This document shows, piece by piece, positions 1 through 64,000 of a DNA stretch of 64,000 nt. How positions within the stretch are numbered: the first letter of the stretch is position 1; each line of letters opens with the position of its first letter. Below the pieces are notes generated by a model, which did no database searches, was not told the origin of the DNA, and was given only the letters and a program-made list of their open reading frames with translations. The DNA is taken from contig OZ374557.1 of the NCBI GenBank assembly GCA_977862235.1, positions 2,294,001 through 2,358,000 on the forward strand. Direction: 5' to 3'. The DNA comes from Dudresnaya verticillata. Taxonomy: Eukaryota. Made by a program: the position numbers and the translations under genes.

Positions 1-3000
1 GCGCCAAGGTCGTATGCACCGTTTCGGTAATGTGGGGTACTATCGTGTCCCAAACACCGGTATTGGATTGGGACGCGTATCGGGACAACTACTACACGAC
101 ACCGGCATATCACCGCGCGCTTTACCCGCCATGTCCGCCTCGATGGTGTTGCATGCCGCAAAATTCGGCATGACCCCTGGACTCACGGTCACATAGCTCT
201 TCCCCAGGGGGCTCTACGCCATATTGGTGAGTCGTTGACAAGTGTGCAACCACCTCTGGTATCAGATAATGACCACTCGGGTGTAAAGCCTTGTATGGTG
301 GGGTACTATCCCTGCCTCTCCGGGGCTCACCCCACAGTGGTGTTCTTCCACGTTCCCTCCGCCAGTGGAAAGGGATTTAAACAAATCAAGAGATTTTATT
401 GGCAAGTGGCACGACTATGAAATTACGTTGCATGCCGCGGGCTCTTCGCCGGTGGCGCCAATTCAGCCTCCGTATCCTCCTCTTTTGCCGCGCCATCCTC
501 GGGAATATCCTCACCATATACTCTTGCGGTGATCATCGTTAGCCTCCTACGAGTGTCTGTCATGCGACGATGCAAGGCGCGAATTGTCCGTCGCAAGCGC
601 AGAAGACGCCCTACCCACACTACTGCGGCGTTGATGGCTTCGGTCGCCGACGTTGGTAGTGGCAGAACCGCATCCTTAAACCCTTCGCGGAGTCGCTGCA
701 GTGCAGCCCCATCGACACGTAACTCCGGTTGGGTGTCCTTCTCTTGCTTCAACGTCATGGGGTCCACACGACATGGTGGTCACCAATCCGGACCAGCAGC
801 GGATACGAACATCATGGAGTCACTCGACGCAGGCGACAACAGTTTTGCAGCCTCACTCCGCTTCGGTGCAGCAGCTTCCACGGCAAGCCCAGGCCGAGTG
901 GTCGCCACGGACCCCACTTGGTCGATCACCATCGGAACAGTGTCCTCTTCCACTTCGGAGTCTTCAAACGCCCCAATAGGACCTAACTTAGCGACTGCTG
1001 CAGCCGGAGCCGTCGTAGCTACCGCCACAGCAGGCGTCGCCTTCTCCATACTGGTGTTCTTGCGGATCTCTGGCGCCACCATAGGATTCAGGGGCCCGAT
1101 TGGAGTGGTCATTACGGCCACTGCTGACGTATCCCGCTAGGTCTCCGCCTCGGCTCCTTCAGGAGGAGACTCCGTTACGGTATTCTTGGGAGACGAGGTC
1201 GTGCGGTCGCCCCACGCTTTTCCAGCTTCGACACCCGGAGACTCTCTGGGCACGAGGACCCTAGGGTCCTCGCGCCCCCTCTCGATTTCTTTAACTCCTG
1301 ATGGTGTAATATCGTCAAGGGACGGACTATCCAGTCGCCCCGGTCGCGGATGCACACCGGATGGAGTGCCTCACGCGCGTGATGGCGGAACCTTTTATGG
1401 CCCCTCCGTCATGGGGTAGAACCTCGAGCGGGAGCGCATCGCATGCCAGCTCGATATTTGCTCGTCGATCAACCACACCGGCGGGTCTTCGTTTGAAATG
1501 AAATAGGCCATTCCACATCCGGCGTTGAGCGGTGGCACAGACAGCACCCCTTCTTCATCCCAATGGTAGCCCATGAACCCTGGGGTTCTCTCCCAGGTGG
1601 TGCTTGCGTGGACCGTGGAGAGACGCTCAACACGCGCCAAGGGGTATTCGGTCCCCTCGACCAGCCTGGCTACTCCAACTTGTGTATGAGTGCAACCACC
1701 GTGCCGGGTGTTTTGAAGATGTGCCGGCACTCGTCACCCTCCGGGTCCTTTCTGTTCCGCGGGTAAGCCCTCCAGTCGGTCATTTTTGTATTGGCTCTCA
1801 TGCCCCGGTAGGTGACCTTTAACCACGAGAATAGGACGAACATTGCCCATTCCGCTCGGAGTATCCGCCCAACACGGTCATCAGTGGATGATCGATCGAC
1901 TTCTCTCCGCCTGGGTGTGCAGCTTGCCAGTCACGATGCTGGATGAACCGGTTGGAGAAATACACCACCACCGTCGGAGTTGGTACTGCCATCCAACGGG
2001 TGACTTCATACTCCTCGCACCAATCCGGAGCGGTGCAGTACAGTCGATGATGCGCACCCGGCGGCACCTGAAAACTCGTTTGTGTCCCAGGTATGGAGTA
2101 TCGCCCTGCCAAGGCGGCATACATCTCTCCCCCGCAACCGGAGTCCGTTTTCTTTTGCTGTGTCGTCCGCGCACCGTTGCGGGTTCCCTAACCAGCGGAA
2201 GCCTTGGTCGTACGGCTTTTTGTAGCACAGAACGTCGACACCCACCAGATGGTCTTGTAGTCGATGGGCCATCGCCAACTGTCGACACACCTTATCGGGA
2301 TAACGTTCCTCTTCCTGAAACCTCAACCACACGATGTCGGAACCGGTTGGAGTCCGCACTCTACAATTCGAGTGAATCCACCTGGCTCTCCACATCTCCT
2401 CACGCCGATTCGGGAACCACTTGTTGTTGATTAACGCACTGGATTCTGTGACGGCGCTATAGCGACGCTCCTCAAGGATGTGTCCATAGTTCGCCACGAA
2501 CACCGATACGGGCATGGGGAGACGGACTATATCGCGCTCCTCTTCGGTACGCTGCCACCGGCCGGTGCGGTGATCATATTCCCGACCCGGCCATGTTCCC
2601 TCATCGGTGCAACCCATCGAGTCCGCGTGCCCATGGTAACTCCCTGGCATCCCCGGCGCGTATGGTAGCGAACCCAACAGTAAGCTGCCTGCACTCATGC
2701 GGAGTGGGGGTGAGGTTATTTCACCTCCAACTGGCCCATACTGGGGACCTGGCGCGTACTCCTCGTATCGCCGATGCGGAGTTTCCCGGTGATAGCCCAG
2801 AGACTCCATCGCGGTGTTGCCTTTCGAGGGGCCAGGCCGTTGTGCCTCCGGCCCCATCTGCCGATCCGGAATCGGAGATGGCTTCAGCGGAGCCTCGCCA
2901 CCATCACGCTGTCGCGGTACCCGCGGGCTTACCACACGTGTCGGTAGCTCCAGTGTGGTGCTCGTTGCCGCCACAAACTGCGGTATGGTGTCCGCGGGCC

Positions 3001-3203
3001 CGTCGTTCTCTCTCTCTTCTGCCTCCGGCGCTGGAGCCGCTCCCACCGAAGGTGTACGCCGTGTCGGCTGGAAGGGGCCCCGTGCGCGGTCAGTGTTACC
3101 GCCTGTCATCGCTAGCGGCTCACCGGGTTGAACTTTAACGTTGGTGGATTTGCCAGAGGTGGAGCGAACTGTTGGTGTGAGATCCGGTGTTGGATACACC
3201 TGA
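1..3203 (+). mobile_element. Element E0: 3' internal part of a Ty3/Gypsy LTR retrotransposon (pol lies upstream of the window)
   Basis: Reverse-complement homologue of 50100-53250 in element E5, covering the post-chromodomain spacer and the antisense ORF. Homology ends at ...GGATACACCTGA (~3203). Confidence 0.85.
423..3199 (-). pseudogene. Antisense accessory ORF of E0 (fragmented, unknown function)
   Basis: ORF pieces 2006-3199, 1819-2124, 1395-1730, 1137-1355, 780-1121 and 423-767 are colinear with and highly similar to 50105-52883 (e.g. TAPDWCEEYEVTRWMAVPTPTVVVYFSNRF). AATAAA on the minus strand at 395-400. Confidence 0.85.
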
Positions 3204-3220
3204 AACTATGCAGGGGGTCG

Positions 3221-3667
3221 TGTGTAGCACGGAGTCAGCGCTTTTATTTCCTCGCCATAAATGTATCAAGACCGCGTCGACCGACGGACGGTCGCCTGGA
3301 ACGGCTCATTCGCCGTTGGCGCGAACACGTCATCGACGATTGGCCTACCGACGCGTGATCGCCATACCCCGCACCACGCGCGCCCGACGCGCTGTAAGGC
3401 ACAACGCTGTGGAGCGGGTCTGGATGACGCATCGGGATCAACCCGGTGTAAGGTGCTCGACTGTCAGTCTGGCCCGAATCCCGATTGAAACCGGATCCGA
3501 CATCCGGATCGGACATCGGGATCCGCTGTAATGAAGGCGCGCCTGTAATATTGCCGCCAATTGGGATCGGAATCCGGATCGCCTACAGCGCCGCGCAAGC
3601 GCGTTTCTGTAAGACGCGCACTTGTGGCGGCGTACAGCGGCTGCACCGCCCCAGGATGTGTCAGACG
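3221..3667 (+). repeat. Left part of an older LTR (LTR-X) interrupted by E1, preceded by PPT-like GGGGGTCG
   Basis: Same PPT/TG junction as E1 (AGGGGGTCG|TGT) and a GATCCG-rich block as in the E1 LTRs. Continues after the TSD at 16233. Confidence 0.65.
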
Positions 3668-4541
3668 TGTGGTAGAAGGGGGGTGAGCCCCTTTTTCCCC
3701 TCGGAGCGTACTATTAGACGTCTACCGACGGGCAATCGTAACCGCAGCTGGCGCGCGCGAACACGTCACGGACGGTCGGCTCAACGGCGCACGGACGCAA
3801 CCGCCGCCGGTTATCGCGGCTCACGCACTGTACGCCCGCGCGGCACGCATCCGGATCGCCCATCGGGATCCGGGAGGTGTAAGGAGTGTACTTGTAATGA
3901 TGGCCCATATCCGGATGGGATCTAGATCGGGCATCGGGATCAGATCGGGATGCGCTACAATGTAAGTCGTGCGCCGGTAAGGCATACCCGCGCGCCAGGA
4001 ATACTGGCAGGGATCGGGATCCGAATCCGGATCACCTCTACCAACGCACGCGCACGCCTGTAAGCCATTCCTTACCCGCCGGTGCGCGGCTGCATGGCGA
4101 CGGCGACTTGTCAGACGCACCGGGGCGCGACACGCGTCCCGAGTTCCCGCTCGCCACGCCGCGCCGCCGCAGCCCGCGTCGTAGCGATAGTATACTACGT
4201 AACCCGTCTGGAACGTTTAGTAAATCCCGGCAAGCCAGCCTCGGACCTGAAGGCCCTTCGCTAGTGCGTACTTCCCGTTACCAACGAAGGCAACTGCGCA
4301 GCTCCGCCCAGGCTTCCGCGTCCGGCTACGTCCTTGACGCGTCTCTCTCTCTTTCTCTCTCCTTTCTCCCTCTCTCCCTCTCTCTCCTTTCTGTTACTTT
4401 GTTCCACTTCTGCCGCCCAGGGCGTTTAAACGCCGCCCTCGGCGTGTTATCTACGCTCTTCCACATTCTCGCTACTAGCGCGCTACCCCCGGGTCCGAAC
4501 TACTCGGAGGTGCTACTCGTCGCTAGACGGTTTGCACCACA
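3668..4541 (+). repeat. E1 5' LTR
   Basis: Direct repeat of 15358-16227, roughly 93-96% identical by eye. TG...CA ends. Confidence 0.95.
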
Positions 4542-4543
4542 TC

Positions 4544-4560
4544 TGGTCTCCCGACCTAGA
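4544..4560 (+). promoter_or_regulatory. Primer binding site (probably tRNA-Tyr)
   Basis: TGGTCTCCCGACCTAGA 2 nt after the LTR. Its complement ends ...UCGGGAG-A-CCA (G72, A73 as in eukaryotic tRNA-Tyr). The same motif occurs at 48987-49003 on the minus strand. Confidence 0.75.
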
Positions 4561-4666
4561 ATGGTTCTACGTACAACGAGTTGTACCGTCGCGTGACGTC
4601 CTACAACCCATCGTCTGACGTTGCCGCTAATCTTCCGCTACGTTTCAGCAGATCTACGATTGTATA

Positions 4667-6530
4667 ATGGCCTCTAGACCACCAACAGTCCGAGGCCCAA
4701 GCTCAAGACGACCGTCATCGACGCCTGGAAGCATTCCCGCATCGTAGCTGTCGCACCCACCGATGACACCACGATCGGGGCGCCTCGTGAACCCGGAGAT
4801 CGCGTCGGCCTTCCCGACTACACCCCCAGCCCACGGCCACGCAGGCTCCCACGCGTCACACAACGGAGGAGAGTTACCTCCCCCGCCGATGCGCATCCCT
4901 GTTTTCTTCCGCACCTCAGTCCCAAGGGGATCGGCCCTCCACACCTACAGCTCCTACGTTAACTCGGCTGATACAGTACAAGCCGAGCAAGAGAGCGTTG
5001 TAGACGAAAGACAAGCCGACATCGCCGCGGAACAACCAGAACGTCCGGACCAACCATCCATCCCCATCAAAGACGATCAGGAGCACTCCGCGGAGCGCAA
5101 CATCGATGATGGCCCATTGACACCTGGGGCATGCTGCCCCACCCCCCACGGCAGTGCCGGTTGTTCACCGTCTAAGCCGAAGTCGCCAAGCCAAAGAGCT
5201 GGAAGAACGCCCAACCGGCCAATCCCCGAAAGCCAAACGCCAATGGCATCACCCTCGGCCGTCCGCGTGAGTAACGTAACGATACCACGCGAACAGATCC
5301 GAGAGGGATGCGTCTTGGAAGACGATGCTTTGCTTACTAGGTTCGCCGGTCTGCTGGACGACAGTGTCGGAGGAATAGCAAGTCGTCTATAGACGTTGAA
5401 AGAAGATCGGGACGGTGCCCTACAAGGGCTTCGCTCCGATCTCGACCGTCTATTGACGAGCCAAAACGCAGCCCAGGGTATAGGTACCCAGCCAATGCCG
5501 GCAGTATCGGTCCATTCGCACTCCGAACGTAGCTCACGCGAACGCTTTCAGCGACTGGTGACCCGCGTAGAGCGTCTTGAAACCGCCAAATGGCGCAACA
5601 GTCCACCGTTGGGTGACGAGAGCCCGTGCGAAGACCGTCACAGATGCAAGGATTGGAAGAGACGCCGCCGTAAGCTGCGTCATAGACGGAAGAAGAACCG
5701 TCATCGAAGTGGGGACTCATCCTCGTCCTCTTCGGACTCATCAAGTGATGGAGAGTCATCCGACTCTTCGTCTGAAGACGACGACTTCCCAGCTCTCGGC
5801 AGTGCCGCAAAGCCTCGCGGAAAGCGGTTCAAGGGGTGGAAGGAACTACGCCCCTCCAACCCCCTTTTCGATCAGTTACTATCGTATAGGACTTATCGTC
5901 TCCAAGAGGCAGGGCAGAAACGCTCAGGGCACGACACGGGTACGTTCAAGGACCATATTAAGCTCCTGGCGCTGACCATGAAGGACGCCGCCTTTAACGG
6001 CAGCGACCCCGTCATGGTCCTGTAATGCCTAACGCGATTCACGGATGAAGCAGACACGCTGGAGATGAGCGCAACCGAATCGTTTGTCGCACTGCCGTAC
6101 TTCTTGCGAGGTAAGGCAGCTACGCAATGCAGCTCCGTCAAGTCGATGTGTTCTCGCCATCGCGGCGGGGTGTCCTCGTATCCGGAGGGGGTACAGTACC
6201 TCCTCCGTACGTATGCTACGCCAGTGGCGATGTGAGAAGCTGTCCTCGGCCTACGTTTGACCGTCCAGAAGCAAGGCGAAGACGAGACGAACTATGGGAT
6301 GCGGCTGACTGGGGCACGTATTCGTTGCGGTAACGTTTATCCAGACTGAGAGAATATGAAACTGTACATCGACGGGTTAGACCCGTCGATCAGGTCACTC
6401 GTGGTTCGATTTCGAGAAGAAAGGCCAAGAGCGGAATTGTCATTTGAACGGGGGTCCACTTCGCACAGGACGAAGGGGACGCCAACTGCGCACGACACGG
6501 CAGGGGCGGCAGCGTGTCAACACGACGAGA
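4667..6530 (+). pseudogene. gag: E1 gag (in-frame stops and frameshifts)
   Basis: ATG 4667 is in frame with ORFs 4763-5392 and 5396-6025. LLSYRTYRL...FNGSDP matches E4 gag ALDYRTYRL...FDGTDP. Confidence 0.8.
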
Positions 6531-6599
6531 TTTACTGATACCGGCTCAAGCTGCACGCGCGTCGCGCGCAGCCATCGGCGATGCCCGAGGTGTACTGTG

Positions 6600-9500
6600 T
6601 TCACAGACGAGAGATGCAAAGCCTGGAGCGAGCGCTATGATAGCCGAGTCCTCCGTCGAGCTTTTCTGAGTTTTATTCGCATTGACGACATTCCGTTGGA
6701 AGCGCGATCACGCATCATGGTAAAGAGCCTCCTCTTCATAGCCGACACCAACAACAAGGCGATCCAGACAAGAGGTACCATCGACTTGGTCGTTCGTTTG
6801 GGACGGCGGGTCGTCAAGTTGGAACTGATCGTTTGCGAACGGCTCGCTACGCCGGTTTTACTTGGTTGCGACTTTTGCGACCGCTTTGTCGAAGCGATTT
6901 ATCCCGCGAAGTCGCGAGGTCTAATTGGACGACGGGAATCGTGTCCCTATAACGCGTCGCCCCCTGCGCAGACTCCCGTCGTATCCTCCATTACCAACGG
7001 AACACGAATAGGCAAGCCCGAAGGAAGGACGTCGCCCAAGATACGAGCAACAGAGCGTGCGATCATCCGGCCTAAGGCGCAGCAATGGATATCGGTGAGC
7101 ACCGAACGCCCCGGCGTCAATACTATTCAACCGTTCGGAACACTGTACGACAAAAAAGGTCTGGCCGTTACGAACGGGATCGCTCACATGGAGCCGCTAA
7201 AAGCGTTTTGCATTTTGGTTGCCAACTTCTCCCCCAACCTCAGGCACTGCCCAAAGGCCAAGTTGTCGCGACGGCGTTGCCGCATCCGACAGCATTGTTC
7301 CCCACTCACGTAAGTCTAGCCGATGTTTTGGGCCTCACCGAGGAACAGGCAGAGGAGGAGAAGGCAAACCAAGATTTCCGTTTTCAAACGAACGATGACA
7401 TTACGGCACAGCCGGATACTTTCATGAAGTCTATCAAGGCAACCACTGCCAAGCCTCCGTCCGTAGACGATTTGGACCTGGGACATCTCCCTGGCGAGCA
7501 TCAAGGCCGACGTGAGGAGATGTTACGCAAGTACGCGTCTATGTGGGACGGTTCGTTGGGAGAACGCCCAACCACGGAACACTACATAGACTTGCTTCCC
7601 GGCTCTAGACCGATATCGTCCCCGCCTTACCGAGCGCGGCCGAAGCAGAGACAATTGCTCAAGCGGAAGTGGATCGCATCCTGTGTCAAGGGGTCATCGA
7701 ACCCGCACAATCGACGTGGGCGTCACCAGTGGTCTTTTCCCCAAGAAGGACGGGATCCTCCACTTTTTGCGTAGACTACCGCCGTTTAAACGCAGTAACC
7801 GTACGGGATACGTACCAGTTTGCGCGTATTGTCGAGTTCATTGGCCGTCTAGGGGAGGCAAACGTCTTCAAAACCCTAGACTGTAACCGTCGGTACTCGC
7901 AGGTACCGATCAATCCGCGAGACCGCGAAAAGACTGCTTTCACGGGCCATGCCGGACTGTTCAGCGGTAAGCGTATGCCGTCCGGTCTCACAAACGCACC
8001 CGCTACGTTTCAACGAACGCTGGACATTCTGCTCGCTGGTTAAAAGTGGCGTTCGTGTCTCGTCTACCTCGACGACGTAATAGTCTTCTCAAGCGATATC
8101 GACAGCCATTTCCGTCACGTTGACGAGATCCTATCGACCCTACACCGAGCTGGGGTAACACTGAAGTTGACCAAGTGTGACGTCTTCACCCCGACGGTCA
8201 ACTTTGTGGGTCATTTCATACGTCCAGGACGGCTAGAAGTCGATCGAACTGTCACTGCCGCGCTACGCGAAGCCAAGCATTCACGGGATCAGAAAGAGCT
8301 ACGGAGCTTCCTCGGTCTGTGTAACGTCTACCGACGGTTTGTGTCGCGATACGCGCATGTCGCTGCACCCCTCAACAAGTTGTTGAATAAGGAGCAAGAC
8401 TTCCGGTTGTCACCGTTCGATGAGGTACAAGCCAAGGCATTCAGCACACTCGTCAAGGCTGTGACCAACCCGCCCACCCTGGCGTTACCACAGAAGGGCC
8501 TACTCTACTACGTCGATTGCGACGCTAGCGAGTAATAAATCGGCTGCGCTCTCTTTCAAACGCAGCCCGACGGAGAGCGGAAGCCATCCGGCTTCTGGTG
8601 TCGCTCGCGCACCGCTCCAGAGCGTAACTACTCAGTCTCCGAAAAGGAGTGCCTCGCAGTAGTATGGTCCGTCATGAAATTGCGACCTTACCTCCAAATG
8701 GAGGCATTCACCGTTCATACGGACCATTCCTCGTTAAGGTAGCTGATGGAAATCAGCGACCCCTCTGGACGCTTAATATGGTGGTGCCTTCGCCTTTCTC
8801 AGTTCGACTTCGTCGTGAAATACAAAAAGGGGTACATGAATACTCAGGCAGATGCCCTTTCGCGTCTACAGACGAAGGGGAAACCTTCGAACCCATTGAC
8901 GATGATATACCATGCTATCACGGAAGCTACGTCGAAGACGGGCATCAAACGTCAGAAGACGATCTGTCAGACGCCGAAGTCGAGGTAGGCTTCTCCGAAC
9001 GAGAGGTCGAATAGTTCGAACAAGTGTTGATCAACAACACGCCACCGGCGGATGAGGTAATCCTACGTCAAGTGATGTATGAAGAGTTGGTACACGCTCA
9101 AGGCAATAACCAATACTGTACCGAAATCAGGAAACGTCTGGACGACGGGAGCGCCTTACCGTTCGCAACCGATGAACAGGACCTGTTGGTCCGAGCAATG
9201 GAAGTCCGCCCGCAAGTGGTCGTACCCTCCGTGTTACGCGCTCGCTTACTCCACCTCCGGCACCACGCCAAGTCGGCACATGACAAGTTGGCAGGGCACC
9301 CGGGGGCGTAAGTTGTATCATACGCTTCGACGCGAATATTACTGGCCATAGATGCCAGGTGATTTCTATGCGACCGTCCGGAACTGCGTAACCTGTGCTA
9401 AGAATCGTATATTGCTGCGAAAGAACACCAAGCAATTGAAGTTGTTCCCGGCAATCGAGCCTCTCGAGTTCGTATCGATCGAAACTCTGGGCGAACTCAT

Positions 9501-11050
9501 ACGCACGAAGCGAGGAAACAAATTCCTACTCGTCATTGTGGCCCGCTTCTCGAAGCTGATCCGGACGGTGCCACTACGTAAGATTACGGCATTATAAATC
9601 ACTAATGCGTTTGTACGACATTTGGTCTTCGTGTACGGCCCCCAAGAAACTGTTGTCCGACAACGGACCACAGTTTGTGGCTAAGTTGTTTCAGGATATC
9701 TGCCGTCTTTTGGGAATGGAGAATCTCTTCACCAAGACGTACCACCCGCAATGAAATGGTAGAAAGATTTAATCGAACTATCCTGGCCTTGCTGCGTCAC
9801 TACGTTGCGGATCATCCGAGAGACTGGGACCTGTTCACGGATGCCTTGACATTCGCATACAAAACACAGTTGCATTCGTCTACGCATCTCGCTCCCTTTG
9901 AACTGGTGCTGTCTAAGCCAGCAGGACCACTGTCGTTTGAAACAGAACCGTCACTGTAAAGCATACCCATGGCGGGGCAATACTACACCAAGTGGCGAAC
10001 CTGGCTGACCGCACTGATGGGAACCTCTAAAGCCTCGTTAGAGAAACCTCAAGCACGTTACAAACGAAACTTTGATGCCCGATTAAGGAAATCGAAGGAA
10101 TCAATCGCCGTAGGCGACTTCGTATTCGCACGAAAAGAATAATTCGCCCGAGGCGGGAGCACTGATCGCGCGGAGCGGAAACATAAGTTGGCGCCAGTGA
10201 CGGACGGACCATATCGGGTAACTAACCATGATAACGAGACAGTAACCATCGATAAGGGACGTGAAGAGCGGGAACTTTTGTCCCGAGACCGCGTGGTCTA
10301 GGTGCCTACCCCACCGGGTCAGGCCGCCCCTCCAATCGTCGTGCCATCAGGCCCGCCTGAGGAGCAAGATGCAAACGCCCCCAATTCATAAGACGAGGGG
10401 ACGGCTACCCCAGATACGCCAACAGCGGGCCCGCAGGGTGACGCAGGAACTTCGTGTACTGCGGGAGATCCGCAAGAGCTTACGATTTTAACGTCACGCA
10501 GTCGTGGGTTGGCAGAGCTTTCGCCCTTTACCGCCGACCCCGACGACCGCCCATCGCAATCCGTGTCCGACGACGACAGTACCCCAGGGGTCGGACCCGT
10601 TTGGAACACGTCGCTACGGCACCGCCGATTGATTAAAATGCTTCCGCTGAAAGCGCGTCCGATAACGTAGACCTTCACCATGCAAACACGAAGCAAGGCT
10701 CTGCAAGAGATGGACTCGTCCCAAGACGCAGCAAAACGGTGGCCGCTGAACGAGCGTCCGAGGCCCAAGGCCAGCGCTTTCGGAGATCAACCCGTCGAGT
10801 ACGCTTCGCCGAACCAGCACAGACGCCCATCACGCAACGCGACGAACCGGTAAAGGCGTTGGAAGGGCACAAGTCCAAGCCGATCGCTGTGAGCGGGAAA
10901 GAATACGTTATCGAACGCATCGAGTCGCACGCGTACGCGGATGATGGTGAGATCCTCTACCGCGTCAAGTGGTTTGGATACCCCGCTTTAGCGAACACCT
11001 GAGAGCCAGTCTCCAGTTTGCCGTGATCACACGTCGCACGTTACCACCGC
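6600..11050 (+). pseudogene. pol: E1 pol: protease remnant, RT, RNase H, integrase, chromodomain
   Basis: VLLGCDF (protease C-terminus), [27 protein letters not shown] at ~8062, LRSFLGLCNVYRRFV, DAS, ERFNRT, and EYVIERI...YRVKWFGY chromodomain at ~10900-11040. Many stops and frameshifts. Confidence 0.93.
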
Positions 11051-12602
11051 CGAAAACGCACGCGCCTGCTGCCAAACATCGACAACGCGCAACGCGGCTA
11101 ACCCTAATCCGGAAACACCCCTGGAAGCGAATGGACGGACGATCGCGACCGCGTGCTCGAGTTACGGCCGCGAAAGGCGTGGACGCCCAACCCGTGGCAT
11201 GTGGACGCCGCCGCACCCTCTGTAGCGACGGACACGTGTGCGCATCATGGACGGACGTGGACGCAAGTCGTTGTGTCATAGACAGCCACGCGAACGGGCA
11301 CCTCGCAGCAGCCACCATACAGGTACCCTAGATAGGGGTGTGGTTGACAGTGGATCCAGATCGCAAATCGAGATCCGCCGCCCGTGCACATCGGGTAATA
11401 GGAGCCAAACGTAATTGGACAATGTTTAACTGGCAAACACGGTAGGGTGCGCTGTCCAGCAATCAACACGAGACGAACACAATCATGCCAAATGGCTGAG
11501 CAGGTGCTACGAGCACCAGCGACGACAGGCGCAATTGGCAACGCGCAACAACCGTCTCCAACGTCGAGGCGCCGACTCGCACCGCGGCCACGTTCCTGGC
11601 ACCATCACCCTTCCGGCCACGGCTGCGCACGAAAGCATATCTTCAACGTCTCCGAAGTAACTCTCCAAGAAGGGGCGCACCGACGAACCCACCGGCAAGG
11701 GGGGAGGTGGTTGAAGACGCAGTTGTCGTGGGTTCCGTGCACGATACGCCAACAAATCGCTCAATGACTCCGCCGCTGGCTGCGGACGTCGCGGCCACAG
11801 TCACAGGATGGAGACCATTTCCTACCCCAAAGAGGAACCTTAGAGACGAAAGGAGCAGCCACACCAAGGCGTCGAAGCACCTACCTCACCACCCTCGCTA
11901 TCTTCGCCAATGAAGCCGCACAAAACAATACGCTGTAATAGCGACGACGTGAGGGGCATAGGGGCTCAACCCAGCCCCACCTGCACGCAAACACGCCTAA
12001 GAAGCAGTGCGACACACGCACTACAAGAGCGCTAAGTCAGCGGAACCGGGTCTTCCCGAACAGCGTCTCCTGACTATCAAGACAATAACGTTTCACCACG
12101 AGAATCAAGATGCGCCAATCGCCGCATGTGCAACACGAAGAACAACGCTACTACAGTACAGCGGACAGTACCAACAAAACGCAGCCAAAGCGCAACGCGC
12201 GGCTAAGGCTAATCGCATCAAACGCCAACGCTACTGTAGCGGGAATCAAGAAAACGACGAAAAGTCGAAGTGGAACCAAGGGTTGCACCCTAATACCAAC
12301 GCGAAACGCGACACGGAAAGACGCTGACAATGGCCGACGTTTACTGGGCTAAGCAAATGGGGATAACCCCTCGCCCTCGCTAACGACCACTATAGCTACA
12401 TTAATTGTCAACGAAGAATGGGAATACTCCCGCCCATCTGCCCGAAGAGGAGCCGAAGGGCAACACAATACGCACTCTCGCGTCCGCTATCCGTTTCTGA
12501 AACGACATCAAGATTATTTCGTCGCAGACGAATTAACCGGCACATCCTCAGCAGCGTCCTTGGTGGACTCGCGCAAAGCCTCTTCATAGAGGTCGTCCTC
12601 GG

Positions 12603-14940
12603 TCATCGACAGTAAACGCGCGGCAGGAACAGGGGCGGGCCGCAAGAGTCCCGCCACTGCAACGGCTGGAGTGATTGCGAAAGGCCCGCAGGCGTAAAGG
12701 GTGTCTCATCAACCGCCTTCGGCGTCGTCGTGAGAATATCCGCCTCAGGCGATGAAGCAACAACACCCGCCATAGGTGCAGAGCTCAACTCCTCCTTCGA
12801 CCCAGCACCATCCGCTCTAGGTGCAGTGACCGACTCATTAACCGCCTTTGGCGTAAGTTCAGAAACCCCCTCGATCGGCGTCGTATCTTCACTCGCATTC
12901 GGCGTTATTGACTCTACGATCGTCACCGACGCATGAGCATCTGGCTCCTTTTGAACCGTCGACGACGTTATAGTAGCATTCGCTTCGCTCGCCGCAGGCG
13001 GTACAGTAATAATCACGTCTTTAGACGCTGGAGCATTCGCCTTAGGCAATAACGGCCTTCCTGCCACACCGTCGTTCGACACGGCGCCTATTAGAACAGT
13101 CGATTTCGGCGCGGGCCCACCCTGAGGTGGAACTGCAGCCGACAAGGATTGGCTCAATCACTCTATGGGCGAGCCGCTCAAACCGCTAGTAGCGACACTG
13201 GCGCCCTGCAACAATGCGAAAACTGTACGCCGCTGCTCTTCGGTCCAGACCGGCACACCGGGAGCCTTCCCTGAACCATCTACGACTCTCGGTGCTCCGC
13301 CTTCTGTAATCGCAGGCGGAGTGGCTCTGACACTGTCATAGACATTATGATGTCACCCTCGTCGTCCGCAACGGGCGCCGCAAGGTCCAAGGGCGCAACA
13401 GCGGTTACCCCGGTTGGCATAGCACCCGCCGCATGAGGCCCCGTGGACAACTTCGTGGACGGAACATCAGCTTCGTCAGCAGACCCAACCGCCATAGGCG
13501 TAGCGATAATCGTCCCAGACGAGTTCCCCGGTCCGCTGTTGGCGTGAAGAGCATCCTACGCGGCCATTAAGGCGCTCAAGTGAGGAGGAAAGGCACCGAC
13601 AAAGTCGCAGGTCCTATGCAAACCGCGCGGGTGATTACCCGGCGTGAAGCGATCGGTCTTGCAGTGGCGTTCCGCAATGTTCTTCGTCGTACGACGCTTT
13701 GTCCAAGGTTTATACCAAATCCAATCGCCACAGGCGGAATTAGTACGACTCATCGCGTAACGCGGACGATTCGCCTTACGGCGGATGTTGGCTAACGGCA
13801 CGGCAACCGGGGTGTTCCAATCGATCTCATCCGCAACAGCGCGAAGATCCCAGAACTCCTCGGAGTTCCTGGAACCACCAAACATTTCGACTAAGTCGAG
13901 GTCACCAAGATGGGCGACCACACGCGGTGGTAGATGATACATACGGAAGATGTCATACACCTCCCATAACCAAGCACCCGCCACGTTGGCGACCCACTTG
14001 GTTTAGAACACGATCCAATATCTAGAATACGGGTCGGTCATCATCTCGGAACCAAGATACGTGACACACGGGGGAGCGCTGCTGCGAAACCTTCGCATAT
14101 ATCGACCTCACGCCATATAGGCGGCATCTTCACAAAACAGTGAGGTAACTTACTACGCGCAATGCGGTCAACCTGCGTGTCCTAGTAAGGTACGAATACG
14201 CCCTTTTGGCGACGCGTTTTGCACTCCCAACGGATACAACGCTCCCAAAAGAACGTACCTGTCCGATGCAGATAACGAAAATCCGCTTTGAAGCGTACAC
14301 CTAAGAGGTAAGCCTCTTCCGAAACGCGAGGCTCGATTGACAGCCTCACCTGCTTCAGCGATAACCTCCCAAGACGAGCACCGTATTAGGGCTCGCCGAT
14401 TGTCCGGTATTGCCTCGCGTCAAAGTTGAAGATGGTCGGCGTTAATGTCGACCCGGGTTAACCCGTGAAGCGCCGATAGAAGTATGAGACGAACGGAGCG
14501 TGGACATCCGCACTTGATCGTTCCGCTCGCACCCAAAGCCATTTCGTAGGAACGCCACAGCGCAATTTCCACTCTAGCATCCAGAAGACGCCAAGGGGAA
14601 GGCCCCTGGCAAACATCCGCTAGTAGCGTAATGAGCTACCAATGCTTCTTCGCGCAAAGCCTCCAGTCGAACCACGGGGCCCGCGCGAAGAAATGCGCGT
14701 GATCGCGAGGATTCTTCCCGACAAAGTCGACAGGCGACGCGTAAACCGGCGCGGCCGAGGGCGCCGCCACCCGCATGCCATTGAATGTCGGCATAACGTC
14801 GACGACGAAAATATGTTTACGCCGCTGGAGATGAGTACACAAACGTCAAAGACGACTAATTTCCTGCGCCAACCGGCGAAAGCTTCACGACGCGCGCGTC
14901 GAAGACGATTACTGTTCAAGGCCATAGGCGATACAAACAA
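12603..14940 (-). pseudogene. Antisense accessory ORF of E1 (divergent, degraded)
   Basis: Manual translation of ~14150-13900 gives MPPIWREVDICEGFAAALPPCVTYLGSEMMT...YWIVF*TKWVANVAGAWL...RMYHLP. This aligns with the E3 core APSWWESYEVTRWLSVSMPSVVAYFSADLLT...LWHIFRSERAMLVLFSWL...RMYLLP and is followed by P/A/T-rich pieces. Outer limits are approximate. Confidence 0.7.
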
Positions 14941-15347
14941 CCCTGCGCCACTGGAGAAAGTCTCACAAAACGTATGTCAATGACGTTCGGTTGAAATGCC
15001 CCAGGCGAGGAAAAGAAATCCGCGTCAACGACGTTCAGTAGCGACGCCACAGACGATACACAAAGAGGGCAACGTCGCTGACGATTGGTTCGCAACGCCA
15101 GCAGGCGAGGGAGTCTGAACGGCGTTAACGACGTGGATCGTAATGCGTCACAGGCGATGATGTAGGGGCAGCGCAGGTGCAATAGCACGGGCAACGCGCG
15201 AAACAAGAGCGGAGTTCTTACGGCACAGCCGAGGTCGCAACACACACGCGGGCGCACCAATACAAGATGCAAAGGTGCAACAGCAGGCAAGGACGAAGCG
15301 GGAGTGCGCACGGCCGCAGATTGAGGGTCGGAAGGGTTCGCATTTTT

Positions 15348-15357
15348 GAGGGGGTCG
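15348..15357 (+). promoter_or_regulatory. E1 polypurine tract
   Basis: GAGGGGGTCG immediately before the 3' LTR TG. Confidence 0.8.
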
Positions 15358-16227
15358 TGTGGTGCAAGGGGGGTGAGCCCCTTTTTCCGCTCGGAGCGTG
15401 CCATTAGACGTCTACCGACGGGCAATCGTAACCGCAGCTGGCGCGCACGAACACGTCACGGACGGTCGGCTCAACGGCGCACGGACGCAACCGCCGACGG
15501 GTATCGCGGCTCACGCACTGTACGCCCGCGCGGCACGCATCCGGATCGCCCATCGGGATCCGGGAGGTGTAAGGAGTGTACTTGTAATGATGGCCCATAT
15601 CCGGATGGGATCTGGATCGGGCATCGGGATCAGATCGGGATCCGCTACAATGTAAGGCGTGCGCCGGTAAGGCATACCCGCGCGCCAGGAATGCTGGGAG
15701 GGCTCGGGATCCGAATCCGGATCACCTCTACCAACGGGCGCGCACGCCTGTAAGCTATTCCTTACCCGCCGGTGCGCGGCTGCGTGGCGACGACGACTTG
15801 TCAGATGCACCGGGGCGCGACGCGCGTCCCGAGTTCCCGCGCGCCACGCCGCGCCGCCGCAGCCCGCGTCGTAGCGATAGTATATTACGTAACCCGTCTG
15901 AGACGTTGAGTAAATCCCGACAAGCCGGCCTCGGACCTGAAGCCCCTTCGCTATTGTGTACTTCCCGTTAACACCGAAGGAAACTGCGCAGCTCCGCCCG
16001 CGCTTCCGCGTCCGTCTACGTCCTCGACGCGCCTCCCTCGTTCTATCTCATTTCTCCCTCTCCCCCTCTCTCCTTTCTTTGACTTTGTTCCACTTCTACC
16101 GCTCAGGGCGTTTACAGTCTGCCCTCGTCGTGTTACCTACGCTCTTCCACATTATTGCTACTAGCGCGCTACCCCCGGGTCCGAACTACTCGGAGGTGCT
16201 ACTCGTCGCTAGACGGTTTGCACCACA
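15358..16227 (+). repeat. E1 3' LTR
   Basis: TGTGGTGCAA...TTGCACCACA; direct repeat of 3668-4541. Confidence 0.95.
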
Positions 16228-16232
16228 AGACG

Positions 16233-16616
16233 CATCTCTACACGACACGCCTCCCGGGTTCCCGCGCACTACGTCATGCAGCCACCGCACCGCGGCCCCA
16301 TAGCATTATTTAGATACTTCGTCTAGGACGTAGCAGTAAGCTTCCGGCAAGCCAGTTTGGATCTGGACTTCCCCTTTCGCGTCGCGCGCACGCAACCCCT
16401 ACCCGAAGGCCTAAGTGTCCGTCTACCCGCGCTTCCGCGTCCGCTACCGTTCTGGACGTGTTTCGGTTTGGGGTTTCTTCCCTTTTCTACTTGCGTTTTG
16501 GGCGTCTACAGTCCGCTCCTGGTGTATCATTGCTCTACCACTATCCGTCCCCGACGCGCTACCCGCGGAGCGCAACTACTCGGATGTGTCTACGTCAACC
16601 GACGATTTGCACGACC
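16233..16616 (+). repeat. Right part of LTR-X
   Basis: Colinear similarity to the 3' half of the E1-type LTRs (GGCAAGCCAG, pyrimidine tract, AACTACTCGGA, TTTGCAC end). Confidence 0.65.
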
Positions 16617-16689
16617 GAGACGGCACAGTAAACTCGGCTAGGCCCGATCGGGACTTGAATGCCCATCTCCGCTTGCGCGTACCACCTAC

Positions 16690-16839
16690 CGCAGTCTAAG
16701 GCTTATGCGTCAGTGCCTTTGTGCTTCCACGTTTCCTACCGTCTCCATAACGTGTTTCCTTTGGCTGTTGGGCCTGTTTCTTCCTTTATCTTTTCCTTCA
16801 CCCGATTTACCCCGGGTCGATTACAGTCCGCCCTGTGGT
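16690..16839 (+). repeat. Fragment of another LTR into which E3 inserted
   Basis: Pyrimidine tract followed by TTACAGTCCGCCC, as in the U5-like part of the other LTRs. Cut off at the E3 terminus. Confidence 0.5.
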
Positions 16840-18174
16840 TGTGGTGTAGTGAAAACCCACGAACGCCGTAACAGAAAGCTGGCCTGACTTTCCTACACGG
16901 GACGAGAGCGACACTACCTCCACGGGGTGGTAGAGCAGTTCACACCGAGACGGGAGAACAGCGAGTGGCTAACCGAAACGGATATTGGGAAGCAACAGAC
17001 AAGAGGGTGGTACAAGTGCCCGGACGGACTCCCTAACGGTGGTGTTGGTAGACCGCAACGGGCTCGGCGCGCGGAAAACCGTAAAGGAAAGGGCTACAGT
17101 GGGATTGGGGTTCAAGGGTTGCTTGCCCATTTACCCTAGTGTGGCATAGCTGTAAGACCAGCTGTGCCACGCACGCGCAGCTGTAAGACCAGCTGCGCCA
17201 CGTGTACACTGCTGTGCGCACGCTGTCAGCCGGTGGCGCCGAAGCCCCGCTGAACTGTAAGGAAGTGCGCAGTGGCGCCCGCGTGTGCACGCGTACGCGT
17301 GTGAAACTGAAACTCCCATATAATTTATACGTTTATTGTTTTGTAGTGTACAGCACCGTCTAGTGTAAGCGGCGGTCGAACGCCCTGCTGTCCTGCACTA
17401 GTAGTCGCCCCTCTGGGCTTCAGTAAACCAGGCAAGCCAGCCTACGCCAGGCTTGCCCTTTCTGCTTTGGGGTTCTTTTCCAGTCCTTCGCCCTACGGCT
17501 TCCCTCTTTCCCTAGCCGCCTAGGCTTTCCTTTTTCTTTCCCTACCGTCGGCTTCGTACCGCCCCACGACGGGGAAGCAGGGATCCGGCCGCTGCCGCCC
17601 GCGTACGGTACGCCCTGTGCGCGCTCAGGCTTCGACGCCGTTGATCCACGACCGTCCACGGCGCGCGCGGCCGACACCGCCGCTCTACCACCACAGCTAC
17701 CACCCTTCAAAGGGTCTGGGTGCGACTGATCGACTAGCGCAGCTAGACGTCAGTGCGACCTGACGTCTATGCCACACCTAGGATCCGCCGCGGTGCCGCC
17801 CTGGTATACAAGTCAGGGTGGCACCGAGCGGTCCGGTCCGTGGGGGCCAGACCCTAGTGGTTCGGTTCTATGGTGAAATCGGCCCTGCTGGTCCAATCTC
17901 TGGAACGGACATGCGCAGAATTCTCATTGGCTGGCGCACTACTCTACAAACTGTACAGATACTCACTAAAAATATATAATAAATACACAAATACTCCGCT
18001 ACGGTTGGTGCGCTCCACCTACAGTACAGCGATGCATACTAGTGCACATTAATGCGCACAAAACTGACACGGTTGCAAGTTGCCAGATTATCATCGTGGC
18101 GTATTGCCACATCATCCATTACGGTTGGCCCGCCGTCGGTGCGCCGCATGAGCGCCACGGCTCACTTCACCACA
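16840..18174 (-). repeat. E3 3' LTR (~690 bp net, interrupted by a solo LTR)
   Basis: TGTGGTG...CACCACA ends. 16840-17139 plus 17782-17838 are ~90% identical to 49009-49363, and the remainder resembles 49716-50039. Confidence 0.85.
17140..17776 (+). mobile_element. Solo LTR (637 bp)
   Basis: Terminal inverted repeats TGTGGCATAG...CTATGCCACA and TSD CCTAG (17135-17139 and 17777-17781). The homologous empty site is visible at ~49303-49307. Strand inferred from the pyrimidine tract. Confidence 0.9.
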
Positions 18175-18407
18175 GATCCCCCTCCTTAAACGGCGCCACG
18201 TCCTCCGGCGCCCACCGTCACGGATTGCCATCGCTTCCGCGCCCACACATTCAACCGATACGGCTAACGCTCTCAACTTTCCCTTCTCCTGCGTGCGCCT
18301 TCTTCCAATATTACAGGGGAGAAAAGCAAGCGCTCCCCCTCCCCTTTCAACTAACATGTCGTACCCGTGCGAGCACGGCGACGAGAGCGCCGGGCGCGCC
18401 TACCTTC

Positions 18408-21186
18408 ATGGATGCTTCTATGCAAGCACATGCCTCTTCCTCGGCGGCTGCGGCACGACCCACGACGCGTGGTCGTGCGGACGTCACCGCATCGGAAGCC
18501 GTGCAGGTACCATCAGCGGGCCGCGGCTGGTCCGTCTACAATCCGAATCGGTTTGCTGCTCACACAGCCACAGCGACCGCACGGGCAGGGAATGCAGTGA
18601 CCCGCCATGACGAAGAAACGTCGACCAAGCATGATGATGAGGAGGTCCGACGTGGTGGTGAGGCGCTCAAATTGGCGGACCCTCCATCAATTCCGTTAAG
18701 ATCGCCTTCGACACCGATATCAACGCCGGTGCGGAGTATGAGGGCGAGCCCGCATCCTGCTGTCAACACTCCGAGACGGACGCGTGTGCCAGCGCGAAGC
18801 ACTATGCCGGCCGCAAGCCCTTGGATGTCGATAGGGCGTGCCTGTAGCGGTGAGGGCCCTGCCCCAAGTGGATACTGGCCAGGCCACCATTTCTATCACC
18901 GTTCTGGGCGCCCGGCGAGATCCGATGCGGAACGGGGGAAGGTGACACCGCCGATGACAGTGTTGTACTTCATCGAGGGTTATCCATCCGTTTTGGAAGC
19001 GCGACGATACCAAGCCGCTTCGGAGCAGCCATTCAAGGCAAACCAGCGAATTGGTTTCGTTCCCAACCGGCGGGCGTTTGTGTGGCAACGCCTATGGGTC
19101 CATAGCTACTGCCAAGAGCGCACCACTATTGTTTCGGATTCGTTTTGGTACCGTTGCCACGGAGAAGTTGGGTATACCGCGAAGGTGAGCCGCTTGTTGA
19201 CCAAGGCGTTCCGTCTACGGGGTGCGCCGATCGGGGTGCAGTTCATCTGCTTCGACCCACCGTATGACCAAATGGTGTGTTCGTTCTACTATGCCGACGG
19301 GTGGAAAGACGAGGCGGCAACGGAACACCGATTTCGGACGCGCTACCGAGACGGAATGCATGTGGGCGCATCCATATTGCACACGTGGAATACCAAGCAG
19401 TTCTTCCACCTTCCGTATCGGATGCCACGTGAGCTCTACCTCACAGCTCCGTCGTGGTGGGAGAGCTATGAGGTAACCCGTTGGCTATCCGTGTCCATGC
19501 CTTCTGTGGTGGCGTACTTCTCCGCGGACCTGCTCACTGAGCGGGAGTCGAATCACGAACATCCGAACGGAGAGCGTCCCCTGAACCAAGATAAGCTCGA
19601 AGTACTTTGGCACATCTTCCGATCGGAGCGGGCAATGCTGGTGCTATTTTCGTGGCTCCAGGTTGCCTACTACGGAGTTCGGTACAATACCAAGTTATCC
19701 GACTGGCGGAGCTTCCCGCGTGACGAAGATGACCTACCCGGAGGAGACTGTAGCCGTATGTATCTACTACCCGTGACGTTAATCGCCCTAATTCGCCCAG
19801 TTGGCGTAGCCTATTTGGTGACGGGTCGGTGTATCCCCTCCATCGGGTTGAGCGTCTTTTATCCGTATACGGAGAGCGGGATTGGCAACGCACTCCGGGC
19901 TTCTTGGGGTATAATTGGGATGAGGACCGTGTCTTATTGGTGCCCCCGCATAGGCCCGGAGTGGGCGAGCCATATTTCCTTCATCGGGAAGATCCTCGTC
20001 CGGAATGGTTGGCCTTAGAGGTGCAAGCCCATCCGGGTTATGCGCCTCGCCAAGCATCAACGGAGGCGTACCGTGACGGTTTGGAAGGGGCCGAAGATTA
20101 GGGGAGTTGTCAGGAGACAGAGGGACGTTCGCGTGCAATCGACCGGCGCAATTCCGTCAGGGTGAGGCAGCACGAAGCTGGGCCCTTCTTGGAGTAGCAG
20201 GAGGAAGTCAGGCCCGTCGCACCTGTGGCAGTGGATATTGAGAAAGTAGCCGCTCCAGTCCTCCCAGTGTTCGCTACACCCACGTCGGGCGATATGGGTT
20301 TTGAGACTACTACCCCGTATCGGATAAGGCCCCGACGCCCATAGACGTGGTTGCGCCTGCTGTGGCGGTGCCCAAGCCCGCGGTACCATCCAACAAGGGG
20401 GTTTGGAAGGAGAAGAACGTGTCGGAAGCAGCGCCAGGTACTGTACCAGCGGCATTGTCTCCGGCGAAGCGAATACCTGCAGCCGCCGAACCGTTCCCGA
20501 CAAGTGCTCCGCTGCCGGCACTCACTCCGACACCAGTGGTGAGTGAGGAACCGAGCACCGTACCGGAAGGGGCTCCAAAACGCCCAAGTGCCGAAGAAAT
20601 TGGCGACAAGCCTTTGGCTCCCTTGTTGATTCAGGAACCGTTACGGAAAAGCGATATCGCCTCTCCAGAAAAGGATACGAATCCACCGCCGCGGAAGGAA
20701 ATACCTTCATCCAAGTCGGGACCATCCACAATGGTGGTTTCCTCAACGGAGCATTCAATCGAAGCAGGGCTTAGGGATAAGCCGTCCATATCCTCGAAGT
20801 TATAGCTTCAAGAAAATGAGGATCCGGCCGTCACGGTTCCGGGTCACTTAGCCGCTACGGAAAGCGGGTTACAGGTGCTACGGGGTATTTGCCGTTCTCG
20901 TACACAGCGCTTCCCATTGCCAGGATCCGTTCAGGAGGGGTCAACTTTAGCAGAGGGACTGATGGAGAAGGTGATTCATCTCCGCGCAGTGGTCCGTCGT
21001 CAGCGTCGGCGTATGGATAATGCGATGCGCACCTTGGGCGACAATACGCAGCGTACATTCCAATCGGATCCGGCTGGAGAACCCGACTTACGAACTGGGC
21101 AGGGGGCAACGAGGAAGATAGAGTTGTCCCCGCTCCGAAGCGGTGTCTCCGTGACTCTTAAAGTTGCAGTTCGACGATCTCCTTAA
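18408..21186 (+). pseudogene. Antisense accessory ORF of E3 (long open core, later frameshifts and a stop)
   Basis: ORF 18042-20018 (first ATG outside the LTR at 18408) plus 19829-20101, 20347-20805 and 20875-21186. Homologous to the E0 and E5 antisense ORFs. Confidence 0.85.
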
Positions 21187-21261
21187 CGGTTTCATTTATA
21201 CCCCGACCTTACCTTGTGATAACCATTGTGCGTACCCATCCACTAGCACTCCAGCTGTCCG

Positions 21262-24200
21262 TTACGGTGAGCGACGTGTTGGATTGGCACGTCGCCGTAG
21301 TTTACCTTTAACGGAGGTCTTTTTGTGTTTCCAATACCGGTAGATGAAATTTTGCGGCAATTCCTCAGCGGGCTCAAAAGTGTCCTGATCCGGAGGGTAA
21401 CCATACCAGCGGACTTTATATGTCATCCCAGTGGGTTCGTCGCGGTGACCGACAGTCTTTTCGATCACATATTCCGTATCGGCTTGCAATGGTTCCGTCG
21501 CGGAGGGCGTAATACCTTCTGAAGGAGGTAATGCAGTAGTACCTCCTGGAGGTGGTCATACTTCTCCATCGACGGTTGAGGGTGTGACAGGCGGAACCGC
21601 TACAGGTGTCGGTTGAACAGCGACTCCGATCGGAACTTTCGTAATACGATCGATACTGACGGCGATTAATACCCCTTCCTTGCGGATTTTAACCACATGT
21701 TCCGTTTTGGATTCCACTTCCTAAGGCCCCGTGGCCCTCGGAAGGAGTTCCTTCATTTCCTGAGCCACCTCACCCACGTCATCCGGTTTGCCTTCCAATC
21801 GGTTCCGTTCACGGCGTTCTGCAGGCCGCAAGTTATGAGGCGGCCGGTCGAGATATACTTGATCTACACTACGGATTGGGGGCCTAAAGCGCACCTTACG
21901 GTCAAACAGTTCCTTGGCCTTTTGCTGAGCCACTGTCTCCTTCGTGCGTGCTGTCTGGAGCGCATACCGTAAACGGCGCATGGTGCCTCGCTTCTGTAGC
22001 ACCGGGGTCATATGCCCTTCCGTAACGGTTTCTTGATGCTCGACAGGAGCCCCCGGTACAACAATGTCCGATGGGTGGCGTGTCAGCACCAAATGAAATG
22101 GTGTTATTTCCTTGATACGGTGTACCTGCATATTGTACGCATACGTCAACGGTTGCAGGTACAAATCCCAATTGGAGTGATGATCCTCAACGTAATGGCG
22201 CAAACGTTGGGCGATTGTCTTATTAAATCGCTCAGCTTGCCCATTTGTCTGCGGATGGTAGGCAGCGGTGAGTAGGTGCCTGACTCCGAGTAAGGAACAA
22301 ACCGCATCAAAGAACTCTGCGGTCCGTTATCGGTTAGGACAAATTGGGGTGCGCCATATGCATACACCCAAAAGTCCAGAAAGGCGTTAGCCACCACAAC
22401 GGCTGTTGTTGTCCGTAACGGAATACCGCGCGTCAGCTTAGAAAACCGATCGGTTATTACCAAAACGTATATATAACCCCGTTTTGTCTTCTGAAGTGGC
22501 CCGAGGATGTCGATAGCGGCAAACTCCAAAGGTCCGCTAGCGGGGAAAGTTTCATAAACCTTTGATTCCGAAAGCGGCTTCCCTTCGTCTTGGCGCAGGA
22601 GCGACATGTCCGAACGGATTCAAATACATCGTTGGCCATATGAGGCCAGTAATAATCCTGTCGGAGTGTACAATACATCTTAATTCCGCCTGGGTGACCC
22701 GATGTCAGGGTGTAGTGGGATAAATACAATACCCGTCCACGGAGTTCGCTTGGCAGCACCTTCTGCAGAGCACCATCCAATTGGGACTTGGGTACCAAGA
22801 ATCCGTTACGGTCATAGTCAAATTGTGATCCAGGGGAGCCTAACGTATCGGCCTAGAGACGACAGAAAGAGTCGCGGGCTTGCGCTTCGAGGAAATCCTC
22901 CCTGATTATTGTCTCATCCTTAACGTCGGATTCTTGGATTACAGTAAACCGTGACGGTATTGTGTCGGGCTTGTCAGGGGAGGCGGATGCACTTCCACTA
23001 GCGGGCTCCACGGCGCATACTACGTCATTTACCGTAGCGGTTTCTTGTGATGTGGCCCAATCGGTTAAATAAACTCCATGCTCATATAATTCGTCGGCGG
23101 TGTTTTCGGCGACAAAGCAAGGTATCTCTTCATCCAAAGGTCTATCGTCACTGCCATCCGTTCGGAGTCGCGACATCCCATCGGCGAGTTGATGTTTAAT
23201 CCCTGGACGGTATTGCACATCCAATTCAAATTCCGATAGGCGGAGCCTCCACCTGGCCAGGCGGCCAGATGAGTCCGCGAGGTTAAGGATCCATCGCACG
23301 GCATCGTGATCCGTTCGGAGAATAAACTTGTCGCCGTAATGGTATGGTCGGAGTGTTAACATGCTCTAGACCACGGCTAAGCATTCCTTTTCGGTTGTAG
23401 TATAATTTTTCTCCGCCCCGGCGAGGTGCCGGCTCCAGTATCCAATAGGAAGGTGATCGCCATTCGGTTGTTCCTGGAAAAGGACACAGCCGACTTGATG
23501 GTCACATGCGTCAGTGTCCAACGTATATTTATATCGGTGACGGGGTAGATCCAATATAGGTGGAGAGATGAGGCATCTCTTAAGTTCCTCGAAGGCTTCG
23601 TATTCCGTCTCGGATAATATACCGACCTCAAAGAGTGAGTTCTTGCCGGTTTTCTTATTCAGCGGCGCTGGAATCCGAGCGAAGTTGGGTACAAAGCGAC
23701 GATACACGTTTCACATTCCCGAGACGGACCGTAATTCCGTTTGGTTAGTCGGCGGCTTCGCAACCTTAACGGATTGGATATTCCGATTATTCACTTCTAA
23801 TTTTCCGGGACGGATAACATGCCCCGGGTATTGTACAGACGCGTTGAAGAAGTCACACTTTGACAACTTCAAAGTTGCCCCATCTTACCTATCGTCAAAG
23901 CGTAAGGAAATACTTCAGGTGGTGGAAATGTTTCGTAACGGTTTTTGAGTATAAGATTACATAGTCTAAGTGGACGAGGGCAAATTGCTATTTAAGCGTA
24001 GAAAGGATTATATCCACTGCCCGTTGGAAGGTTGCCGGTGCATTCTTCAATCCGAATGGCATTCTCCGAAAACGGTATAAGCCAAAATGGCTAGTGAAGG
24101 TAGTTTTGTCCCTTTCCTCTTCCGGAATATCGACTTGCGAATATCCGCTATTGCAATCCAGAGTGGTAAATACAGTAGCTTCCCCTAGGGAATCTATGCA

Positions 24201-24920
24201 TTCATCCATCCTGGGCAAGGGGTATGAGGCCCTAACTGTTACGGAATTGAGCCTTCTATAGTCAACTCAGAACCGCATGGTGCCGTCCTTTTTTGGAACG
24301 AAAACCACGGGACTGACCCACTCCGATGAGGCTGGCTCACTTGCCTTAGCAGAAAGCATGCATTCAATCTCTGTCTTTTCGAGATCTCGTCGCTTATGTA
24401 TGGCACGGTATGGGGCTTTGGTATACTGGCTTAGCTCCGGGAGTTAACTCGATGCGGTGCTTGGAAGTTTTAATGTTGCCAAGATCGCCACTCCACATCG
24501 ACTTGTATTCCTCGAGTAGGGTTAAAATCCGTTTATAGAGCGATGCTTCTTCTGTAACGATCTGGACTTGATCCGTCCAGTCGGTAGTATTTGTAGTTTC
24601 CGTTAAGGGTTTGCTTACTTCATTGTCGTGCGGGGATATGCTGCTGGCCTTTTCCAAGGTAAGGTTTGAATTAAATGATTGAATATTTCCTCCCCTCCTT
24701 AAATAGAGGTATACCGTGAACGGTAAAAATGGCAGAAGGGTCAGCAGTAGCGAGGCCCACGAAGGTAGATTGGGGCAATCGTACCGGCTTGTTAGAAAAA
24801 TTAGAGACCCAGATCCGAAACGGTTTGTGAGGTACAACATCCATAATACCGTTAGCCATTAACGTAAGGTGGTTAAAAGCCGGCTTAGGATGATTTTCTA
24901 AAAAGCATAACCCACCCATA
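21262..24920 (-). pseudogene. pol: E3 pol (RT, RNase H, integrase, chromodomain)
   Basis: MPFGLKNAPATFQR, YLDD decayed to HLDY (~23965), DTDACD, EKECLAV, HPG...C..C, IDILGP, LTDNG, ATGP, and EYVIEK..GH..YKVRWYGY..DTFEP chromodomain. Confidence 0.93.
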
Positions 24921-25498
24921 ACACGCATTTGAGCGATTTCAGAATACGACTTTCGAAACAGACTGGAGTCGAATAGCTATTTTCTGGTAGCGTTAGAAAG
25001 GGGAGCGTCCCGTGAGTACGATGGTCAAATCCGATTGGCTAACGGACCATTCCTTCGAACATTATGGCGGTTTGCGTGAATTTACCCAAAATATTTCCAG
25101 GTATTCTGAATTTCAATGTCCTTGCGTCGATTTGGCCCGGGCGGCCCACTCCGCGGTCCGCACTGGGCCAAATTAGAAATTGCCGGCCCGCAGCATGCCC
25201 CTCGCCGCGCGCGCTGCATGCGCGCCACATCGCCCATCTGGCCCGCCCCGCGCGTGCTCGGCGCCGCCTGCAGACTACCCGTCACCAGTTTTCGGCTTTC
25301 TGGTGCAACGGGTGCACTGTGCTGTGCGCGTCTGTGCACGAATCCGCACGCGACCGCATACAGACTGCCTCGTCACCCGCCCCCCCGCCCCGCCCCGCGA
25401 CGCACAACTCCTTGGGCAAAATCTATTGTCGCGGTTGCCCACCCTCGTGTACACCGTGGATCCCGATTATCAACTAACCCCTTTACTGTTCTTGCTAC

Positions 25499-26115
25499 TT
25501 ACACATCTGAACCAGGGTCCTCCACCGTCCACTCCTCCGGCACTTCCCACCCTAAAAGAGCCATCACCGCTACAGCCCCTCGCATCACCCCCTCTCCAAC
25601 CAGGCCAGCCCTCTCAATCATGTTTTGAGCCCACCCCATCATCTGGACCCGGAGCCAGACAGTTGTGTCCAGCTCCTCCGCAGCCAGCGCGCGAGCCTCG
25701 TGCACCTCAGCGCACAGGGCACGGACCTCTTCAACCAGCACCAGCGGGGCTGGGTCGGTCGGTAGCATTCTGGCTGTGTATCGCCGACCCCCGGCCTCGG
25801 TCAGCTTCCTTTTGTTCAGACGCATGTCACTCCATGTTGGTAGCGGCCCTGAAAATGATCTCGATAGAGATGTAACTCTCAGGTTTTGTGTTATGAAGTT
25901 ACGCAATTACCTGCAGGGCTGATGTAGTTGATGTAGTGCACGTCAAAGAAACAGTAACCACCTAATTCAGGACTGCAAGTCCTACAAGACAGCCTCGCAC
26001 ATTGACTGAGGTCGACATCCACTCGTTCGCGCGTTAGCTTCGCCAATGCAGCAGTAATAGGCGACACATGACTCTCGCATGACGCTGCTTCGAGCGATCG
26101 CTGTAACCACTTCAA
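25499..26115 (-). other. Possible degraded ORF of unknown function
   Basis: Adjacent ORFs 25891-26115 (Cys/His-rich) and 25499-25906 with protein-like composition; no recognisable motif. Confidence 0.25.
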
Positions 26116-26149
26116 TCATCAACTGAATCCTTCCTGAACAAGCCGACGA

Positions 26150-26935
26150 TTTGCAGGAAGCACGACGGGGTTTGTGCACGTGTTGACAGGGTCGGACCCA
26201 GAGCAAGTTCGGCTAATGTCAGAGGTGGTCGTCCTCACTGATCTACAGGACAGAGTTGTTGGTAGCATGTCGAAGAAGGAGTCCCATCTGCAGGTGCACA
26301 CACACCATGGTTTCAAAAAACCTGCCGCTGCATCGTGCTTTCTCGGTGATTTTGTTCGATACCAAGGGGCGCATGCTTCTCCAATAACGTGCAGCGAAGA
26401 AAATCACCTTCCTGTCGTTCTGGACGAAAACCGTATGCGCCCATCCGCTCCACACGCCTGCTGAGCTTGGTCGGCAGGACAGTGGAGATGCGCTTGGAGG
26501 GGTCATGCGTGTTGCCATTCGCAAGCTGTCTCATGAGCTAGCTCGGTGACAAAGGGGGAGAGGTCGGTATGGACGACCTGCAATACATGACTCGCATTCA
26601 TTACCGTAGTGAAAATGACGGAGGGGTGTGGGGTGAGCATGAGATTTATTACGTGTTCATGGGCGTGAAGGACGTAGCGCTATAGCGATATTGCTCCTGA
26701 ACCAAACGACGTACGAGCAGTACGCTATGTTACTCGAGAAGAATTGAAGGGGCTTTTCAAGGAGGCGCAGATCTCCTCGACTCTTCGTCTTACGCCTTGG
26801 TTCTACCACATTGTTGAGGGTTTGACCTGGTCTTGGTGGGACAAGATGCTGAAGGAGGGTATAAATGCACTCGATACCTTGCAAGCTTCAAGAGCTGTAC
26901 ATCGCATGGGAACATGCGGTAAGCACTACTCATAA
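26150..26935 (+). pseudogene. IDI1: Isopentenyl-diphosphate delta-isomerase type 1 (frameshifted)
   Basis: DPEQVRLM, SKKESHL, LLHRAFSV, LLQ*RAAKKITF, CAHPL, RKLSHEL, WGEHEI and LTPWF spread across several frames. Confidence 0.92.
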
Positions 26936-27041
26936 TAGCAAACTTCTCGCGGTCAATGCAGCGTAATCGCAGCCGCTAGAACAATAAATGAGGTGGTGCA
27001 CATATGCTCAGAACGTCTTGCCGGCACATCAACTACCGAAT

Positions 27042-28250
27042 TTACAACCCTTTGTTCCTGCCAAAACCCGCTATAGTGGATGCTGGTCGGGTGTTCCTCA
27101 GCTGTGCAAGTAGATCTCCGATATTAGTCTTCCAAATGTTGATGCGCTCAGGCAGCGGCTGCCACTCTTCTCGCGTAAACATACGCTGCGTTGATCGATA
27201 AATCGCGACCGACGAATTCAGCTGCTTAATCATCGCATCCTCCAGACCTGAGCTGATCGCACAGGTAACCCAATCCTCGACCTCGCCCTCGGAAATTTGC
27301 AGAGCAGTCGCAGTCATACTGTATGCGAGATCCTGACAGTCTATTCCAAGTGAAGCAAATGTGAGCAGGCTCATCTTGTTTTCCGCAATCACCACGTCAA
27401 TCTCGTACTTTGCAAGAAGAGCATCATTCCTGCTTCTGAACTCCGTGAAAACAGCAAGATCGTCGCGGACAAAGATGATAATGAGCTCGAACAATAGTTT
27501 TGGTCGCCGTCCTGCGCTCCGAATCGCTTAACTGAATCTAGTTCAAGCAAGGTGTCAAATCGATACAACTTCGGGAGTAGAACAGCCTGGACAATTACAT
27601 CTACATCAGCATCTTCAACGGGCCGATAATCTTCATCCGTATCACTGCAATACAAACCAAGCTGCTTAATGTTGAAAGAAAATGCGTCCTTAGCCATGTC
27701 TGCCAACTTGAGAGCCTCATATCACACCCGATACATATTTGCGCTTCTCTGGGACACCAACCTGCAACTGGCGTGAGAAAGTATCGATTTTCGGCAGAAT
27801 GGTGTCGACAGTCTTCGGCATTAGCCCAACACTGACCGCCAAGGAAATTGTAGCTCCAAGGAGCGAGCACCGCTTTTGCACGTGCTCTTCGTTGACAGAG
27901 TAACTCTGTTGTAAATCAAAGCCATGCAACGCAGTCTGAAATTACCGCTGGAGACGCCTGAGCAGAGCCGTTTGCAAATCTTGTCCACAAGATCATTGTC
28001 CATAGAGCACTCCTTCTTGACCCAGAGCAGAAGCTCCTGCATACAGCCTTCAAGCGACCCTAGGCCGTCGGAATCAACCGCCAGACCCGTTGCGACGATG
28101 AACGCGTCTCCAAGGGCCTTGGTTTCACCTGGGGAGTCGCTGTTTGCCACGGCAGATTCAACATTCTGCGTTAGGCAATCATTGGTGAAGGTGGTGGCGG
28201 TGAAGGAGTTCCGGAACGACCACCGTTCCCCCGGGCAAGTTTTTCTATGC
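27042..28250 (-). pseudogene. EIF3M: Eukaryotic translation initiation factor 3 subunit M (PCI domain), frameshifted and 5'-truncated
   Basis: YRFDTLLELDSVK, KMSLLTFASL, ALQISEGEVEDWV..AI, STQRMFTREEW...W. Confidence 0.85.
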
Positions 28251-28257
28251 GTACAGT

Positions 28258-30470
28258 TTGAACATATCTTTCGCCCTGCCCTCTGCGAGGTATCAACATT
28301 TCTCTCAAGGAATGACATTGCTCACGGGTATGTTCTTCTTAACGCTCACTATCCTCTATGTAATACGGTTGTTGAGACAAGGGCGCAGAAATATCACGCA
28401 TGAGCAGGTTTGGGTCTTCTTCCTCGATGTTATGGCATTACTCTACTTCAACCCTCTTCATGCCATCAACCGTTTCATAGAAACAAATGGTGGCGAAAGG
28501 ACATTGAATTACAGTACCTTCCCGGATTGGTATAACAATTGGGATGTGGCCAGTGATGTGTTGCGTGATGTGGCCTTTGCGGGATTCTCTTCCTTCTACC
28601 TTTGGGCAAGCCTGCACTCTTACCGCATTCTGGAGGCCACTAAGAGATTGGGCTGGGGCTTCTATATCCCAAAGTTGCTCGTGCTTATCCCGTACGTTGT
28701 CTCCAAGTTTGTGATTGTGTACGTGTTGGACATGACCCTGTCTGAAGTGTCTATGCTCTCAGCTGCTGCTTTCTCGTTCTACTTCAGCGCGTATCACGTG
28801 TGGAGCCATTTGAAGGTAGAGCTCCTCCTCTGTATCCCGTTTTCAGTCATTGAATTGCTGTTCATCGCAATTATTGGGTATGAGGCATGGAAGACAACCA
28901 ATGTGTTGGAGAAGGCACCATACATGAAGCATCGGTGCAAACGGGTTGGATTCAGGTTTTTCTTGTATACCAAATTTGTTTTCTACCCTTTGTTTATTGG
29001 TCTGAACACTCGTCTGCTGTTCAGCAGACCGAAAGGTGAAAGTATCATTCTTCTGGTTATTGGCTTCAACATGGCGAGGGCAGATGTGACATGGATTTAT
29101 ACGCACAGCCCGGGGCTTTTGGTGCTGGGTTATGTCATTGTGACTACTTATGTTAATCTGCCCCATAATTGTACCGGGGGTGTGAAAGCGTTTTTTCAGA
29201 AGCGTAGAACTGGGCGAATCTGGGTCTCGATGGTCATTCAGCATTTCAGACTCATCATCGAGTCAGCAAGCTTCGATGAACGGCCTCAAGTACCCGTTGC
29301 CTGAAAAAGACGTCACATGGGCCAATGATGAAGAAACCCCCCGCTCTGTTGTTGACAATGATGACGAATTGGAACAACAAATCGTTGAACCGATTACGTA
29401 TAGAAAGAGAGAGTCGAAGGACAGTCTTGAGCTGAAAGCAAACTGCTTTACGATGCAGACGAACGTCATTATGTTCAACTTTGCATGGGTATGTCTATTA
29501 TTATGGGACTGCAAAGTTTGACGGCTTCATTCCTAGAGAAAACCCGTTGCCATTTGAATATGAGATCGTTGCTGCTGTGAGAAGCGAGGCAACAGATACT
29601 CAAGCACGTGTTGTTGATTGCAGTGACAGGGTCATTGAGACGTTAAAGGGAACAACGTCAATGCGAAACTCGAATACATCATTACGGATGAGCCATGAAT
29701 ATATTCGTAACGTGGTGAAGTCAAGTGTCTATGGTGAAGATGAGACGACTCGATTGAAGCGATTATTCGGCAGAAGATATCTACACGGTAAGATTCACAA
29801 GCGATTTGCGATTGCCTATAAGAGTGTTGCAGATGAAGTGATGGAAGTGGTGCGGCAATTAAGAGCAAGAAGGTAAAGACCTATATTCTTGACCGGATAC
29901 AGTCTAGGAGGTGCACTCGGAACAATCTGCAGCCTGGATCTATGGGTGAAGTTGGATGTGAGCCGACGTGAAATTTTCGTGTCCACGTCTGGATCACCTC
30001 GAGTCGGGAATCACGACTTTGCAGGAGTGTACAAAGAAGTGGTGCCTCTGCACTGGCGCATAGTTGTGGATCCAGACATGGTTGCCAATTTACCAAACGT
30101 GGGGTACACTCATGTCGGGAAGAAGGTGGTGCTGACTCCACACGGAGAGATGATTATCGAACCCAACGCAGTGGAACAGCGGCCATGGACAGGTGAGACG
30201 GCCGGTTTTGCATATCACCGCAAGGCGAGCTACATGCTTGCAATGCGGGCATGGTGCGTAAGAAATCACGGGATGACATACACGCCCGTATTCTGGCCGT
30301 TCCCGGTGCGACCCGAGGACAAGCGGCAGTTCGCTGGGGCGGTCCCAGAGGAGGAAGATGCGGCTAGGCGCAGGGTGGCTTCTAAGATCATTCGCATGGA
30401 CGCGATGGTGGATGCACCTAGCGCAGGGGACACGGAACTGGCGAATATGAATACAGCAGCACAGAAATGA
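28258..30470 (+). pseudogene. Multi-pass membrane protein with a C-terminal class-3 lipase domain (frameshifted)
   Basis: Hydrophobic helices with HEQVWVFFL..LLYFNP, then KGTTS, HKRF, TGYSLGGALGT, GSPRVGN, WRIVVDPDMV..LP, YTHVG. Confidence 0.85.
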
Positions 30471-31330
30471 AACAGAAACAGCCTCTAGTCCCGCGCTTGT
30501 AATAAACGTTAGGCAAGCTGTAGTAGAGGAGTCCCAAATGCACCCCCAGATCACGCAGTCAGCTTTGCTCGCGATGTGAAGACTTCGAGCCTGTTATGTG
30601 CAGCATTCTCGTTATGTATTGTGTAGCACAGCAGTGAACGTGAGTGATGCAAGCGCTCGAGGTCTCCTGGTCTACAAGTCAGAACTCAGGTGCCCCAGGG
30701 TATTGTTGGACAATAATAGAGCTCTCCCATTCGCTGCCGATTCTGAGACTCCCACCCGGAAGTGCGGGTGGTGCAGGGATCCCGAGTCACTCATCGCTGT
30801 GATTCCAATTCAAGGGTATGGAACCCGGCACTCAGATGATGCTTTCGCTATAGCTATGTATTAAAATACACCGGTAATACTAGTACAAGGTCCGAATCGT
30901 GGTGAACCGTGCACGGTGCACATGGACAGCGCATAATATCACCAGTCGTTCTGATTCCACATCACGAGCAGAATACTTGCCATAAATCGGTGACCGACTG
31001 CCTGCAGCCCACACATGTTCCGAAAGCATTCCGGGGGACCAGACAATATTGTAATTAGGGGACGAAGAAACGCCTCCTTTGAGTGGGTCAGATGCCTAAC
31101 GATAGGTAGACCGTTGCTCACTCACTGGTGATTCCGTTTCGCATATGCACACAGAACAGCATAGGAGGTTATCTGGCGAGGTTTCAGCACGTGACACCAC
31201 TCCGGCGCCCACTGCGTTCTCTTCCCGATATTCTTGTTCCACCGCACTGCGCTGACCGCCACCAAAGGCCGCTTTTGACCCCCCACCCTTTCTTTTCTCA
31301 CGATCGTGCGACGCGTACTCAAAAGCGCTA

Positions 31331-33784
31331 TTGACGGCACTGATCCCAGCGAGACAAGACAATACTCCCGTCGACACTACAGCAGAAGAATGTGCGGGAG
31401 GTCGTGATCACGCTTCTGAAGAAGAGCATCCTGACGTCGGAACTGCAGACGATGGGGAGGATGCTGATTCCGACACGCCGGAACGGCACCCCTCCGAAGG
31501 GGAGGAGATGGCAGTAGAAGGGCGTGGAGACGGCCAGGCTAGTGCTAGGACGAGCCGGAAGAGGAATTATAGACATGATGCTCGTCCGAAAGGAACCCCA
31601 TCGGGGCATTTGATGGCTGTGAAGAGGAGAAAGGTAGTGGAGGTGATGGAGATGCAGGATATCTCAAACATTTTCTGCTGCCAAACGAAACAATGCTTCG
31701 GAACCATCGAGTCAGTCTACATCAGGGTTGAGTCACGCAATATGATGGACAAGAATCGCGCGGAAAGGAAGCGATACCTCACGGGACTACTGGAACCCAA
31801 CTCCAACATGTACTTCTTCAGCGGACGGCCGGTTTGTTACTCATTTCTCGACAAGGCTTTCGGTTTCTCTAGAGACCTGCAGTCGGCAGTGAAAGGAACA
31901 AACAAGAGCCGCGAAAGAAAAGGGAGGGGGCTGATAGTTGGTGGTACGTCTACGGAACAGATGGAGGTGATAACGTCGTTCTTGGAGCGCCTCGCAGAAG
32001 TGTCTGGTGATTCGCAACCAGACAAGGCTGAAATCCACATCCCCTTCTATGAGAAGCTCTCAGTCTATAACACGTTTGTGACTGAGCACCGCACTCTGTA
32101 CCCTAACAGAGCAACACCATCATAGAGCTACTTTTATAGTATCTGGCTCCGCAGCTGTCCGCAAATTAAGGTCAGGCGAACTCACCGGTTTGCAAAATGC
32201 TCCGAGTGCGAGGAGATCAAAGATCTTCTCGCAAAAGCGGCAACGGATCTAGCGGGAACCGAAGCGCTTCGCGAGCGGTGGGCAGGGCACGTGAGAATGG
32301 TCATGCAGGAGCGAACAGAATATCGGAAGAAGTGTGAGATGGCTTCGATGTATCCGAACAACTATTGCTCACTCATCATCGACGGTGCTGACCAGTCCGC
32401 ATTTGGACTGCCACACTTCCACATCAAGGTGAAGGACACACGCGGACACGGAATGAAGGCCAAAGTAATCGGCGTTTTACAGCATGGCCAAGTCCCACAT
32501 CTAAACCTTTTCACGATGACTGCCGAGTTCGAAACAGGCGCAAACCATGTCATCGAAGCTTTGCATCGCGTATTGATGGCACGCAGAGACAGGATGCCAC
32601 TGAAGGGTACGTTGTTCCTCCAGGTCGACAACTGTACTAGGGAAAATATGAACAGGTTTATGTTCGGCTACTTGGAGTATCTCGTTGCTATGGGTGTATT
32701 TCCGGAAGTGCATGCGTCGTTTCTCCCCATCGGTCACACGCATGCCGATATCGATCAAGTGTTCAGCTGCACTTCGAAGAGATTACGCGTTCGAGACGCC
32801 ATTATCATGGACGACCTCATGCACGAACTACGGCAATCATACACTCCTCAACCGCGTGTCACGGAGATATTGCACATTATTAATTTCTCCGGGTTGTGCA
32901 AAGAGACCAGATGCCTCGGGCGTACCGGGCCCATTTCAGAATATCGATACTTTAGGTTCAGTGCCGAAGGAGCTAAGGACACAGACGCCGGTACGTTCAC
33001 GACTCTCTGCGAAGCGAAGAGGGGCTGCAAAGACTCTTGGAAACCGTTACATACGCGAGATGGCCAGGGCGATTTTTGTTATTTCCCCCAACTTGCACCG
33101 GACTCCACCGACTCCCTGTCGAGCACCGCCAGATGAACACGAAGTAACCAAGCGTCTACGATCCGCCGAGACCAGAATCAACAATCACAGTAAGCTACAG
33201 AAGCTATTGACACTTCGTGATAGAGTTTACGAGGACCGTGAAGACCCATTCCACTGGGCATTGGCGGATGTGTTTGAGTTGGAAGGGGCTTACAAACCGG
33301 ATGGGAGCGGCCCTAGCGCACCCTCGGAATCGGGGTCAGATGCTGAGAATGTAGTGGAACAGGACCTCACTTACACAAAGAACAGCTTTGTAGCCGTACT
33401 AGCCGACGATTGTACCGAAGGTTGCCCGTTCTGGCTTGGGCAGGTGATGAATTGAGAGACGGACGGGGGGGCAAGGTGACCAATTTTCAAGTAGAGTGGT
33501 ACGATAGAAGGAGTACTCGAGGGAATACTTTCACCGGGCGTTATCGGAAGGCGAGAATAACCGATGCAAATGGACATGTCAAACCGTGGAGCGATACGGT
33601 CCCGGGGAAGTCGGTTTTAGTGGAGTTCGCGCGTTTAACCAACTCTGGAATACCCGTCACGGTGCAGCGAAAGATCAGGGAAGCCCTAGAGATGCAAAAG
33701 AGAGGAGACGATCCGGAAATTAGTACTTCTGTAGAGGCGGGGGACCAGGAGCAAATGACATGGAAAGCAACTAGCCTCGAGTGA
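31331..33784 (+). pseudogene. Sola-like (DUF7869-type) DDD DNA transposase with one in-frame stop and frameshifts
   Basis: CC..QC and VC Cys motifs, RFAKCSEC, LIIDGADQ, LFLQVDNCTREN, FLPIGHTHADIDQVFS, and C-terminal FVAV..PFWLG..VEWY. TAG at 32123-32125. Confidence 0.75.
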
Positions 33785-34777
33785 GACGGAGGTGAAGCCG
33801 AAACAAGCGTCAAAGGGGTGTCAATATTCTGGGTGCAGAAATGGGAAAGAGTTAGAGTGAAAGCATGTAACGCTATGGAACAGAGCGTGCACGCTGCGTC
33901 ATGAGGCAGCATCGTTGCTGGGTAAATCGGATTACTTTTAGAATAGCAGTCGTGAGATAAACACCTTCAATGCCTGCAGCATGCAAATGAAGTAAGCGAA
34001 ACAGAACCACTGGTCTCTCTTCTGCATTGGTACAGTATGAAATTTTGGCTGACCACATGAGAACGGTAGCGTGCTAGCGAGTAGCTACTCGGGGTATCGC
34101 AGAATGGATGCGATTGTCTTCACTACTAATAAAAGGAGATTGAGGAATTGCGCCAGTGCTTTCGTGCACAGCATAAGGTGTGCAATGAGTCTATACGTCA
34201 CGAACGGGCAACGTCAGCTTGCGGTGTTCGACTGAAATAACCTTGATGCTCATGTCGTCTCGGGGCTCAGTGTGAGGGTTTCCAAACGAAGGAGGTTCAA
34301 CCTCCTCATCAACACGCCTGCTCAACATATTCTTGTGACAAGCAACTCACATGACACCTGAAGCCCACCAGGAAAGAAACCTCCATCTGCTGCCGTGTCG
34401 CCCAGATCGAAGTATGTCTGGCGTTGCCACCTGTGGTTACAATTGGGATTTAACATTATCGTTTCCAAACAGTGAATACATGCCACATCTCGAGATAGAC
34501 GGTCCCATCGTGAGCTTGAAATGGTGCGGACGCGTATCATCTCGACTTTGTAATCGCAAGGAGCTCTTTTTAGAAAGCTACCCACGCTGCACTGCAGCTT
34601 TTTCGTGAAATGGAAAGTTCATCTTTGGATTTGCAAGTCCACCACAGCGGTTTAGTTCTCACTACGAATGCATCCGCATGCGGATGCTATCCCTACTAGC
34701 GTCCATACTCCATCCGCTGCACTCTTTATCATGAACTATTTTAAGGAGCACTTACATGTTGGACAGAGACATCATTT

Positions 34778-36818
34778 CTAGGCGTAGGAAGGCATATGCG
34801 GCAGCATCCATGGGTCTACGTCTGGAGAGTCCGAATCGAAAATTTCTTGGCCTCTTTCCCGGAATGTAGCGACGTAAACTTGCTCAACCGTTGTCTTAGC
34901 TTGCAAGACATTGACTCGCTCCGAACCGTAGCGATTTTGTAACAGTTGAACGTCATCATCTTCCTGCTCGTCTTCCATCACGAAGATGTCCATAACGAAC
35001 GCTACCATGTAGTTGGATATCCAATTGTATATAAAATCATGCTGCTAACAGCAACACGTGAATGCACGATAAAGGTAAGCAAGACGAACCACTTGGTCCA
35101 GTTCCCATAACTCGACGCTGATGCAATCGCTTCTGCGCTTCTGCAATTTCTGTAAGAGATGCAACGATGACGGAAGAAAATAATGTGTACCATCCTGATC
35201 CCATACCGTGTAAATCAACGGTATGTTTAGTTAAGTTAAGATGAGTGGCCAGTAGTCGTTGTCAACATACCCGTCCAAGATTTGATTGGTTTTAGGACTC
35301 AGTGTCGGATTCGACGCATAGATCAGACCACCAAGTAGCTCAACTCCAGCGGCCGCGAAGACGTACATCAAACCTAGACTGGCAGCGCTCATAATCATTT
35401 CCAGCATATAGAGAGCGGAGAACCCACAGTCGAGAACAACAAAACCAACTGGATTCCTTGAGAGTCCTTGTTCCGCAGATCCATTGTCGTCTCAATCACG
35501 ACGACAATGAGATTGACGGCCATGACAACGCACATATGATATGTATGGGCATTATGACGCGCATAAGAAGCAATAGACTGCCACCACGATGCTTCATATA
35601 GTTCCGGGCAAACATTTCCATCGGATAGATTCTCTCGAGCGCAATGATGAGCTTGAGTTGAAGCACGTCGACTACGTCCGAAAACTCCTTACGACTAAGG
35701 CTGTTGTCCTGATTGCCACCCAGGGCTGTAAAGACCAGATCCACTCGCTCATCATCCATGTGGCTGTGCTTGTGGTTCTTCCAAAGTTAGTCAAACAGGA
35801 GTTTGATATCTGGGACCATGCAATTTCCATCGTCACCACCCAAGATGTCGTACGCTAACCCATGGTTGCAATACCATTCCTACGCGCTTGTAGCTTATCG
35901 ATAACAAATTCCTCGATATGGCCTGTGTACGCGTTGTATACAACAGCGAGCAAGACATTGAAAAACAGAAAGTCTCTAATGACGATGAACACCAAGAACA
36001 TCAACGCACTTGCCCTCGAGAAATCCAAAACAGCCATGATCTGCATCGGCCAATCCGCAGTTGTTAACGAAGCGAAAGCGGAGCTCCGCTGTCAACTAGT
36101 AGAGCCCAGAGGTGAGGTCGCCAAAGTAGCGATCGAACTCTGGAACATCATGGAACAGAATGGTAACGAGCCAACTGAAGAAGAACGCAAATAGAGCGAC
36201 GACTCTCACGACATCGATGAAAGGGCTTACAACGGAAAGGATTCCCATCGTATACTCACGAAGGGAACCTCAGTGAAACAAGGGCAGAGTTGCACGAATG
36301 TATGGCGCAAACCGGATAGGGGGTTGGCCGGCGTGCATTGCGACGACAAAGAAACCGACCACGAGCAGAGCGAGTATGACTCGCGGAATGCGACGAGAAT
36401 GGAGCTGAGCCGTGGGGAGCAGAACGGCATCGTGGATGACGTAGGAGATAAGGATAGCGAGGAGCGAGGCATAGACAGCGGCGGCGTACATGGGCGGGAG
36501 ATATGGGAGCCCCGAGAGGAAGAGGGAGGAGCCATCGGGTCAGACGAAGACACGGGTGGGAGAGCAATAGTATTGTATTGTAACGCATTAAGTTCAGAGC
36601 TCGAAGAATGGTCTCGTCAACTATCCATGCTCGCAGGGATTGGCGTGATAATGCGGTTACCTCCGCAACCGCGCGCGGCGTACCGCGGAAGAATCGCCCG
36701 GGATTAACGGCATCGTCTGTGTCGTCTCGAGCTTGAAAAGAGAGGAGGTGGTGATGGTAGGAGACGGCGGTAACCACGAGGACGGTGCATGCGGTGAGGT
36801 TGCGGTGCGTGGAGACAT
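34778..36818 (-). pseudogene. TPC1: Two-pore calcium channel (TPC1-like), heavily frameshifted
   Basis: LTTADWP pore, FNVLLAVVYNAY S6, EF-hand-like NQDNSLSRKEF, and second-repeat GGLIYASNP and VAFVMDIF. ATG at 36818. Confidence 0.8.
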
Positions 36819-36849
36819 GCTCCGCAGCAGGCGCGTGCCCAGCAGCCGG

Positions 36850-37150
36850 ATAGCTAATTCAGTGAGACTTCCGCCGGAGCTATTGGCGCATATGGATTTT
36901 TTATAGCTCCCTGTCGCCGACAGATTCGAAAAGCTATTTTCTTAGGTTTCCCATTTCGGCGACAATGGGGGCTATGTAGCTAACGGAATGCCGCGAGTGT
37001 AAATATCTATTTTCTTAGGTATTGTGATTTCGGGAAACACGGGAGCTATGTAGCTCCCGCGGAGGAGGAAATCAAAAAGCTAAGAAAATAGATACTACAT
37101 TTCTCCGGCGCCATTAGCTATTGGCTGATATTCATATTCGTTTATAGCTT
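36850..37150. repeat. AT-rich tract with short direct and inverted repeats
   Basis: CTATTTTCTTAG twice direct and once inverted, GCTATGTAGCT twice, and many AGCT. Confidence 0.6.
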
Positions 37151-37839
37151 TTCACTTTGGTCCTCCTGCGTTTGCTACGTTTCCCGAGACGCCCAGCCGC
37201 ACCGCTCCGAGCCTGACATCATCTGAAAACGCACTGGCATGCCACTCAAGAAAACGCACACCACACAACACCAGTGCCCTTGACAAGGGCAGCACACGAC
37301 TGGAACCCTTTTCACAGCGTAGGTCGAGCCCTCGCCCCCGCGCCGTCCCCACTGCTTCCTCCCTTCGCATCCGGCGTCGTGCTCGGTTTAGCGCTCGCTG
37401 CAGATGATGGCTGCGTGGGCGGTGACGTTGTTCCGCTTGGAGGGTCCGTCGGCGTCGGTGCTTGTGATGTTTGTCGTGTGTAGGCGCCAGGGATTTTCGG
37501 CCGTGCGCGGCCGTGCGCAGCCATAGCCGAAAGAGACGATGGCAATCTGCATAGGACGCTTGTCAGCTGCATACACTACCAGCTGTGATAGCCCAACGCC
37601 TGGATATGAGGGAGGCCCCGCAGCCCTCCGCATGGAACGAGACGAGATGGGAGCGCATAAAGTCCATGGCGGCTGGCCACCGACGATGCGGGTCTGGCCG
37701 GCGCCCGGGGGGCGACGTCTGGCAGGAAGACGGGGCAGTCTGAATAGTTGCGCGCGAGAAGCAGTGACCGTGGAAGCTCGACGGCGCAAACCTGAAGCGG
37801 CGCAGCCAGGAAGACCAGCAGCAAGAGGGGAAGTGTGTT

Positions 37840-38724
37840 GTGGTCCGGGGGCGGGAGCGGCGGCGTCGGACTGAGATTCATGAGGGACGGTGGGTACCGG
37901 ACGAAAGTTGGACTTTGCGCGAAGCTACTCCGCAGTCTGAGAAGTGGAACGCTCTCTCGCAGCGTGATGAAGCCCAACCTACAGTCCCACTAAGATTGGA
38001 GTTGGGATCGTTGCACAAGAGCGCGATCATACTCGGAAAAGGCTTCCCATCACTGAAGCACGAGATGCGGATGGCCCTGGAAAAGCAGGCCTATCTCAAT
38101 GCGTCGGGGTATGACGTGTTCATGTGCCACAGTGGGCTGGACAAGGAGACGATGGCTATGTCTTTGTGGAGGATGCTCCGCGACCGGGGCGTATCAGCAT
38201 TCGTAGACAGGGAAAGTCTCGCAGTTGGCAATGACGCACACGGCTCGATGGATACGGCAATGGAGAAAGCTCGAGTCGGTGTCTTCATTGTGTCGCCCGA
38301 GTTTCCCGCCAAGCTTTGGACGATTTGCGAGCTGATATCAGATATGTGCTTCCAGAAACGCTGCGCGCATGCTGCGAAAGTTCTCGCCCGCGTGCCATCT
38401 ATCGTTCCTGTGTTCTATCGCGCGCATTTGGACTACCTCAGAGATGAGGCAGCGTTGTTTCCAGCCTCTGACGAAGCTGGTGAGAATGTCTCTGTCAAGC
38501 ATGAGTTCTTTGCGCGTGCCGCGAAGGGAGAGACAATCGTTGCTGCTGTGATGGAAAGCATGCGCTTGCTGAAGAAAACAAGTGGCATCGAAAACTTTGA
38601 GAAGGCGACCAATGTGCATGATGCTGAAAGTAGAGGAAAGCGAGAGTTGCTACTGCGACTGGTTGCAGACGATGTGTTACGCGTTGTTGATGAGGTGAGA
38701 GACTTGCAGAAGGTAGCTTCATAG
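37840..38724 (+). CDS. TIR-domain protein (start uncertain)
   Basis: YDVFMCHSG.DK, AFVDRESL..G, VFIVSPEF...WTICEL, IVPVFY. No internal stop. Confidence 0.8.
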   Translation: MVRGRERRRRTEIHEGRWVPDESWTLREATPQSEKWNALSQRDEAQPTVPLRLELGSLHKSAIILGKGFPSLKHEMRMALEKQAYLNASGYDVFMCHSGLDKETMAMSLWRMLRDRGVSAFVDRESLAVGNDAHGSMDTAMEKARVGVFIVSPEFPAKLWTICELISDMCFQKRCAHAAKVLARVPSIVPVFYRAHLDYLRDEAALFPASDEAGENVSVKHEFFARAAKGETIVAAVMESMRLLKKTSGIENFEKATNVHDAESRGKRELLLRLVADDVLRVVDEVRDLQKVAS

Positions 38725-38878
38725 ATGATGAGAATCACCCAATGCACACGGAGGGCATGCAGCCGTTTCATAAACAGTATTATGGTTTTCGGCGAGAGAG
38801 CTTCCAACGATTCAGTGCTCCACTCCGCGCGAAAAATTGATAAACCGCTGGTAGAGACACTGCCCAACTGCAAATGAC

Positions 38879-39371
38879 CTAGGCGCTCATCACCACCACT
38901 CCCGGAACCTGAGACTTAAGTGATTCGGGGCGGCGCATTTGTGAGGGCGACATGTCTGACGCCTTTATCATATCAAGGGGTGGACTCTGGCGCATATCTC
39001 TACCCGGACAGCCACAGCTGGTGTCAAGTTCCGGATGCCTGCGCTCCAAGACATCAAGAACCAATGCGCAGGGTATACTCTATCGCCTCATAGGCGGCAA
39101 TAAGCGCACCTTCAACCGATTCACTATGCTCCGACGCGACTTCCGTGCCCGCAAACGCGAGACGGAGTTCTCTAAGTTCCTTCCTGAGCTCGGAGACATG
39201 CGTGTATGACTGAAACGGGTCAGGCTCTGCCTTTTGCGCCTGTGCAATAGGAGCCAAACGCTCTAACGTGAGATACGGTAGGCGACTAAAATCGAGCTTG
39301 AAGTTAACAAGTCTCTTGCGAGCCTCAAAACCGAAAAGCACTTCGAGCTGGTCGATGTCCTGATTCCGCAC
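38879..39371 (-). other. Degraded orphan ORF
   Basis: Overlapping ORFs 39054-39371 and 38879-39064 with helical composition, on the same strand as the upstream ORF cluster. Confidence 0.3.
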
Positions 39372-39619
39372 GGCTGAATCTCTAAGTCTGCGGAACTCGA
39401 GTGCATGCGCGAAACGCGAGCAGCGAAGCGAAGGACCTTCGGGGCGAGTTATTCACGGAAGAGGGCAAAGACGAATAGTTCGCAATGGCCGTGTCCCATT
39501 ACAAATATGTCCAATGGATTCCACTGCTGGTCTCCAGGCTTCCCGCAGTGGCAACCCTTGATGGTAAGTGCTAGGGCCGTTCTCATCTTTACTACAGCCC
39601 GATGGCAGTCTACTCAGTT

Positions 39620-39898
39620 CTAGACGGAATCGGAAGAAGGGTCTTCTACATTGCGATCTTGACGTCCTCTGACGACACGAACGGAACTATGCAGGTCTTG
39701 AATCCGGATCCTGACGTAGCGAAGTTTTCTCAACGTCCTTCTCCCGAAGTCATGCACAAGGTGTCTTACGAAATCAAATGCCCTTTGCACTTCGGTTTCT
39801 AGCTCCCGCACAGTGTTGCGAAGATGGTAGATTTCAGCACGTAGAAGTGCCAACTCTCGCTGCACTTCGGCCATTGTTGGATTGACAGGTAGCGGCAT
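39620..39898 (-). CDS. Small basic coiled-coil orphan protein (92 aa)
   Basis: Open from ATG to stop; heptads EVQRELALLRAEIYHLRNTV; similar to the neighbouring ORF. Confidence 0.5.
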   Translation of the reverse strand: MPLPVNPTMAEVQRELALLRAEIYHLRNTVRELETEVQRAFDFVRHLVHDFGRRTLRKLRYVRIRIQDLHSSVRVVRGRQDRNVEDPSSDSV

Positions 39899-39972
39899 TG
39901 TTTTTGTACGAAGTCTGAAAAAGTCACATGGAAGCTTGAAACTGATTCTCAATGTCGAAGTCCAGGTCGGGC

Positions 39973-40242
39973 TCATCTTCTTCGTTGCGTTGTATCTACC
40001 CTTTCGATTGACCGCAGCCTTCTTCTAGCACTTCGGGCAATATAAACGGCGTTTATCACTACTCTGGACAATCGGTCCATAACAGCGGCAACCACCGCCC
40101 TCATTCGTTGTCGAGCTCTTTCCACTGCCGTCCTTAATCCTTCCACCTCGCCTCGAAGAGCACGCAATTCGGACAGTAGGCGAGCAGGGTCGACATCCGA
40201 ACTTCCGCTGCCTTGGTCGCGAGGAGCGTGCATGGATGCCAT
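39973..40242 (-). CDS. Small basic coiled-coil orphan protein (89 aa)
   Basis: Open from ATG to stop; RLLSELRALRGEVEGLRTAV. Confidence 0.5.
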   Translation of the reverse strand: MASMHAPRDQGSGSSDVDPARLLSELRALRGEVEGLRTAVERARQRMRAVVAAVMDRLSRVVINAVYIARSARRRLRSIERVDTTQRRR

Positions 40243-40338
40243 AGTTCCTTCCAGCTGGAAATGTGCAGTGGACCGTCCGCCGCCCTCGACTGGCAGACTG
40301 TACATCCGGTACAGCCCAAAAATAGATGGAGCAGACTT

Positions 40339-43268
40339 TCATGGCTCTCTATCACAACCCTCCATCATGTGAAGATCCCATACGAAGAATGCGTTTAAGT
40401 CTCGCAGCAGTGCTGGCGGTTCCTCCGGACCCGTAAAAGTGTACTTGTACGGCCTCTCCGCGAACGCATCGCGAACTTTGAAGGAAAATACAGCCACGAG
40501 ATTGTCTCCCTCCTTGCCGAGCTCCCGCAACCCTTGCTGGTGTATTTCTGTCTTCAGTCCGTGGGCGTCGTTACCCGGTTGCAGTACTGCCTTCCCAACC
40601 TTATCTGGACCACACAGCAGCCAAACTGCGTCACCACCTTTGCGTTGCGGTCGATCGCATGACAGCGGTTTCTCCCTAGGTTTTCCTGTACGTTTCCCAG
40701 ACTGTTGCTTACCTGGGGACATCATTAGAGTCTGTGATTCCCTTTCAGACTGATCAGTGCGTACCCTCTTCGTGTCCGGCTGTTTGTCCATCTGTTTTGC
40801 CGAGCGCTTCTGTGCTTGGACCCCTGAATCTTGATACGACCCGTTCTGCTTCTCCTCTGCCATGCGGTGCAGGCGTGCACGAGCCAGTCTGTATGTTTCC
40901 GGGTTTCTTTCGACGAGGTAACACTCTCTGTCTGTCCGAACGCAGGCAATGCCTGTAGTCATTGTACCCGCATGAGATTCTAGGGCCGAGCCGCCTTCAG
41001 GGCAGAAGGGTGTGATGATCTCACTAAGTGCATCAGGATTTTTCTCCTCCGTCAGAACTGGTGCCCTGCTAGTCCCTGGCTTCATGAGCTTATCTCTGGG
41101 TACGGGAACAGAGGTCATCACAGCAAAAGTTCGTCGCTCCTTACACGAGATGACGTGGTACGGGCTGGAGAGGTCTGGAGAGAAAGAGTTCTTGGATGTA
41201 CCCTTGTGTCTTCCGAAGGCTGCTGCCTCAGCCGCATTCTCCAGTCCCTTCTTGCGACTTATCGGGACAGTAGTTGTGTCTTTGCAGATTAAGAAAGGGT
41301 ACTGCGGACTATCGAAATTGTTGTCGGTAAGTGCCTTTTGAAACAACGGGAATTTCAAGAAGCTGCAGAACAGAAACACCCAACCACCCTCCTTCACAAA
41401 ACGTCCACAAAACTCGCAAAGGCGCTTGATGTCTTCTTCACTGAAATGGTTTGCGTATGCAGTTCCAGCATTTGACATTCCCTTCGGGGTTCCATACGGA
41501 GGGTCAGCAAGCACGACGTCAAATAGAGGACTGCATTCATTCCTGATTGATTGGTCATATTCCTCCCACTTCATCTGATATGTTCGTATCCTGCATTTGG
41601 AAAGCGGGTCCTTCTCCTCCAGATCAGAACCGGTATCCAGTCTCTCCGAATTGCGTGTTGAAGAAACAGAACGACTACCCGGTCCAATACACTCGTTCGG
41701 GATGTCATTGTTACCAGCTAATGCGCCTGTGTCGTTGTCGTCTGTAGGATCCAGGACCGATTGCGTAATCTGCCTCTGCGTGTCAGTTACAGTCTCCTTA
41801 ACGGCTTCCGACTGCTTTTGGCCACCAAGGGCCCCCTTCGAGTCTTTTTCTTTCCCCCCTTGAGTTTTTCCATCAACTTCAGAACTCGTCTTATCAATCT
41901 CGGAAGCTGAAACTATTGGCCTGTCACTTTCTCCTATGTCTAGAGATGTATCTTTCCCAGAATCCGTTTCTGCTTGGAACTGGTGCTTGAATTTCTTTTC
42001 CTTAACTGGAGCTTGTTGCGGGCATTCCCTTCGATAAACGGCTATCAAGAGCTTGAGCACATCGTGGTCATTTCCGAAGTTTGCACGCACCTCGTGGTCC
42101 AGCTTCGTGGAACGAAGGAGATTCTGGCGAATGACGTTCATACCTTCAGGCCAACTCTGGCTCTCGATAAGGCGTTAGAATTTCCGTGCTTCCCTCATTG
42201 CTGCCTTCGCCCTTCCAAATTGTTCCAGAGTCTGAAAGCTGGTGACTGACCGGAACCTCTGAAGTCGATGTACTTCGCGTAGTCGGTACAAAGATGAAAT
42301 CTGTATTTCTACGCCATCATCCAGTTTGTTCCCATTCATGAAGGCGATTGCAGACTTCTGTGATGAAATGTGGGTGAACTTTCTGTGACTCGGCAGTCAA
42401 CCGTCCTCGTTGCTCCGTCCTTGTCGAGTGTTGTCCCTTCCTTGTCTCCTGTCATCTTTGCAGCTATATCCGGTCTCTCCTCATTTGGAATTTGTCCAAT
42501 TGCGTGAATTACTCTCGTATCCAACCGCATAACTGTCTGAGCAGTCTGTTTAATGGTGTTATTCCGATATAACTTCGAACCGTCATACGCCTCCGCAATT
42601 TTTGGGGCATTTGGTTGTTTCCCAGTCTTGGTCTGCAACCTCTCCGCCTCCTCCCGCAGACCGCGGACCAGGTCAAAAAATGTAGTCTCGATAAAGTATC
42701 CCTGGTCGTGTTTCTCATTCTGATGTCTTGCCAGCTGCCGGAGCTCATAGACGTTGTGCCCACCCTTCAAAATCGTTACAGGCCATGCGAAAGACTGCCA
42801 GACTGTTGGGAACTCCTCCATTAACTCCAAAATAACGCAATGTCTACGCAAGCCGTCAATAATGCCGTACCATTTGGAGCGATTGTTTGCCTTCTCCAAA
42901 GCCTCCTCCTCCGTGTACTCCTTCCCTTGCCCTTTCATATTCTTGAAATACGCAACGACGTGACCCCGCAGAGACCCTGTCATTTCGATGACAATTGGAG
43001 AGTCAGACCCGGCAACGTACCCAATAGTCCCTTCACCGCCTTTCTTCTCTGATGAGTGTAGATGAATGCGAGCTTTGAGGCGTTCCACTCCGGAGCGCGC
43101 CACGGGTCTTATTGCCGTTAGCGGGAAGCACTCCCTGGGGTCAATTCTCATATTCACGGAACCCTCCATTACGTCAGAAAACAATGCCCTCCCCATACTT
43201 GCAGAAGAGCAATTTTGGTCCGCTTCAGATTGTGTAACAGCACCCTTTCCTGAACGTTTCTTGCCCAT
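40339..43268 (-). pseudogene. ParB/Srx-like domain + beta-class amino-DNA methyltransferase (DPPY) fusion, ~975 aa reconstructed
   Basis: IRPV..SGVERL...PIV...YGIIDGLRR (ParB-like), and FDVVLADPPYG upstream of EKNP and ESHAGTMTT (motif IV before motif I). The two ORFs join through a 1-nt frameshift near 42387 and one TAA at 42175-42177. Confidence 0.8.
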
Positions 43269-44693
43269 CCAGCCAAAAGTATAATTCAGCACTTTTGAAA
43301 AAACGGTCGCCGTACGTCTTTCCAACTGGTTGCCGTAGGTGTTTCCAACTGGTTGCGTTATGCTGATGAGCACGGGATAAGCGTTGCGGTTTTCACGAAG
43401 AGCACTTCGGGTTTACAACAATATGTCCGTAGTCAGGTCAGTGGTCACGGCATTGAAAGACAGGATATATCATGCCGGTTTCCAGCTTTAACCTGGAAAC
43501 GAAGTTTGTCCACATGACTAACAGCCTCACGTACGGTTTTAACTTTTCCGGAAAGATAGTTAGAGCCCTGTACCATTGGTGGTGCCCTGATACATTGCGC
43601 GAGATTTCATGAAGCTACAAGTCACTGCAGGGTTCTATTGGTCGTCGGTAAATATATCGACGTATTGTGCGGTAGGGGTGTTCACCCTAAGTTCGTACTT
43701 TCTCAGAAACCATTTGGAAGTCAGTTCTAGCCGTCCAACCGTACAGTGATTCCGATTCACAGCTCCCCTACCAGAGTATCTAAACAATGCTCAAGGCGGG
43801 TAAGAAATGGGCATACGAAATAGTTCCACAACGTGGAGGGGAAATTGGAAGTACGTGTGCCTGCGTAGGCACACTCCCTTGGACTGGGGGTGATGTAGAC
43901 GATTCGCAAACGTACAGTCATTCCAATTGTACCAACATGAACGTGTTCCTCAGAAACGATAGGAATAACCTAGGGTTTTCGAATTGGCAAGAGGTTACTG
44001 TCCGCCTTCACAGAGTCGTTTAACATTGGCATTTCCTGAAACCTGCGCCTCCACCCTGCAGATATGGTCATCATAAGACCACTGTAGCACCGAAACAAAC
44101 TGATGATCACAATCTGCCATCGGATGCCACGACAAACGTAAGTATGCGTGTTACCCAATGATACAAGTAATATCAAGGTCAGGGAAATGATTAATACCAT
44201 ACGTGAGACCATAATACAGCATGTACCAGTGTGTCCGAGTGATCCCTGTAAATACGTTCCAGAATTGTGCACAGGTGAACATGTCCTCGTTCTAGCGATA
44301 CAGAAAAGCCCTATTCTGCGGAGGTTCAGACAGTCTGATCTGCGGTTCCACCTAATATCTGAGCGGTGTATGTGAACTATCCAGCAAGTTGAGGCTGCAT
44401 TTTTGCAGGGTCCTCATACTGCTGCCGGTATAAGTGCTTCGGTACAGTAAGGTCATTCTGATTACCGGAATTTGAACGTGTCCAATCGAAGATATATCCC
44501 TATTAGTATACAGAGAATGCCTAAGCCTCGTACACAGCAAAAACCATTAGCTACAAGTGTTACTTTCCGTTTAAAAGCGCGCAATCGTTGCATTTCACAG
44601 ACCTCCTCTACGGTACTGAGGAACAGAAATACGGCTGTACACACAGGGAAGAGGATTTCTTGGCGAAGTGTAGTCATTCCTATTACTATCGAC

Positions 44694-45227
44694 ATGCTCA
44701 TTGACCTCCCGGTGTTGCCGGACGACATACAGTCAGGTTTCTGCGCATTTCATGACCTCATGCGCTGTGAATTGAGGCGTCGATTGGCAGAGCAGCAGCG
44801 CCGCCTTAATGGTGACTCTTTGCAATTTTCGGAACGCATAATGCGATCCTTGGAGGTGAAGGATAAAGAAAGAGTCATGGAACAGAAGCGTGCTCGGGAG
44901 TTTGAGGTCGTTATGGGTCAATACGATCATGACCAGAACATGCTCACAGTGGTATACCGTGGGGGTATGAGGAAGCTTGATTACGTATCGGGGGATGCTT
45001 TCTCCGGATCCGAAGCTCATGAAATCGATGCCGTCTTGGTCGAGGCGATTCGCCTGGCAAGCGAGCCAGTACGGGAGATGGAGCGAATGTGCCGCCTTCT
45101 CCTGGCTTGGCATTTTGCCAAAACTGACGCAGAAGGGACTGTGGAGGTAAAGGAGGCAAGGGTGGCCCGTGCGGAGCAGGACGTGCGCGTCATGTATAAG
45201 AAAGCTTCTTCATGCAAGTCTGTTTAA
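44694..45227 (+). CDS. Hypothetical protein (177 aa)
   Basis: Open from ATG to stop with protein-like composition; no motif recognised. Confidence 0.45.
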   Translation: MLIDLPVLPDDIQSGFCAFHDLMRCELRRRLAEQQRRLNGDSLQFSERIMRSLEVKDKERVMEQKRAREFEVVMGQYDHDQNMLTVVYRGGMRKLDYVSGDAFSGSEAHEIDAVLVEAIRLASEPVREMERMCRLLLAWHFAKTDAEGTVEVKEARVARAEQDVRVMYKKASSCKSV

Positions 45228-45306
45228 TATCGACCAAGGATGAAGTCGACCAATCAATCTGATTGCGTAGCAAGGAGTAGTACTTGGAGACGCGCGTCGG
45301 TCTTGA

Positions 45307-45810
45307 CTACGTGTGCTTACGGCCGTACCTTTCGTCGTCGGTAATGTTAGAAACGAAAAGATGTCGACGGTTGTATTCTTGACGAGCGACGTAATACGAA
45401 TTACGCTCCTGGCGGCTTTTGAATTTGCCATGTCCCCGCGAGAGTACTTCCAGCACAATAGCTGTGTCGGGATTTGACATCAGCTTCTTTTCCTCTCTCT
45501 GCTGAATATAAACTAGGAAGGTCTTGAAACCTCCAACTCGTTCCGTTTGTCCGTAGTTCTTTGCATTTGCCTGTCCATGAACGCGTTCCATAAATGTAGG
45601 AAAAACAGACCGGTCGAATAGTCTGATTCCCAATGCCTCAAGGCCGGTGAACCGCTTGCCTTCGGAGATTCAGTTGTCAATTAATGCGAGTAAGTTGGAC
45701 TCACCAATGCGGCGGACCATATCTTTGTCAGTTTCCTCTGGTCTGCGCAGGGCATTGAAATCCAGACACGACAGATCCTGGCTCTTCCCAAGCAGTTCAT
45801 CACTGACTTC
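45307..45810 (-). pseudogene. 5'-truncated hypothetical gene
   Basis: The frame of ORF 45307-45633 extends, with one stop, up to the E4 junction at ~45810. Confidence 0.4.
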
Positions 45811-46381
45811 TGTGGTGTTGCGGCGGTACCCATCTTCGGAATTTCGGCTTGACCAACAAGGGATACCGGGGGGTAATGGTGAAAAGCAAATTTCCTTAAC
45901 GGGGGAAGGATTGCCTTCACATAGCGGTCGATGAAGGTAGTCCCCAAAATAAACGGAGCAGCTAAGTTCGCGACCACGAGAAAGTGGACGCGAGCACGGA
46001 GCTCTCCGATACGGACGAAAAGTTGGATCTGACCAAGGGAGCGGATAGCGCGATTAGATGCATCCCGCAGTGGAGGACTGGTGGCGGGCGAATGATGGGT
46101 AGCCATTGACGGGGAAGTCGCCTGGCACTAGTGAGATTTGGCCCCGCGCCAGAGTCCAATAGGGAGGTTATAGGAAGCATCACACTATCTGTCCGTCCCA
46201 CGGTAATTTGAATCTTATAATTTTGTTTTTGCATAACACATATAGGATCGCTGGTCTGAAAAGCCAATGGGAGTTCCGTAACGGTATCTCGCCGATGCCC
46301 GGGCGAGTCAACAGTCACGAGAGGTGGAACGTCGTGAGGCGGGGATGGCGGCGCCCTTACGCGTCCCCCCTTGCGTTTTCC
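45811..46381 (-). pseudogene. pol: E4 aspartic protease (start of pol)
   Basis: ORFs 45962-46318 (LLDSGAGP) and 45681-46106 (FILGTTF). Confidence 0.9.
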
Positions 46382-48834
46382 GAAATCAAGGGTGCACCAG
46401 TCGGACCCGCCTCCATGGGCTCGTACAATTCCGCGTATTACACTCCGTCATGGTCCTCCACCGATAATATCGGGGCATTCCGTTGCGGAGGGGGCGTTTG
46501 CGGCTTGCCCCGATTCCCTTGCGGATTCGAACTGGTTCCCACGACAATCCTGCCGTCTACAGGGTAGTGCTGCTGGGAGTTGCCCTCGCGCTCTTCCATC
46601 AGCTTAATCCGATCGGCGTCGTTTATACACGGGCAAACGACATGTTCTGCGGAAAGACAGATGCGACAATTGCCACTTCCATAAAGGCATCGGACCCGAG
46701 GATCCGACTCATCCCGTAGCGGAGGTGCTGATTGCTGCTGTCCTCGCCCATCGTGGGAATTATTTCCGTAACGGTGATTCGGCTGCTGTTGGGGGCCAGG
46801 AGCCGGGCGAGGACCACCATATGGGGACGTTACGCGCGTGGCATCCTGGGCGGCGTAGGGTGAACACTTTGCGGGGGTGAAGAGTACGGGGTTGAAAAGG
46901 TAACCTCCGTACTTGTTCCCGTATCGGCATCGTGGCCTCCCTCGACTGCTAGCACTTTATCATCCGTAGCGGAAAGATGTCGTTGCGGCTCGTAGCGTAC
47001 ATCCGATACGGAATCCAGCGATAACACCTTAGACGGGCGCGCTTTATTGCGCCCATCAAAGACGTGAGCCGGAACAGTTTGGCGTCGAACTGCCCGATGG
47101 GACTGACTGAGGCCAGTCGCGTAGCGAGTGATGGCCTGGTAATCCAGCTGGGAATGCGTTGCAAGATAATTTCGCATCTGTTGACGCATCCCAGGTAGGA
47201 GCGCCTCGACGAACAGTGACTTCAATGCCCGATCGGAAAATACAGTACCGCAGCGGAGAGCCTTTGCCCAGAGTTGGTTACAGAAGTGCTTTTCCGTCAT
47301 GGCGGATGTTTGCCTGAAATTGCTGACATCCGTATAGGCTTCAGCGATCACTTCATCCGTATCGTAAGTTGTCAGTAGGAAATTCACCACCTCGGAGTAG
47401 GAGCGGAGCATCTCAGCCTGCTCCACATCAACCGCCATGGTACCTCCAGCAAGGCTAGCCTGTAGAAGGGCTTCGGCCTGTCCTTTTAGGAAAAACTGGA
47501 AGCACCAGATGGCAACCCCTTCGGGGATGTCATTGATATTGCAACCGTCACGGAACTTGGCGAGAAATCCGAAGACGGTAATAGGGTCCGTCCCATCGAA
47601 TGTATGGGACGACATCTGAACGTCGGGTTTCTTCCGTATACGGCTCGTGTTCTGTGAGAACTTAGAGCCGTATGTCTTACTCCTCTTATCCAATCGGTAG
47701 GTGCGGTAGTCCAGCGCCTTGACAAACGTGTCATGTAGCGGCCGGATTACCTCTACCTTTCCGGATTTGGTACCGTGTTTTCTGGCCGGGTGCCTATTCT
47801 CTCTATCCATTACGGAGGAACGCTCTGAGTCTGAATCCTTAGAGGAAGAGTATTTATGCCTTTTTTCGCGTTTCCGCGATCTTCTGTTTCTCCTTTTCCG
47901 CGAGCGGTGTTGGCCATCTTCTGAGCTTGTCTCATTAGATTCCATACCGGATTTGTGGCGTCCTCGCTGGGTGTGGGCGCCCATGTGTGACCGACGGAGC
48001 GGGTCAGAGCGGGAGTGTCGGGCATCTCGATTACGCCGACCTCGACCGGTCCTCCGACTCGGATGGGGTGAGCTGGACGCATCGCTGAGATGTTCGCTGC
48101 CTCCACCTGATCGAACCGGAACGGTATAGCGCTCTTGCTGATAGCGCCCTGGCGTAGGCATATCTACTGGCAAGGAGAAACTGTAACGGTGGCTAAGTGT
48201 GTTTTGGTCCCATAAGGGCGTATTGATGTTGAGAATCCGTTACGGGAGCCGGTGGCAGTGTCCCAGAGGGTACTGTACCCGGCTGTAATCCCATAACGGG
48301 GGGTTGTTGCGGATGCTGCGTTCTTCCCTCGACCGGGAAGTAATTCCGTAACGGTGGTTGCTCAGTAAAAGCTTCCGTAGCGGGAGGCCTTGCCATGCCG
48401 GGAGCAATCTGGCTCTCGACCTCGTCGGCCACCTTTTCCTGTAGGATCAAAGCTTGCACTATCCGAGGAACGTGCTGCTCGAGAAAGGATTTAACCAAAG
48501 ACGGAACAGTTTCCGAGAGGGATATCTCCACCTCTTTCACCATTCCAGGTTGTACTTCCAATCGGGGATGCTCTAACACCCTAGGAAGGACTTCCGACAG
48601 GACCCAGTGGACCCGATGGGATTCCGGCTTGGGTTGCGGAGCTGCCTTCTTCGAGGCGTCTGATCCGACACGGGAACGGGGAGATTTACCAGCAGCACCC
48701 TTTAGGATGTCTTCTGGGTTCTCCACTCCGGCACAAATTTCACCTCCTTCACTGCGCAGACTGCGCGCCGCGGGGGTAGTGTCACCCGCTTTTGGTTCCG
48801 TAACGGGAGGGTCCTTGTGTTCTTCGGTTTGCAT
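46357..48834 (-). pseudogene. gag: E4 gag with zinc knuckle
   Basis: ORFs 48193-48834 and 46830-48173, plus a shifted C-terminus with CRICLSAEHVVC. TAA at 46357-46359. Confidence 0.85.
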
Positions 48835-48986
48835 GATACCTTAACGGATCACAGCGGTTTTTCTTGCTTGTATATCCAATATTCCGTAACGGGTTGTCGG
48901 TACAGCCGGATTCCTACCGTGGCAGATTTCGACGGCTGTTAAGAGCCGTCACGGTTGGAAGAAATGTCTTCCAACCGTGACAGTGT

Positions 48987-49003
48987 TCTAGGTCGGGAGA
49001 CGA
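48987..49003 (-). promoter_or_regulatory. E4 primer binding site
   Basis: TCGTCTCCCGACCTAGA, one mismatch from the E1 PBS, 5 nt from the LTR end. Confidence 0.75.
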
Positions 49004-49363
49004 AAAGATGTGGTGGAATGAAAACCCACGAACTCCTTAACGGACAGCTGGCCTGACTTTCCTACAAGGGACGAGAGCGACACTACCTCCATGCGATGGT
49101 AGAGCAGTTCGCACCGAGACGGGAGAACAGCGAGCGGCTAACCGAAACGGATATTGGGAAGCAACAGACCAAGGGGGGTACAAGTGCCGAGACGGACTTC
49201 GTAACGGTGGTGATGGTAGACCGGAACGGGCTCGGCGCGGAGAAAACCGTAAAGGAAAGAGCTACAGTGCGATTGAGGCTCAAGGGTTGCTTGGCCGTTT
49301 ACCCTAGGATCCGCTGCGGTGCCACCCTGATATACAATTCAGGATGGCACCGATCGGTCCGGT

Positions 49364-50039
49364 TGTGGTGTAGTGAAAGGCACGCCTGTAAGGAGAGCTG
49401 ATCAGGCAATCCCAATAAGGAGTGATCTCACACGGCACCGGGGTGGTAGAGCTTAGTTCGTAGACCGAAGGGAGTACCTCGAGCGGCAAAACCTGTAAGG
49501 AGTAAAGGGACGCAACAGGCAAGGGTGACGGTACAGTGCCAGGACAGCTACACCGGGACGGGGGTAAGAGGAATCCGTGCACGGGACTGGCGAGGGAAAA
49601 CTGTGAAGGAGTATGAGGGTAAGGCTTAGGGTAAGTCACTTTGCCCAGGGTTGCGTACCCGTTTACTGTAGGACTCGCGGTGGCCACCCATTAATATACT
49701 GGGAGATACGCCCCGCGGTCCGGTCCGTGTGTGGGCCAGACCCCAATGGATCTGGTCCACCAGGTGGGTCCGGCCCTACTGGTCGCGGTCACCGTTGCGG
49801 ACATGCTCGGCATTCTCACTGGCCGGCTGATACAGCATTATTAAAATTACCTAATTACAAATAAAGCAACTACTTGGCTCCTATTGGTGGTGTGCACAGA
49901 CTCCAGCAGGGCATACAGTGCTACTGTGTCGCTGGACTCCCGCCTCGGCTTTTGGCTCGCGCTTAGCAGAGCGCGGGTTATCGACGGTCGCGCGTCGGCC
50001 CGCCCGCCATCCGCACTCCGAAACGGCCACTTCACCACA
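49364..50039 (-). repeat. E5 3' LTR (676 bp)
   Basis: Terminal motifs present; adjacent PPT TTTAAGGAGGGGGTC on the minus strand. Confidence 0.88.
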
Positions 50040-50104
50040 GACCCCCTCCTTAAATCGCGGCACGTCCTCGTGCGCCACAGCATGTCTTCTACAAATCCAC
50101 TCAG

Positions 50105-52883
50105 GTGTATCCAACGACGGAGCGAACCTCATCAGTGCACTCCACCTCGGGCAAGTCGACCAACGTTCAAATGCAACCCGGTGTGCCTCTAGCGATGGCG
50201 GGCGGTAGCACTGACCGATCACGGGGACCCTTCCAACCGACACGGCGTACAACTTCGGTGGGGGCGGCTCCTGCGCCGGAGACAGAAGAGAGAGAAGGCG
50301 GCGGGCCCGCGGAAACCATAGCGGGGGTTGTGGCGGCAACGAGCGCAACGCCGACGCTGCCAGCGCGTGCAGGTAGCCCACGGGTGCCGCGACGGCGTGA
50401 TGACGGCGAGGCTCTACAGACGCCCAGTACGCTTCCGGATCGGCAGATGGGGCTGGAGGCACAACGGCCTGGCCTTTCAAAATGCAACACCGCGATGGAG
50501 GCCCTTGGCTGTCGTCGAGCAACTCCGCATGGGCGATACGAGGCGTATGCGCAGGGTCTCCAGGTTGGTGTAGGCGGCGCACCGTCGGGTCCACTGCCAT
50601 ACGCGCCGGGGGCACCGGGGAGTTACCATGGGCATGTGAACTCGACGGGCTACACCGATGAGGAAACTTGGCCTGGCCGGGAATATGATCATCGCACCGG
50701 TCGGTGTCAGCGTACCGAAGAGGAGCGCGGTATGTTTCGTCTCCCCATGCCCGTATCGGTGTTTGTTTCCAACTATGATGGCACCCTCGAGGGGCGTCGC
50801 TACAGCGCCGTCACAGACTCCGGTGGGTTAATCAATAACAAGTGGTTCCCGAATCGGCGTGAGGAGATTGGAGAGCCAGGTGGATTCACTCAAATTGTAG
50901 AGTGCGAACTCCAACCGGGTGTGACATCGTGTGGTTGAGGTCTCAGGAAGAAGAGGGCTATCCCATCAAGGTGTGTTGGTTGCTGGCGATGGCCCACCGA
51001 CTGCGAGACCATCTGGTTGGTGTCGACTTCCTATGCTACGAGAAGCCGTACGACCAAGGCGTCCATTGGTTTGAGAATCCGCAACGGTGGGCTGACGACG
51101 CAGCGAAAGAGCATCGACTCCGGTTGCGGAGTAGAGATGGGCGCCGCCTCGGAAGGGTGATACTCCACACCTGGAACACGAACGAGTTTGTCCAGGTGCC
51201 GCCGGGTGCGCATCGTCGATTGTACTGCATCGCTCCGGATTGGTGGGCTGAGTACGAAGTCACCCGTTGGCTGTCAGTTCCAACTCCGACGGTGGTGGCG
51301 TACTTCTCCAATCGGTTTATCCAGCATCGCGACTGGCAAGCTGCACACACACGTGGAGAGAAGTCAATTGACCATCCGCTGATGACTTTGTTGCGTCGGA
51401 TACTCCGAGCGGAATGGGCAATGTTCGTCCTTTTCTCCTGGTTACAGATCACCTACAGGGTTGTCAGAGCCAATACCAAGATGACCGACTGGAGGGCATA
51501 CCCGCGGAACAGAACGGATCCGGAAGGTGGCGAGTGCGGGCGCATATTCAAGCTACCCGGAACGGTGGTTACCCTTATACACCAAGTTGGAGTAGACCGG
51601 TTGCTTGAGAGGACCGAATACCCCTTGTCGCGTGTTGAGCGTCTCTTCTCGGTCCACGCAAAAACCAACTGAGAGCGAACGACAGGGTTCATCGGCTACC
51701 ATTGGGATGCAGACCGCGTGTTGTCGGTGCCACCACTCAACCCCGGACGTGGTATGGTCTATTTCCTGTCGGAAGAAGACCCCGAGCCGGTGTGGTTGAT
51801 CAGCGAGCAAATGTCGAGCTGGCACGCGATGCGCTCCCGCTCGAGATTCTACCCCAAAGCGGAGGGGCCATCAAGGGCTCCGCCATCACGCGATTGGGCA
51901 CTCCATCCGGTGTGCATCCTCAACAGGGGCGCCTTGACAGTCCGTCCGCTGACGAGAGTGCCCCAGTGGGGGTTAACGAGATCAAGAGGGTGCGTGTGGA
52001 CCCTAGGGTCCTCGTGCCAAGAGAAGCCCCTGGCGTAGAAGCCGTCAAGGCGTGGGGCGACCGCACGACCTCATCGCCCAAGATGACAGTAACGGAGTCT
52101 CCTCCTGTAGGAGCTGAGATCTAGAAGCAGGGAGATTCGTCGGGGGTGGCCGCAACGTCCACGCCAATCGGGGCTCCGAAAGCCGTAGTCTCACCGGGAA
52201 TCAGCAAGAACACCAAGTTGGAAAAAGCGGCGGGTGCCGTGGCGGTAGTTGGTCCGAAGCCCACGCTAGTAGCTGCAGCAGCGGCTAAGTTGGGTCCCGT
52301 CGGGGAACAAGAAGACTCCGAAGTGGGAAAGGACACTACACCGGTGGGAACCTACCAGGTGGAGTCATTAGCAACCACACGCCCTGGAATCGCAGTGTGG
52401 ACTACTGTACCGAAGCGGAGCGAAGTTGCCAAGCCGGTGTCGCCCGCGTTGAGTGACTCCGTGATGTTCGTAGCTGCTGCGGGTCCAGATGGAGGACCAC
52501 CACGTCATATCGGCCCCGTGACGGTTAAGCAAGAGGAGGATACCCCGAAGGAGATGGCGAGTTGGACCGAAGCGGAGTTGCGCGTCGATGGAGCTGTCGT
52601 GCAGCGACTCCGCGACGGGTGTAGAGATGCGGGTATGTCTCTTCCAACGTCGGCGAACGAGTCCATCAACACCGCAGTGCTGTGGGTCGGGCGTCTGGTG
52701 CGCCTGCGACGTACCATTCGCACTTTGCATCGTCGCATGACAGACACCGGTAGGAGACTCACAATGATCACCGCAAGAGTGTATGATGAGGACATTCCCG
52801 ACTCGGAGGAGAGCGCGGCCAAAGAGGAGGATACGGGGGCTGATCTGGCGCCACCAGCAAAGCGCCTGCAGAATGCAGTGTAA
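50105..52883 (+). pseudogene. Antisense accessory ORF of E5
   Basis: Pieces 50105-50938, 50902-51672, 51718-52038, 51702-52124 and 52146-52883. AATAAA at 52906-52911. Confidence 0.85.
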
Positions 52884-53267
52884 TTGCGTAATGATGCCAC
52901 TTGTCAATAAAATCTCGTGATTTGTGTGAGCTCCCTTCCACTGGCGGAAGGGAAGTGGAATAACACCACTGTGGAGTGAGCCCCGAAGCGGCGGGGGTTA
53001 CCATCCACCATACAAGGCTTTGCGTCCGATTGACAACCACCTAATACCAGAAGTGGTTGCGCGCTCGCCAGCGATACTCCAATATGGAGTAGAGCCCCTT
53101 GGGCAAGGGTTCTGTGGTTACAGAGTCCACAGATCATGCCCTTTTTTGCCAACGCCAAGTCACCAAGAAGGAGTAGAGACCCTTGGAAAAGGGCTTCGCG
53201 ACAACGGAGCCCACAGGTCATGCCCGATTTTGCCAAAATCACTACGGCTTGTGCGAGTAGCAAATGG

Positions 53268-56200
53268 CTATCGACGCGTGGACGCTCGGCGACGTCGGGC
53301 CGCAGTTGCTGCCGAGCGCCTTCTATTCCAAGAGCGGTGTATGACGTTTTGTGGCAACTCCTCGGCGGGTTCATACGTGTCCTGGTCTGGTGGGTAGCCG
53401 CACCAACGCACCTTGTAGGTCATGCCTGTGGGTTCTTCGCGGTGTCCCACGATCTGCTCGATGACATACTCCGTGTCGGCATCAATTGTCTCCGGAACGG
53501 GGGCAGGAATACCGCCTGGCGTTTAGGGCGTTACAGTAATACCACCTGGTGTTTCGGGTACTACTGTGGTGCCGCCCGCCTGCTGGGGTACCGCAACGTC
53601 CACGTCGGTGTGTGGCGTAACCGGCGGAGCCAATAGCGGCGCCAGCTGTACGGGAACTCCAATTGGTACCATAGTGATACGATCGATGCTAATGGGAATC
53701 AGGACGCCGTCCTTCTTGATAGTGACTACAGTGTCCGTTGCGGTGTGAACCTCGTAGGGGCCTGTCAATCTTGGGAGGAGCTTCTTCATTTGCTCCGCAA
53801 ATTCACCGACGTGGTCAGGGCCTTGACCCAATCTGTCGCGTTCCTTCCGTTCGGTGGGTCGTAGATTACGCGGCGGGCGATCTACGTAGACTTGATCGCT
53901 ACCGCGAACCACCGGTCGGAAACTCACCTTATGGTCGAAGAGGGTCTTAGACTTCAACTGGGCTGTAGTCTGTTTGGTCTGCACCTCCTGTAGGGCATAG
54001 CGCAAACGCCGCATGGTTCCCCGCTTTTGGAGCACGGGCGTCATACGCCCCTCCGTAACGGTTTCTTCCAGCTCCAGAGGGGTGCCACGAATAATAATAT
54101 CCGATGGGTGTCGAGTTAACATCAAGTCAAAGGGAGTAGTATCCGTAATCCGGTGTACCTGCATATTGTAGGAGTAGCTCAACGGCTGTAGGTATAAAAC
54201 CCAGTCGGTGTGGTGATCCTCGACGTAGTATCGAAGGCGCTGCGCGATGGTTTTGTTAAACCGCTCGGCTTGCCCGTTGGTTTGTGGGCGGTAGGCAACG
54301 GTCAGGAAATGCCGCACTCCGAGTAGGGCACAGACAGCTTCGAAGAACGTTGCCGTGAACTGTCTTCCATTGTCGGTGAGTACAAATTTAGGTGCACCGT
54401 ACGCATACACCCAATGGTCTAAAAGTATGTTCGCCACCACGACGGCTGTAATCGTCCGTAACGGAATGCACCGTGTTAGTTTAGAAAACCGATCGGTGAT
54501 GACCAGTACAAAGACGTATCCCCGTTTGGTTTTCGGCAGCGGGCCCAGTGTATCCGTAGCGACAAACGCCAGTGGGCTACTCGCGGGAAATAGTTTCATG
54601 GACGTCTGATGCTTAAACCTCGTGCCCTTGGTTTTGACACATGAGCGGTAACTCCGAACGGTCTCGAATACATCGTTAGCCATATGTGGCCAATAGTAGT
54701 CTCTCCGTAAGGTTTAGTACATCTTAATTCCACCAGGGTGTCCCGACACGAGGGTGTAGTGGGCAACATACAGGACTCTGCCACGCATCTGTTGCGGTAC
54801 CAACTTTTGGAGTGCACCGTCAAGAGCAGACTTGCGAACAAGAAACCCACGTCGGTCGTAGTCGAATTGTGATCCAGGGGATCCCATCGATTCGGCTTTA
54901 AGCCTGCAAAAAGTATCCGTTGCTTGCGCGGCTATGAACGCCTCACGGGTAAGGGTCTCATTTCGCATATCCTCTTGTTCGATGAGCGTTTGCCGGAGTG
55001 GAGTGAGTGGTACTGTATCCTTTTCAGGCGTAGTATCCGTTTTGGTGTCTCCACTTTCAACGCCTGGGAGAGGCTGCTCGAGGCATCCGGTTGCTGGGAT
55101 TGTTTGCAATTGGTTAGTTGCACACCATGTTGCACTACACCATTAAGAGTCGTTTCCATAACGAAGCAAGGCACTTCCTCATCGAACTCAGCTTTGTCAG
55201 CACCACCTGTTCGGAGTCTTGACATACCGTCAGCAAGTTGGTGCTTCATACCAGGGCGGTATTGTACTTCGAACGCAAATTCCGATAGGCGTAGGCGCCA
55301 TCTTGCTAAGCGTCCAGACGCATCGGCTAAACTCAATATCCAGCGTAATGCGTCGTGATCCGTACGGAGTATAAACGTTTCACCGAAAAGGTAAGGACGT
55401 AGCGTTAGCATACTCCAAACGACAGCAAGGCACTCCTTTTCAGTGGTTGTGTAATTCTTCTCCGCATTGGTTAGACTTCGGCTCCAGTAACCCACTGATA
55501 GATTATCTCCACTAGGTTGCTTCTGGAGAAGGACACACCCAACTTGGTAATCACAAGCGTCGGTATCCAACGTATAATTGAAACCATGACGGGGTAAAGC
55601 CAATATTGGAGGGGAGATTAGTTGTCTCTTTAACTCCTCAAAGGCGTTTAACTCCATTTCGGTGAGAGTTCCAAACTCGAATACCAGACCCTTGCCGGTT
55701 TTCTTATTGAGTGGCGAAGCAATACGTGCAAAATTGGGAACGAAGCGTCGATAGACGTTACATAATCCTAGAAAAGAGCGCAACTCCGTTTCGTTGTAGG
55801 TGGCTTAGCCTCCTTGACGGCGAGAATATTCTTTCGCTCCACTTCCAGTTGGCCCGGGCGCACTATGTGGCCCAGATACTGTACGGAAGTGTCGAAGAAG
55901 GCACGCTTTGACAATTTCAGAGTTACACCTGCGGAACGGAGTAGCGTGAGGACCTCCTTAAGGTGTTCGAAGTGCTCCGTGACGGTGTTTGAATATACAA
56001 TCACATGATCTAGGTAGACTAAGGCAAATTGCCATTTCACCGTAGATAGGATGATGTCAACCGCCCGTTGGAAAGTAGCGGATGCGTTCTTGAGCCCAAG
56101 AGGCATTCTCTGGAAGCGGTATAATCCATAATGACTGGTGAAGGTAGTTTTGTCACGCTCCTCCTCGGGGATCTCTACTTGCCAGTAGCCGCTATTACAA

Positions 56201-57661
56201 TCCAGAGTGGTGAATACTGTAGCTTCTCCAAGGGAGTCTATACATTAATCCATCCGGGGTAAAGGGTATGAATCCCGAACGGTGACAGCGTTAAGACGCC
56301 TGTAATCGACACAAAACCGCATGGAGCCGTCCTTTTTAGGAACGAAGACCACAGGGCTGGCCCACTCCGAATCGGATGGCTCGATCACGTTAGCGGACAA
56401 CATACGATCCACTTCTGCCTCCTCCAGCTCGCACTGTTTATGTACTGCCCGATGTGGTGCTTGATATACCGTTTTGGCACCAGGCATTAATTCAATACGC
56501 TGTTTCGCGGCAGTTATACTTCCTAACTCGCCGTTACACATGGTACTAAAATCCTCAAGGATTGTAACCACCTTAGCGCGGAGTTTTTTATCCTTGGCAC
56601 CAATATGGATGTTACCTTTCCAATCGGTGTCAGGAGTTGTAGTTGATTACGATACGGTGTTTCCTTTGAATCCATCTTGGGGTGTAGCCATGCTGCTCTC
56701 ATTAAGAGAAGTAGGAAAGGAATTAATATGTCCTCCCCCTCCTTAAATGGAGGTACACCGTTAACGGTGAGTATGGCAGAGGGAACAGCAGTAGCGATGC
56801 CCACGACGGCAGACTTGGGTAACCGGACCGATTTGGGGGAAAATTAGTCAGCCACACCTTAAAGGGTCTGTTAGGGATTATACCCATAGCCCCGTTGGCC
56901 ATAAGGGTGAGGTGCTTATGGATGGGGTTGGGATGGTTTTGAAGAAAACACAAACCACCGGTAGGAGTAGTAACCAATGCAAGGGATTGGGCCATAGGGG
57001 GATAATAAGGGATTTTGCTAGGCGGAGCTTTTGCGATACCGAAGCGGATGACACAGGGGGGCCCTGAAGGGTAGAAGCAGCCACCGTTTTGGAGTGTCGG
57101 GTTTGTCCCATCAACGAAACCGGGGATTGGTGATGAAAAACAACTCTCCGTGCCGGTGGGAGGATCGCCTTGAGATGGCGATCAATAAAACTGGTTCCGA
57201 GAATGCATGGAGCAGCGAGGTTCGCGACCACCAGGACGTGGACTCGAGTACGCAATTCTCCAATACGGACAAAAAGTTGAATGACACCAAGCGGGCGTAT
57301 CGACCTATTGGACGCATTCCGTAAAGGTGGACTGGCAGCTGGGCGAATCAAAGACAACCAGTGGGGTGAAAGCCGTCTGGCGTTGATGCGATTTGGCCCA
57401 GCACCTGAATCCAATACGGTGATGAGAGGTAACATGAGGTCATTACACCTTCCCACGGTAATCTGGATTTTATAATTCTGTCGTTTTAGAACACAGACAG
57501 AATCACCGGGTGGTTGAAATTCAAGGGGGATTTCTGGAACAAAATCAGGGGGGTACTCCGTAATGGTGGCGGACTGAGTCCGGCAAAGCCCGTATTGGTG
57601 GGCGTACCACGTCGCATTGAGGAGACGGGGACGCCCTTACACGTCTCCTGCCACATTTTCC
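53268..57661 (-). pseudogene. pol: E5 pol (PR, RT, RH, IN, chromodomain)
   Basis: [19 protein letters not shown] (decayed YLDD), DTDACD, LTDNG, ERFN, LTGPY, YKVRWCGY..DTYEP. Confidence 0.95.
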
Positions 57662-57760
57662 GAGTCGGGGTGTGCCATGAGAGCCTCCTACACCATATTG
57701 TGGCGCAAATCGCCTTCGCGCCCTGCTGAAGAATTCTTCATAATGCCGCCACCCGCGGCT

Positions 57761-58476
57761 CACGCGACTGCGGACGACGGACGCACAGCGTCCGGTTCCT
57801 GCGGATCAACCGCTGTGCGGATGTTTGAGCTCAGAGCCAATTCCTGTAATAAGCTCTGGCACCACGCGTATACGCCAGCAATGACACTGGGGAAGTGCCC
57901 CTGTAAGGCACCCGGCCTGACAGTGCCCGACGCCCTCTGCCAGCAAGGATGGCCCCGCAAGACGACAACGCGTACACGTGCACACGTGTGCCCCCTTTGC
58001 GCACACTGTCGAGCCACACTACCAACAGGCTGACAGTTGATATTTTAGTAGATAGTTATAGACTTGCGCGCGCCACGTAATACCAAGTGGCGCGCCCCCC
58101 TTCCACTAACTTAATCCGCCAGCAAGGCGCACCCGCCTCCTGCAGAGTATATTAGGGCCCTGAGGTGCGCCCTCCTACAGTAAACGGCTACGCTTGGGCC
58201 CAGCGAGACATACCCTCCTACCCTATCGACTCCCTCGCTAGGCTGGACTTCAGTACGTACGCTACCCTTCTTCATCGTACAGAATCCTGTTTTTCTCTTA
58301 CTTTTCCTTTGTTTTCTCTTTCTTTCTAGGGAAACCCCCTTTCTCGGTCTTGTAGTGTTTTACAGTCGCACTACGGGGCTACTCCCCTGCTCTACCACTA
58401 CTACCTCACCTGCTACCGCCAGGCCCCCGAACCGCCTGAGGTGCATCCTCGATTCTACCGAGTGGATTGCACCACA
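57761..58476 (+). repeat. 5'-truncated LTR inserted in E5 gag
   Basis: Ends TTGCACCACA, has a pyrimidine tract, and shares CCTACAGTAAACGG with the E5 LTR. No TG start and no left TSD. Confidence 0.75.
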
Positions 58477-59998
58477 CATATCAGCTGGGGGCTCGCCAAC
58501 CGCACCACCGTCGGCAGTTAGCACCCGCGCTGGGCGTTGCTGGTAGTTACCTGGCGGTCGATTTCCCGTATTGGAGCTGGCGAAGGCCTGCCGCTTGAGG
58601 AGAATCGCCTGATAGTTGCGCTCGCGCTCTTCCATCAGGGGACCCCTTTCGGTGTCGCTCAGATACGGACAAATGACATGGTCCGCTGACAGGCACAAGC
58701 GACAGTAGCCGCTTCCATAGAGGCGTCTGACATCCGATGAGGTGTGATCCGTGGGCCCTGCTGTGGTGCAAACGTCTGAAGACGGAACACCGCCGAGCAG
58801 TTCGGGGCTCGGTGGGTAGCTGCGCCCGTGCCGGTGAGTAGCCTCGCCTTGGGCGGCTTGTGGTAGAGCAGTGGACACGCCCTGGACGGACTGTAGACGC
58901 CCGAGGCGGAAAGGAAGGAAAAATGGAACAAAAAGGAAACTCGTCAAGGACGGTGAGGGACGTGGAAGCACGGGAGGTAGACGCTTAGGCCGTAGGCAGC
59001 GGTAGGGCACGCGCGTGCGGAATGGGGGAAGTCTGGACCAAGGCCGGCTTGACCGGGCGTTTTCTGCTACGTCTGGGACGGCTTACCTAAGTATAGTACA
59101 GCGGTGCGGCGGCGGCGGTGCGTGTGCGTAGCGCGGGAGCTCGGGACACGTGTCGTCCCGAGGCGCGTCTGACAGATCACTCATCGCATGCAGCCGCGCG
59201 CCTGACAGACTGCCGCGCAACCCCCTTCGTGGGCGCTTACACGCACACGTGGACACGTGCGCCTTACAGCTGTGCGCGCGCACTTACTGTAGAGCGTGCG
59301 CCCTTGATCTAATCCGATACTCGTCTGATCCCGATCCCCATCCGGATCCGGGCCAGCAATGCGAAAACTCGCAGCCTTACAGGCGCGTACCTTACAGCAC
59401 AGGCGATCCAGATAGCCAATCTGGATACCGGATCCGGATCCCATCTGGATCCGTGTTACAGTGCCCCGGGGCGCCACGTCGGCCCATCACCGTACAGTGC
59501 CCGCATGACGCGCGGCGCGCAACGTGCGCGCGCGCCCCAGTGAGCCATCGATGACGTGTTCGCGCGCCGACGGCGGTGGTGAGCGCCGGTGGCGGTTTCT
59601 CCGTCGGTAGACGTATTTGTTGCTCCACTTTCAGTGAAAAAGGGGCTCACCCCCCCCTGCACCACACCTGCGGCAGGGGATTGTTTTCCAAGACGGTGTT
59701 CGACCTGCCCTTGACGAGGAGGCGTGTTGCCGTGGGGGTGCCCCATGTGGCTGGGATGCTGTCCGGTGCTTCCTTGACGGTGTGTGGCGGGACCGTAGCG
59801 GTTGTCAACCGGTCCGTAGCGGGGTTGCCGGGGTGGTTGCATCCGTGGCGCTGGTGGGCGAAGATTGGGAGTCCGAGGCGGAGTAGGGTAGACACTACTC
59901 GGTGGGGAAGAGTACGCCCTAGTAAACGTAACCCCCGACGAGGTGCCGGTGCTTCGACCCGCGGCACCTTCCAGAGCGAGCACGTGCTCCTCCGATTC
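58477..59998 (-). pseudogene. gag: E5 gag C-terminal fragment, split by a solo LTR
   Basis: VLALEG..TGTSSGVTF..YSSPP..VYPTPPR and CRLCLSADHVIC match E4 gag. Confidence 0.85.
58762..59666 (-). mobile_element. Solo LTR (905 bp) related to the E1 LTRs
   Basis: TGTGGTGCA...TGCACCACA ends and TSD CCTGC (58757-58761 and 59667-59671). On the minus strand it starts TGTGGTGCAGGGGGGGGTGAGCCCC, like E1. Confidence 0.92.
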
Positions 59999-62900
59999 AG
60001 CCGCGGGTGGCGGCATTATGAAGAATTCTTCAGCAGGGCGCGAAGGCGATTTGCGCCACAATATGGTGTAGGAGGCTCTCATGGCACACCCCGACTCGGA
60101 AAATGTGGCAGGAGACGTGTAAGGGCGTCCCCGTCTCCTCAATGCGACGTGGTACGCCCACCAATACGGGCTTTGCCGGACTCAGTCCGCCACCATTACG
60201 GAGTACCCCCCTGATTTTGTTCCAGAAATCCCCCTTGAATTTCAACCACCCGGTGATTCTGTCTGTGTTCTAAAACGACAGAATTATAAAATCCAGATTA
60301 CCGTGGGAAGGTGTAATGACCTCATGTTACCTCTCATCACCGTATTGGATTCAGGTGCTGGGCCAAATCGCATCAACGCCAGACGGCTTTCACCCCACTG
60401 GTTGTCTTTGATTCGCCCAGCTGCCAGTCCACCTTTACGGAATGCGTCCAATAGGTCGATACGCCCGCTTGGTGTCATTCAACTTTTTGTCCGTATTGGA
60501 GAATTGCGTACTCGAGTCCACGTCCTGGTGGTCGCGAACCTCGCTGCTCCATGCATTCTCGGAACCAGTTTTATTGATCGCCATCTCAAGGCGATCCTCC
60601 CACCGGCACGGAGAGTTGTTTTTCATCACCAATCCCCGGTTTCGTTGATGGGACAAACCCGACACTCCAAAACGGTGGCTGCTTCTACCCTTCAGGGCCC
60701 CCCTGTGTCATCCGCTTCGGTATCGCAAAAGCTCCGCCTAGCAAAATCCCTTATTATCCCCCTATGGCCCAATCCCTTGCATTGGTTACTACTCCTACCG
60801 GTGGTTTGTGTTTTCTTCAAAACCATCCCAACCCCATCCATAAGCACCTCACCCTTATGGCCAACGGGGCTATGGGTATAATCCCTAACAGACCCTTTAA
60901 GGTGTGGCTGACTAATTTTCCCCCAAATCGGTCCGGTTACCCAAGTCTGCCGTCGTGGGCATCGCTACTGCTGTTCCCTCTGCCATACTCACCGTTAACG
61001 GTGTACCTCCATTTAAGGAGGGGGAGGACATATTAATTCCTTTCCTACTTCTCTTAATGAGAGCAGCATGGCTACACCCCAAGATGGATTCAAAGGAAAC
61101 ACCGTATCGTAATCAACTACAACTCCTGACACCGATTGGAAAGGTAACATCCATATTGGTGCCAAGGATAAAAAACTCCGCGCTAAGGTGGTTACAATCC
61201 TTGAGGATTTTAGTACCATGTGTAACGGCGAGTTAGGAAGTATAACTGCCGCGAAACAGCGTATTGAATTAATGCCTGGTGCCAAAACGGTATATCAAGC
61301 ACCACATCGGGCAGTACATAAACAGTGCGAGCTGGAGGAGGCAGAAGTGGATCGTATGTTGTCCGCTAACGTGATCGAGCCATCCGATTCGGAGTGGGCC
61401 AGCCCTGTGGTCTTCGTTCCTAAAAAGGACGGCTCCATGCGGTTTTGTGTCGATTACAGGCGTCTTAACGCTGTCACCGTTCGGGATTCATACCCTTTAC
61501 CCCGGATGGATTAATGTATAGACTCCCTTGGAGAAGCTACAGTATTCACCACTCTGGATTGTAATAGCGGCTACTGGCAAGTAGAGATCCCCGAGGAGGA
61601 GCGTGACAAAACTACCTTCACCAGTCATTATGGATTATACCGCTTCCAGAGAATGCCTCTTGGGCTCAAGAACGCATCCGCTACTTTCCAACGGGCGGTT
61701 GACATCATCCTATCTACGGTGAAATGGCAATTTGCCTTAGTCTACCTAGATCATGTGATTGTATATTCAAACACCGTCACGGAGCACTTCGAACACCTTA
61801 AGGAGGTCCTCACGCTACTCCGTTCCGCAGGTGTAACTCTGAAATTGTCAAAGCGTGCCTTCTTCGACACTTCCGTACAGTATCTGGGCCACATAGTGCG
61901 CCCGGGCCAACTGGAAGTGGAGCGAAAGAATATTCTCGCCGTCAAGGAGGCTAAGCCACCTACAACGAAACGGAGTTGCGCTCTTTTCTAGGATTATGTA
62001 ACGTCTATCGACGCTTCGTTCCCAATTTTGCACGTATTGCTTCGCCACTCAATAAGAAAACCGGCAAGGGTCTGGTATTCGAGTTTGGAACTCTCACCGA
62101 AATGGAGTTAAACGCCTTTGAGGAGTTAAAGAGACAACTAATCTCCCCTCCAATATTGGCTTTACCCCGTCATGGTTTCAATTATACGTTGGATACCGAC
62201 GCTTGTGATTACCAAGTTGGGTGTGTCCTTCTCCAGAAGCAACCTAGTGGAGATAATCTATCAGTGGGTTACTGGAGCCGAAGTCTAACCAATGCGGAGA
62301 AGAATTACACAACCACTGAAAAGGAGTGCCTTGCTGTCGTTTGGAGTATGCTAACGCTACGTCCTTACCTTTTCGGTGAAACGTTTATACTCCGTACGGA
62401 TCACGACGCATTACGCTGGATATTGAGTTTAGCCGATGCGTCTGGACGCTTAGCAAGATGGCGCCTACGCCTATCGGAATTTGCGTTCGAAGTACAATAC
62501 CGCCCTGGTATGAAGCACCAACTTGCTGAAGGTATGTCAAGACTCCGAACAGGTGGTGCTGACAAAGCTGAGTTCGATGAGGAAGTGCCTTGCTTCGTTA
62601 TGGAAACGACTCTTAATGGTGTAGTGCAACATGGTGTGCAACTAACCAATTGCAAACAATCCCAGCAACCGGATGCCTCGAGCAGCCTCTCCCAGGCGTT
62701 GAAAGTGGAGACACCAAAACGGATACTACGCCTGAAAAGGATACAGTACCACTCACTCCACTCCGGCAAACGCTCATCGAACAAGAGGATATGCGAAATG
62801 AGACCCTTACCCGTGAGGCGTTCATAGCCGCGCAAGCAACGGATACTTTTTGCAGGCTTAAAGCCGAATCGATGGGATCCCCTGGATCACAATTCGACTA

Positions 62901-64000
62901 CGACCGACGTGGGTTTCTTGTTCGCAAGTCTGCTCTTGACGGTGCACTCCAAAAGTTGGTACCGCAACAGATGCGTGGCAGAGTCCTGTATGTTGCCCAC
63001 TACACCCTCGTGTCGGGACACCCTGGTGGAATTAAGATGTACTAAACCTTACGGAGAGACTACTATTGGCCACATATGGCTAACGATGTATTCGAGACCG
63101 TTCGGAGTTACCGCTCATGTGTCAAAACCAAGGGCACGAGGTTTAAGCATCAGACGTCCATGAAACTATTTCCCGCGAGTAGCCCACTGGCGTTTGTCGC
63201 TACGGATACACTGGGCCCGCTGCCGAAAACCAAACGGGGATACGTCTTTGTACTGGTCATCACCGATCGGTTTTCTAAACTAACACGGTGCATTCCGTTA
63301 CGGACGATTACAGCCGTCGTGGTGGCGAACATACTTTTAGACCATTGGGTGTATGCGTACGGTGCACCTAAATTTGTACTCACCGACAATGGAAGACAGT
63401 TCACGGCAACGTTCTTCGAAGCTGTCTGTGCCCTACTCGGAGTGCGGCATTTCCTGACCGTTGCCTACCGCCCACAAACCAACGGGCAAGCCGAGCGGTT
63501 TAACAAAACCATCGCGCAGCGCCTTCGATACTACGTCGAGGATCACCACACCGACTGGGTTTTATACCTACAGCCGTTGAGCTACTCCTACAATATGCAG
63601 GTACACCGGATTACGGATACTACTCCCTTTGACTTGATGTTAACTCGACACCCATCGGATATTATTATTCGTGGCACCCCTCTGGAGCTGGAAGAAACCG
63701 TTACGGAGGGGCGTATGACGCCCGTGCTCCAAAAGCGGGGAACCATGCGGCGTTTGCGCTATGCCCTACAGGAGGTGCAGACCAAACAGACTACAGCCCA
63801 GTTGAAGTCTAAGACCCTCTTCGACCATAAGGTGAGTTTCCGACCGGTGGTTCGCGGTAGCGATCAAGTCTACGTAGATCGCCCGCCGCGTAATCTACGA
63901 CCCACCGAACGGAAGGAACGCGACAGATTGGGTCAAGGCCCTGACCACGTCGGTGAATTTGCGGAGCAAATGAAGAAGCTCCTCCCAAGATTGACAGGCC
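59999..64000 (+). repeat. Inverted duplicate of 53759-57760 (E5 gag end + pol)
   Basis: All ORFs mirror with coordinate sum 117759 and share the same lesions. One difference noticed (55229/62530). Runs off the window end. Confidence 0.97.

Follow-up and report, generated by a model that had tools for sequence, protein, structure and literature searches.

A short spaced dyad, CCG-N3-CGG, is dense in one lineage of red-algal Ty3/gypsy chromoviruses. It was found in a 64-kb stretch of DNA, the whole of which is referred to here as the window. The palindrome CCGTNACGG is the consensus and peak of a looser dyad, W-CCG-N3-CGG-W, which occurs at 2-9 per kb along four chromovirus copies of the window. 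We tentatively favour the reading that this dyad is a lineage tag, that it is likely kept by selection, and that it is likely read on DNA by a factor of the element itself, most probably the candidate protein of an antisense ORF. Such a reading would give a testable function to the antisense accessory ORFs of LTR retrotransposons, a class long left open, together with a candidate target readable from sequence. If true, recognition of self through motifs would no longer be confined to plant DNA transposons but would reach retrotransposons and coding DNA.

Elements of the window and the exact palindrome

The elements were assigned to the Ty3/gypsy chromoviruses on the basis of the PR-RT-RH-IN order, TG...CA LTR ends, 5-bp target duplications and an integrase chromodomain. 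Pfam matches were obtained for RVT_1, RT_RNaseH, rve and Chromo, and the named matches came from Chondrus crispus and Agarophyton chilense. Element A (1..3203, plus strand) is a chromovirus 3' region with 14 CCG-N3-CGG sites (4.3/kb), the exact word at 1172, and pieces of a broken antisense ORF at about 1664-3205 on the minus strand. It is followed by a polypurine tract and the first part of an older B-type LTR (3221..3667, plus strand), which was split by the insertion of element B and continues at 16233-16620. Element B (3668..16227, plus strand; E1 of the first-pass annotation) is a full-length, decayed chromovirus, its LTRs (3668-4541 and about 15358-16227) being 94% identical and flanked by the target duplication AGACG. 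Element C (16840..25100, minus strand; formerly E3) comprises a 3' LTR, an antisense region and a broken pol, with 36 CCG-N3-CGG sites and nine exact words. The central block (25101..45200) contains host genes and other mobile genes, and it served as the internal control. Element D (45201..49307, minus strand; formerly E4) holds a 5' LTR piece, PBS, 5' UTR, gag and the start of protease, with 19 CCG-N3-CGG sites in 45201-49005 and eight exact words. A Reb1 Myb-associated match in the gag of D (E 0.008) fell below the cut-off and was not trusted. Element E (49364..59998, minus strand) consists of a 3' LTR, antisense ORF, pol and gag pieces, with four exact words and 2.2-8.6 CCG-N3-CGG sites per kb across its LTR, antisense and pol parts. 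Its broken antisense ORF (50054-52883, plus strand) ends in a basic PAKR tail. A B-type solo LTR (58762..59666, minus strand; target duplication CCTGC) is nested in the gag of E. The remaining 59999..64000 (plus strand) is an inverted copy of 53759-57760 with one mismatch in 4002 bases, so the three mirrored sites which it carries are not independent evidence.

The window contains 26 exact copies of CCGTNACGG, and 100 dinucleotide shuffles gave a mean of 1.54 and a maximum of 4. In the 59,998 non-mirrored bases 23 copies were counted against 1.3-3.0 expected under Markov orders 1-5; the first-pass annotation had put forward one to two per 64 kb. All 23 positions listed there proved exact, as did the three mirrored copies. 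Two pairs of sites (22020/54053 and 22413/54456) each share one column in the alignment of two pol copies; because of these pairs and the mirrored copies, the independent sites number about 21. The earlier count of 17 sites in C and D together and one in the central block (at 33654) was reproduced. The excess had been described as not codon-driven, and it survived the synonymous control as well as the Markov ones: 14 sites were found against 1.3 +/- 1.1 in 300 synonymous shuffles of 18 segments, one of them out of frame and several with frames assumed from stop-free ORFs.

Two tags and their switching at element junctions

The looser dyad CCG-N3-CGG was counted 90 times in C, D and E against 10-19 expected. 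Under synonymous-codon shuffling 54 sites stood against 11.4; the coding parts of C and D carry 3.4-5.6 sites per kb. Codon use was therefore rejected as the source of the tag. CpG decay was rejected since no CpG-specific hypermutation was found (0.265 vs 0.285; 0.276 vs 0.244), and tandem amplification since none of the nine tandem-repeat rows of the window contains an exact site. A perfect palindrome is not a requirement: 21 perfect cases were observed and 21.0 are expected when the two halves vary independently. The base at the centre of the dyad is polarised on the sense strand of the element (40 T vs 16 A, p 0.005) whichever strand codes, which hints at a single-stranded step. Between the pol copies of C and E, 4/12 and 4/7 sites are kept against backgrounds of 0.12 and 0.10 (p 0.046 and 0.003), and between A and E 7/13 and 7/16 against 0.45 and 0.37.

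Element B possesses no exact copy of CCGTNACGG, as had been noted earlier. It is not free of motifs, however, and as the first-pass annotation had proposed to check, it has a different palindrome of its own which is equally strong. This tag, CG-x-y-N3/4-y'-x'-CG, occurs at 8-13 per kb, with 88 sites in the internal part against 14 expected; CCG-N3-CGG is present in B only three times. Under synonymous shuffles it also remained in excess (21 vs 4.4 and 12 vs 2.0), and the absence of the two tags is reciprocal. The halves of the B tag co-vary (49 matched vs 22 mixed, over six arm types). The earlier proposal of a lineage-specific dimer site thus stands as to lineage specificity and, in C, D and E, as to a dyad with independently varying halves; it does not account for B and the related clades, where co-varying halves fit poorly with a plain duplex dimer site.

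The tags switch at the junctions of elements. B-type LTRs hold 9-13 CG-hairpins per kb and 0-2 CCG sites each, even when nested in E: the solo LTR shows 10 CG-hairpins against 1.7, and the older split LTR 11-13 per kb. In C, D and E, CCG sites occur at 2-9 per kb and CG-hairpins are at or below expectation. In the host DNA of the central block (20.1 kb), CCG-N3-CGG was found twice against 4.4 expected and CG-hairpins 10 times against 10.7. This shows that the tag follows the ancestry of the element and not the chromosomal place. Even without a mechanism, the tags allow fragments and solo LTRs to be assigned to a lineage. Scans for RNase H in viral contigs and for gag in metagenomes yielded no further copies of the CCG lineage, and the other loci scanned showed at most about a 3-fold excess of CCG-N3-CGG from small counts, none near the 6- to 8-fold of the window.

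The antisense gene, selection on the tags and possible readers

The antisense ORF of C (18408..20018, plus strand) has no stop in 536 codons, counted from the first ATG that is plausible as a start. It contains a conserved domain of about 300 residues at about 18900-19889; the tail, predicted as a coiled coil, is found farther downstream in pieces of its own (20305-21186). Within the window the ORF is present in A, C and E and weakly in B, where a broken match to the antisense-protein family at the expected position (13868..14442, minus strand; E 0.04 and 0.23) is only suggestive. An exhaustive HMMER search found 89 relatives, including multi-copy proteins of Gracilariopsis chorda; word-indexed and Atlas searches returned no usable ones. 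Intact natural forms are PXF39757.1 of that species and the ORF of 1007 residues at L092. Among 151 loci scanned, many of which lack the length or the closeness needed to reveal such a gene, it was found on the opposite strand downstream of integrase in 23 (E<1e-5) and more weakly in five others. With a dN/dS of 0.18-0.19 and conserved Arg/Trp/Tyr/Glu columns, the ORF is a real, conserved gene under purifying selection. Five of the seven long homologs shown have basic C-terminal tails, from which a nuclear signal is predicted. No Pfam family was detected in 28 relatives. The confident structure model of 330 residues (pLDDT 86.5) found no fold match with Foldseek (lowest E 1.4 against PDB and 1.3 against a viral library) or in a VIA search (best Z 3.2, rmsd 5.7, 121 aligned), nor did the N-terminal 190 residues (E 2.1; Z 2.5, rmsd 6.4, 59 aligned), which is no proof of a new fold. 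Since the tag sorts by clade in the same way as the antisense protein, Gag, RT and integrase, these clades do not single out the reader. Two sets of clades (L073/L050 and L010/L011/L028/L069) possess the antisense gene, with matches in five of the six, and yet show no palindrome excess.

In other genomes, related elements have different palindromes of fixed span, each specific to its clade. Losses and gains of tags were compared in one such clade (27 copies, 3227 private changes), distinct from the lineage of the window. Synonymous changes which break a tag numbered 80 against 137.7 expected (z -5.3, overstated because the copies of this star-like family reuse the same sites), and synonymous gains 33 against 26.5. 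A control geometry showed 36 losses against 39.9, and no 5'/3' arm bias was observed. Non-synonymous losses were also slightly down (0.85), and on shared changes 24 losses were counted against 28.9; in a C-anchored clade the losses were 15 against 17.8. In seven diverged pairs, 54/273 tag sites were kept identical compared to 3/72 control sites, and compensating changes exceeded the null in three of these pairs (6 vs 0.87, 4 vs 0.54, 4 vs 0.76). Since losses are depleted, gains barely raised and G-U pairs not tolerated in this one related clade, the pattern points to purifying selection at the DNA level over mutation bias or RNA folding.

Each lineage has its own short palindrome every 100-250 bases, inside genes too, which is likely a tag for self-recognition maintained by selection while the elements replicate. 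A candidate oligomeric nuclear protein might recognise and coat the copies of its own lineage through the dense array of weak sites. Such coating would keep the copies expressed or handle their cDNA, and protein and tag would drift together. Tags with co-varying halves would be read as small DNA hairpins, and C, D and E may have moved towards the reading of sequence. Possible, if doubtful, is the broader proposal of a self/non-self code, in which an accessory protein with an unmatched fold would recognise a small palindrome in DNA from its span and from the complementarity of its halves. The bases that close the stem would be specific to the lineage. Each lineage would in this way mark its copies, also in their coding sequence, and barcode and reader would diverge together. 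Tags defined by complementarity escape ordinary motif finders, and the phenomenon may be widespread and overlooked.

RNA viruses carry dispersed packaging signals, and the tags could similarly be selected as dispersed hairpins that Gag, RT or integrase would read while the element is single-stranded, for packaging or cDNA handling that favours the own lineage. The polarised centre base, the co-varying halves with a 3-4 base loop in B and related clades, the span of the tags over the whole genomic RNA and the long-stem hairpins in other clades (L045, L089, L006, L088, L002) agree with this. We consider it somewhat unlikely nevertheless. Standing counts show no tolerance of G-U pairs (482 vs 707, with a share of 0.42 expected), and changes that make G-U are depleted like those that make A-C (0.62 vs 0.50); among pooled groups one weakly favoured G-U (p 0.015), one A-C (p 0.004) and the others neither. 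The loop in the C-anchored clade is strand-symmetric (G128/C127, T94/A105). The CCG tag offers a stem of 3 bp only, and its commonest variant, CCA...CGG (35 vs 11), breaks the pairing on the sense strand.

That the palindromes are a functionless product of mutation or repair by an element enzyme, through fold-back copying by RT or a mismatch correction like the directed model proposed for HIP1 by Elhai 2015 (PMC4390886), appears improbable. This would explain why pairing is strictly Watson-Crick, why the tags are lineage-specific and run through genes, and why compensating changes occur; mismatch correction in replication would mimic the deficit of losses, and in the 4+5+4 geometry non-synonymous gains are raised (54 vs 33.9). 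Gains in the main geometry, however, are 1.07-1.25 times the null where roughly fourfold is needed, the arms show no bias, and the stems do not grow but have a constant outer limit (outer pair 9/57 and 2/31). The CCG tag is moreover sequence-specific with independent halves.

Still less probable is the binding of a MYB-like factor or some other dimer of the host, or a shielding from host silencing, with different lineages exploiting different host factors. The MYB core is YAACKG, and TAACGG, taken for such a core in the first-pass annotation, is indeed enriched (33 vs 9.4). This identification is weak: TAACTG (2 vs 5.4) and CAACTG (6 vs 8.8) are not enriched, CAACGG reaches 23 vs 15.2, and 13/33 TAACGG words fall within full dyads. 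A MYB site was rejected, as the core is not enriched on its own. Everted CGG dyads resemble Zn2Cys6 and papillomavirus E2 sites, which counts for a host factor, as does the TE methylation, mostly non-CG, reported in Gracilariopsis chorda (PMC8566409). Against it, the host DNA of the window is without either tag, the tags run through pol where clustering in LTRs would be expected, and the sequence-free palindromes of fixed span in related clades are unlike a transcription-factor motif. An artefact of composition, codon use, repeats or assembly is refuted: 3/26 copies do lie in the mirrored tail and two pairs are common by descent, yet the excess survived the dinucleotide, Markov and synonymous controls, tandem repeats hold no exact site, and the gaps between sites are approximately exponential (CV 0.97, 1.07).

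Comparison with known motif systems

By analogy the tags may function like the motifs of VANC proteins or like HIP1, and they belong to neither. VANDAL DNA transposons of Arabidopsis are described as carrying a dense, short, family-specific motif which differs between related families (PMC5735166). The algal elements share this feature, and also an accessory gene of their own per family with conserved and variable parts. The VANC motifs described there (e.g. YAGTATTAY) are not palindromes; they share one orientation, lie mainly in non-coding DNA and multiply through tandem repeats (PMC5735166). The algal tags, unlike these, are dyads dispersed through gag, pol and the accessory gene of LTR retrotransposons and turn over by substitution. 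Thus the analogy drawn by the first-pass annotation applies to the dense family-specific motif and not to its location and origin. In the Pfam and fold searches, no link between the antisense protein and VANC came up.

In several elements (Grande gene23, RIRE2, Retand, Boty), ORFs termed aORF-3R lie antisense between pol and the 3' LTR and are conserved across copies (PMC7264820). The same review gives no known homolog and suggests a nuclear role, and its account of these ORFs ties no cis-motif to them. The algal antisense ORF agrees in position, orientation and conservation across copies, and its 28 relatives are without a Pfam family. The literature searched held no earlier description of such tags, with most subscription papers and Repbase entries lying outside the search.

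HIP1 and the alternate HIPs of cyanobacteria are GC-rich palindromes in and between ORFs, with other words in other lineages; their conservation is read as selection, and their function is given as unclear (PMC4390886, PMC5861425). The tags of the window are likewise in excess both within and between ORFs, do not depend on codons and are conserved, the last also in related clades. HIP1 is an exact unspaced word of a whole bacterial chromosome and is tied to methyltransferases (PMC4390886, PMC5861425), whereas the algal tags are spaced, degenerate or only self-complementary, and within a eukaryotic genome they are confined to a single TE lineage. The Pfam search gave no methyltransferase domain in the elements of the window. 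Separately, an N6/N4 methylase ORF is situated at 40339-42174, in DNA without either tag.

Distribution of the palindromic tags in the window

Decayed Ty3/gypsy chromoviruses form a nest in the window, around a 20-kb block of other genes. The elements were designated A (1-3203), B (3668-16227), C (16840-25100), D (45201-49307) and E (49364-59998), and named relatives of their gag and integrase belong to Agarophyton chilense and Chondrus crispus, which makes a florideophyte red alga the most likely host. The last 4002 bp of the window, 59999-64000, repeat 53759-57760 in inverted orientation with one mismatch, which probably reflects an assembly fold-back or a very recent rearrangement.

The first-pass annotation reported the palindrome CCGTNACGG as strongly over-represented. 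All 26 copies were found where it had placed them, against 1.54 in dinucleotide shuffles, and 23 copies remained without the mirrored tail, against 1.3-3.0 expected under Markov orders 1-5. Two pairs of sites are common by descent to pol copies, and independent sites number about 21. The 17 sites attributed to two elements fall in C and D. The word belongs to a wider motif, CCG-N3-CGG, which ranks first or close to first among gapped pairs in A, C, D and E (90 in C, D and E together vs 10-19 expected). Spacer counts between CCG and CGG were 97 for N3, 24 for N2, 25 for N4 and 5-13 for others (13.7 expected), and the spacing scan revealed no enrichment of inverted or direct arrangements. A/T is favoured in the flanks and T and A at the inner bases. 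The two halves are independent (21 perfect words vs 21.0 expected), and other paired forms are in mild excess only (CCA...TGG 20 vs 9.7). The motif occurs in all three reading frames, and the claim that it is not codon-driven was borne out by 300 synonymous shuffles, with one of the 18 segments read out of frame (54 vs 11.4, maximum 21). The sites are placed at random spacing, one per 220 bases, all outside tandem repeats. CpG hypermutability was rejected, since CpG is not hypermutable in the window's elements. The pol copies of C and E have kept CCG sites more often than background; A and E have not.

Whether B has another enriched motif had also been raised, and it carries CG-x-y-N3/4-y'-x'-CG. 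In a scan of all spaced palindromes, CGTC-N3-GACG, CGTC-N4-GACG and CGCC-N3-GGCG, located in B and B-type LTRs, ranked beside the originally reported word. Inner pairing was observed in 57 of 170 CG-N7-CG sites; with other anchors, and in other regions, the share is about 1/16. The two halves co-vary (49 matched vs 22 mixed, six arm types), pairing ends at CG (outer pair in 9/57 and 2/31), and synonymous shuffles gave 21 vs 4.4 and 12 vs 2.0. A B-type solo LTR nested in the gag of E (58762-59666) holds 10 hairpins vs 1.7. The CCG and CG-hairpin tags are mutually exclusive and switch at element junctions; therefore their cause moves with the element and not with the chromosome region.

A's CCG-tagged antisense region directly abuts a B-type polypurine tract and LTR at 3203-3221. 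Either the two lineages form a chimera here or a large stretch has been deleted, and the join offers a natural test case for how tags are inherited. The primer-binding core GTCTCCCGACCTAGAA is common to B (4542-4562) and D (48987-49007), though their LTRs and tags differ. On the minus strand, the gag knuckle of D (46650-46680) and E (58670-58710) is C-x2-C-x4-H-x2-C, while many relatives have the longer C-x2-C-x4-H-x4-C.

Tags in related elements and their turnover

Integrase scans yielded 151 loci, and a quick tree (98 rows) placed none of them in the C/E lineage. We picked 37 loci to span clades and read each with 5 kb of sequence before the integrase match and 4 kb after it. A large clade showed a 2.7-4.6-fold excess of 4-bp arms of any sequence with 4 bases between, the span being fixed near 12 bp. 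L090, L091, L092 and L095 share the span of about 12 bp, with an additional outer C (84/125 in L091). Long stems with variable loops were found in L045, L089, L006, L088 and L002, and no palindrome excess in L073/L050 and L010/L011/L028/L069. In L016, L026, L029 and L080, the excess drops to background beyond the element body. Two loci of a distant gypsy group, L117 and L127, have dispersed CGT-N3-ACG excess (19 vs 2.1 and 18 vs 2.3); in L117 the gag is PNMA-like, pol bears a PHD finger, and an additional sense ORF encodes a TatD DNase domain. The 1.6-kb integrase fragment L001 contains ACG-N3-CGT (8 vs 1.8), possibly a third 9-bp dyad, and zero CCG-N3-CGG. Among L086-L095, eukaryotic chromovirus contigs contaminate several bacterial genome bins.

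The alignment for the 12-bp clade comprised 32 copies, of which 27 entered the private-change test; L044, L013, L025 (poorly aligned), L007 and L020 were excluded. Among 3227 private changes, synonymous tag losses were 80 vs 137.7 and non-synonymous losses 127 vs 149.7, while gains were 33 vs 26.5 and 42 vs 39.2, respectively; a control geometry gave ratios of 0.90 and 0.98. The copies are partly non-independent, and neither shared changes (24 vs 28.9) nor the C-anchored clade (15 vs 17.8) showed a clear deficit. Tag-breaking changes had no arm bias. Many private changes post-date insertion, as the excess of non-synonymous over synonymous ones shows, and losses are still in deficit; we therefore infer that tags were probably under strong constraint while the elements actively replicated. 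Across seven pairs of 60-77% identity, 54/273 tag sites were unchanged vs 3/72 control sites. Compensating changes exceeded the null in 3/7 pairs, a null which ignores conserved-codon clustering.

The candidate reader and alternative explanations

Judged from the odds we give to the readings, selection of some kind quite probably maintains the tags. The leading reading, held tentatively, is that they are selected DNA tags read by the candidate antisense protein, encoded opposite to gag/pol downstream of integrase, which would thereby mark copies of its own lineage. Its domain has a dN/dS of 0.18-0.19. A three-copy profile retrieved 89 relatives, including multi-copy hypothetical proteins of Gracilariopsis chorda, and no Pfam family was above cut-off in the 28 scanned. 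The family profile was found antisense and downstream of integrase in 23/151 loci, with weak matches in B and 5 further loci; in L092 both a 1476-aa pol and a 1007-aa antisense ORF are intact. The predicted structure of the domain has a confident fold (pLDDT 86.5, pTM 0.88) with no fold match in structure searches. An oligomeric, nuclear protein is suggested by conserved columns of Arg, Trp, Tyr, Asp and Glu, by weak coiled-coil matches and by basic tails such as AKRPRR, presumably a nuclear signal. The main fact against a simple protein-tag link is the presence of the antisense gene in tag-less clades.

Less probably, the selected signals act on single strands, with Gag, RT or integrase as the reader. 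The centre base of CCG-N3-CGG on the element sense strand is T more than A (40 vs 16, p 0.005), alike in gag/pol and the antisense gene. In the 12-bp clade, G-U-making changes were not spared relative to others. A mutational or repair signature is unlikely. One neighbouring geometry in the 12-bp clade has raised gains, which counts against selection. Reading by a host factor is slightly less likely still. An artefact is highly improbable beside the shuffle counts.

Known systems and other genes of the window

The tag is real and wider than the word first reported, and a motif-based self-marking with a new recognition mode is possible. Such tags in retrotransposons were not described in the literature searched. 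VANC motifs are dense and family-specific like the window tags, but non-palindromic, non-coding and tandem-born (PMC5735166). HIP1, likewise a palindrome that lies in coding sequence and is under selection, is an exact word present genome-wide (PMC4390886, PMC5861425). In plant and fungal LTR elements, antisense ORFs in the same position as the one here are of unknown function and sometimes nuclear (PMC7264820).

Neither tag occurs in the region of two minus-strand ORFs (40339-43412), which probably belong to another mobile element; the second encodes an N6/N4 DNA methylase domain (PF01555, E 9.5e-7, DPPY motif). The block also holds eIF3m-like (27042-27527), lipase class 3 (29877-30470), DUF7869 (32126-33136) and TIR-domain (37768-38724) pieces, several of which appear broken.

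What the first reader, a model, noticed from the sequence alone, without database searches (positions are those of the whole stretch)
18408..21186. Conserved, unassigned ~900-aa protein encoded antisense in the 3' region of chromodomain Gypsy elements (4 copies, 3 divergent lineages)
Seen: E0 (423-3199), E1 (~12600-14940), E3 (18408-21186) and E5 (50105-52883) each carry a large ORF opposite to gag-pol, starting near the PPT and converging on the chromodomain. The layout is a disordered N-terminus, a ~330-aa Trp/Tyr/His-rich core (WPG..Y/H, PNRR..W...W.HS.C, ILHTWNT..F, AP.WW..YEVTRWL.V..P.VVAYFS, R.E.AM.VLFSWLQ, R.(Y/F).LP), a P/A/T linker and a basic amphipathic helix (clear in E0, E3 and E5). 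The core is recognisable at protein level even in E1, where I see no DNA similarity, which implies past purifying selection. AATAAA lies ~23 nt after the stop in E0 and E5. Known: plant Tat/Retand elements carry 3' antisense ORFs (PMD or Transposase_28 domains), but I see neither domain here. Inference: a previously undescribed accessory gene transcribed from the 3' LTR, possibly an anti-silencing or chromatin factor.
Basis: partly seen in the sequence, partly recalled or inferred. Interest (0 to 1): 0.85.

Follow-up and report, generated by a model that had tools for sequence, protein, structure and literature searches.

The report
Seaweed retrotransposon's backwards accessory gene
Four decayed retrotransposon copies in this likely red-seaweed DNA each carry, backwards at their tail, the broken remains of a real extra gene from an unnamed protein family; its core is predicted to fold into a shape with no match among solved structures, and it likely works in the nucleus to keep the element active.

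The parts
18408..21161 (+). E3 antisense accessory gene, broken: first ATG 18408; frame change near 19818; stop 20099; further frame changes in 20140-20340 (places uncertain); stop 20803; frame change near 21094; likely end TAA 21159-21161
18876..20011 (+). E3 conserved globular core (about 380 codons), 48% identical to E5 and 46% to E0
   Evidence: (family profile E 5e-65)
20860..21161 (+). E3 C-terminal basic helix and PAPKR tail
16840..18174 (-). E3 3' LTR (element sense is minus), holding a solo LTR at 17140-17776 with CCTAG target duplication
18175..18185 (-). E3 polypurine tract
21325..24916 (-). E3 pol remnant (RT, RNase H, integrase; chromodomain 21325-21471); 5' part of the element missing
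50102..52883 (+). E5 antisense gene, broken: conserved frame from CAG 50102, first ATG 50195, frame changes near 50867 and 51895, stops 51670 and 52122, end TAA 52881-52883
52906..52911 (+). AATAAA 22 nt after the E5 stop, the only one in the 3.2-kb region
49364..50049 (-). E5 3' LTR (49364-50039) and PPT (50040-50049)
53346..57636 (-). E5 pol remnant with chromodomain at 53346-53468
423..3202 (-). E0 antisense gene, broken: conserved frame from CAG 3202, first ATG 3109, frame changes near 2071, 1869, 1681, stops 1397, 1373, 1139, 782, end TAA 425-423; AATAAA at 400-395
3211..3667 (+). E0 PPT and first part of its 3' LTR (E1-type, no similarity to E5's LTR), interrupted by E1 and continuing after 16232
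12600..14630 (-). E1 antisense gene, distant family member: core match 14448-13694 with a frame change near 14078, linker to about 12600; start and end not fixed
3668..16227 (+). E1, the only element with both LTRs (3668-4541 and 15358-16227, 816 of 870 identical), AGACG target duplication, pol at about 7500-11000, chromodomain 10904-10999

Best explanation
This is the decayed third gene of a group of Gypsy retrotransposons of a likely red-algal host, lying antisense between pol and the 3' LTR and kept under purifying selection; its protein likely enters the nucleus and likely helps the element stay transcribed against host silencing. Shown: position, selection, an old family with intact members elsewhere, and the order disordered N-terminus / globular core / low-complexity linker / C-terminal helices / basic tail. 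Predicted: one compact core fold with no match among the solved structures searched. Inferred: an antisense promoter in the 3' LTR (possibly with a splice into the CAG|G just inside the PPT), nuclear import through the KR tail, self-association through the helices, and binding of the core to element DNA or chromatin. Because the gene is read from the far end, it could be made while gag-pol is silent.
For: Selection: dN/dS E0-E5 0.35 (95% interval 0.29-0.42) or 0.42 (0.35-0.51) over 903 codons, with every segment below 1; E3-E5 core 0.22-0.38. A plain DNA alignment gives mismatches of 120/104/222 by codon position, p 3e-15. Family: 36 of 37 phmmer hits score 40-120 bits against a profile of the window copies. 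Gracilariopsis chorda holds 4 near-identical sequences at 5 loci; one hit comes from a Gracilaria changii transcriptome. Layout in a second source: L001 reads PBS-LTR-PPT-antisense ATG, 82 nt inside the PPT. Fold: pLDDT 90, pTM 0.90. Nuclear: KR motif in the last 15 residues of 8 of 20 full-length homologues versus 1 of 411 background windows. Faster change than pol: E3-E5 core 48% versus RT/RNase H 76%; E1-E5 14% versus 52%. Analogy: Grande's antisense protein is nuclear and has its own promoter (PMC7264820); VANC and PMD are transposon-linked chromatin factors (PMC13547354; bioRxiv 2024.09.27.615353); TEs are silenced by H3K27me3 in C. merolae (as cited in bioRxiv 2025.02.11.637652).
Against: There is no functional, localisation or stranded expression data. 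No known DNA- or chromatin-binding domain or fold supports the role. Conserved arginines (7) are matched by conserved acids (8), which fits internal salt bridges or an active site as well as a DNA-binding face. E0 carries an E5-type gene beside an E1-type LTR, so the protein need not be matched to its own LTR sequence. 12 of 20 homologues lack the terminal motif, and E0, E3 and E5 have only a partial form (PPAKS, PAPKR, PPAKR). A retrotransposon context is shown for only one outside locus. The host is inferred from 2 named clusters of the 30 looked up.
Confidence: 0.4

Rival explanations
1. The protein is an integration or particle accessory factor. It would join the pre-integration complex and supply nuclear import or target choice alongside the chromodomain, as some retroviral accessory proteins do.
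For: NLS-like tail; present in all 4 elements whose 3' region is in the window; this role is proposed for antisense ORFs in PMC7264820.
Against: The gene moved between LTR lineages and changes far faster than integrase. A separate antisense transcript suits a regulator better than a particle part (inference).
Confidence: 0.2
2. The core is an enzyme of unrecognised fold that acts on nucleic acid or chromatin, like the methylase and oxygenase accessory genes of red-algal DNA transposons.
For: Near-invariant R47, H77, D92, R97, E101, R157, Y210, E233, D258 (P0033 numbering); a large single domain; red-algal transposons carry such enzymes (bioRxiv 2025.02.11.637652, sections 8 and 21).
Against: No enzyme motif by Pfam. 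The D258-R260 segment is missing in the E1/P0022/P0032 branch.
Confidence: 0.17
3. It is an RNA-level factor, a suppressor of small-RNA silencing or an export factor for element RNA; or the antisense RNA itself is regulatory and the protein secondary.
For: Arg- and Trp-rich core; convergent transcription would make double-stranded RNA (PMC7264820).
Against: Strong protein-level constraint shows that the protein matters. No RNA-binding family matched.
Confidence: 0.15
4. It is an env-like or movement-type membrane protein.
For: One central helix has TM-like hydropathy (at least 1.8) in 15 of 50 sequences. The Atlas feature search gave the membrane protein CLPTM1 at 0.88, a lead only.
Against: Antisense orientation. 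The helix holds a near-invariant Glu and scores about 1.0-1.2 in E1, E5 and P0058; both models give one compact confident domain. A C-terminal NLS-like motif is enriched. The Atlas search with P0006 gave no usable hit.
Confidence: 0.05
5. It is a captured host gene or a passenger from another transposon, of no use to the element.
For: Homology between E0 and E5 starts exactly at a CAG|G, as a captured exon might. The context of 35 of the 36 outside hits is unseen.
Against: Selection across lineages whose RT differs by about 50%, the same position in all copies and in L001, and no single-copy host form among the named hits.
Confidence: 0.03

Closest known systems
Antisense additional ORFs between pol and 3' LTR (aORF-3R): maize Grande gene23, rice RIRE2, Retand TRP28/PF04195 (PMC7264820, PMC11963269)
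   Same: Same position and orientation, kept in most copies, function unknown, nuclear role proposed; several pair a globular domain with long helices.
   Different: No TRP28 match in 50 sequences. Retand elements are non-chromovirus elements of flowering plants, whereas these carry a chromodomain and the named relatives are red algae.
brtn of Botrytis Boty/BcGypsy1 (PMC7264820; passage in bioRxiv 2021.04.13.439636) and the fungal antisense six-cysteine genes in this scan's unchecked notes
   Same: Antisense gene at the 3' end of non-plant Gypsy elements; domain plus long helix in the scan's notes.
   Different: No conserved cysteines here and a much larger core. The brtn sequence itself was not compared.
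Plant mobile domain (PMD-A of Gypsy elements; MAIN/MAIL1) and VANC DUF1985 anti-silencing domain (PMC5418596, PMC13547354)
   Same: Transposon-borne domain tied to silencing control; the best functional analogue. The similar size and aromatic richness are recalled, not from a call.
   Different: No Pfam match at E up to 10 among the families shown. Fold kinship is untested, since no AlphaFold DB was available and it is unknown whether the VANC21 structure is in the library searched.
Plavaka accessory genes PAG1-3 of red-algal DNA transposons (bioRxiv 2025.02.11.637652)
   Same: Red-algal transposon accessory genes that move between element families; PAG1 has no known domain.
   Different: They are described for DNA transposons. 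The window's own methylase-bearing region has no hit to this family. The PAG1 sequence could not be seen.

Membership tests
aORF-3R (antisense extra ORF of Gypsy elements) | Lies between pol and the 3' LTR | tested here: met
   E1, E3, E5 between chromodomain and PPT; E0 and L001 show the PPT/LTR side only
aORF-3R (antisense extra ORF of Gypsy elements) | Antisense to gag-pol | tested here: met
aORF-3R (antisense extra ORF of Gypsy elements) | Kept in most copies and conserved as protein | tested here: met
   4 of 4 elements with a 3' region in the window; dN/dS below 1
aORF-3R (antisense extra ORF of Gypsy elements) | Transcribed from its own antisense promoter | not testable with these tools
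   No reads to lay. A Gracilaria changii homologue comes from a Trinity transcript, with strand and promoter unknown
Retand TRP28 antisense ORF | PF04195 Transposase_28 domain | tested here: not met
   No hit in 37 proteins at E 0.05; not among the 25 of 43 families shown for 50 sequences at E 10
Retand TRP28 antisense ORF | Host element is a non-chromovirus Retand | tested here: not met
   Chromodomain above the Pfam cut-off in E1, E3, E5
PMD / VANC DUF1985 | Pfam sequence match | tested here: not met
PMD / VANC DUF1985 | Shared fold | tested here: inconclusive
   Not listed; AlphaFold DB absent; presence of VANC21 in the library unknown
Fungal antisense Zn2Cys6-like gene / brtn | Six conserved cysteines | tested here: not met
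   No cysteine among the conserved columns; the feature is taken from unchecked scan notes
env-like ORF | Same sense as gag-pol | tested here: not met
env-like ORF | Transmembrane segment | tested here: inconclusive
   Hydropathy at least 1.8 in 15 of 50 sequences
Chromovirus clade | Chromodomain after integrase | tested here: met
Chromovirus clade | RT groups with chromoviruses | not tested
   No reference RTs at hand; chromodomains arose several times in algal Gypsy elements (PMC12477816 passage)
Plavaka accessory gene PAG1 | Sequence homology to PAG1 | not testable with these tools
   bioRxiv supplements closed

The most novel reading that the evidence does not exclude
Red-algal Gypsy retrotransposons carry an ancient, exchangeable antisense gene for a nuclear protein with a new fold that disarms host (Polycomb-type) silencing: an independently invented, retrotransposon-borne counterpart of VANC, swapped between element lineages as a spliced cassette.
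Probability: 0.22. Interest if true: 0.85.

Novelty: new variant of a known kind. Interest (0 to 1): 0.62.

Why it matters
The role of antisense extra ORFs in Gypsy elements is an open question. This adds an independent family from another branch of eukaryotes, with intact natural members, a confident model and no recognised fold, so it can be studied directly. These proteins are annotated as host 'hypothetical' genes in Gracilariopsis, which inflates counts of red-algal orphan genes. If the protein counters silencing, it would help explain the LTR-driven growth of seaweed genomes, and it would be a retrotransposon-encoded anti-silencing factor, a role so far shown for the DNA transposon protein VANC.

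Tried and rejected
Searches that found nothing: No whole genome is held. No sequencing run was listed, which says nothing on expression. Word-indexed homologue searches with the E3 core found nothing at near or longer lengths; the family alignment gave 5 hits. Pfam gave nothing for the core (only coiled-coil families on the tails). PHROGs gave no hit below E 0.039. PDB sequences: 0 hits at E 1. Phage records: no match. Viral contigs: nothing in 4 scans.

Rejected: P0013 (bacterial surface protein, -2.8 bits); L002 (bacterial MAG, no core match); the CLPTM1 Atlas lead (0.88, no Pfam support, not repeated with P0006); a shadow of a sense-strand gene (the only other frame below 1 shares third positions and has 24-28 stops in the core).

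Inconclusive or not run: A profile of the C-terminal helices aligned poorly and found no copy. The tree (quick method, 37 rows, near-duplicates and fragments under 200 residues left out) puts E0/E3/E5 together (99) and E1 on a long, weakly placed branch near P0022/P0032. No oligomer prediction was obtained. Two 48-56-aa members of the P0032 cluster carry a ubiquitin-hydrolase label; this was not tested beyond the negative Pfam scan of P0032. The scan's notes had nothing by sequence or place.

Full report
Setting. The window is eukaryotic (no genome held) and dense in nested LTR elements. E1 (3668-16227) has two LTRs, 816 of 870 bases identical, and a perfect AGACG target duplication; it sits inside E0's 3' LTR. 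E3 and E5 run on the minus strand with RT, RNase H and integrase remnants. E1, E3 and E5 have a chromodomain above the Pfam cut-off after integrase. E0's pol lies left of the window. The host is inferred to be a red alga, because the only organism names among the family's hits are Gracilariales and the window holds a PF01555 methylase gene like the accessory gene PAG2 of red-algal DNA transposons (bioRxiv 2025.02.11.637652, sections 8 and 21 read).

Observation. A frameshift-aware alignment shows one reading frame of about 900 codons, antisense to pol, in E0, E3 and E5, with the first ATG 111-232 nt inside the PPT. Every copy is broken: E5 has 2 frame changes and 2 stops; E0 3 and 4; E3 at least 3 and 2. 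The pol genes are decayed to a similar degree (8 stops in the aligned E3 pol, 4 in E5), so the gene probably died with the element after insertion. E0 and E5 are 73% identical over 921 aligned residues; the E3 core is 46-48% identical to them. AATAAA follows the stop by 22 nt in E0 and E5 and is absent in E3. E1 has no DNA similarity to the others and none of 7 motif patterns. A profile made only from 37 outside homologues finds two abutting, colinear pieces on E1's antisense strand; the best unrelated hit in all six frames of the window scores -4.4 bits. Read through with X, E1 scores 52.9 bits against a maximum of 13.4 in 2000 shuffles.

Selection. Nei-Gojobori-type estimates with two transition weights give dN/dS for E0-E5 of 0.35-0.42 over 903 codons: N-terminus 0.46-0.53, core 0.27-0.33, linker 0.39-0.47, C-terminal helix 0.33-0.41, with all bootstrap intervals below 1. 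The E3-E5 core gives 0.22-0.38 with silent sites near saturation, against 0.05-0.12 for pol. Four of five control frames give values above 1; the fifth shares third positions and is full of stops. Because that alignment was codon-aware, I repeated the test on a plain DNA alignment: mismatches were 120, 104 and 222 by codon position, p 3e-15. Decay after insertion inflates all these ratios.

Family. phmmer with the E3 core over 1.84 billion representatives returned 37 proteins. Of these, 36 score 40-120 bits against a profile of E0/E3/E5 and one is false. I looked up 30 of the 37. One cluster is Gracilariopsis chorda 'hypothetical protein' with 4 near-identical sequences at 5 loci, one is a Gracilaria changii Trinity transcript, one is a JGI cluster of hypotheticals, and 27 carry no name. 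Intact members run from about 480 to 955 residues, with the same order of parts as the window copies. A metagenome scan with P0058, from the branch nearest to E1, gave one locus, L001. It reads, on the strand opposite the gene, PPT AGGGGGTA, a 619-bp TG...CA LTR and a primer-binding site of the same TGGTCTC type as E1; the gene's ATG lies 82 nt inside the PPT. This is the only outside locus whose context I saw, and it shows no pol.

Structure. AlphaFold2 on P0033 with 40 sequences gave block pLDDT of 91-98 over nearly all of residues 31-330, a disordered linker and three lower-confidence C-terminal helices. The core alone (P0020, 50 sequences) gave pLDDT 90.2 and pTM 0.90: mostly helical, with one 29-residue central helix. 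The window's own copies were not folded. Family, sequence and fold searches named no relative of the core; they are listed under Tried and rejected and do not prove that the fold is new. Conserved positions are Arg, Glu/Asp, Trp, Tyr and Pro, with one His and no Cys. A KR-type motif ends 8 of 20 non-redundant full-length homologues, against 1 of 411 background windows; its reading as a nuclear localisation signal rests on recalled motif knowledge.

Cassette exchange. E0's gene is 79% identical in DNA to E5's, yet E0's PPT and LTR are E1-type (62-68% over about 600 nt; score 112 versus at most 16 in shuffles) and show no similarity to E5's LTR (score 14), which is E3-type. E0-E5 similarity starts abruptly at TCAG|GTG, 10 nt inside E0's PPT. 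The 31 codons from there to the first ATG differ at 5, 3 and 10 sites by codon position, a weak sign that they are coding. The simplest reading is a recombination between lineages at or next to a splice acceptor. The splice is untested. The exchange argues against a strict match between the protein and its own LTR.

Mechanism. Best reading (0.4): a nuclear accessory factor made from an antisense transcript that helps the element against silencing. Shown: gene, selection, family, layout. Predicted: fold, nuclear tail. Inferred by analogy: promoter, self-association, chromatin target. The core's faster change relative to pol fits a conflict with the host, but also fits looser constraint. Rivals are an integration or particle helper (0.2), an enzyme of unrecognised fold (0.17), an RNA-level factor (0.15), an env-like protein (0.05) and a passenger (0.03).

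What is known. Antisense ORFs between pol and the 3' LTR are described in Grande, RIRE2, Retand, PvRetro13 and fungal Boty, with unknown function and nuclear localisation for Grande gene23 (PMC7264820, parts 1-2 of 3 read, covering the main text). Retand elements nearly always carry TRP28 (PMC11963269, first fifth and passages read). PMD occurs in Gypsy elements and host silencing genes (PMC5418596, passages). VANC resembles MAIN in structure (PMC13547354, section 10 and passages; bioRxiv 2024.09.27.615353, passages). brtn is mentioned in bioRxiv 2021.04.13.439636 (passages). Algal Gypsy chromodomains arose more than once (PMC12477816, passages). Ten full-text searches listed no paper describing such a gene in red-algal Gypsy elements. 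Repbase, most subscription journals, the Chondrus genome paper and bioRxiv supplements (which may hold PAG1 and a curated Bostrychia Gypsy family) could not be seen, so a prior annotation is possible. The scan's own unchecked notes describe a different, six-cysteine antisense gene in fungal Gypsy elements.

Verdict. A genuine, apparently undescribed domain family in a known architectural slot: a new variant of a known kind, interest 0.62.

Noticed in passing
window 53759-57760 and 59999-64000: Inverted duplicate of E5 pol, 99.975% identical over 4002 bases, cutting off E5's 5' end; a very recent fold-back or an assembly artefact.
   Followed up: no
window 40342-43412 (-), with 32126-33133 and 37768-38721: PF01555 N6/N4 DNA methylase ORF with a 358-aa ORF upstream, near DUF7869 and TIR-domain ORFs; resembles the methylase accessory genes of red-algal giant DNA transposons.
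   Followed up: partly
window 45810-49363 (-): E4: gag-protease fragment with a 5' LTR piece 90% identical to E3's LTR; E5's 3' LTR abuts it, so E5 probably inserted into E4's LTR.
   Followed up: partly
window about 58850-59670: E0/E1-type LTR sequence inserted within E5's gag.
   Followed up: partly
window 18263-18316 (+): CTAAC, a pyrimidine tract and AG upstream of E3's ATG look like a 3' splice site on the gene's strand; untested.
   Followed up: no
window 53079-53236: Two 84-bp repeat units between E5's antisense stop and chromodomain; E0 shares part of this spacer.
   Followed up: partly
window 11050-12450: 1.4 kb in E1 between the chromodomain and the antisense gene with no long open frame and no family match; unexplained.
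   Followed up: partly
L001 223-841: One LTR flanked by a PBS on one side and a PPT on the other (tandem elements, a circle or a collapsed assembly), with TATATAAAAG facing the antisense gene.
   Followed up: partly
window 27045-27527 and 29877-30467: Pieces of probable host genes: PCI/eIF3m-like and class 3 lipase.
   Followed up: no

Follow-up and report, generated by a model that had tools for sequence, protein, structure and literature searches.

The 64-kb stretch of Dudresnaya verticillata DNA analysed here (the window) contains two minus-strand frames, 42336-43412 and 40339-42174, which carry the motifs IIDGLRR, DPPY and ESHAGTMTT. They raise the questions of whether both are parts of one broken gene, what the intact product of that gene would do and whether a transposon carried it. 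With moderate confidence we favour the reading that the locus is a decayed copy of an accessory gene likely carried by a red-seaweed DNA transposon; the intact product is predicted to engage the DNA of the element through a ParB fold and to write N6-methyladenine (6mA) on or near it with a beta-class methyltransferase.

A broken gene on the minus strand

Sequence comparison revealed that both halves of the locus match a single intact protein, P0002 (1,010 aa), in order. The upstream half aligned with residues 65-340 (48% over 276 aa, E 6e-88) and the downstream half with residues 341-1006 (38% over 698 columns, E 5e-138). This bears out the initial annotation, which had read the two ORFs as one protein of ~975 aa, broken by a frameshift near 42387 and a TAA at 42175-42177. 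The downstream frame, used as a query with the stop read as X, matched four proteins, P0002 among them (E 4.5e-125 to 2.3e-82). With eight intact homologues, tblastn placed the frame change at 42387 or inside the nearest alignable stretch, and residue 1 of the relative P0028 aligned at the ATG at 43268. Intact relatives of the gene are single ORFs of ~1,000 aa. Both the gene and the two breaks in it are genuine features of the window sequence (Table 1). Neither a second methylase nor a second transposase remnant was found within the 64 kb, where the methylase gene is present as a single copy.

Table 1. Coordinates of the two broken genes in the window and of the domains, motifs and breaks of the methylase gene
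Feature	Position	Strand	Basis or remark
Broken ParB-fold/DNA methyltransferase gene (pseudogene, ~975 codons)	40339..43268	minus	ORFs, alignments of relatives
ParB/sulfiredoxin-fold domain	42702..43166	minus	limits carried over from P0002 model
IIDGLRR, ParB-type DGxxR signature	42843..42863	minus	H and A of all 9 close intact relatives altered
All-helical conserved region after ParB fold; contains both breaks	41990..42700, approximate	minus	alignment, P0002 model
One-base frameshift, outside any homopolymer run	42387..42388	minus	tblastn with intact relatives
In-frame TAA	42175..42177	minus	ORF translation
Linker, poorly conserved, low model confidence	41608..41989, approximate	minus	alignment, P0002 model
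Beta-class N6/N4 DNA methyltransferase domain (PF01555)	40834..41607	minus	Pfam, fold of P0002
Catalytic motif IV, DPPY	41494..41505	minus	sequence
SAM-binding motif I, ESHAGTMTT	40954..40980	minus	E and H replace the D and Y shared by all 9 close relatives
C-terminal SH3-like beta-barrel	40342..40640	minus	model; conservation in relatives
Broken DUF7869 gene, likely DDE transposase	31256..33781	plus	Pfam DUF7869, E 7e-45

The methyltransferase domain of the window copy scored 29.4 bits with PF01555, above the Pfam cut-off of 26.7. In minus-strand order its motif IV precedes motif I, which is the arrangement of the permuted Rossmann fold of beta-class enzymes, and the previously proposed methyltransferase with DPPY ahead of a motif-I-like ESHAGTMTT is confirmed. 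The canonical SAM motif FxGxG is absent from the window copy, and its aromatic position is occupied by H. Comparison with nine close intact relatives showed changes at 9 of the 55 methyltransferase columns that are invariant among them, including both D and Y in the SAM motif, and at 4 of 42 invariant ParB-domain columns. In a leave-one-out analysis the rate of change in the methyltransferase was 16-20% for the window copy versus 0-10% for intact relatives; the corresponding rates for the ParB domain overlapped (9-11% versus 0-12%). Changes in the methyltransferase above the range of the intact proteins fit real decay and speak against breaks that are assembly errors. The window copy forms a long branch inside the DPPY clade. 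From its sequence we read it as a decayed pseudogene, SAM motif included, that would yield no enzyme.

Folds and motifs of the intact relatives

An AlphaFold2 model of P0002, calculated from an alignment of 90 sequences, reached a pLDDT of 81.6 and a pTM of 0.74. Residues 604-860 of this model matched CcrM (Z 24.0, rmsd 3.2, 229 aligned), followed by the further adenine enzymes M.BceJIV (Z 23.0), M.MboIIA (22.1) and M1.HpyAVI (22.0). The 4mC enzymes N4CMT (Z 19.8) and M.PvuII (Z 19.4) ranked below these, and Foldseek agreed with the match to beta-class methylases. Residues 72-232, compared as a domain within the full-length model, matched PadC (Z 9.9, rmsd 2.4, 97 aligned) and other proteins of the ParB/sulfiredoxin fold (Pnob8 ParB 9.2, KorB 8.0, sulfiredoxin 7.9). 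Pfam gave weak matches only for this domain in the relatives (DndB in 5 of 52, GmrSD_N in 2 of 52). Although Pfam is blind to the ParB-like domain of the window copy, the ParB/Srx-like domain previously proposed for it is backed by the fold of the P0002 model. Atlas features of the N-terminal part pointed to phage ParB/sulfiredoxin clusters (0.92), which we take as a lead only. The model supports a polypeptide in which a ParB-type fold and a beta-class amino-methyltransferase would be joined.

The C-terminal domain had initially been compared by eye with the small Tnp1/En-Spm-associated domain. It is indeed a conserved domain, found in 18 of the 48 long relatives among the 150 listed, but the proposed identity gained no support: no Tnp1/En-Spm (CACTA-associated) Pfam family was listed for 30 proteins scanned, and only a generic SH3-like barrel was recognised. 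Folded alone, the C-terminal 113 aa of the window protein gave a pLDDT of 85.8 and matched only SH3-like barrels (KOW, Tudor, BAH and PWWP; Z 3.9-4.7), a common arrangement. Searches with this domain returned no Pfam, Atlas or sequence match and no significant Foldseek match.

A search with P0002 revealed 857 representatives (E<=0.001, 50% clustering), of which 150 were listed. Both domains were present in 47 of the 48 listed relatives of at least 750 aa; the domain profiles behind this count and the count of 18 above were built from those same proteins. Relatives' loci were found in none of the metagenome, viral or prokaryotic contigs searched, and the cluster annotation of 14 relatives gave no informative names. 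Phage genomes contained only stand-alone methylase matches, with identities below 60%. The best 25 of 70 phage matches showed 22-26% identity in the methylase domain only, and no donor was identified among them.

The canonical catalytic motif [DNS]PP[YFW] was kept in 23 of the 76 methyltransferase domains of the family, and all members of the clade of the window copy keep DPPY. The remaining 53 domains mostly group into entire clades that have EPPx, AIPx/SIPx or DPFQ instead. They include 34 of the 48 long members, whose frames stay open over at least 750 aa, and the SAM motif D..[YF].G was kept in 35 of the 53. In the ParB signature, D and G were kept in 77 and 83 of 85 domains, and the full DGxHR was found in 30 of 85; the window copy has DGLRR. 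The family shares with CcrM, M.BceJIV, M.MboIIA and M1.HpyAVI the fold (Z 22-24), the order of motif IV before motif I and DPPY. It differs from these enzymes in sequence (16-20% identity), in its ParB, helical and SH3-like domains, which are absent from CcrM-type beta-class enzymes, and in FxGxG, whose last glycine is present in M.BceJIV but in none of the 76 family domains (D is kept in 71, the aromatic residue in 67 and the first G in 66). Since only 23 of 76 domains have the canonical motif IV, many members are likely pseudo-enzymes; together with the missing glycine, this means that even for DPPY members activity is predicted only.

The main rival to a methylating protein follows from these counts. 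It holds that the gene is transposon cargo whose product is mainly a non-catalytic DNA-binding or scaffold factor, with a methyltransferase fold that would read or protect DNA or, in the manner of METTL14, pair with an active paralogue. Such a role must hold for the clades without the catalytic motif, and a precedent exists in the inactive methylase domains of DIRS1 elements and METTL14 described in the available part of Iyer et al. (PMC4738411). Members with long open frames and a SAM motif that is mostly kept, but without DPPY, are candidate pseudo-methylases by their sequences, and for many diverged members a role as DNA binders without catalysis is likely. As an account of the window copy's gene, however, we consider this role rather unlikely, given that its own clade is DPPY throughout and that the Asparagopsis relatives agree. 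The genome of Asparagopsis taxiformis contains 66 N6_N4_Mtase (PF01555) genes versus 6 in Chondrus, 5 in Porphyra and 4 in Gracilariopsis, according to the available part of its description (PMC12115072). About 2,900 of the 10,863 rows of its gene table (an estimate) were covered, plus motif and contig look-ups. All eight PF01555 rows in the covered part belong to the family by eye, and all eight models show DPPY, or closely match DPPY members, where the motif is visible.

A methylase active as predicted could also have no preference for its own element, methylating a short motif genome-wide or writing 4mC, with an indirect benefit for the transposon. The N4C enzymes N4CMT and M.PvuII are close folds too, and bacterial enzymes of the beta class modify short motifs at every occurrence. 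No private binding-site array was seen near the window gene: repeated palindromes and over-represented 8-mers were absent from 30.5-45.3 kb, a region around a decayed copy without defined ends. Against this stands the fusion of ParB fold and helical region in all but one of the long members, which suggests targeting, and the 4mC version is opposed by the adenine enzymes that rank first. We therefore regard this alternative as improbable. The available text of Iyer et al. (PMC4738411) ties an aspartate, rather than a serine, at the start of motif IV to N6A rather than N4C enzymes. The aspartate-led motif IV and the adenine enzymes at the top of the fold list both count for N6A, and from DPPY and these nearest folds we infer that the mark would be 6mA.

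The DUF7869 partner and the window neighbourhood

The accessory gene of the favoured reading needs a carrier, and the second broken gene in the window, interrupted by one stop and by two changes of frame, bears on this point. This DUF7869 gene may be Sola-like, and we infer that DUF7869 genes encode the transposase of the element that carries the methylase family. The term DUF7869 did not occur in the literature searched, no relative with a solved structure was found, and no DUF7869 gene loci were found in metagenome, viral or prokaryotic contigs.

Through the look-ups in the Asparagopsis table, family gene models were located on 16 contigs. On nine of them the next upstream model lies on the opposite strand, head-to-head with the methylase, and resembles the window DUF7869 gene by eye; only ten of the contigs have any upstream model at all. 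The other seven comprise five contigs with a single model, one without an upstream model and one with an unrelated gene 28 kb upstream. The distance to the partner is 1.3-3.5 kb in seven cases and 10-11 kb in two. By eye, each partner is a fragment similar to either the N-terminal or the C-terminal portion of the window gene, and one block has 21 of 32 residues, counted by eye, in common with the window frame 31256-32122. The Asparagopsis models derive from a repeat-masked assembly, lack the DDE core and were compared by eye and not by an alignment tool. Two transposase-like models were found independently of the methylase contigs; the first proved linked, whereas the second had a contig to itself. 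Family genes also occur as near-identical pairs on different contigs (by eye). The head-to-head pairing supports transposon cargo at the level of this large family, which is likely red-algal and transposon-borne, and the kinship with the Asparagopsis genes points to a red seaweed as the source of the window.

Within the window the two genes are arranged tail-to-tail, 6.5 kb apart, and seven pairings of candidate ends gave no terminal inverted repeats above shuffled sequences. This layout, the gap and the lack of terminal repeats count against one shared element. The earlier proposal that the methylase is carried by a eukaryotic transposon thus stands in part: it gains from the eukaryotic multi-copy family and from the DUF7869-type partner seen by eye in Asparagopsis, but a single element with the gene at 31.3-33.8 kb is unsupported here, where broken host-type genes also lie between the two. 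The window pair may stem from a single element that was rearranged and took up other genes, or it may be halves of two neighbouring elements; in the second case the methylase's own partner would be gone, or would now lie on the far side of the Gypsy nest beginning near 45.3 kb.

That the methylase belongs to a host gene family, or is a domesticated copy in repeat-rich DNA with breaks due to assembly errors, is very improbable, as near-identical gene pairs with a DUF7869 partner recur on separate Asparagopsis contigs and the changed invariant columns oppose assembly errors, although the search for element ends was negative and the window copy has host-type genes on its flanks.

Other features of the window were also recorded. 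Fragments of a multi-pass ion-channel-like gene (34780-36540, minus), by eye similar to a two-pore channel, contain many stops and frame changes, and one piece matches Ion_trans (E 1.6e-4). A TIR-domain open frame lies at 37768-38724 on the plus strand (TIR_2, E 2.5e-10). Between these divergent genes sits a block of inverted and direct repeats (36860-37150) rich in AGCTA/TAGCT, with 48-nt arms of 71% and 20-nt arms of 90%, which may be a small non-autonomous element or a promoter structure. Directly downstream of the methylase gene and on the same strand are three short ORFs (39057-39452, 39623-39976 and 39976-40305), two of them alike by eye, with weak coiled-coil-type Pfam matches; they are possibly further cargo. 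An ORF of 236 aa (44517-45224, plus), divergent from the methylase gene and 1.25 kb upstream of it, occupies the place of the Asparagopsis DUF7869 partner; no Pfam or PHROG match and no homologue was found for it. A broken membrane-protein/class 3 lipase gene (27900-30470, plus; Lipase_3 E 2e-15 in its last frame) ends 0.8 kb before the DUF7869 frame. A Gypsy-type stretch of 4.0 kb is present as inverted copies with 99.975% identity (53759-57760 and 59999-64000, reaching the window end), which reflect either an inverted duplication of very recent date or a fold-back in the assembly. Related ORFs at 2006-3205 (minus), 17970-20018 (plus) and 50054-51672 (plus) lie in LTR-retrotransposon nests and are possibly an extra ORF of those Gypsy elements; the two scanned gave no Pfam match, and 158-3203 is 79% identical to 50101-53149 in inverted orientation.

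Proposed role and relation to known systems

In the favoured reading, a transposon accessory gene, the protein of a two-gene DNA transposon would bind the DNA of the element through its ParB fold and helical region, and its beta-class methyltransferase would methylate adenine on or near the element. The mark might be aimed at the element itself and help it to escape silencing or to time its movement, which is the most speculative step. A more specific form, which we put forward tentatively, is an undescribed transposon in which a DUF7869 transposase lies head-to-head with a ParB-clamp/adenine methylase that would load on its own element and write a private bacterial-type 6mA mark, with whole clades turned into dead readers.

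Parts of this picture have been described. Petroll et al. (bioRxiv 10.1101/2025.02.11.637652), in the available part of their preprint, report red-algal elements of the Plavaka, Mutator, Zisupton and Fanzor types that carry PAG2 and PAG3 genes, propose self-modification and describe PAG genes as moving between transposon families. Like the window family, PAG2 is a PF01555 adenine methylase on red-algal DNA transposons. It differs by a SET domain, which was found in none of 50 long relatives scanned here, and none of the six SET models in the covered rows of the Asparagopsis table carries PF01555. The available text reports no ParB domain for PAG2, but the screen used InterPro only, which also misses the ParB domain of the window family. 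In contrast to Plavaka, the partner here matches DUF7869. PAG3, also carried by a red-algal transposon, joins a ParB-like domain at its N-terminus to an enzyme of DNA-modifying type, and the authors suggest that it binds the element it sits on and modifies it. The enzyme of PAG3, however, is a putative 2OG oxygenase instead of a methyltransferase, and PAG3 lies beside tandem inverted repeats, of which none were seen here. Red-algal transposons with an adenine methylase and a ParB gene as separate proteins, and the idea of self-modification, are already published. Apparently new are the single ParB-methylase protein, the DUF7869 carrier and the catalytically dead clades: a fusion without SET, the DUF7869 pairing and dead clades were not found in print, with subscription journals, Repbase reports and preprint supplements outside the search. 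Given this scope and the InterPro-only screen for PAG2, the window family may already be among the PAG2 homologues tabulated.

The N4CMT of bdelloid rotifers resembles the window family in that a eukaryote has a beta-class enzyme of bacterial type. N4CMT, however, is encoded by the host, writes 4mC and silences transposons, whereas the window family is likely carried by transposons. Chlorophyte-type Dam with a ParB-type HTH and the methylases of phage ParB-terminase loci are likewise ParB-linked adenine methylases, which came into eukaryotes from prokaryotes (PMC4738411). The former belongs to group 2 of Iyer et al. and occurs in chlorophytes and chytrids; a rhodophyte methylase clade was not found in the available part of that study. 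DIRS and LTR retrotransposons with DAM domains also carry prokaryote-like adenine methylases and are enriched in 6mA (bioRxiv 10.64898/2026.05.21.726589), but they are retroelements, their DAM domains are another enzyme class, and ParB, N6_N4 or Plavaka are not mentioned in the available text. None of the red-algal terms looked for occurs in a 6mA survey in Nature Genetics.

The window copy itself is dead, and its value is that of a pointer to a family whose intact DPPY members are single ORFs. The expansion to 66 N6_N4_Mtase genes in Asparagopsis, otherwise uninterpreted, would be explained as transposon amplification. Fernandez-Moreno et al., in the available part of their work, describe 6mA as lost from major multicellular lineages and its use by transposons as unexplored. 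With a ParB fold and an adenine methylase in one transposon protein, self-marking by a writer would have a direct and testable case; if the more specific form given above is true, this epigenetic writer would belong to a multicellular lineage for which a loss of 6mA has been assumed.
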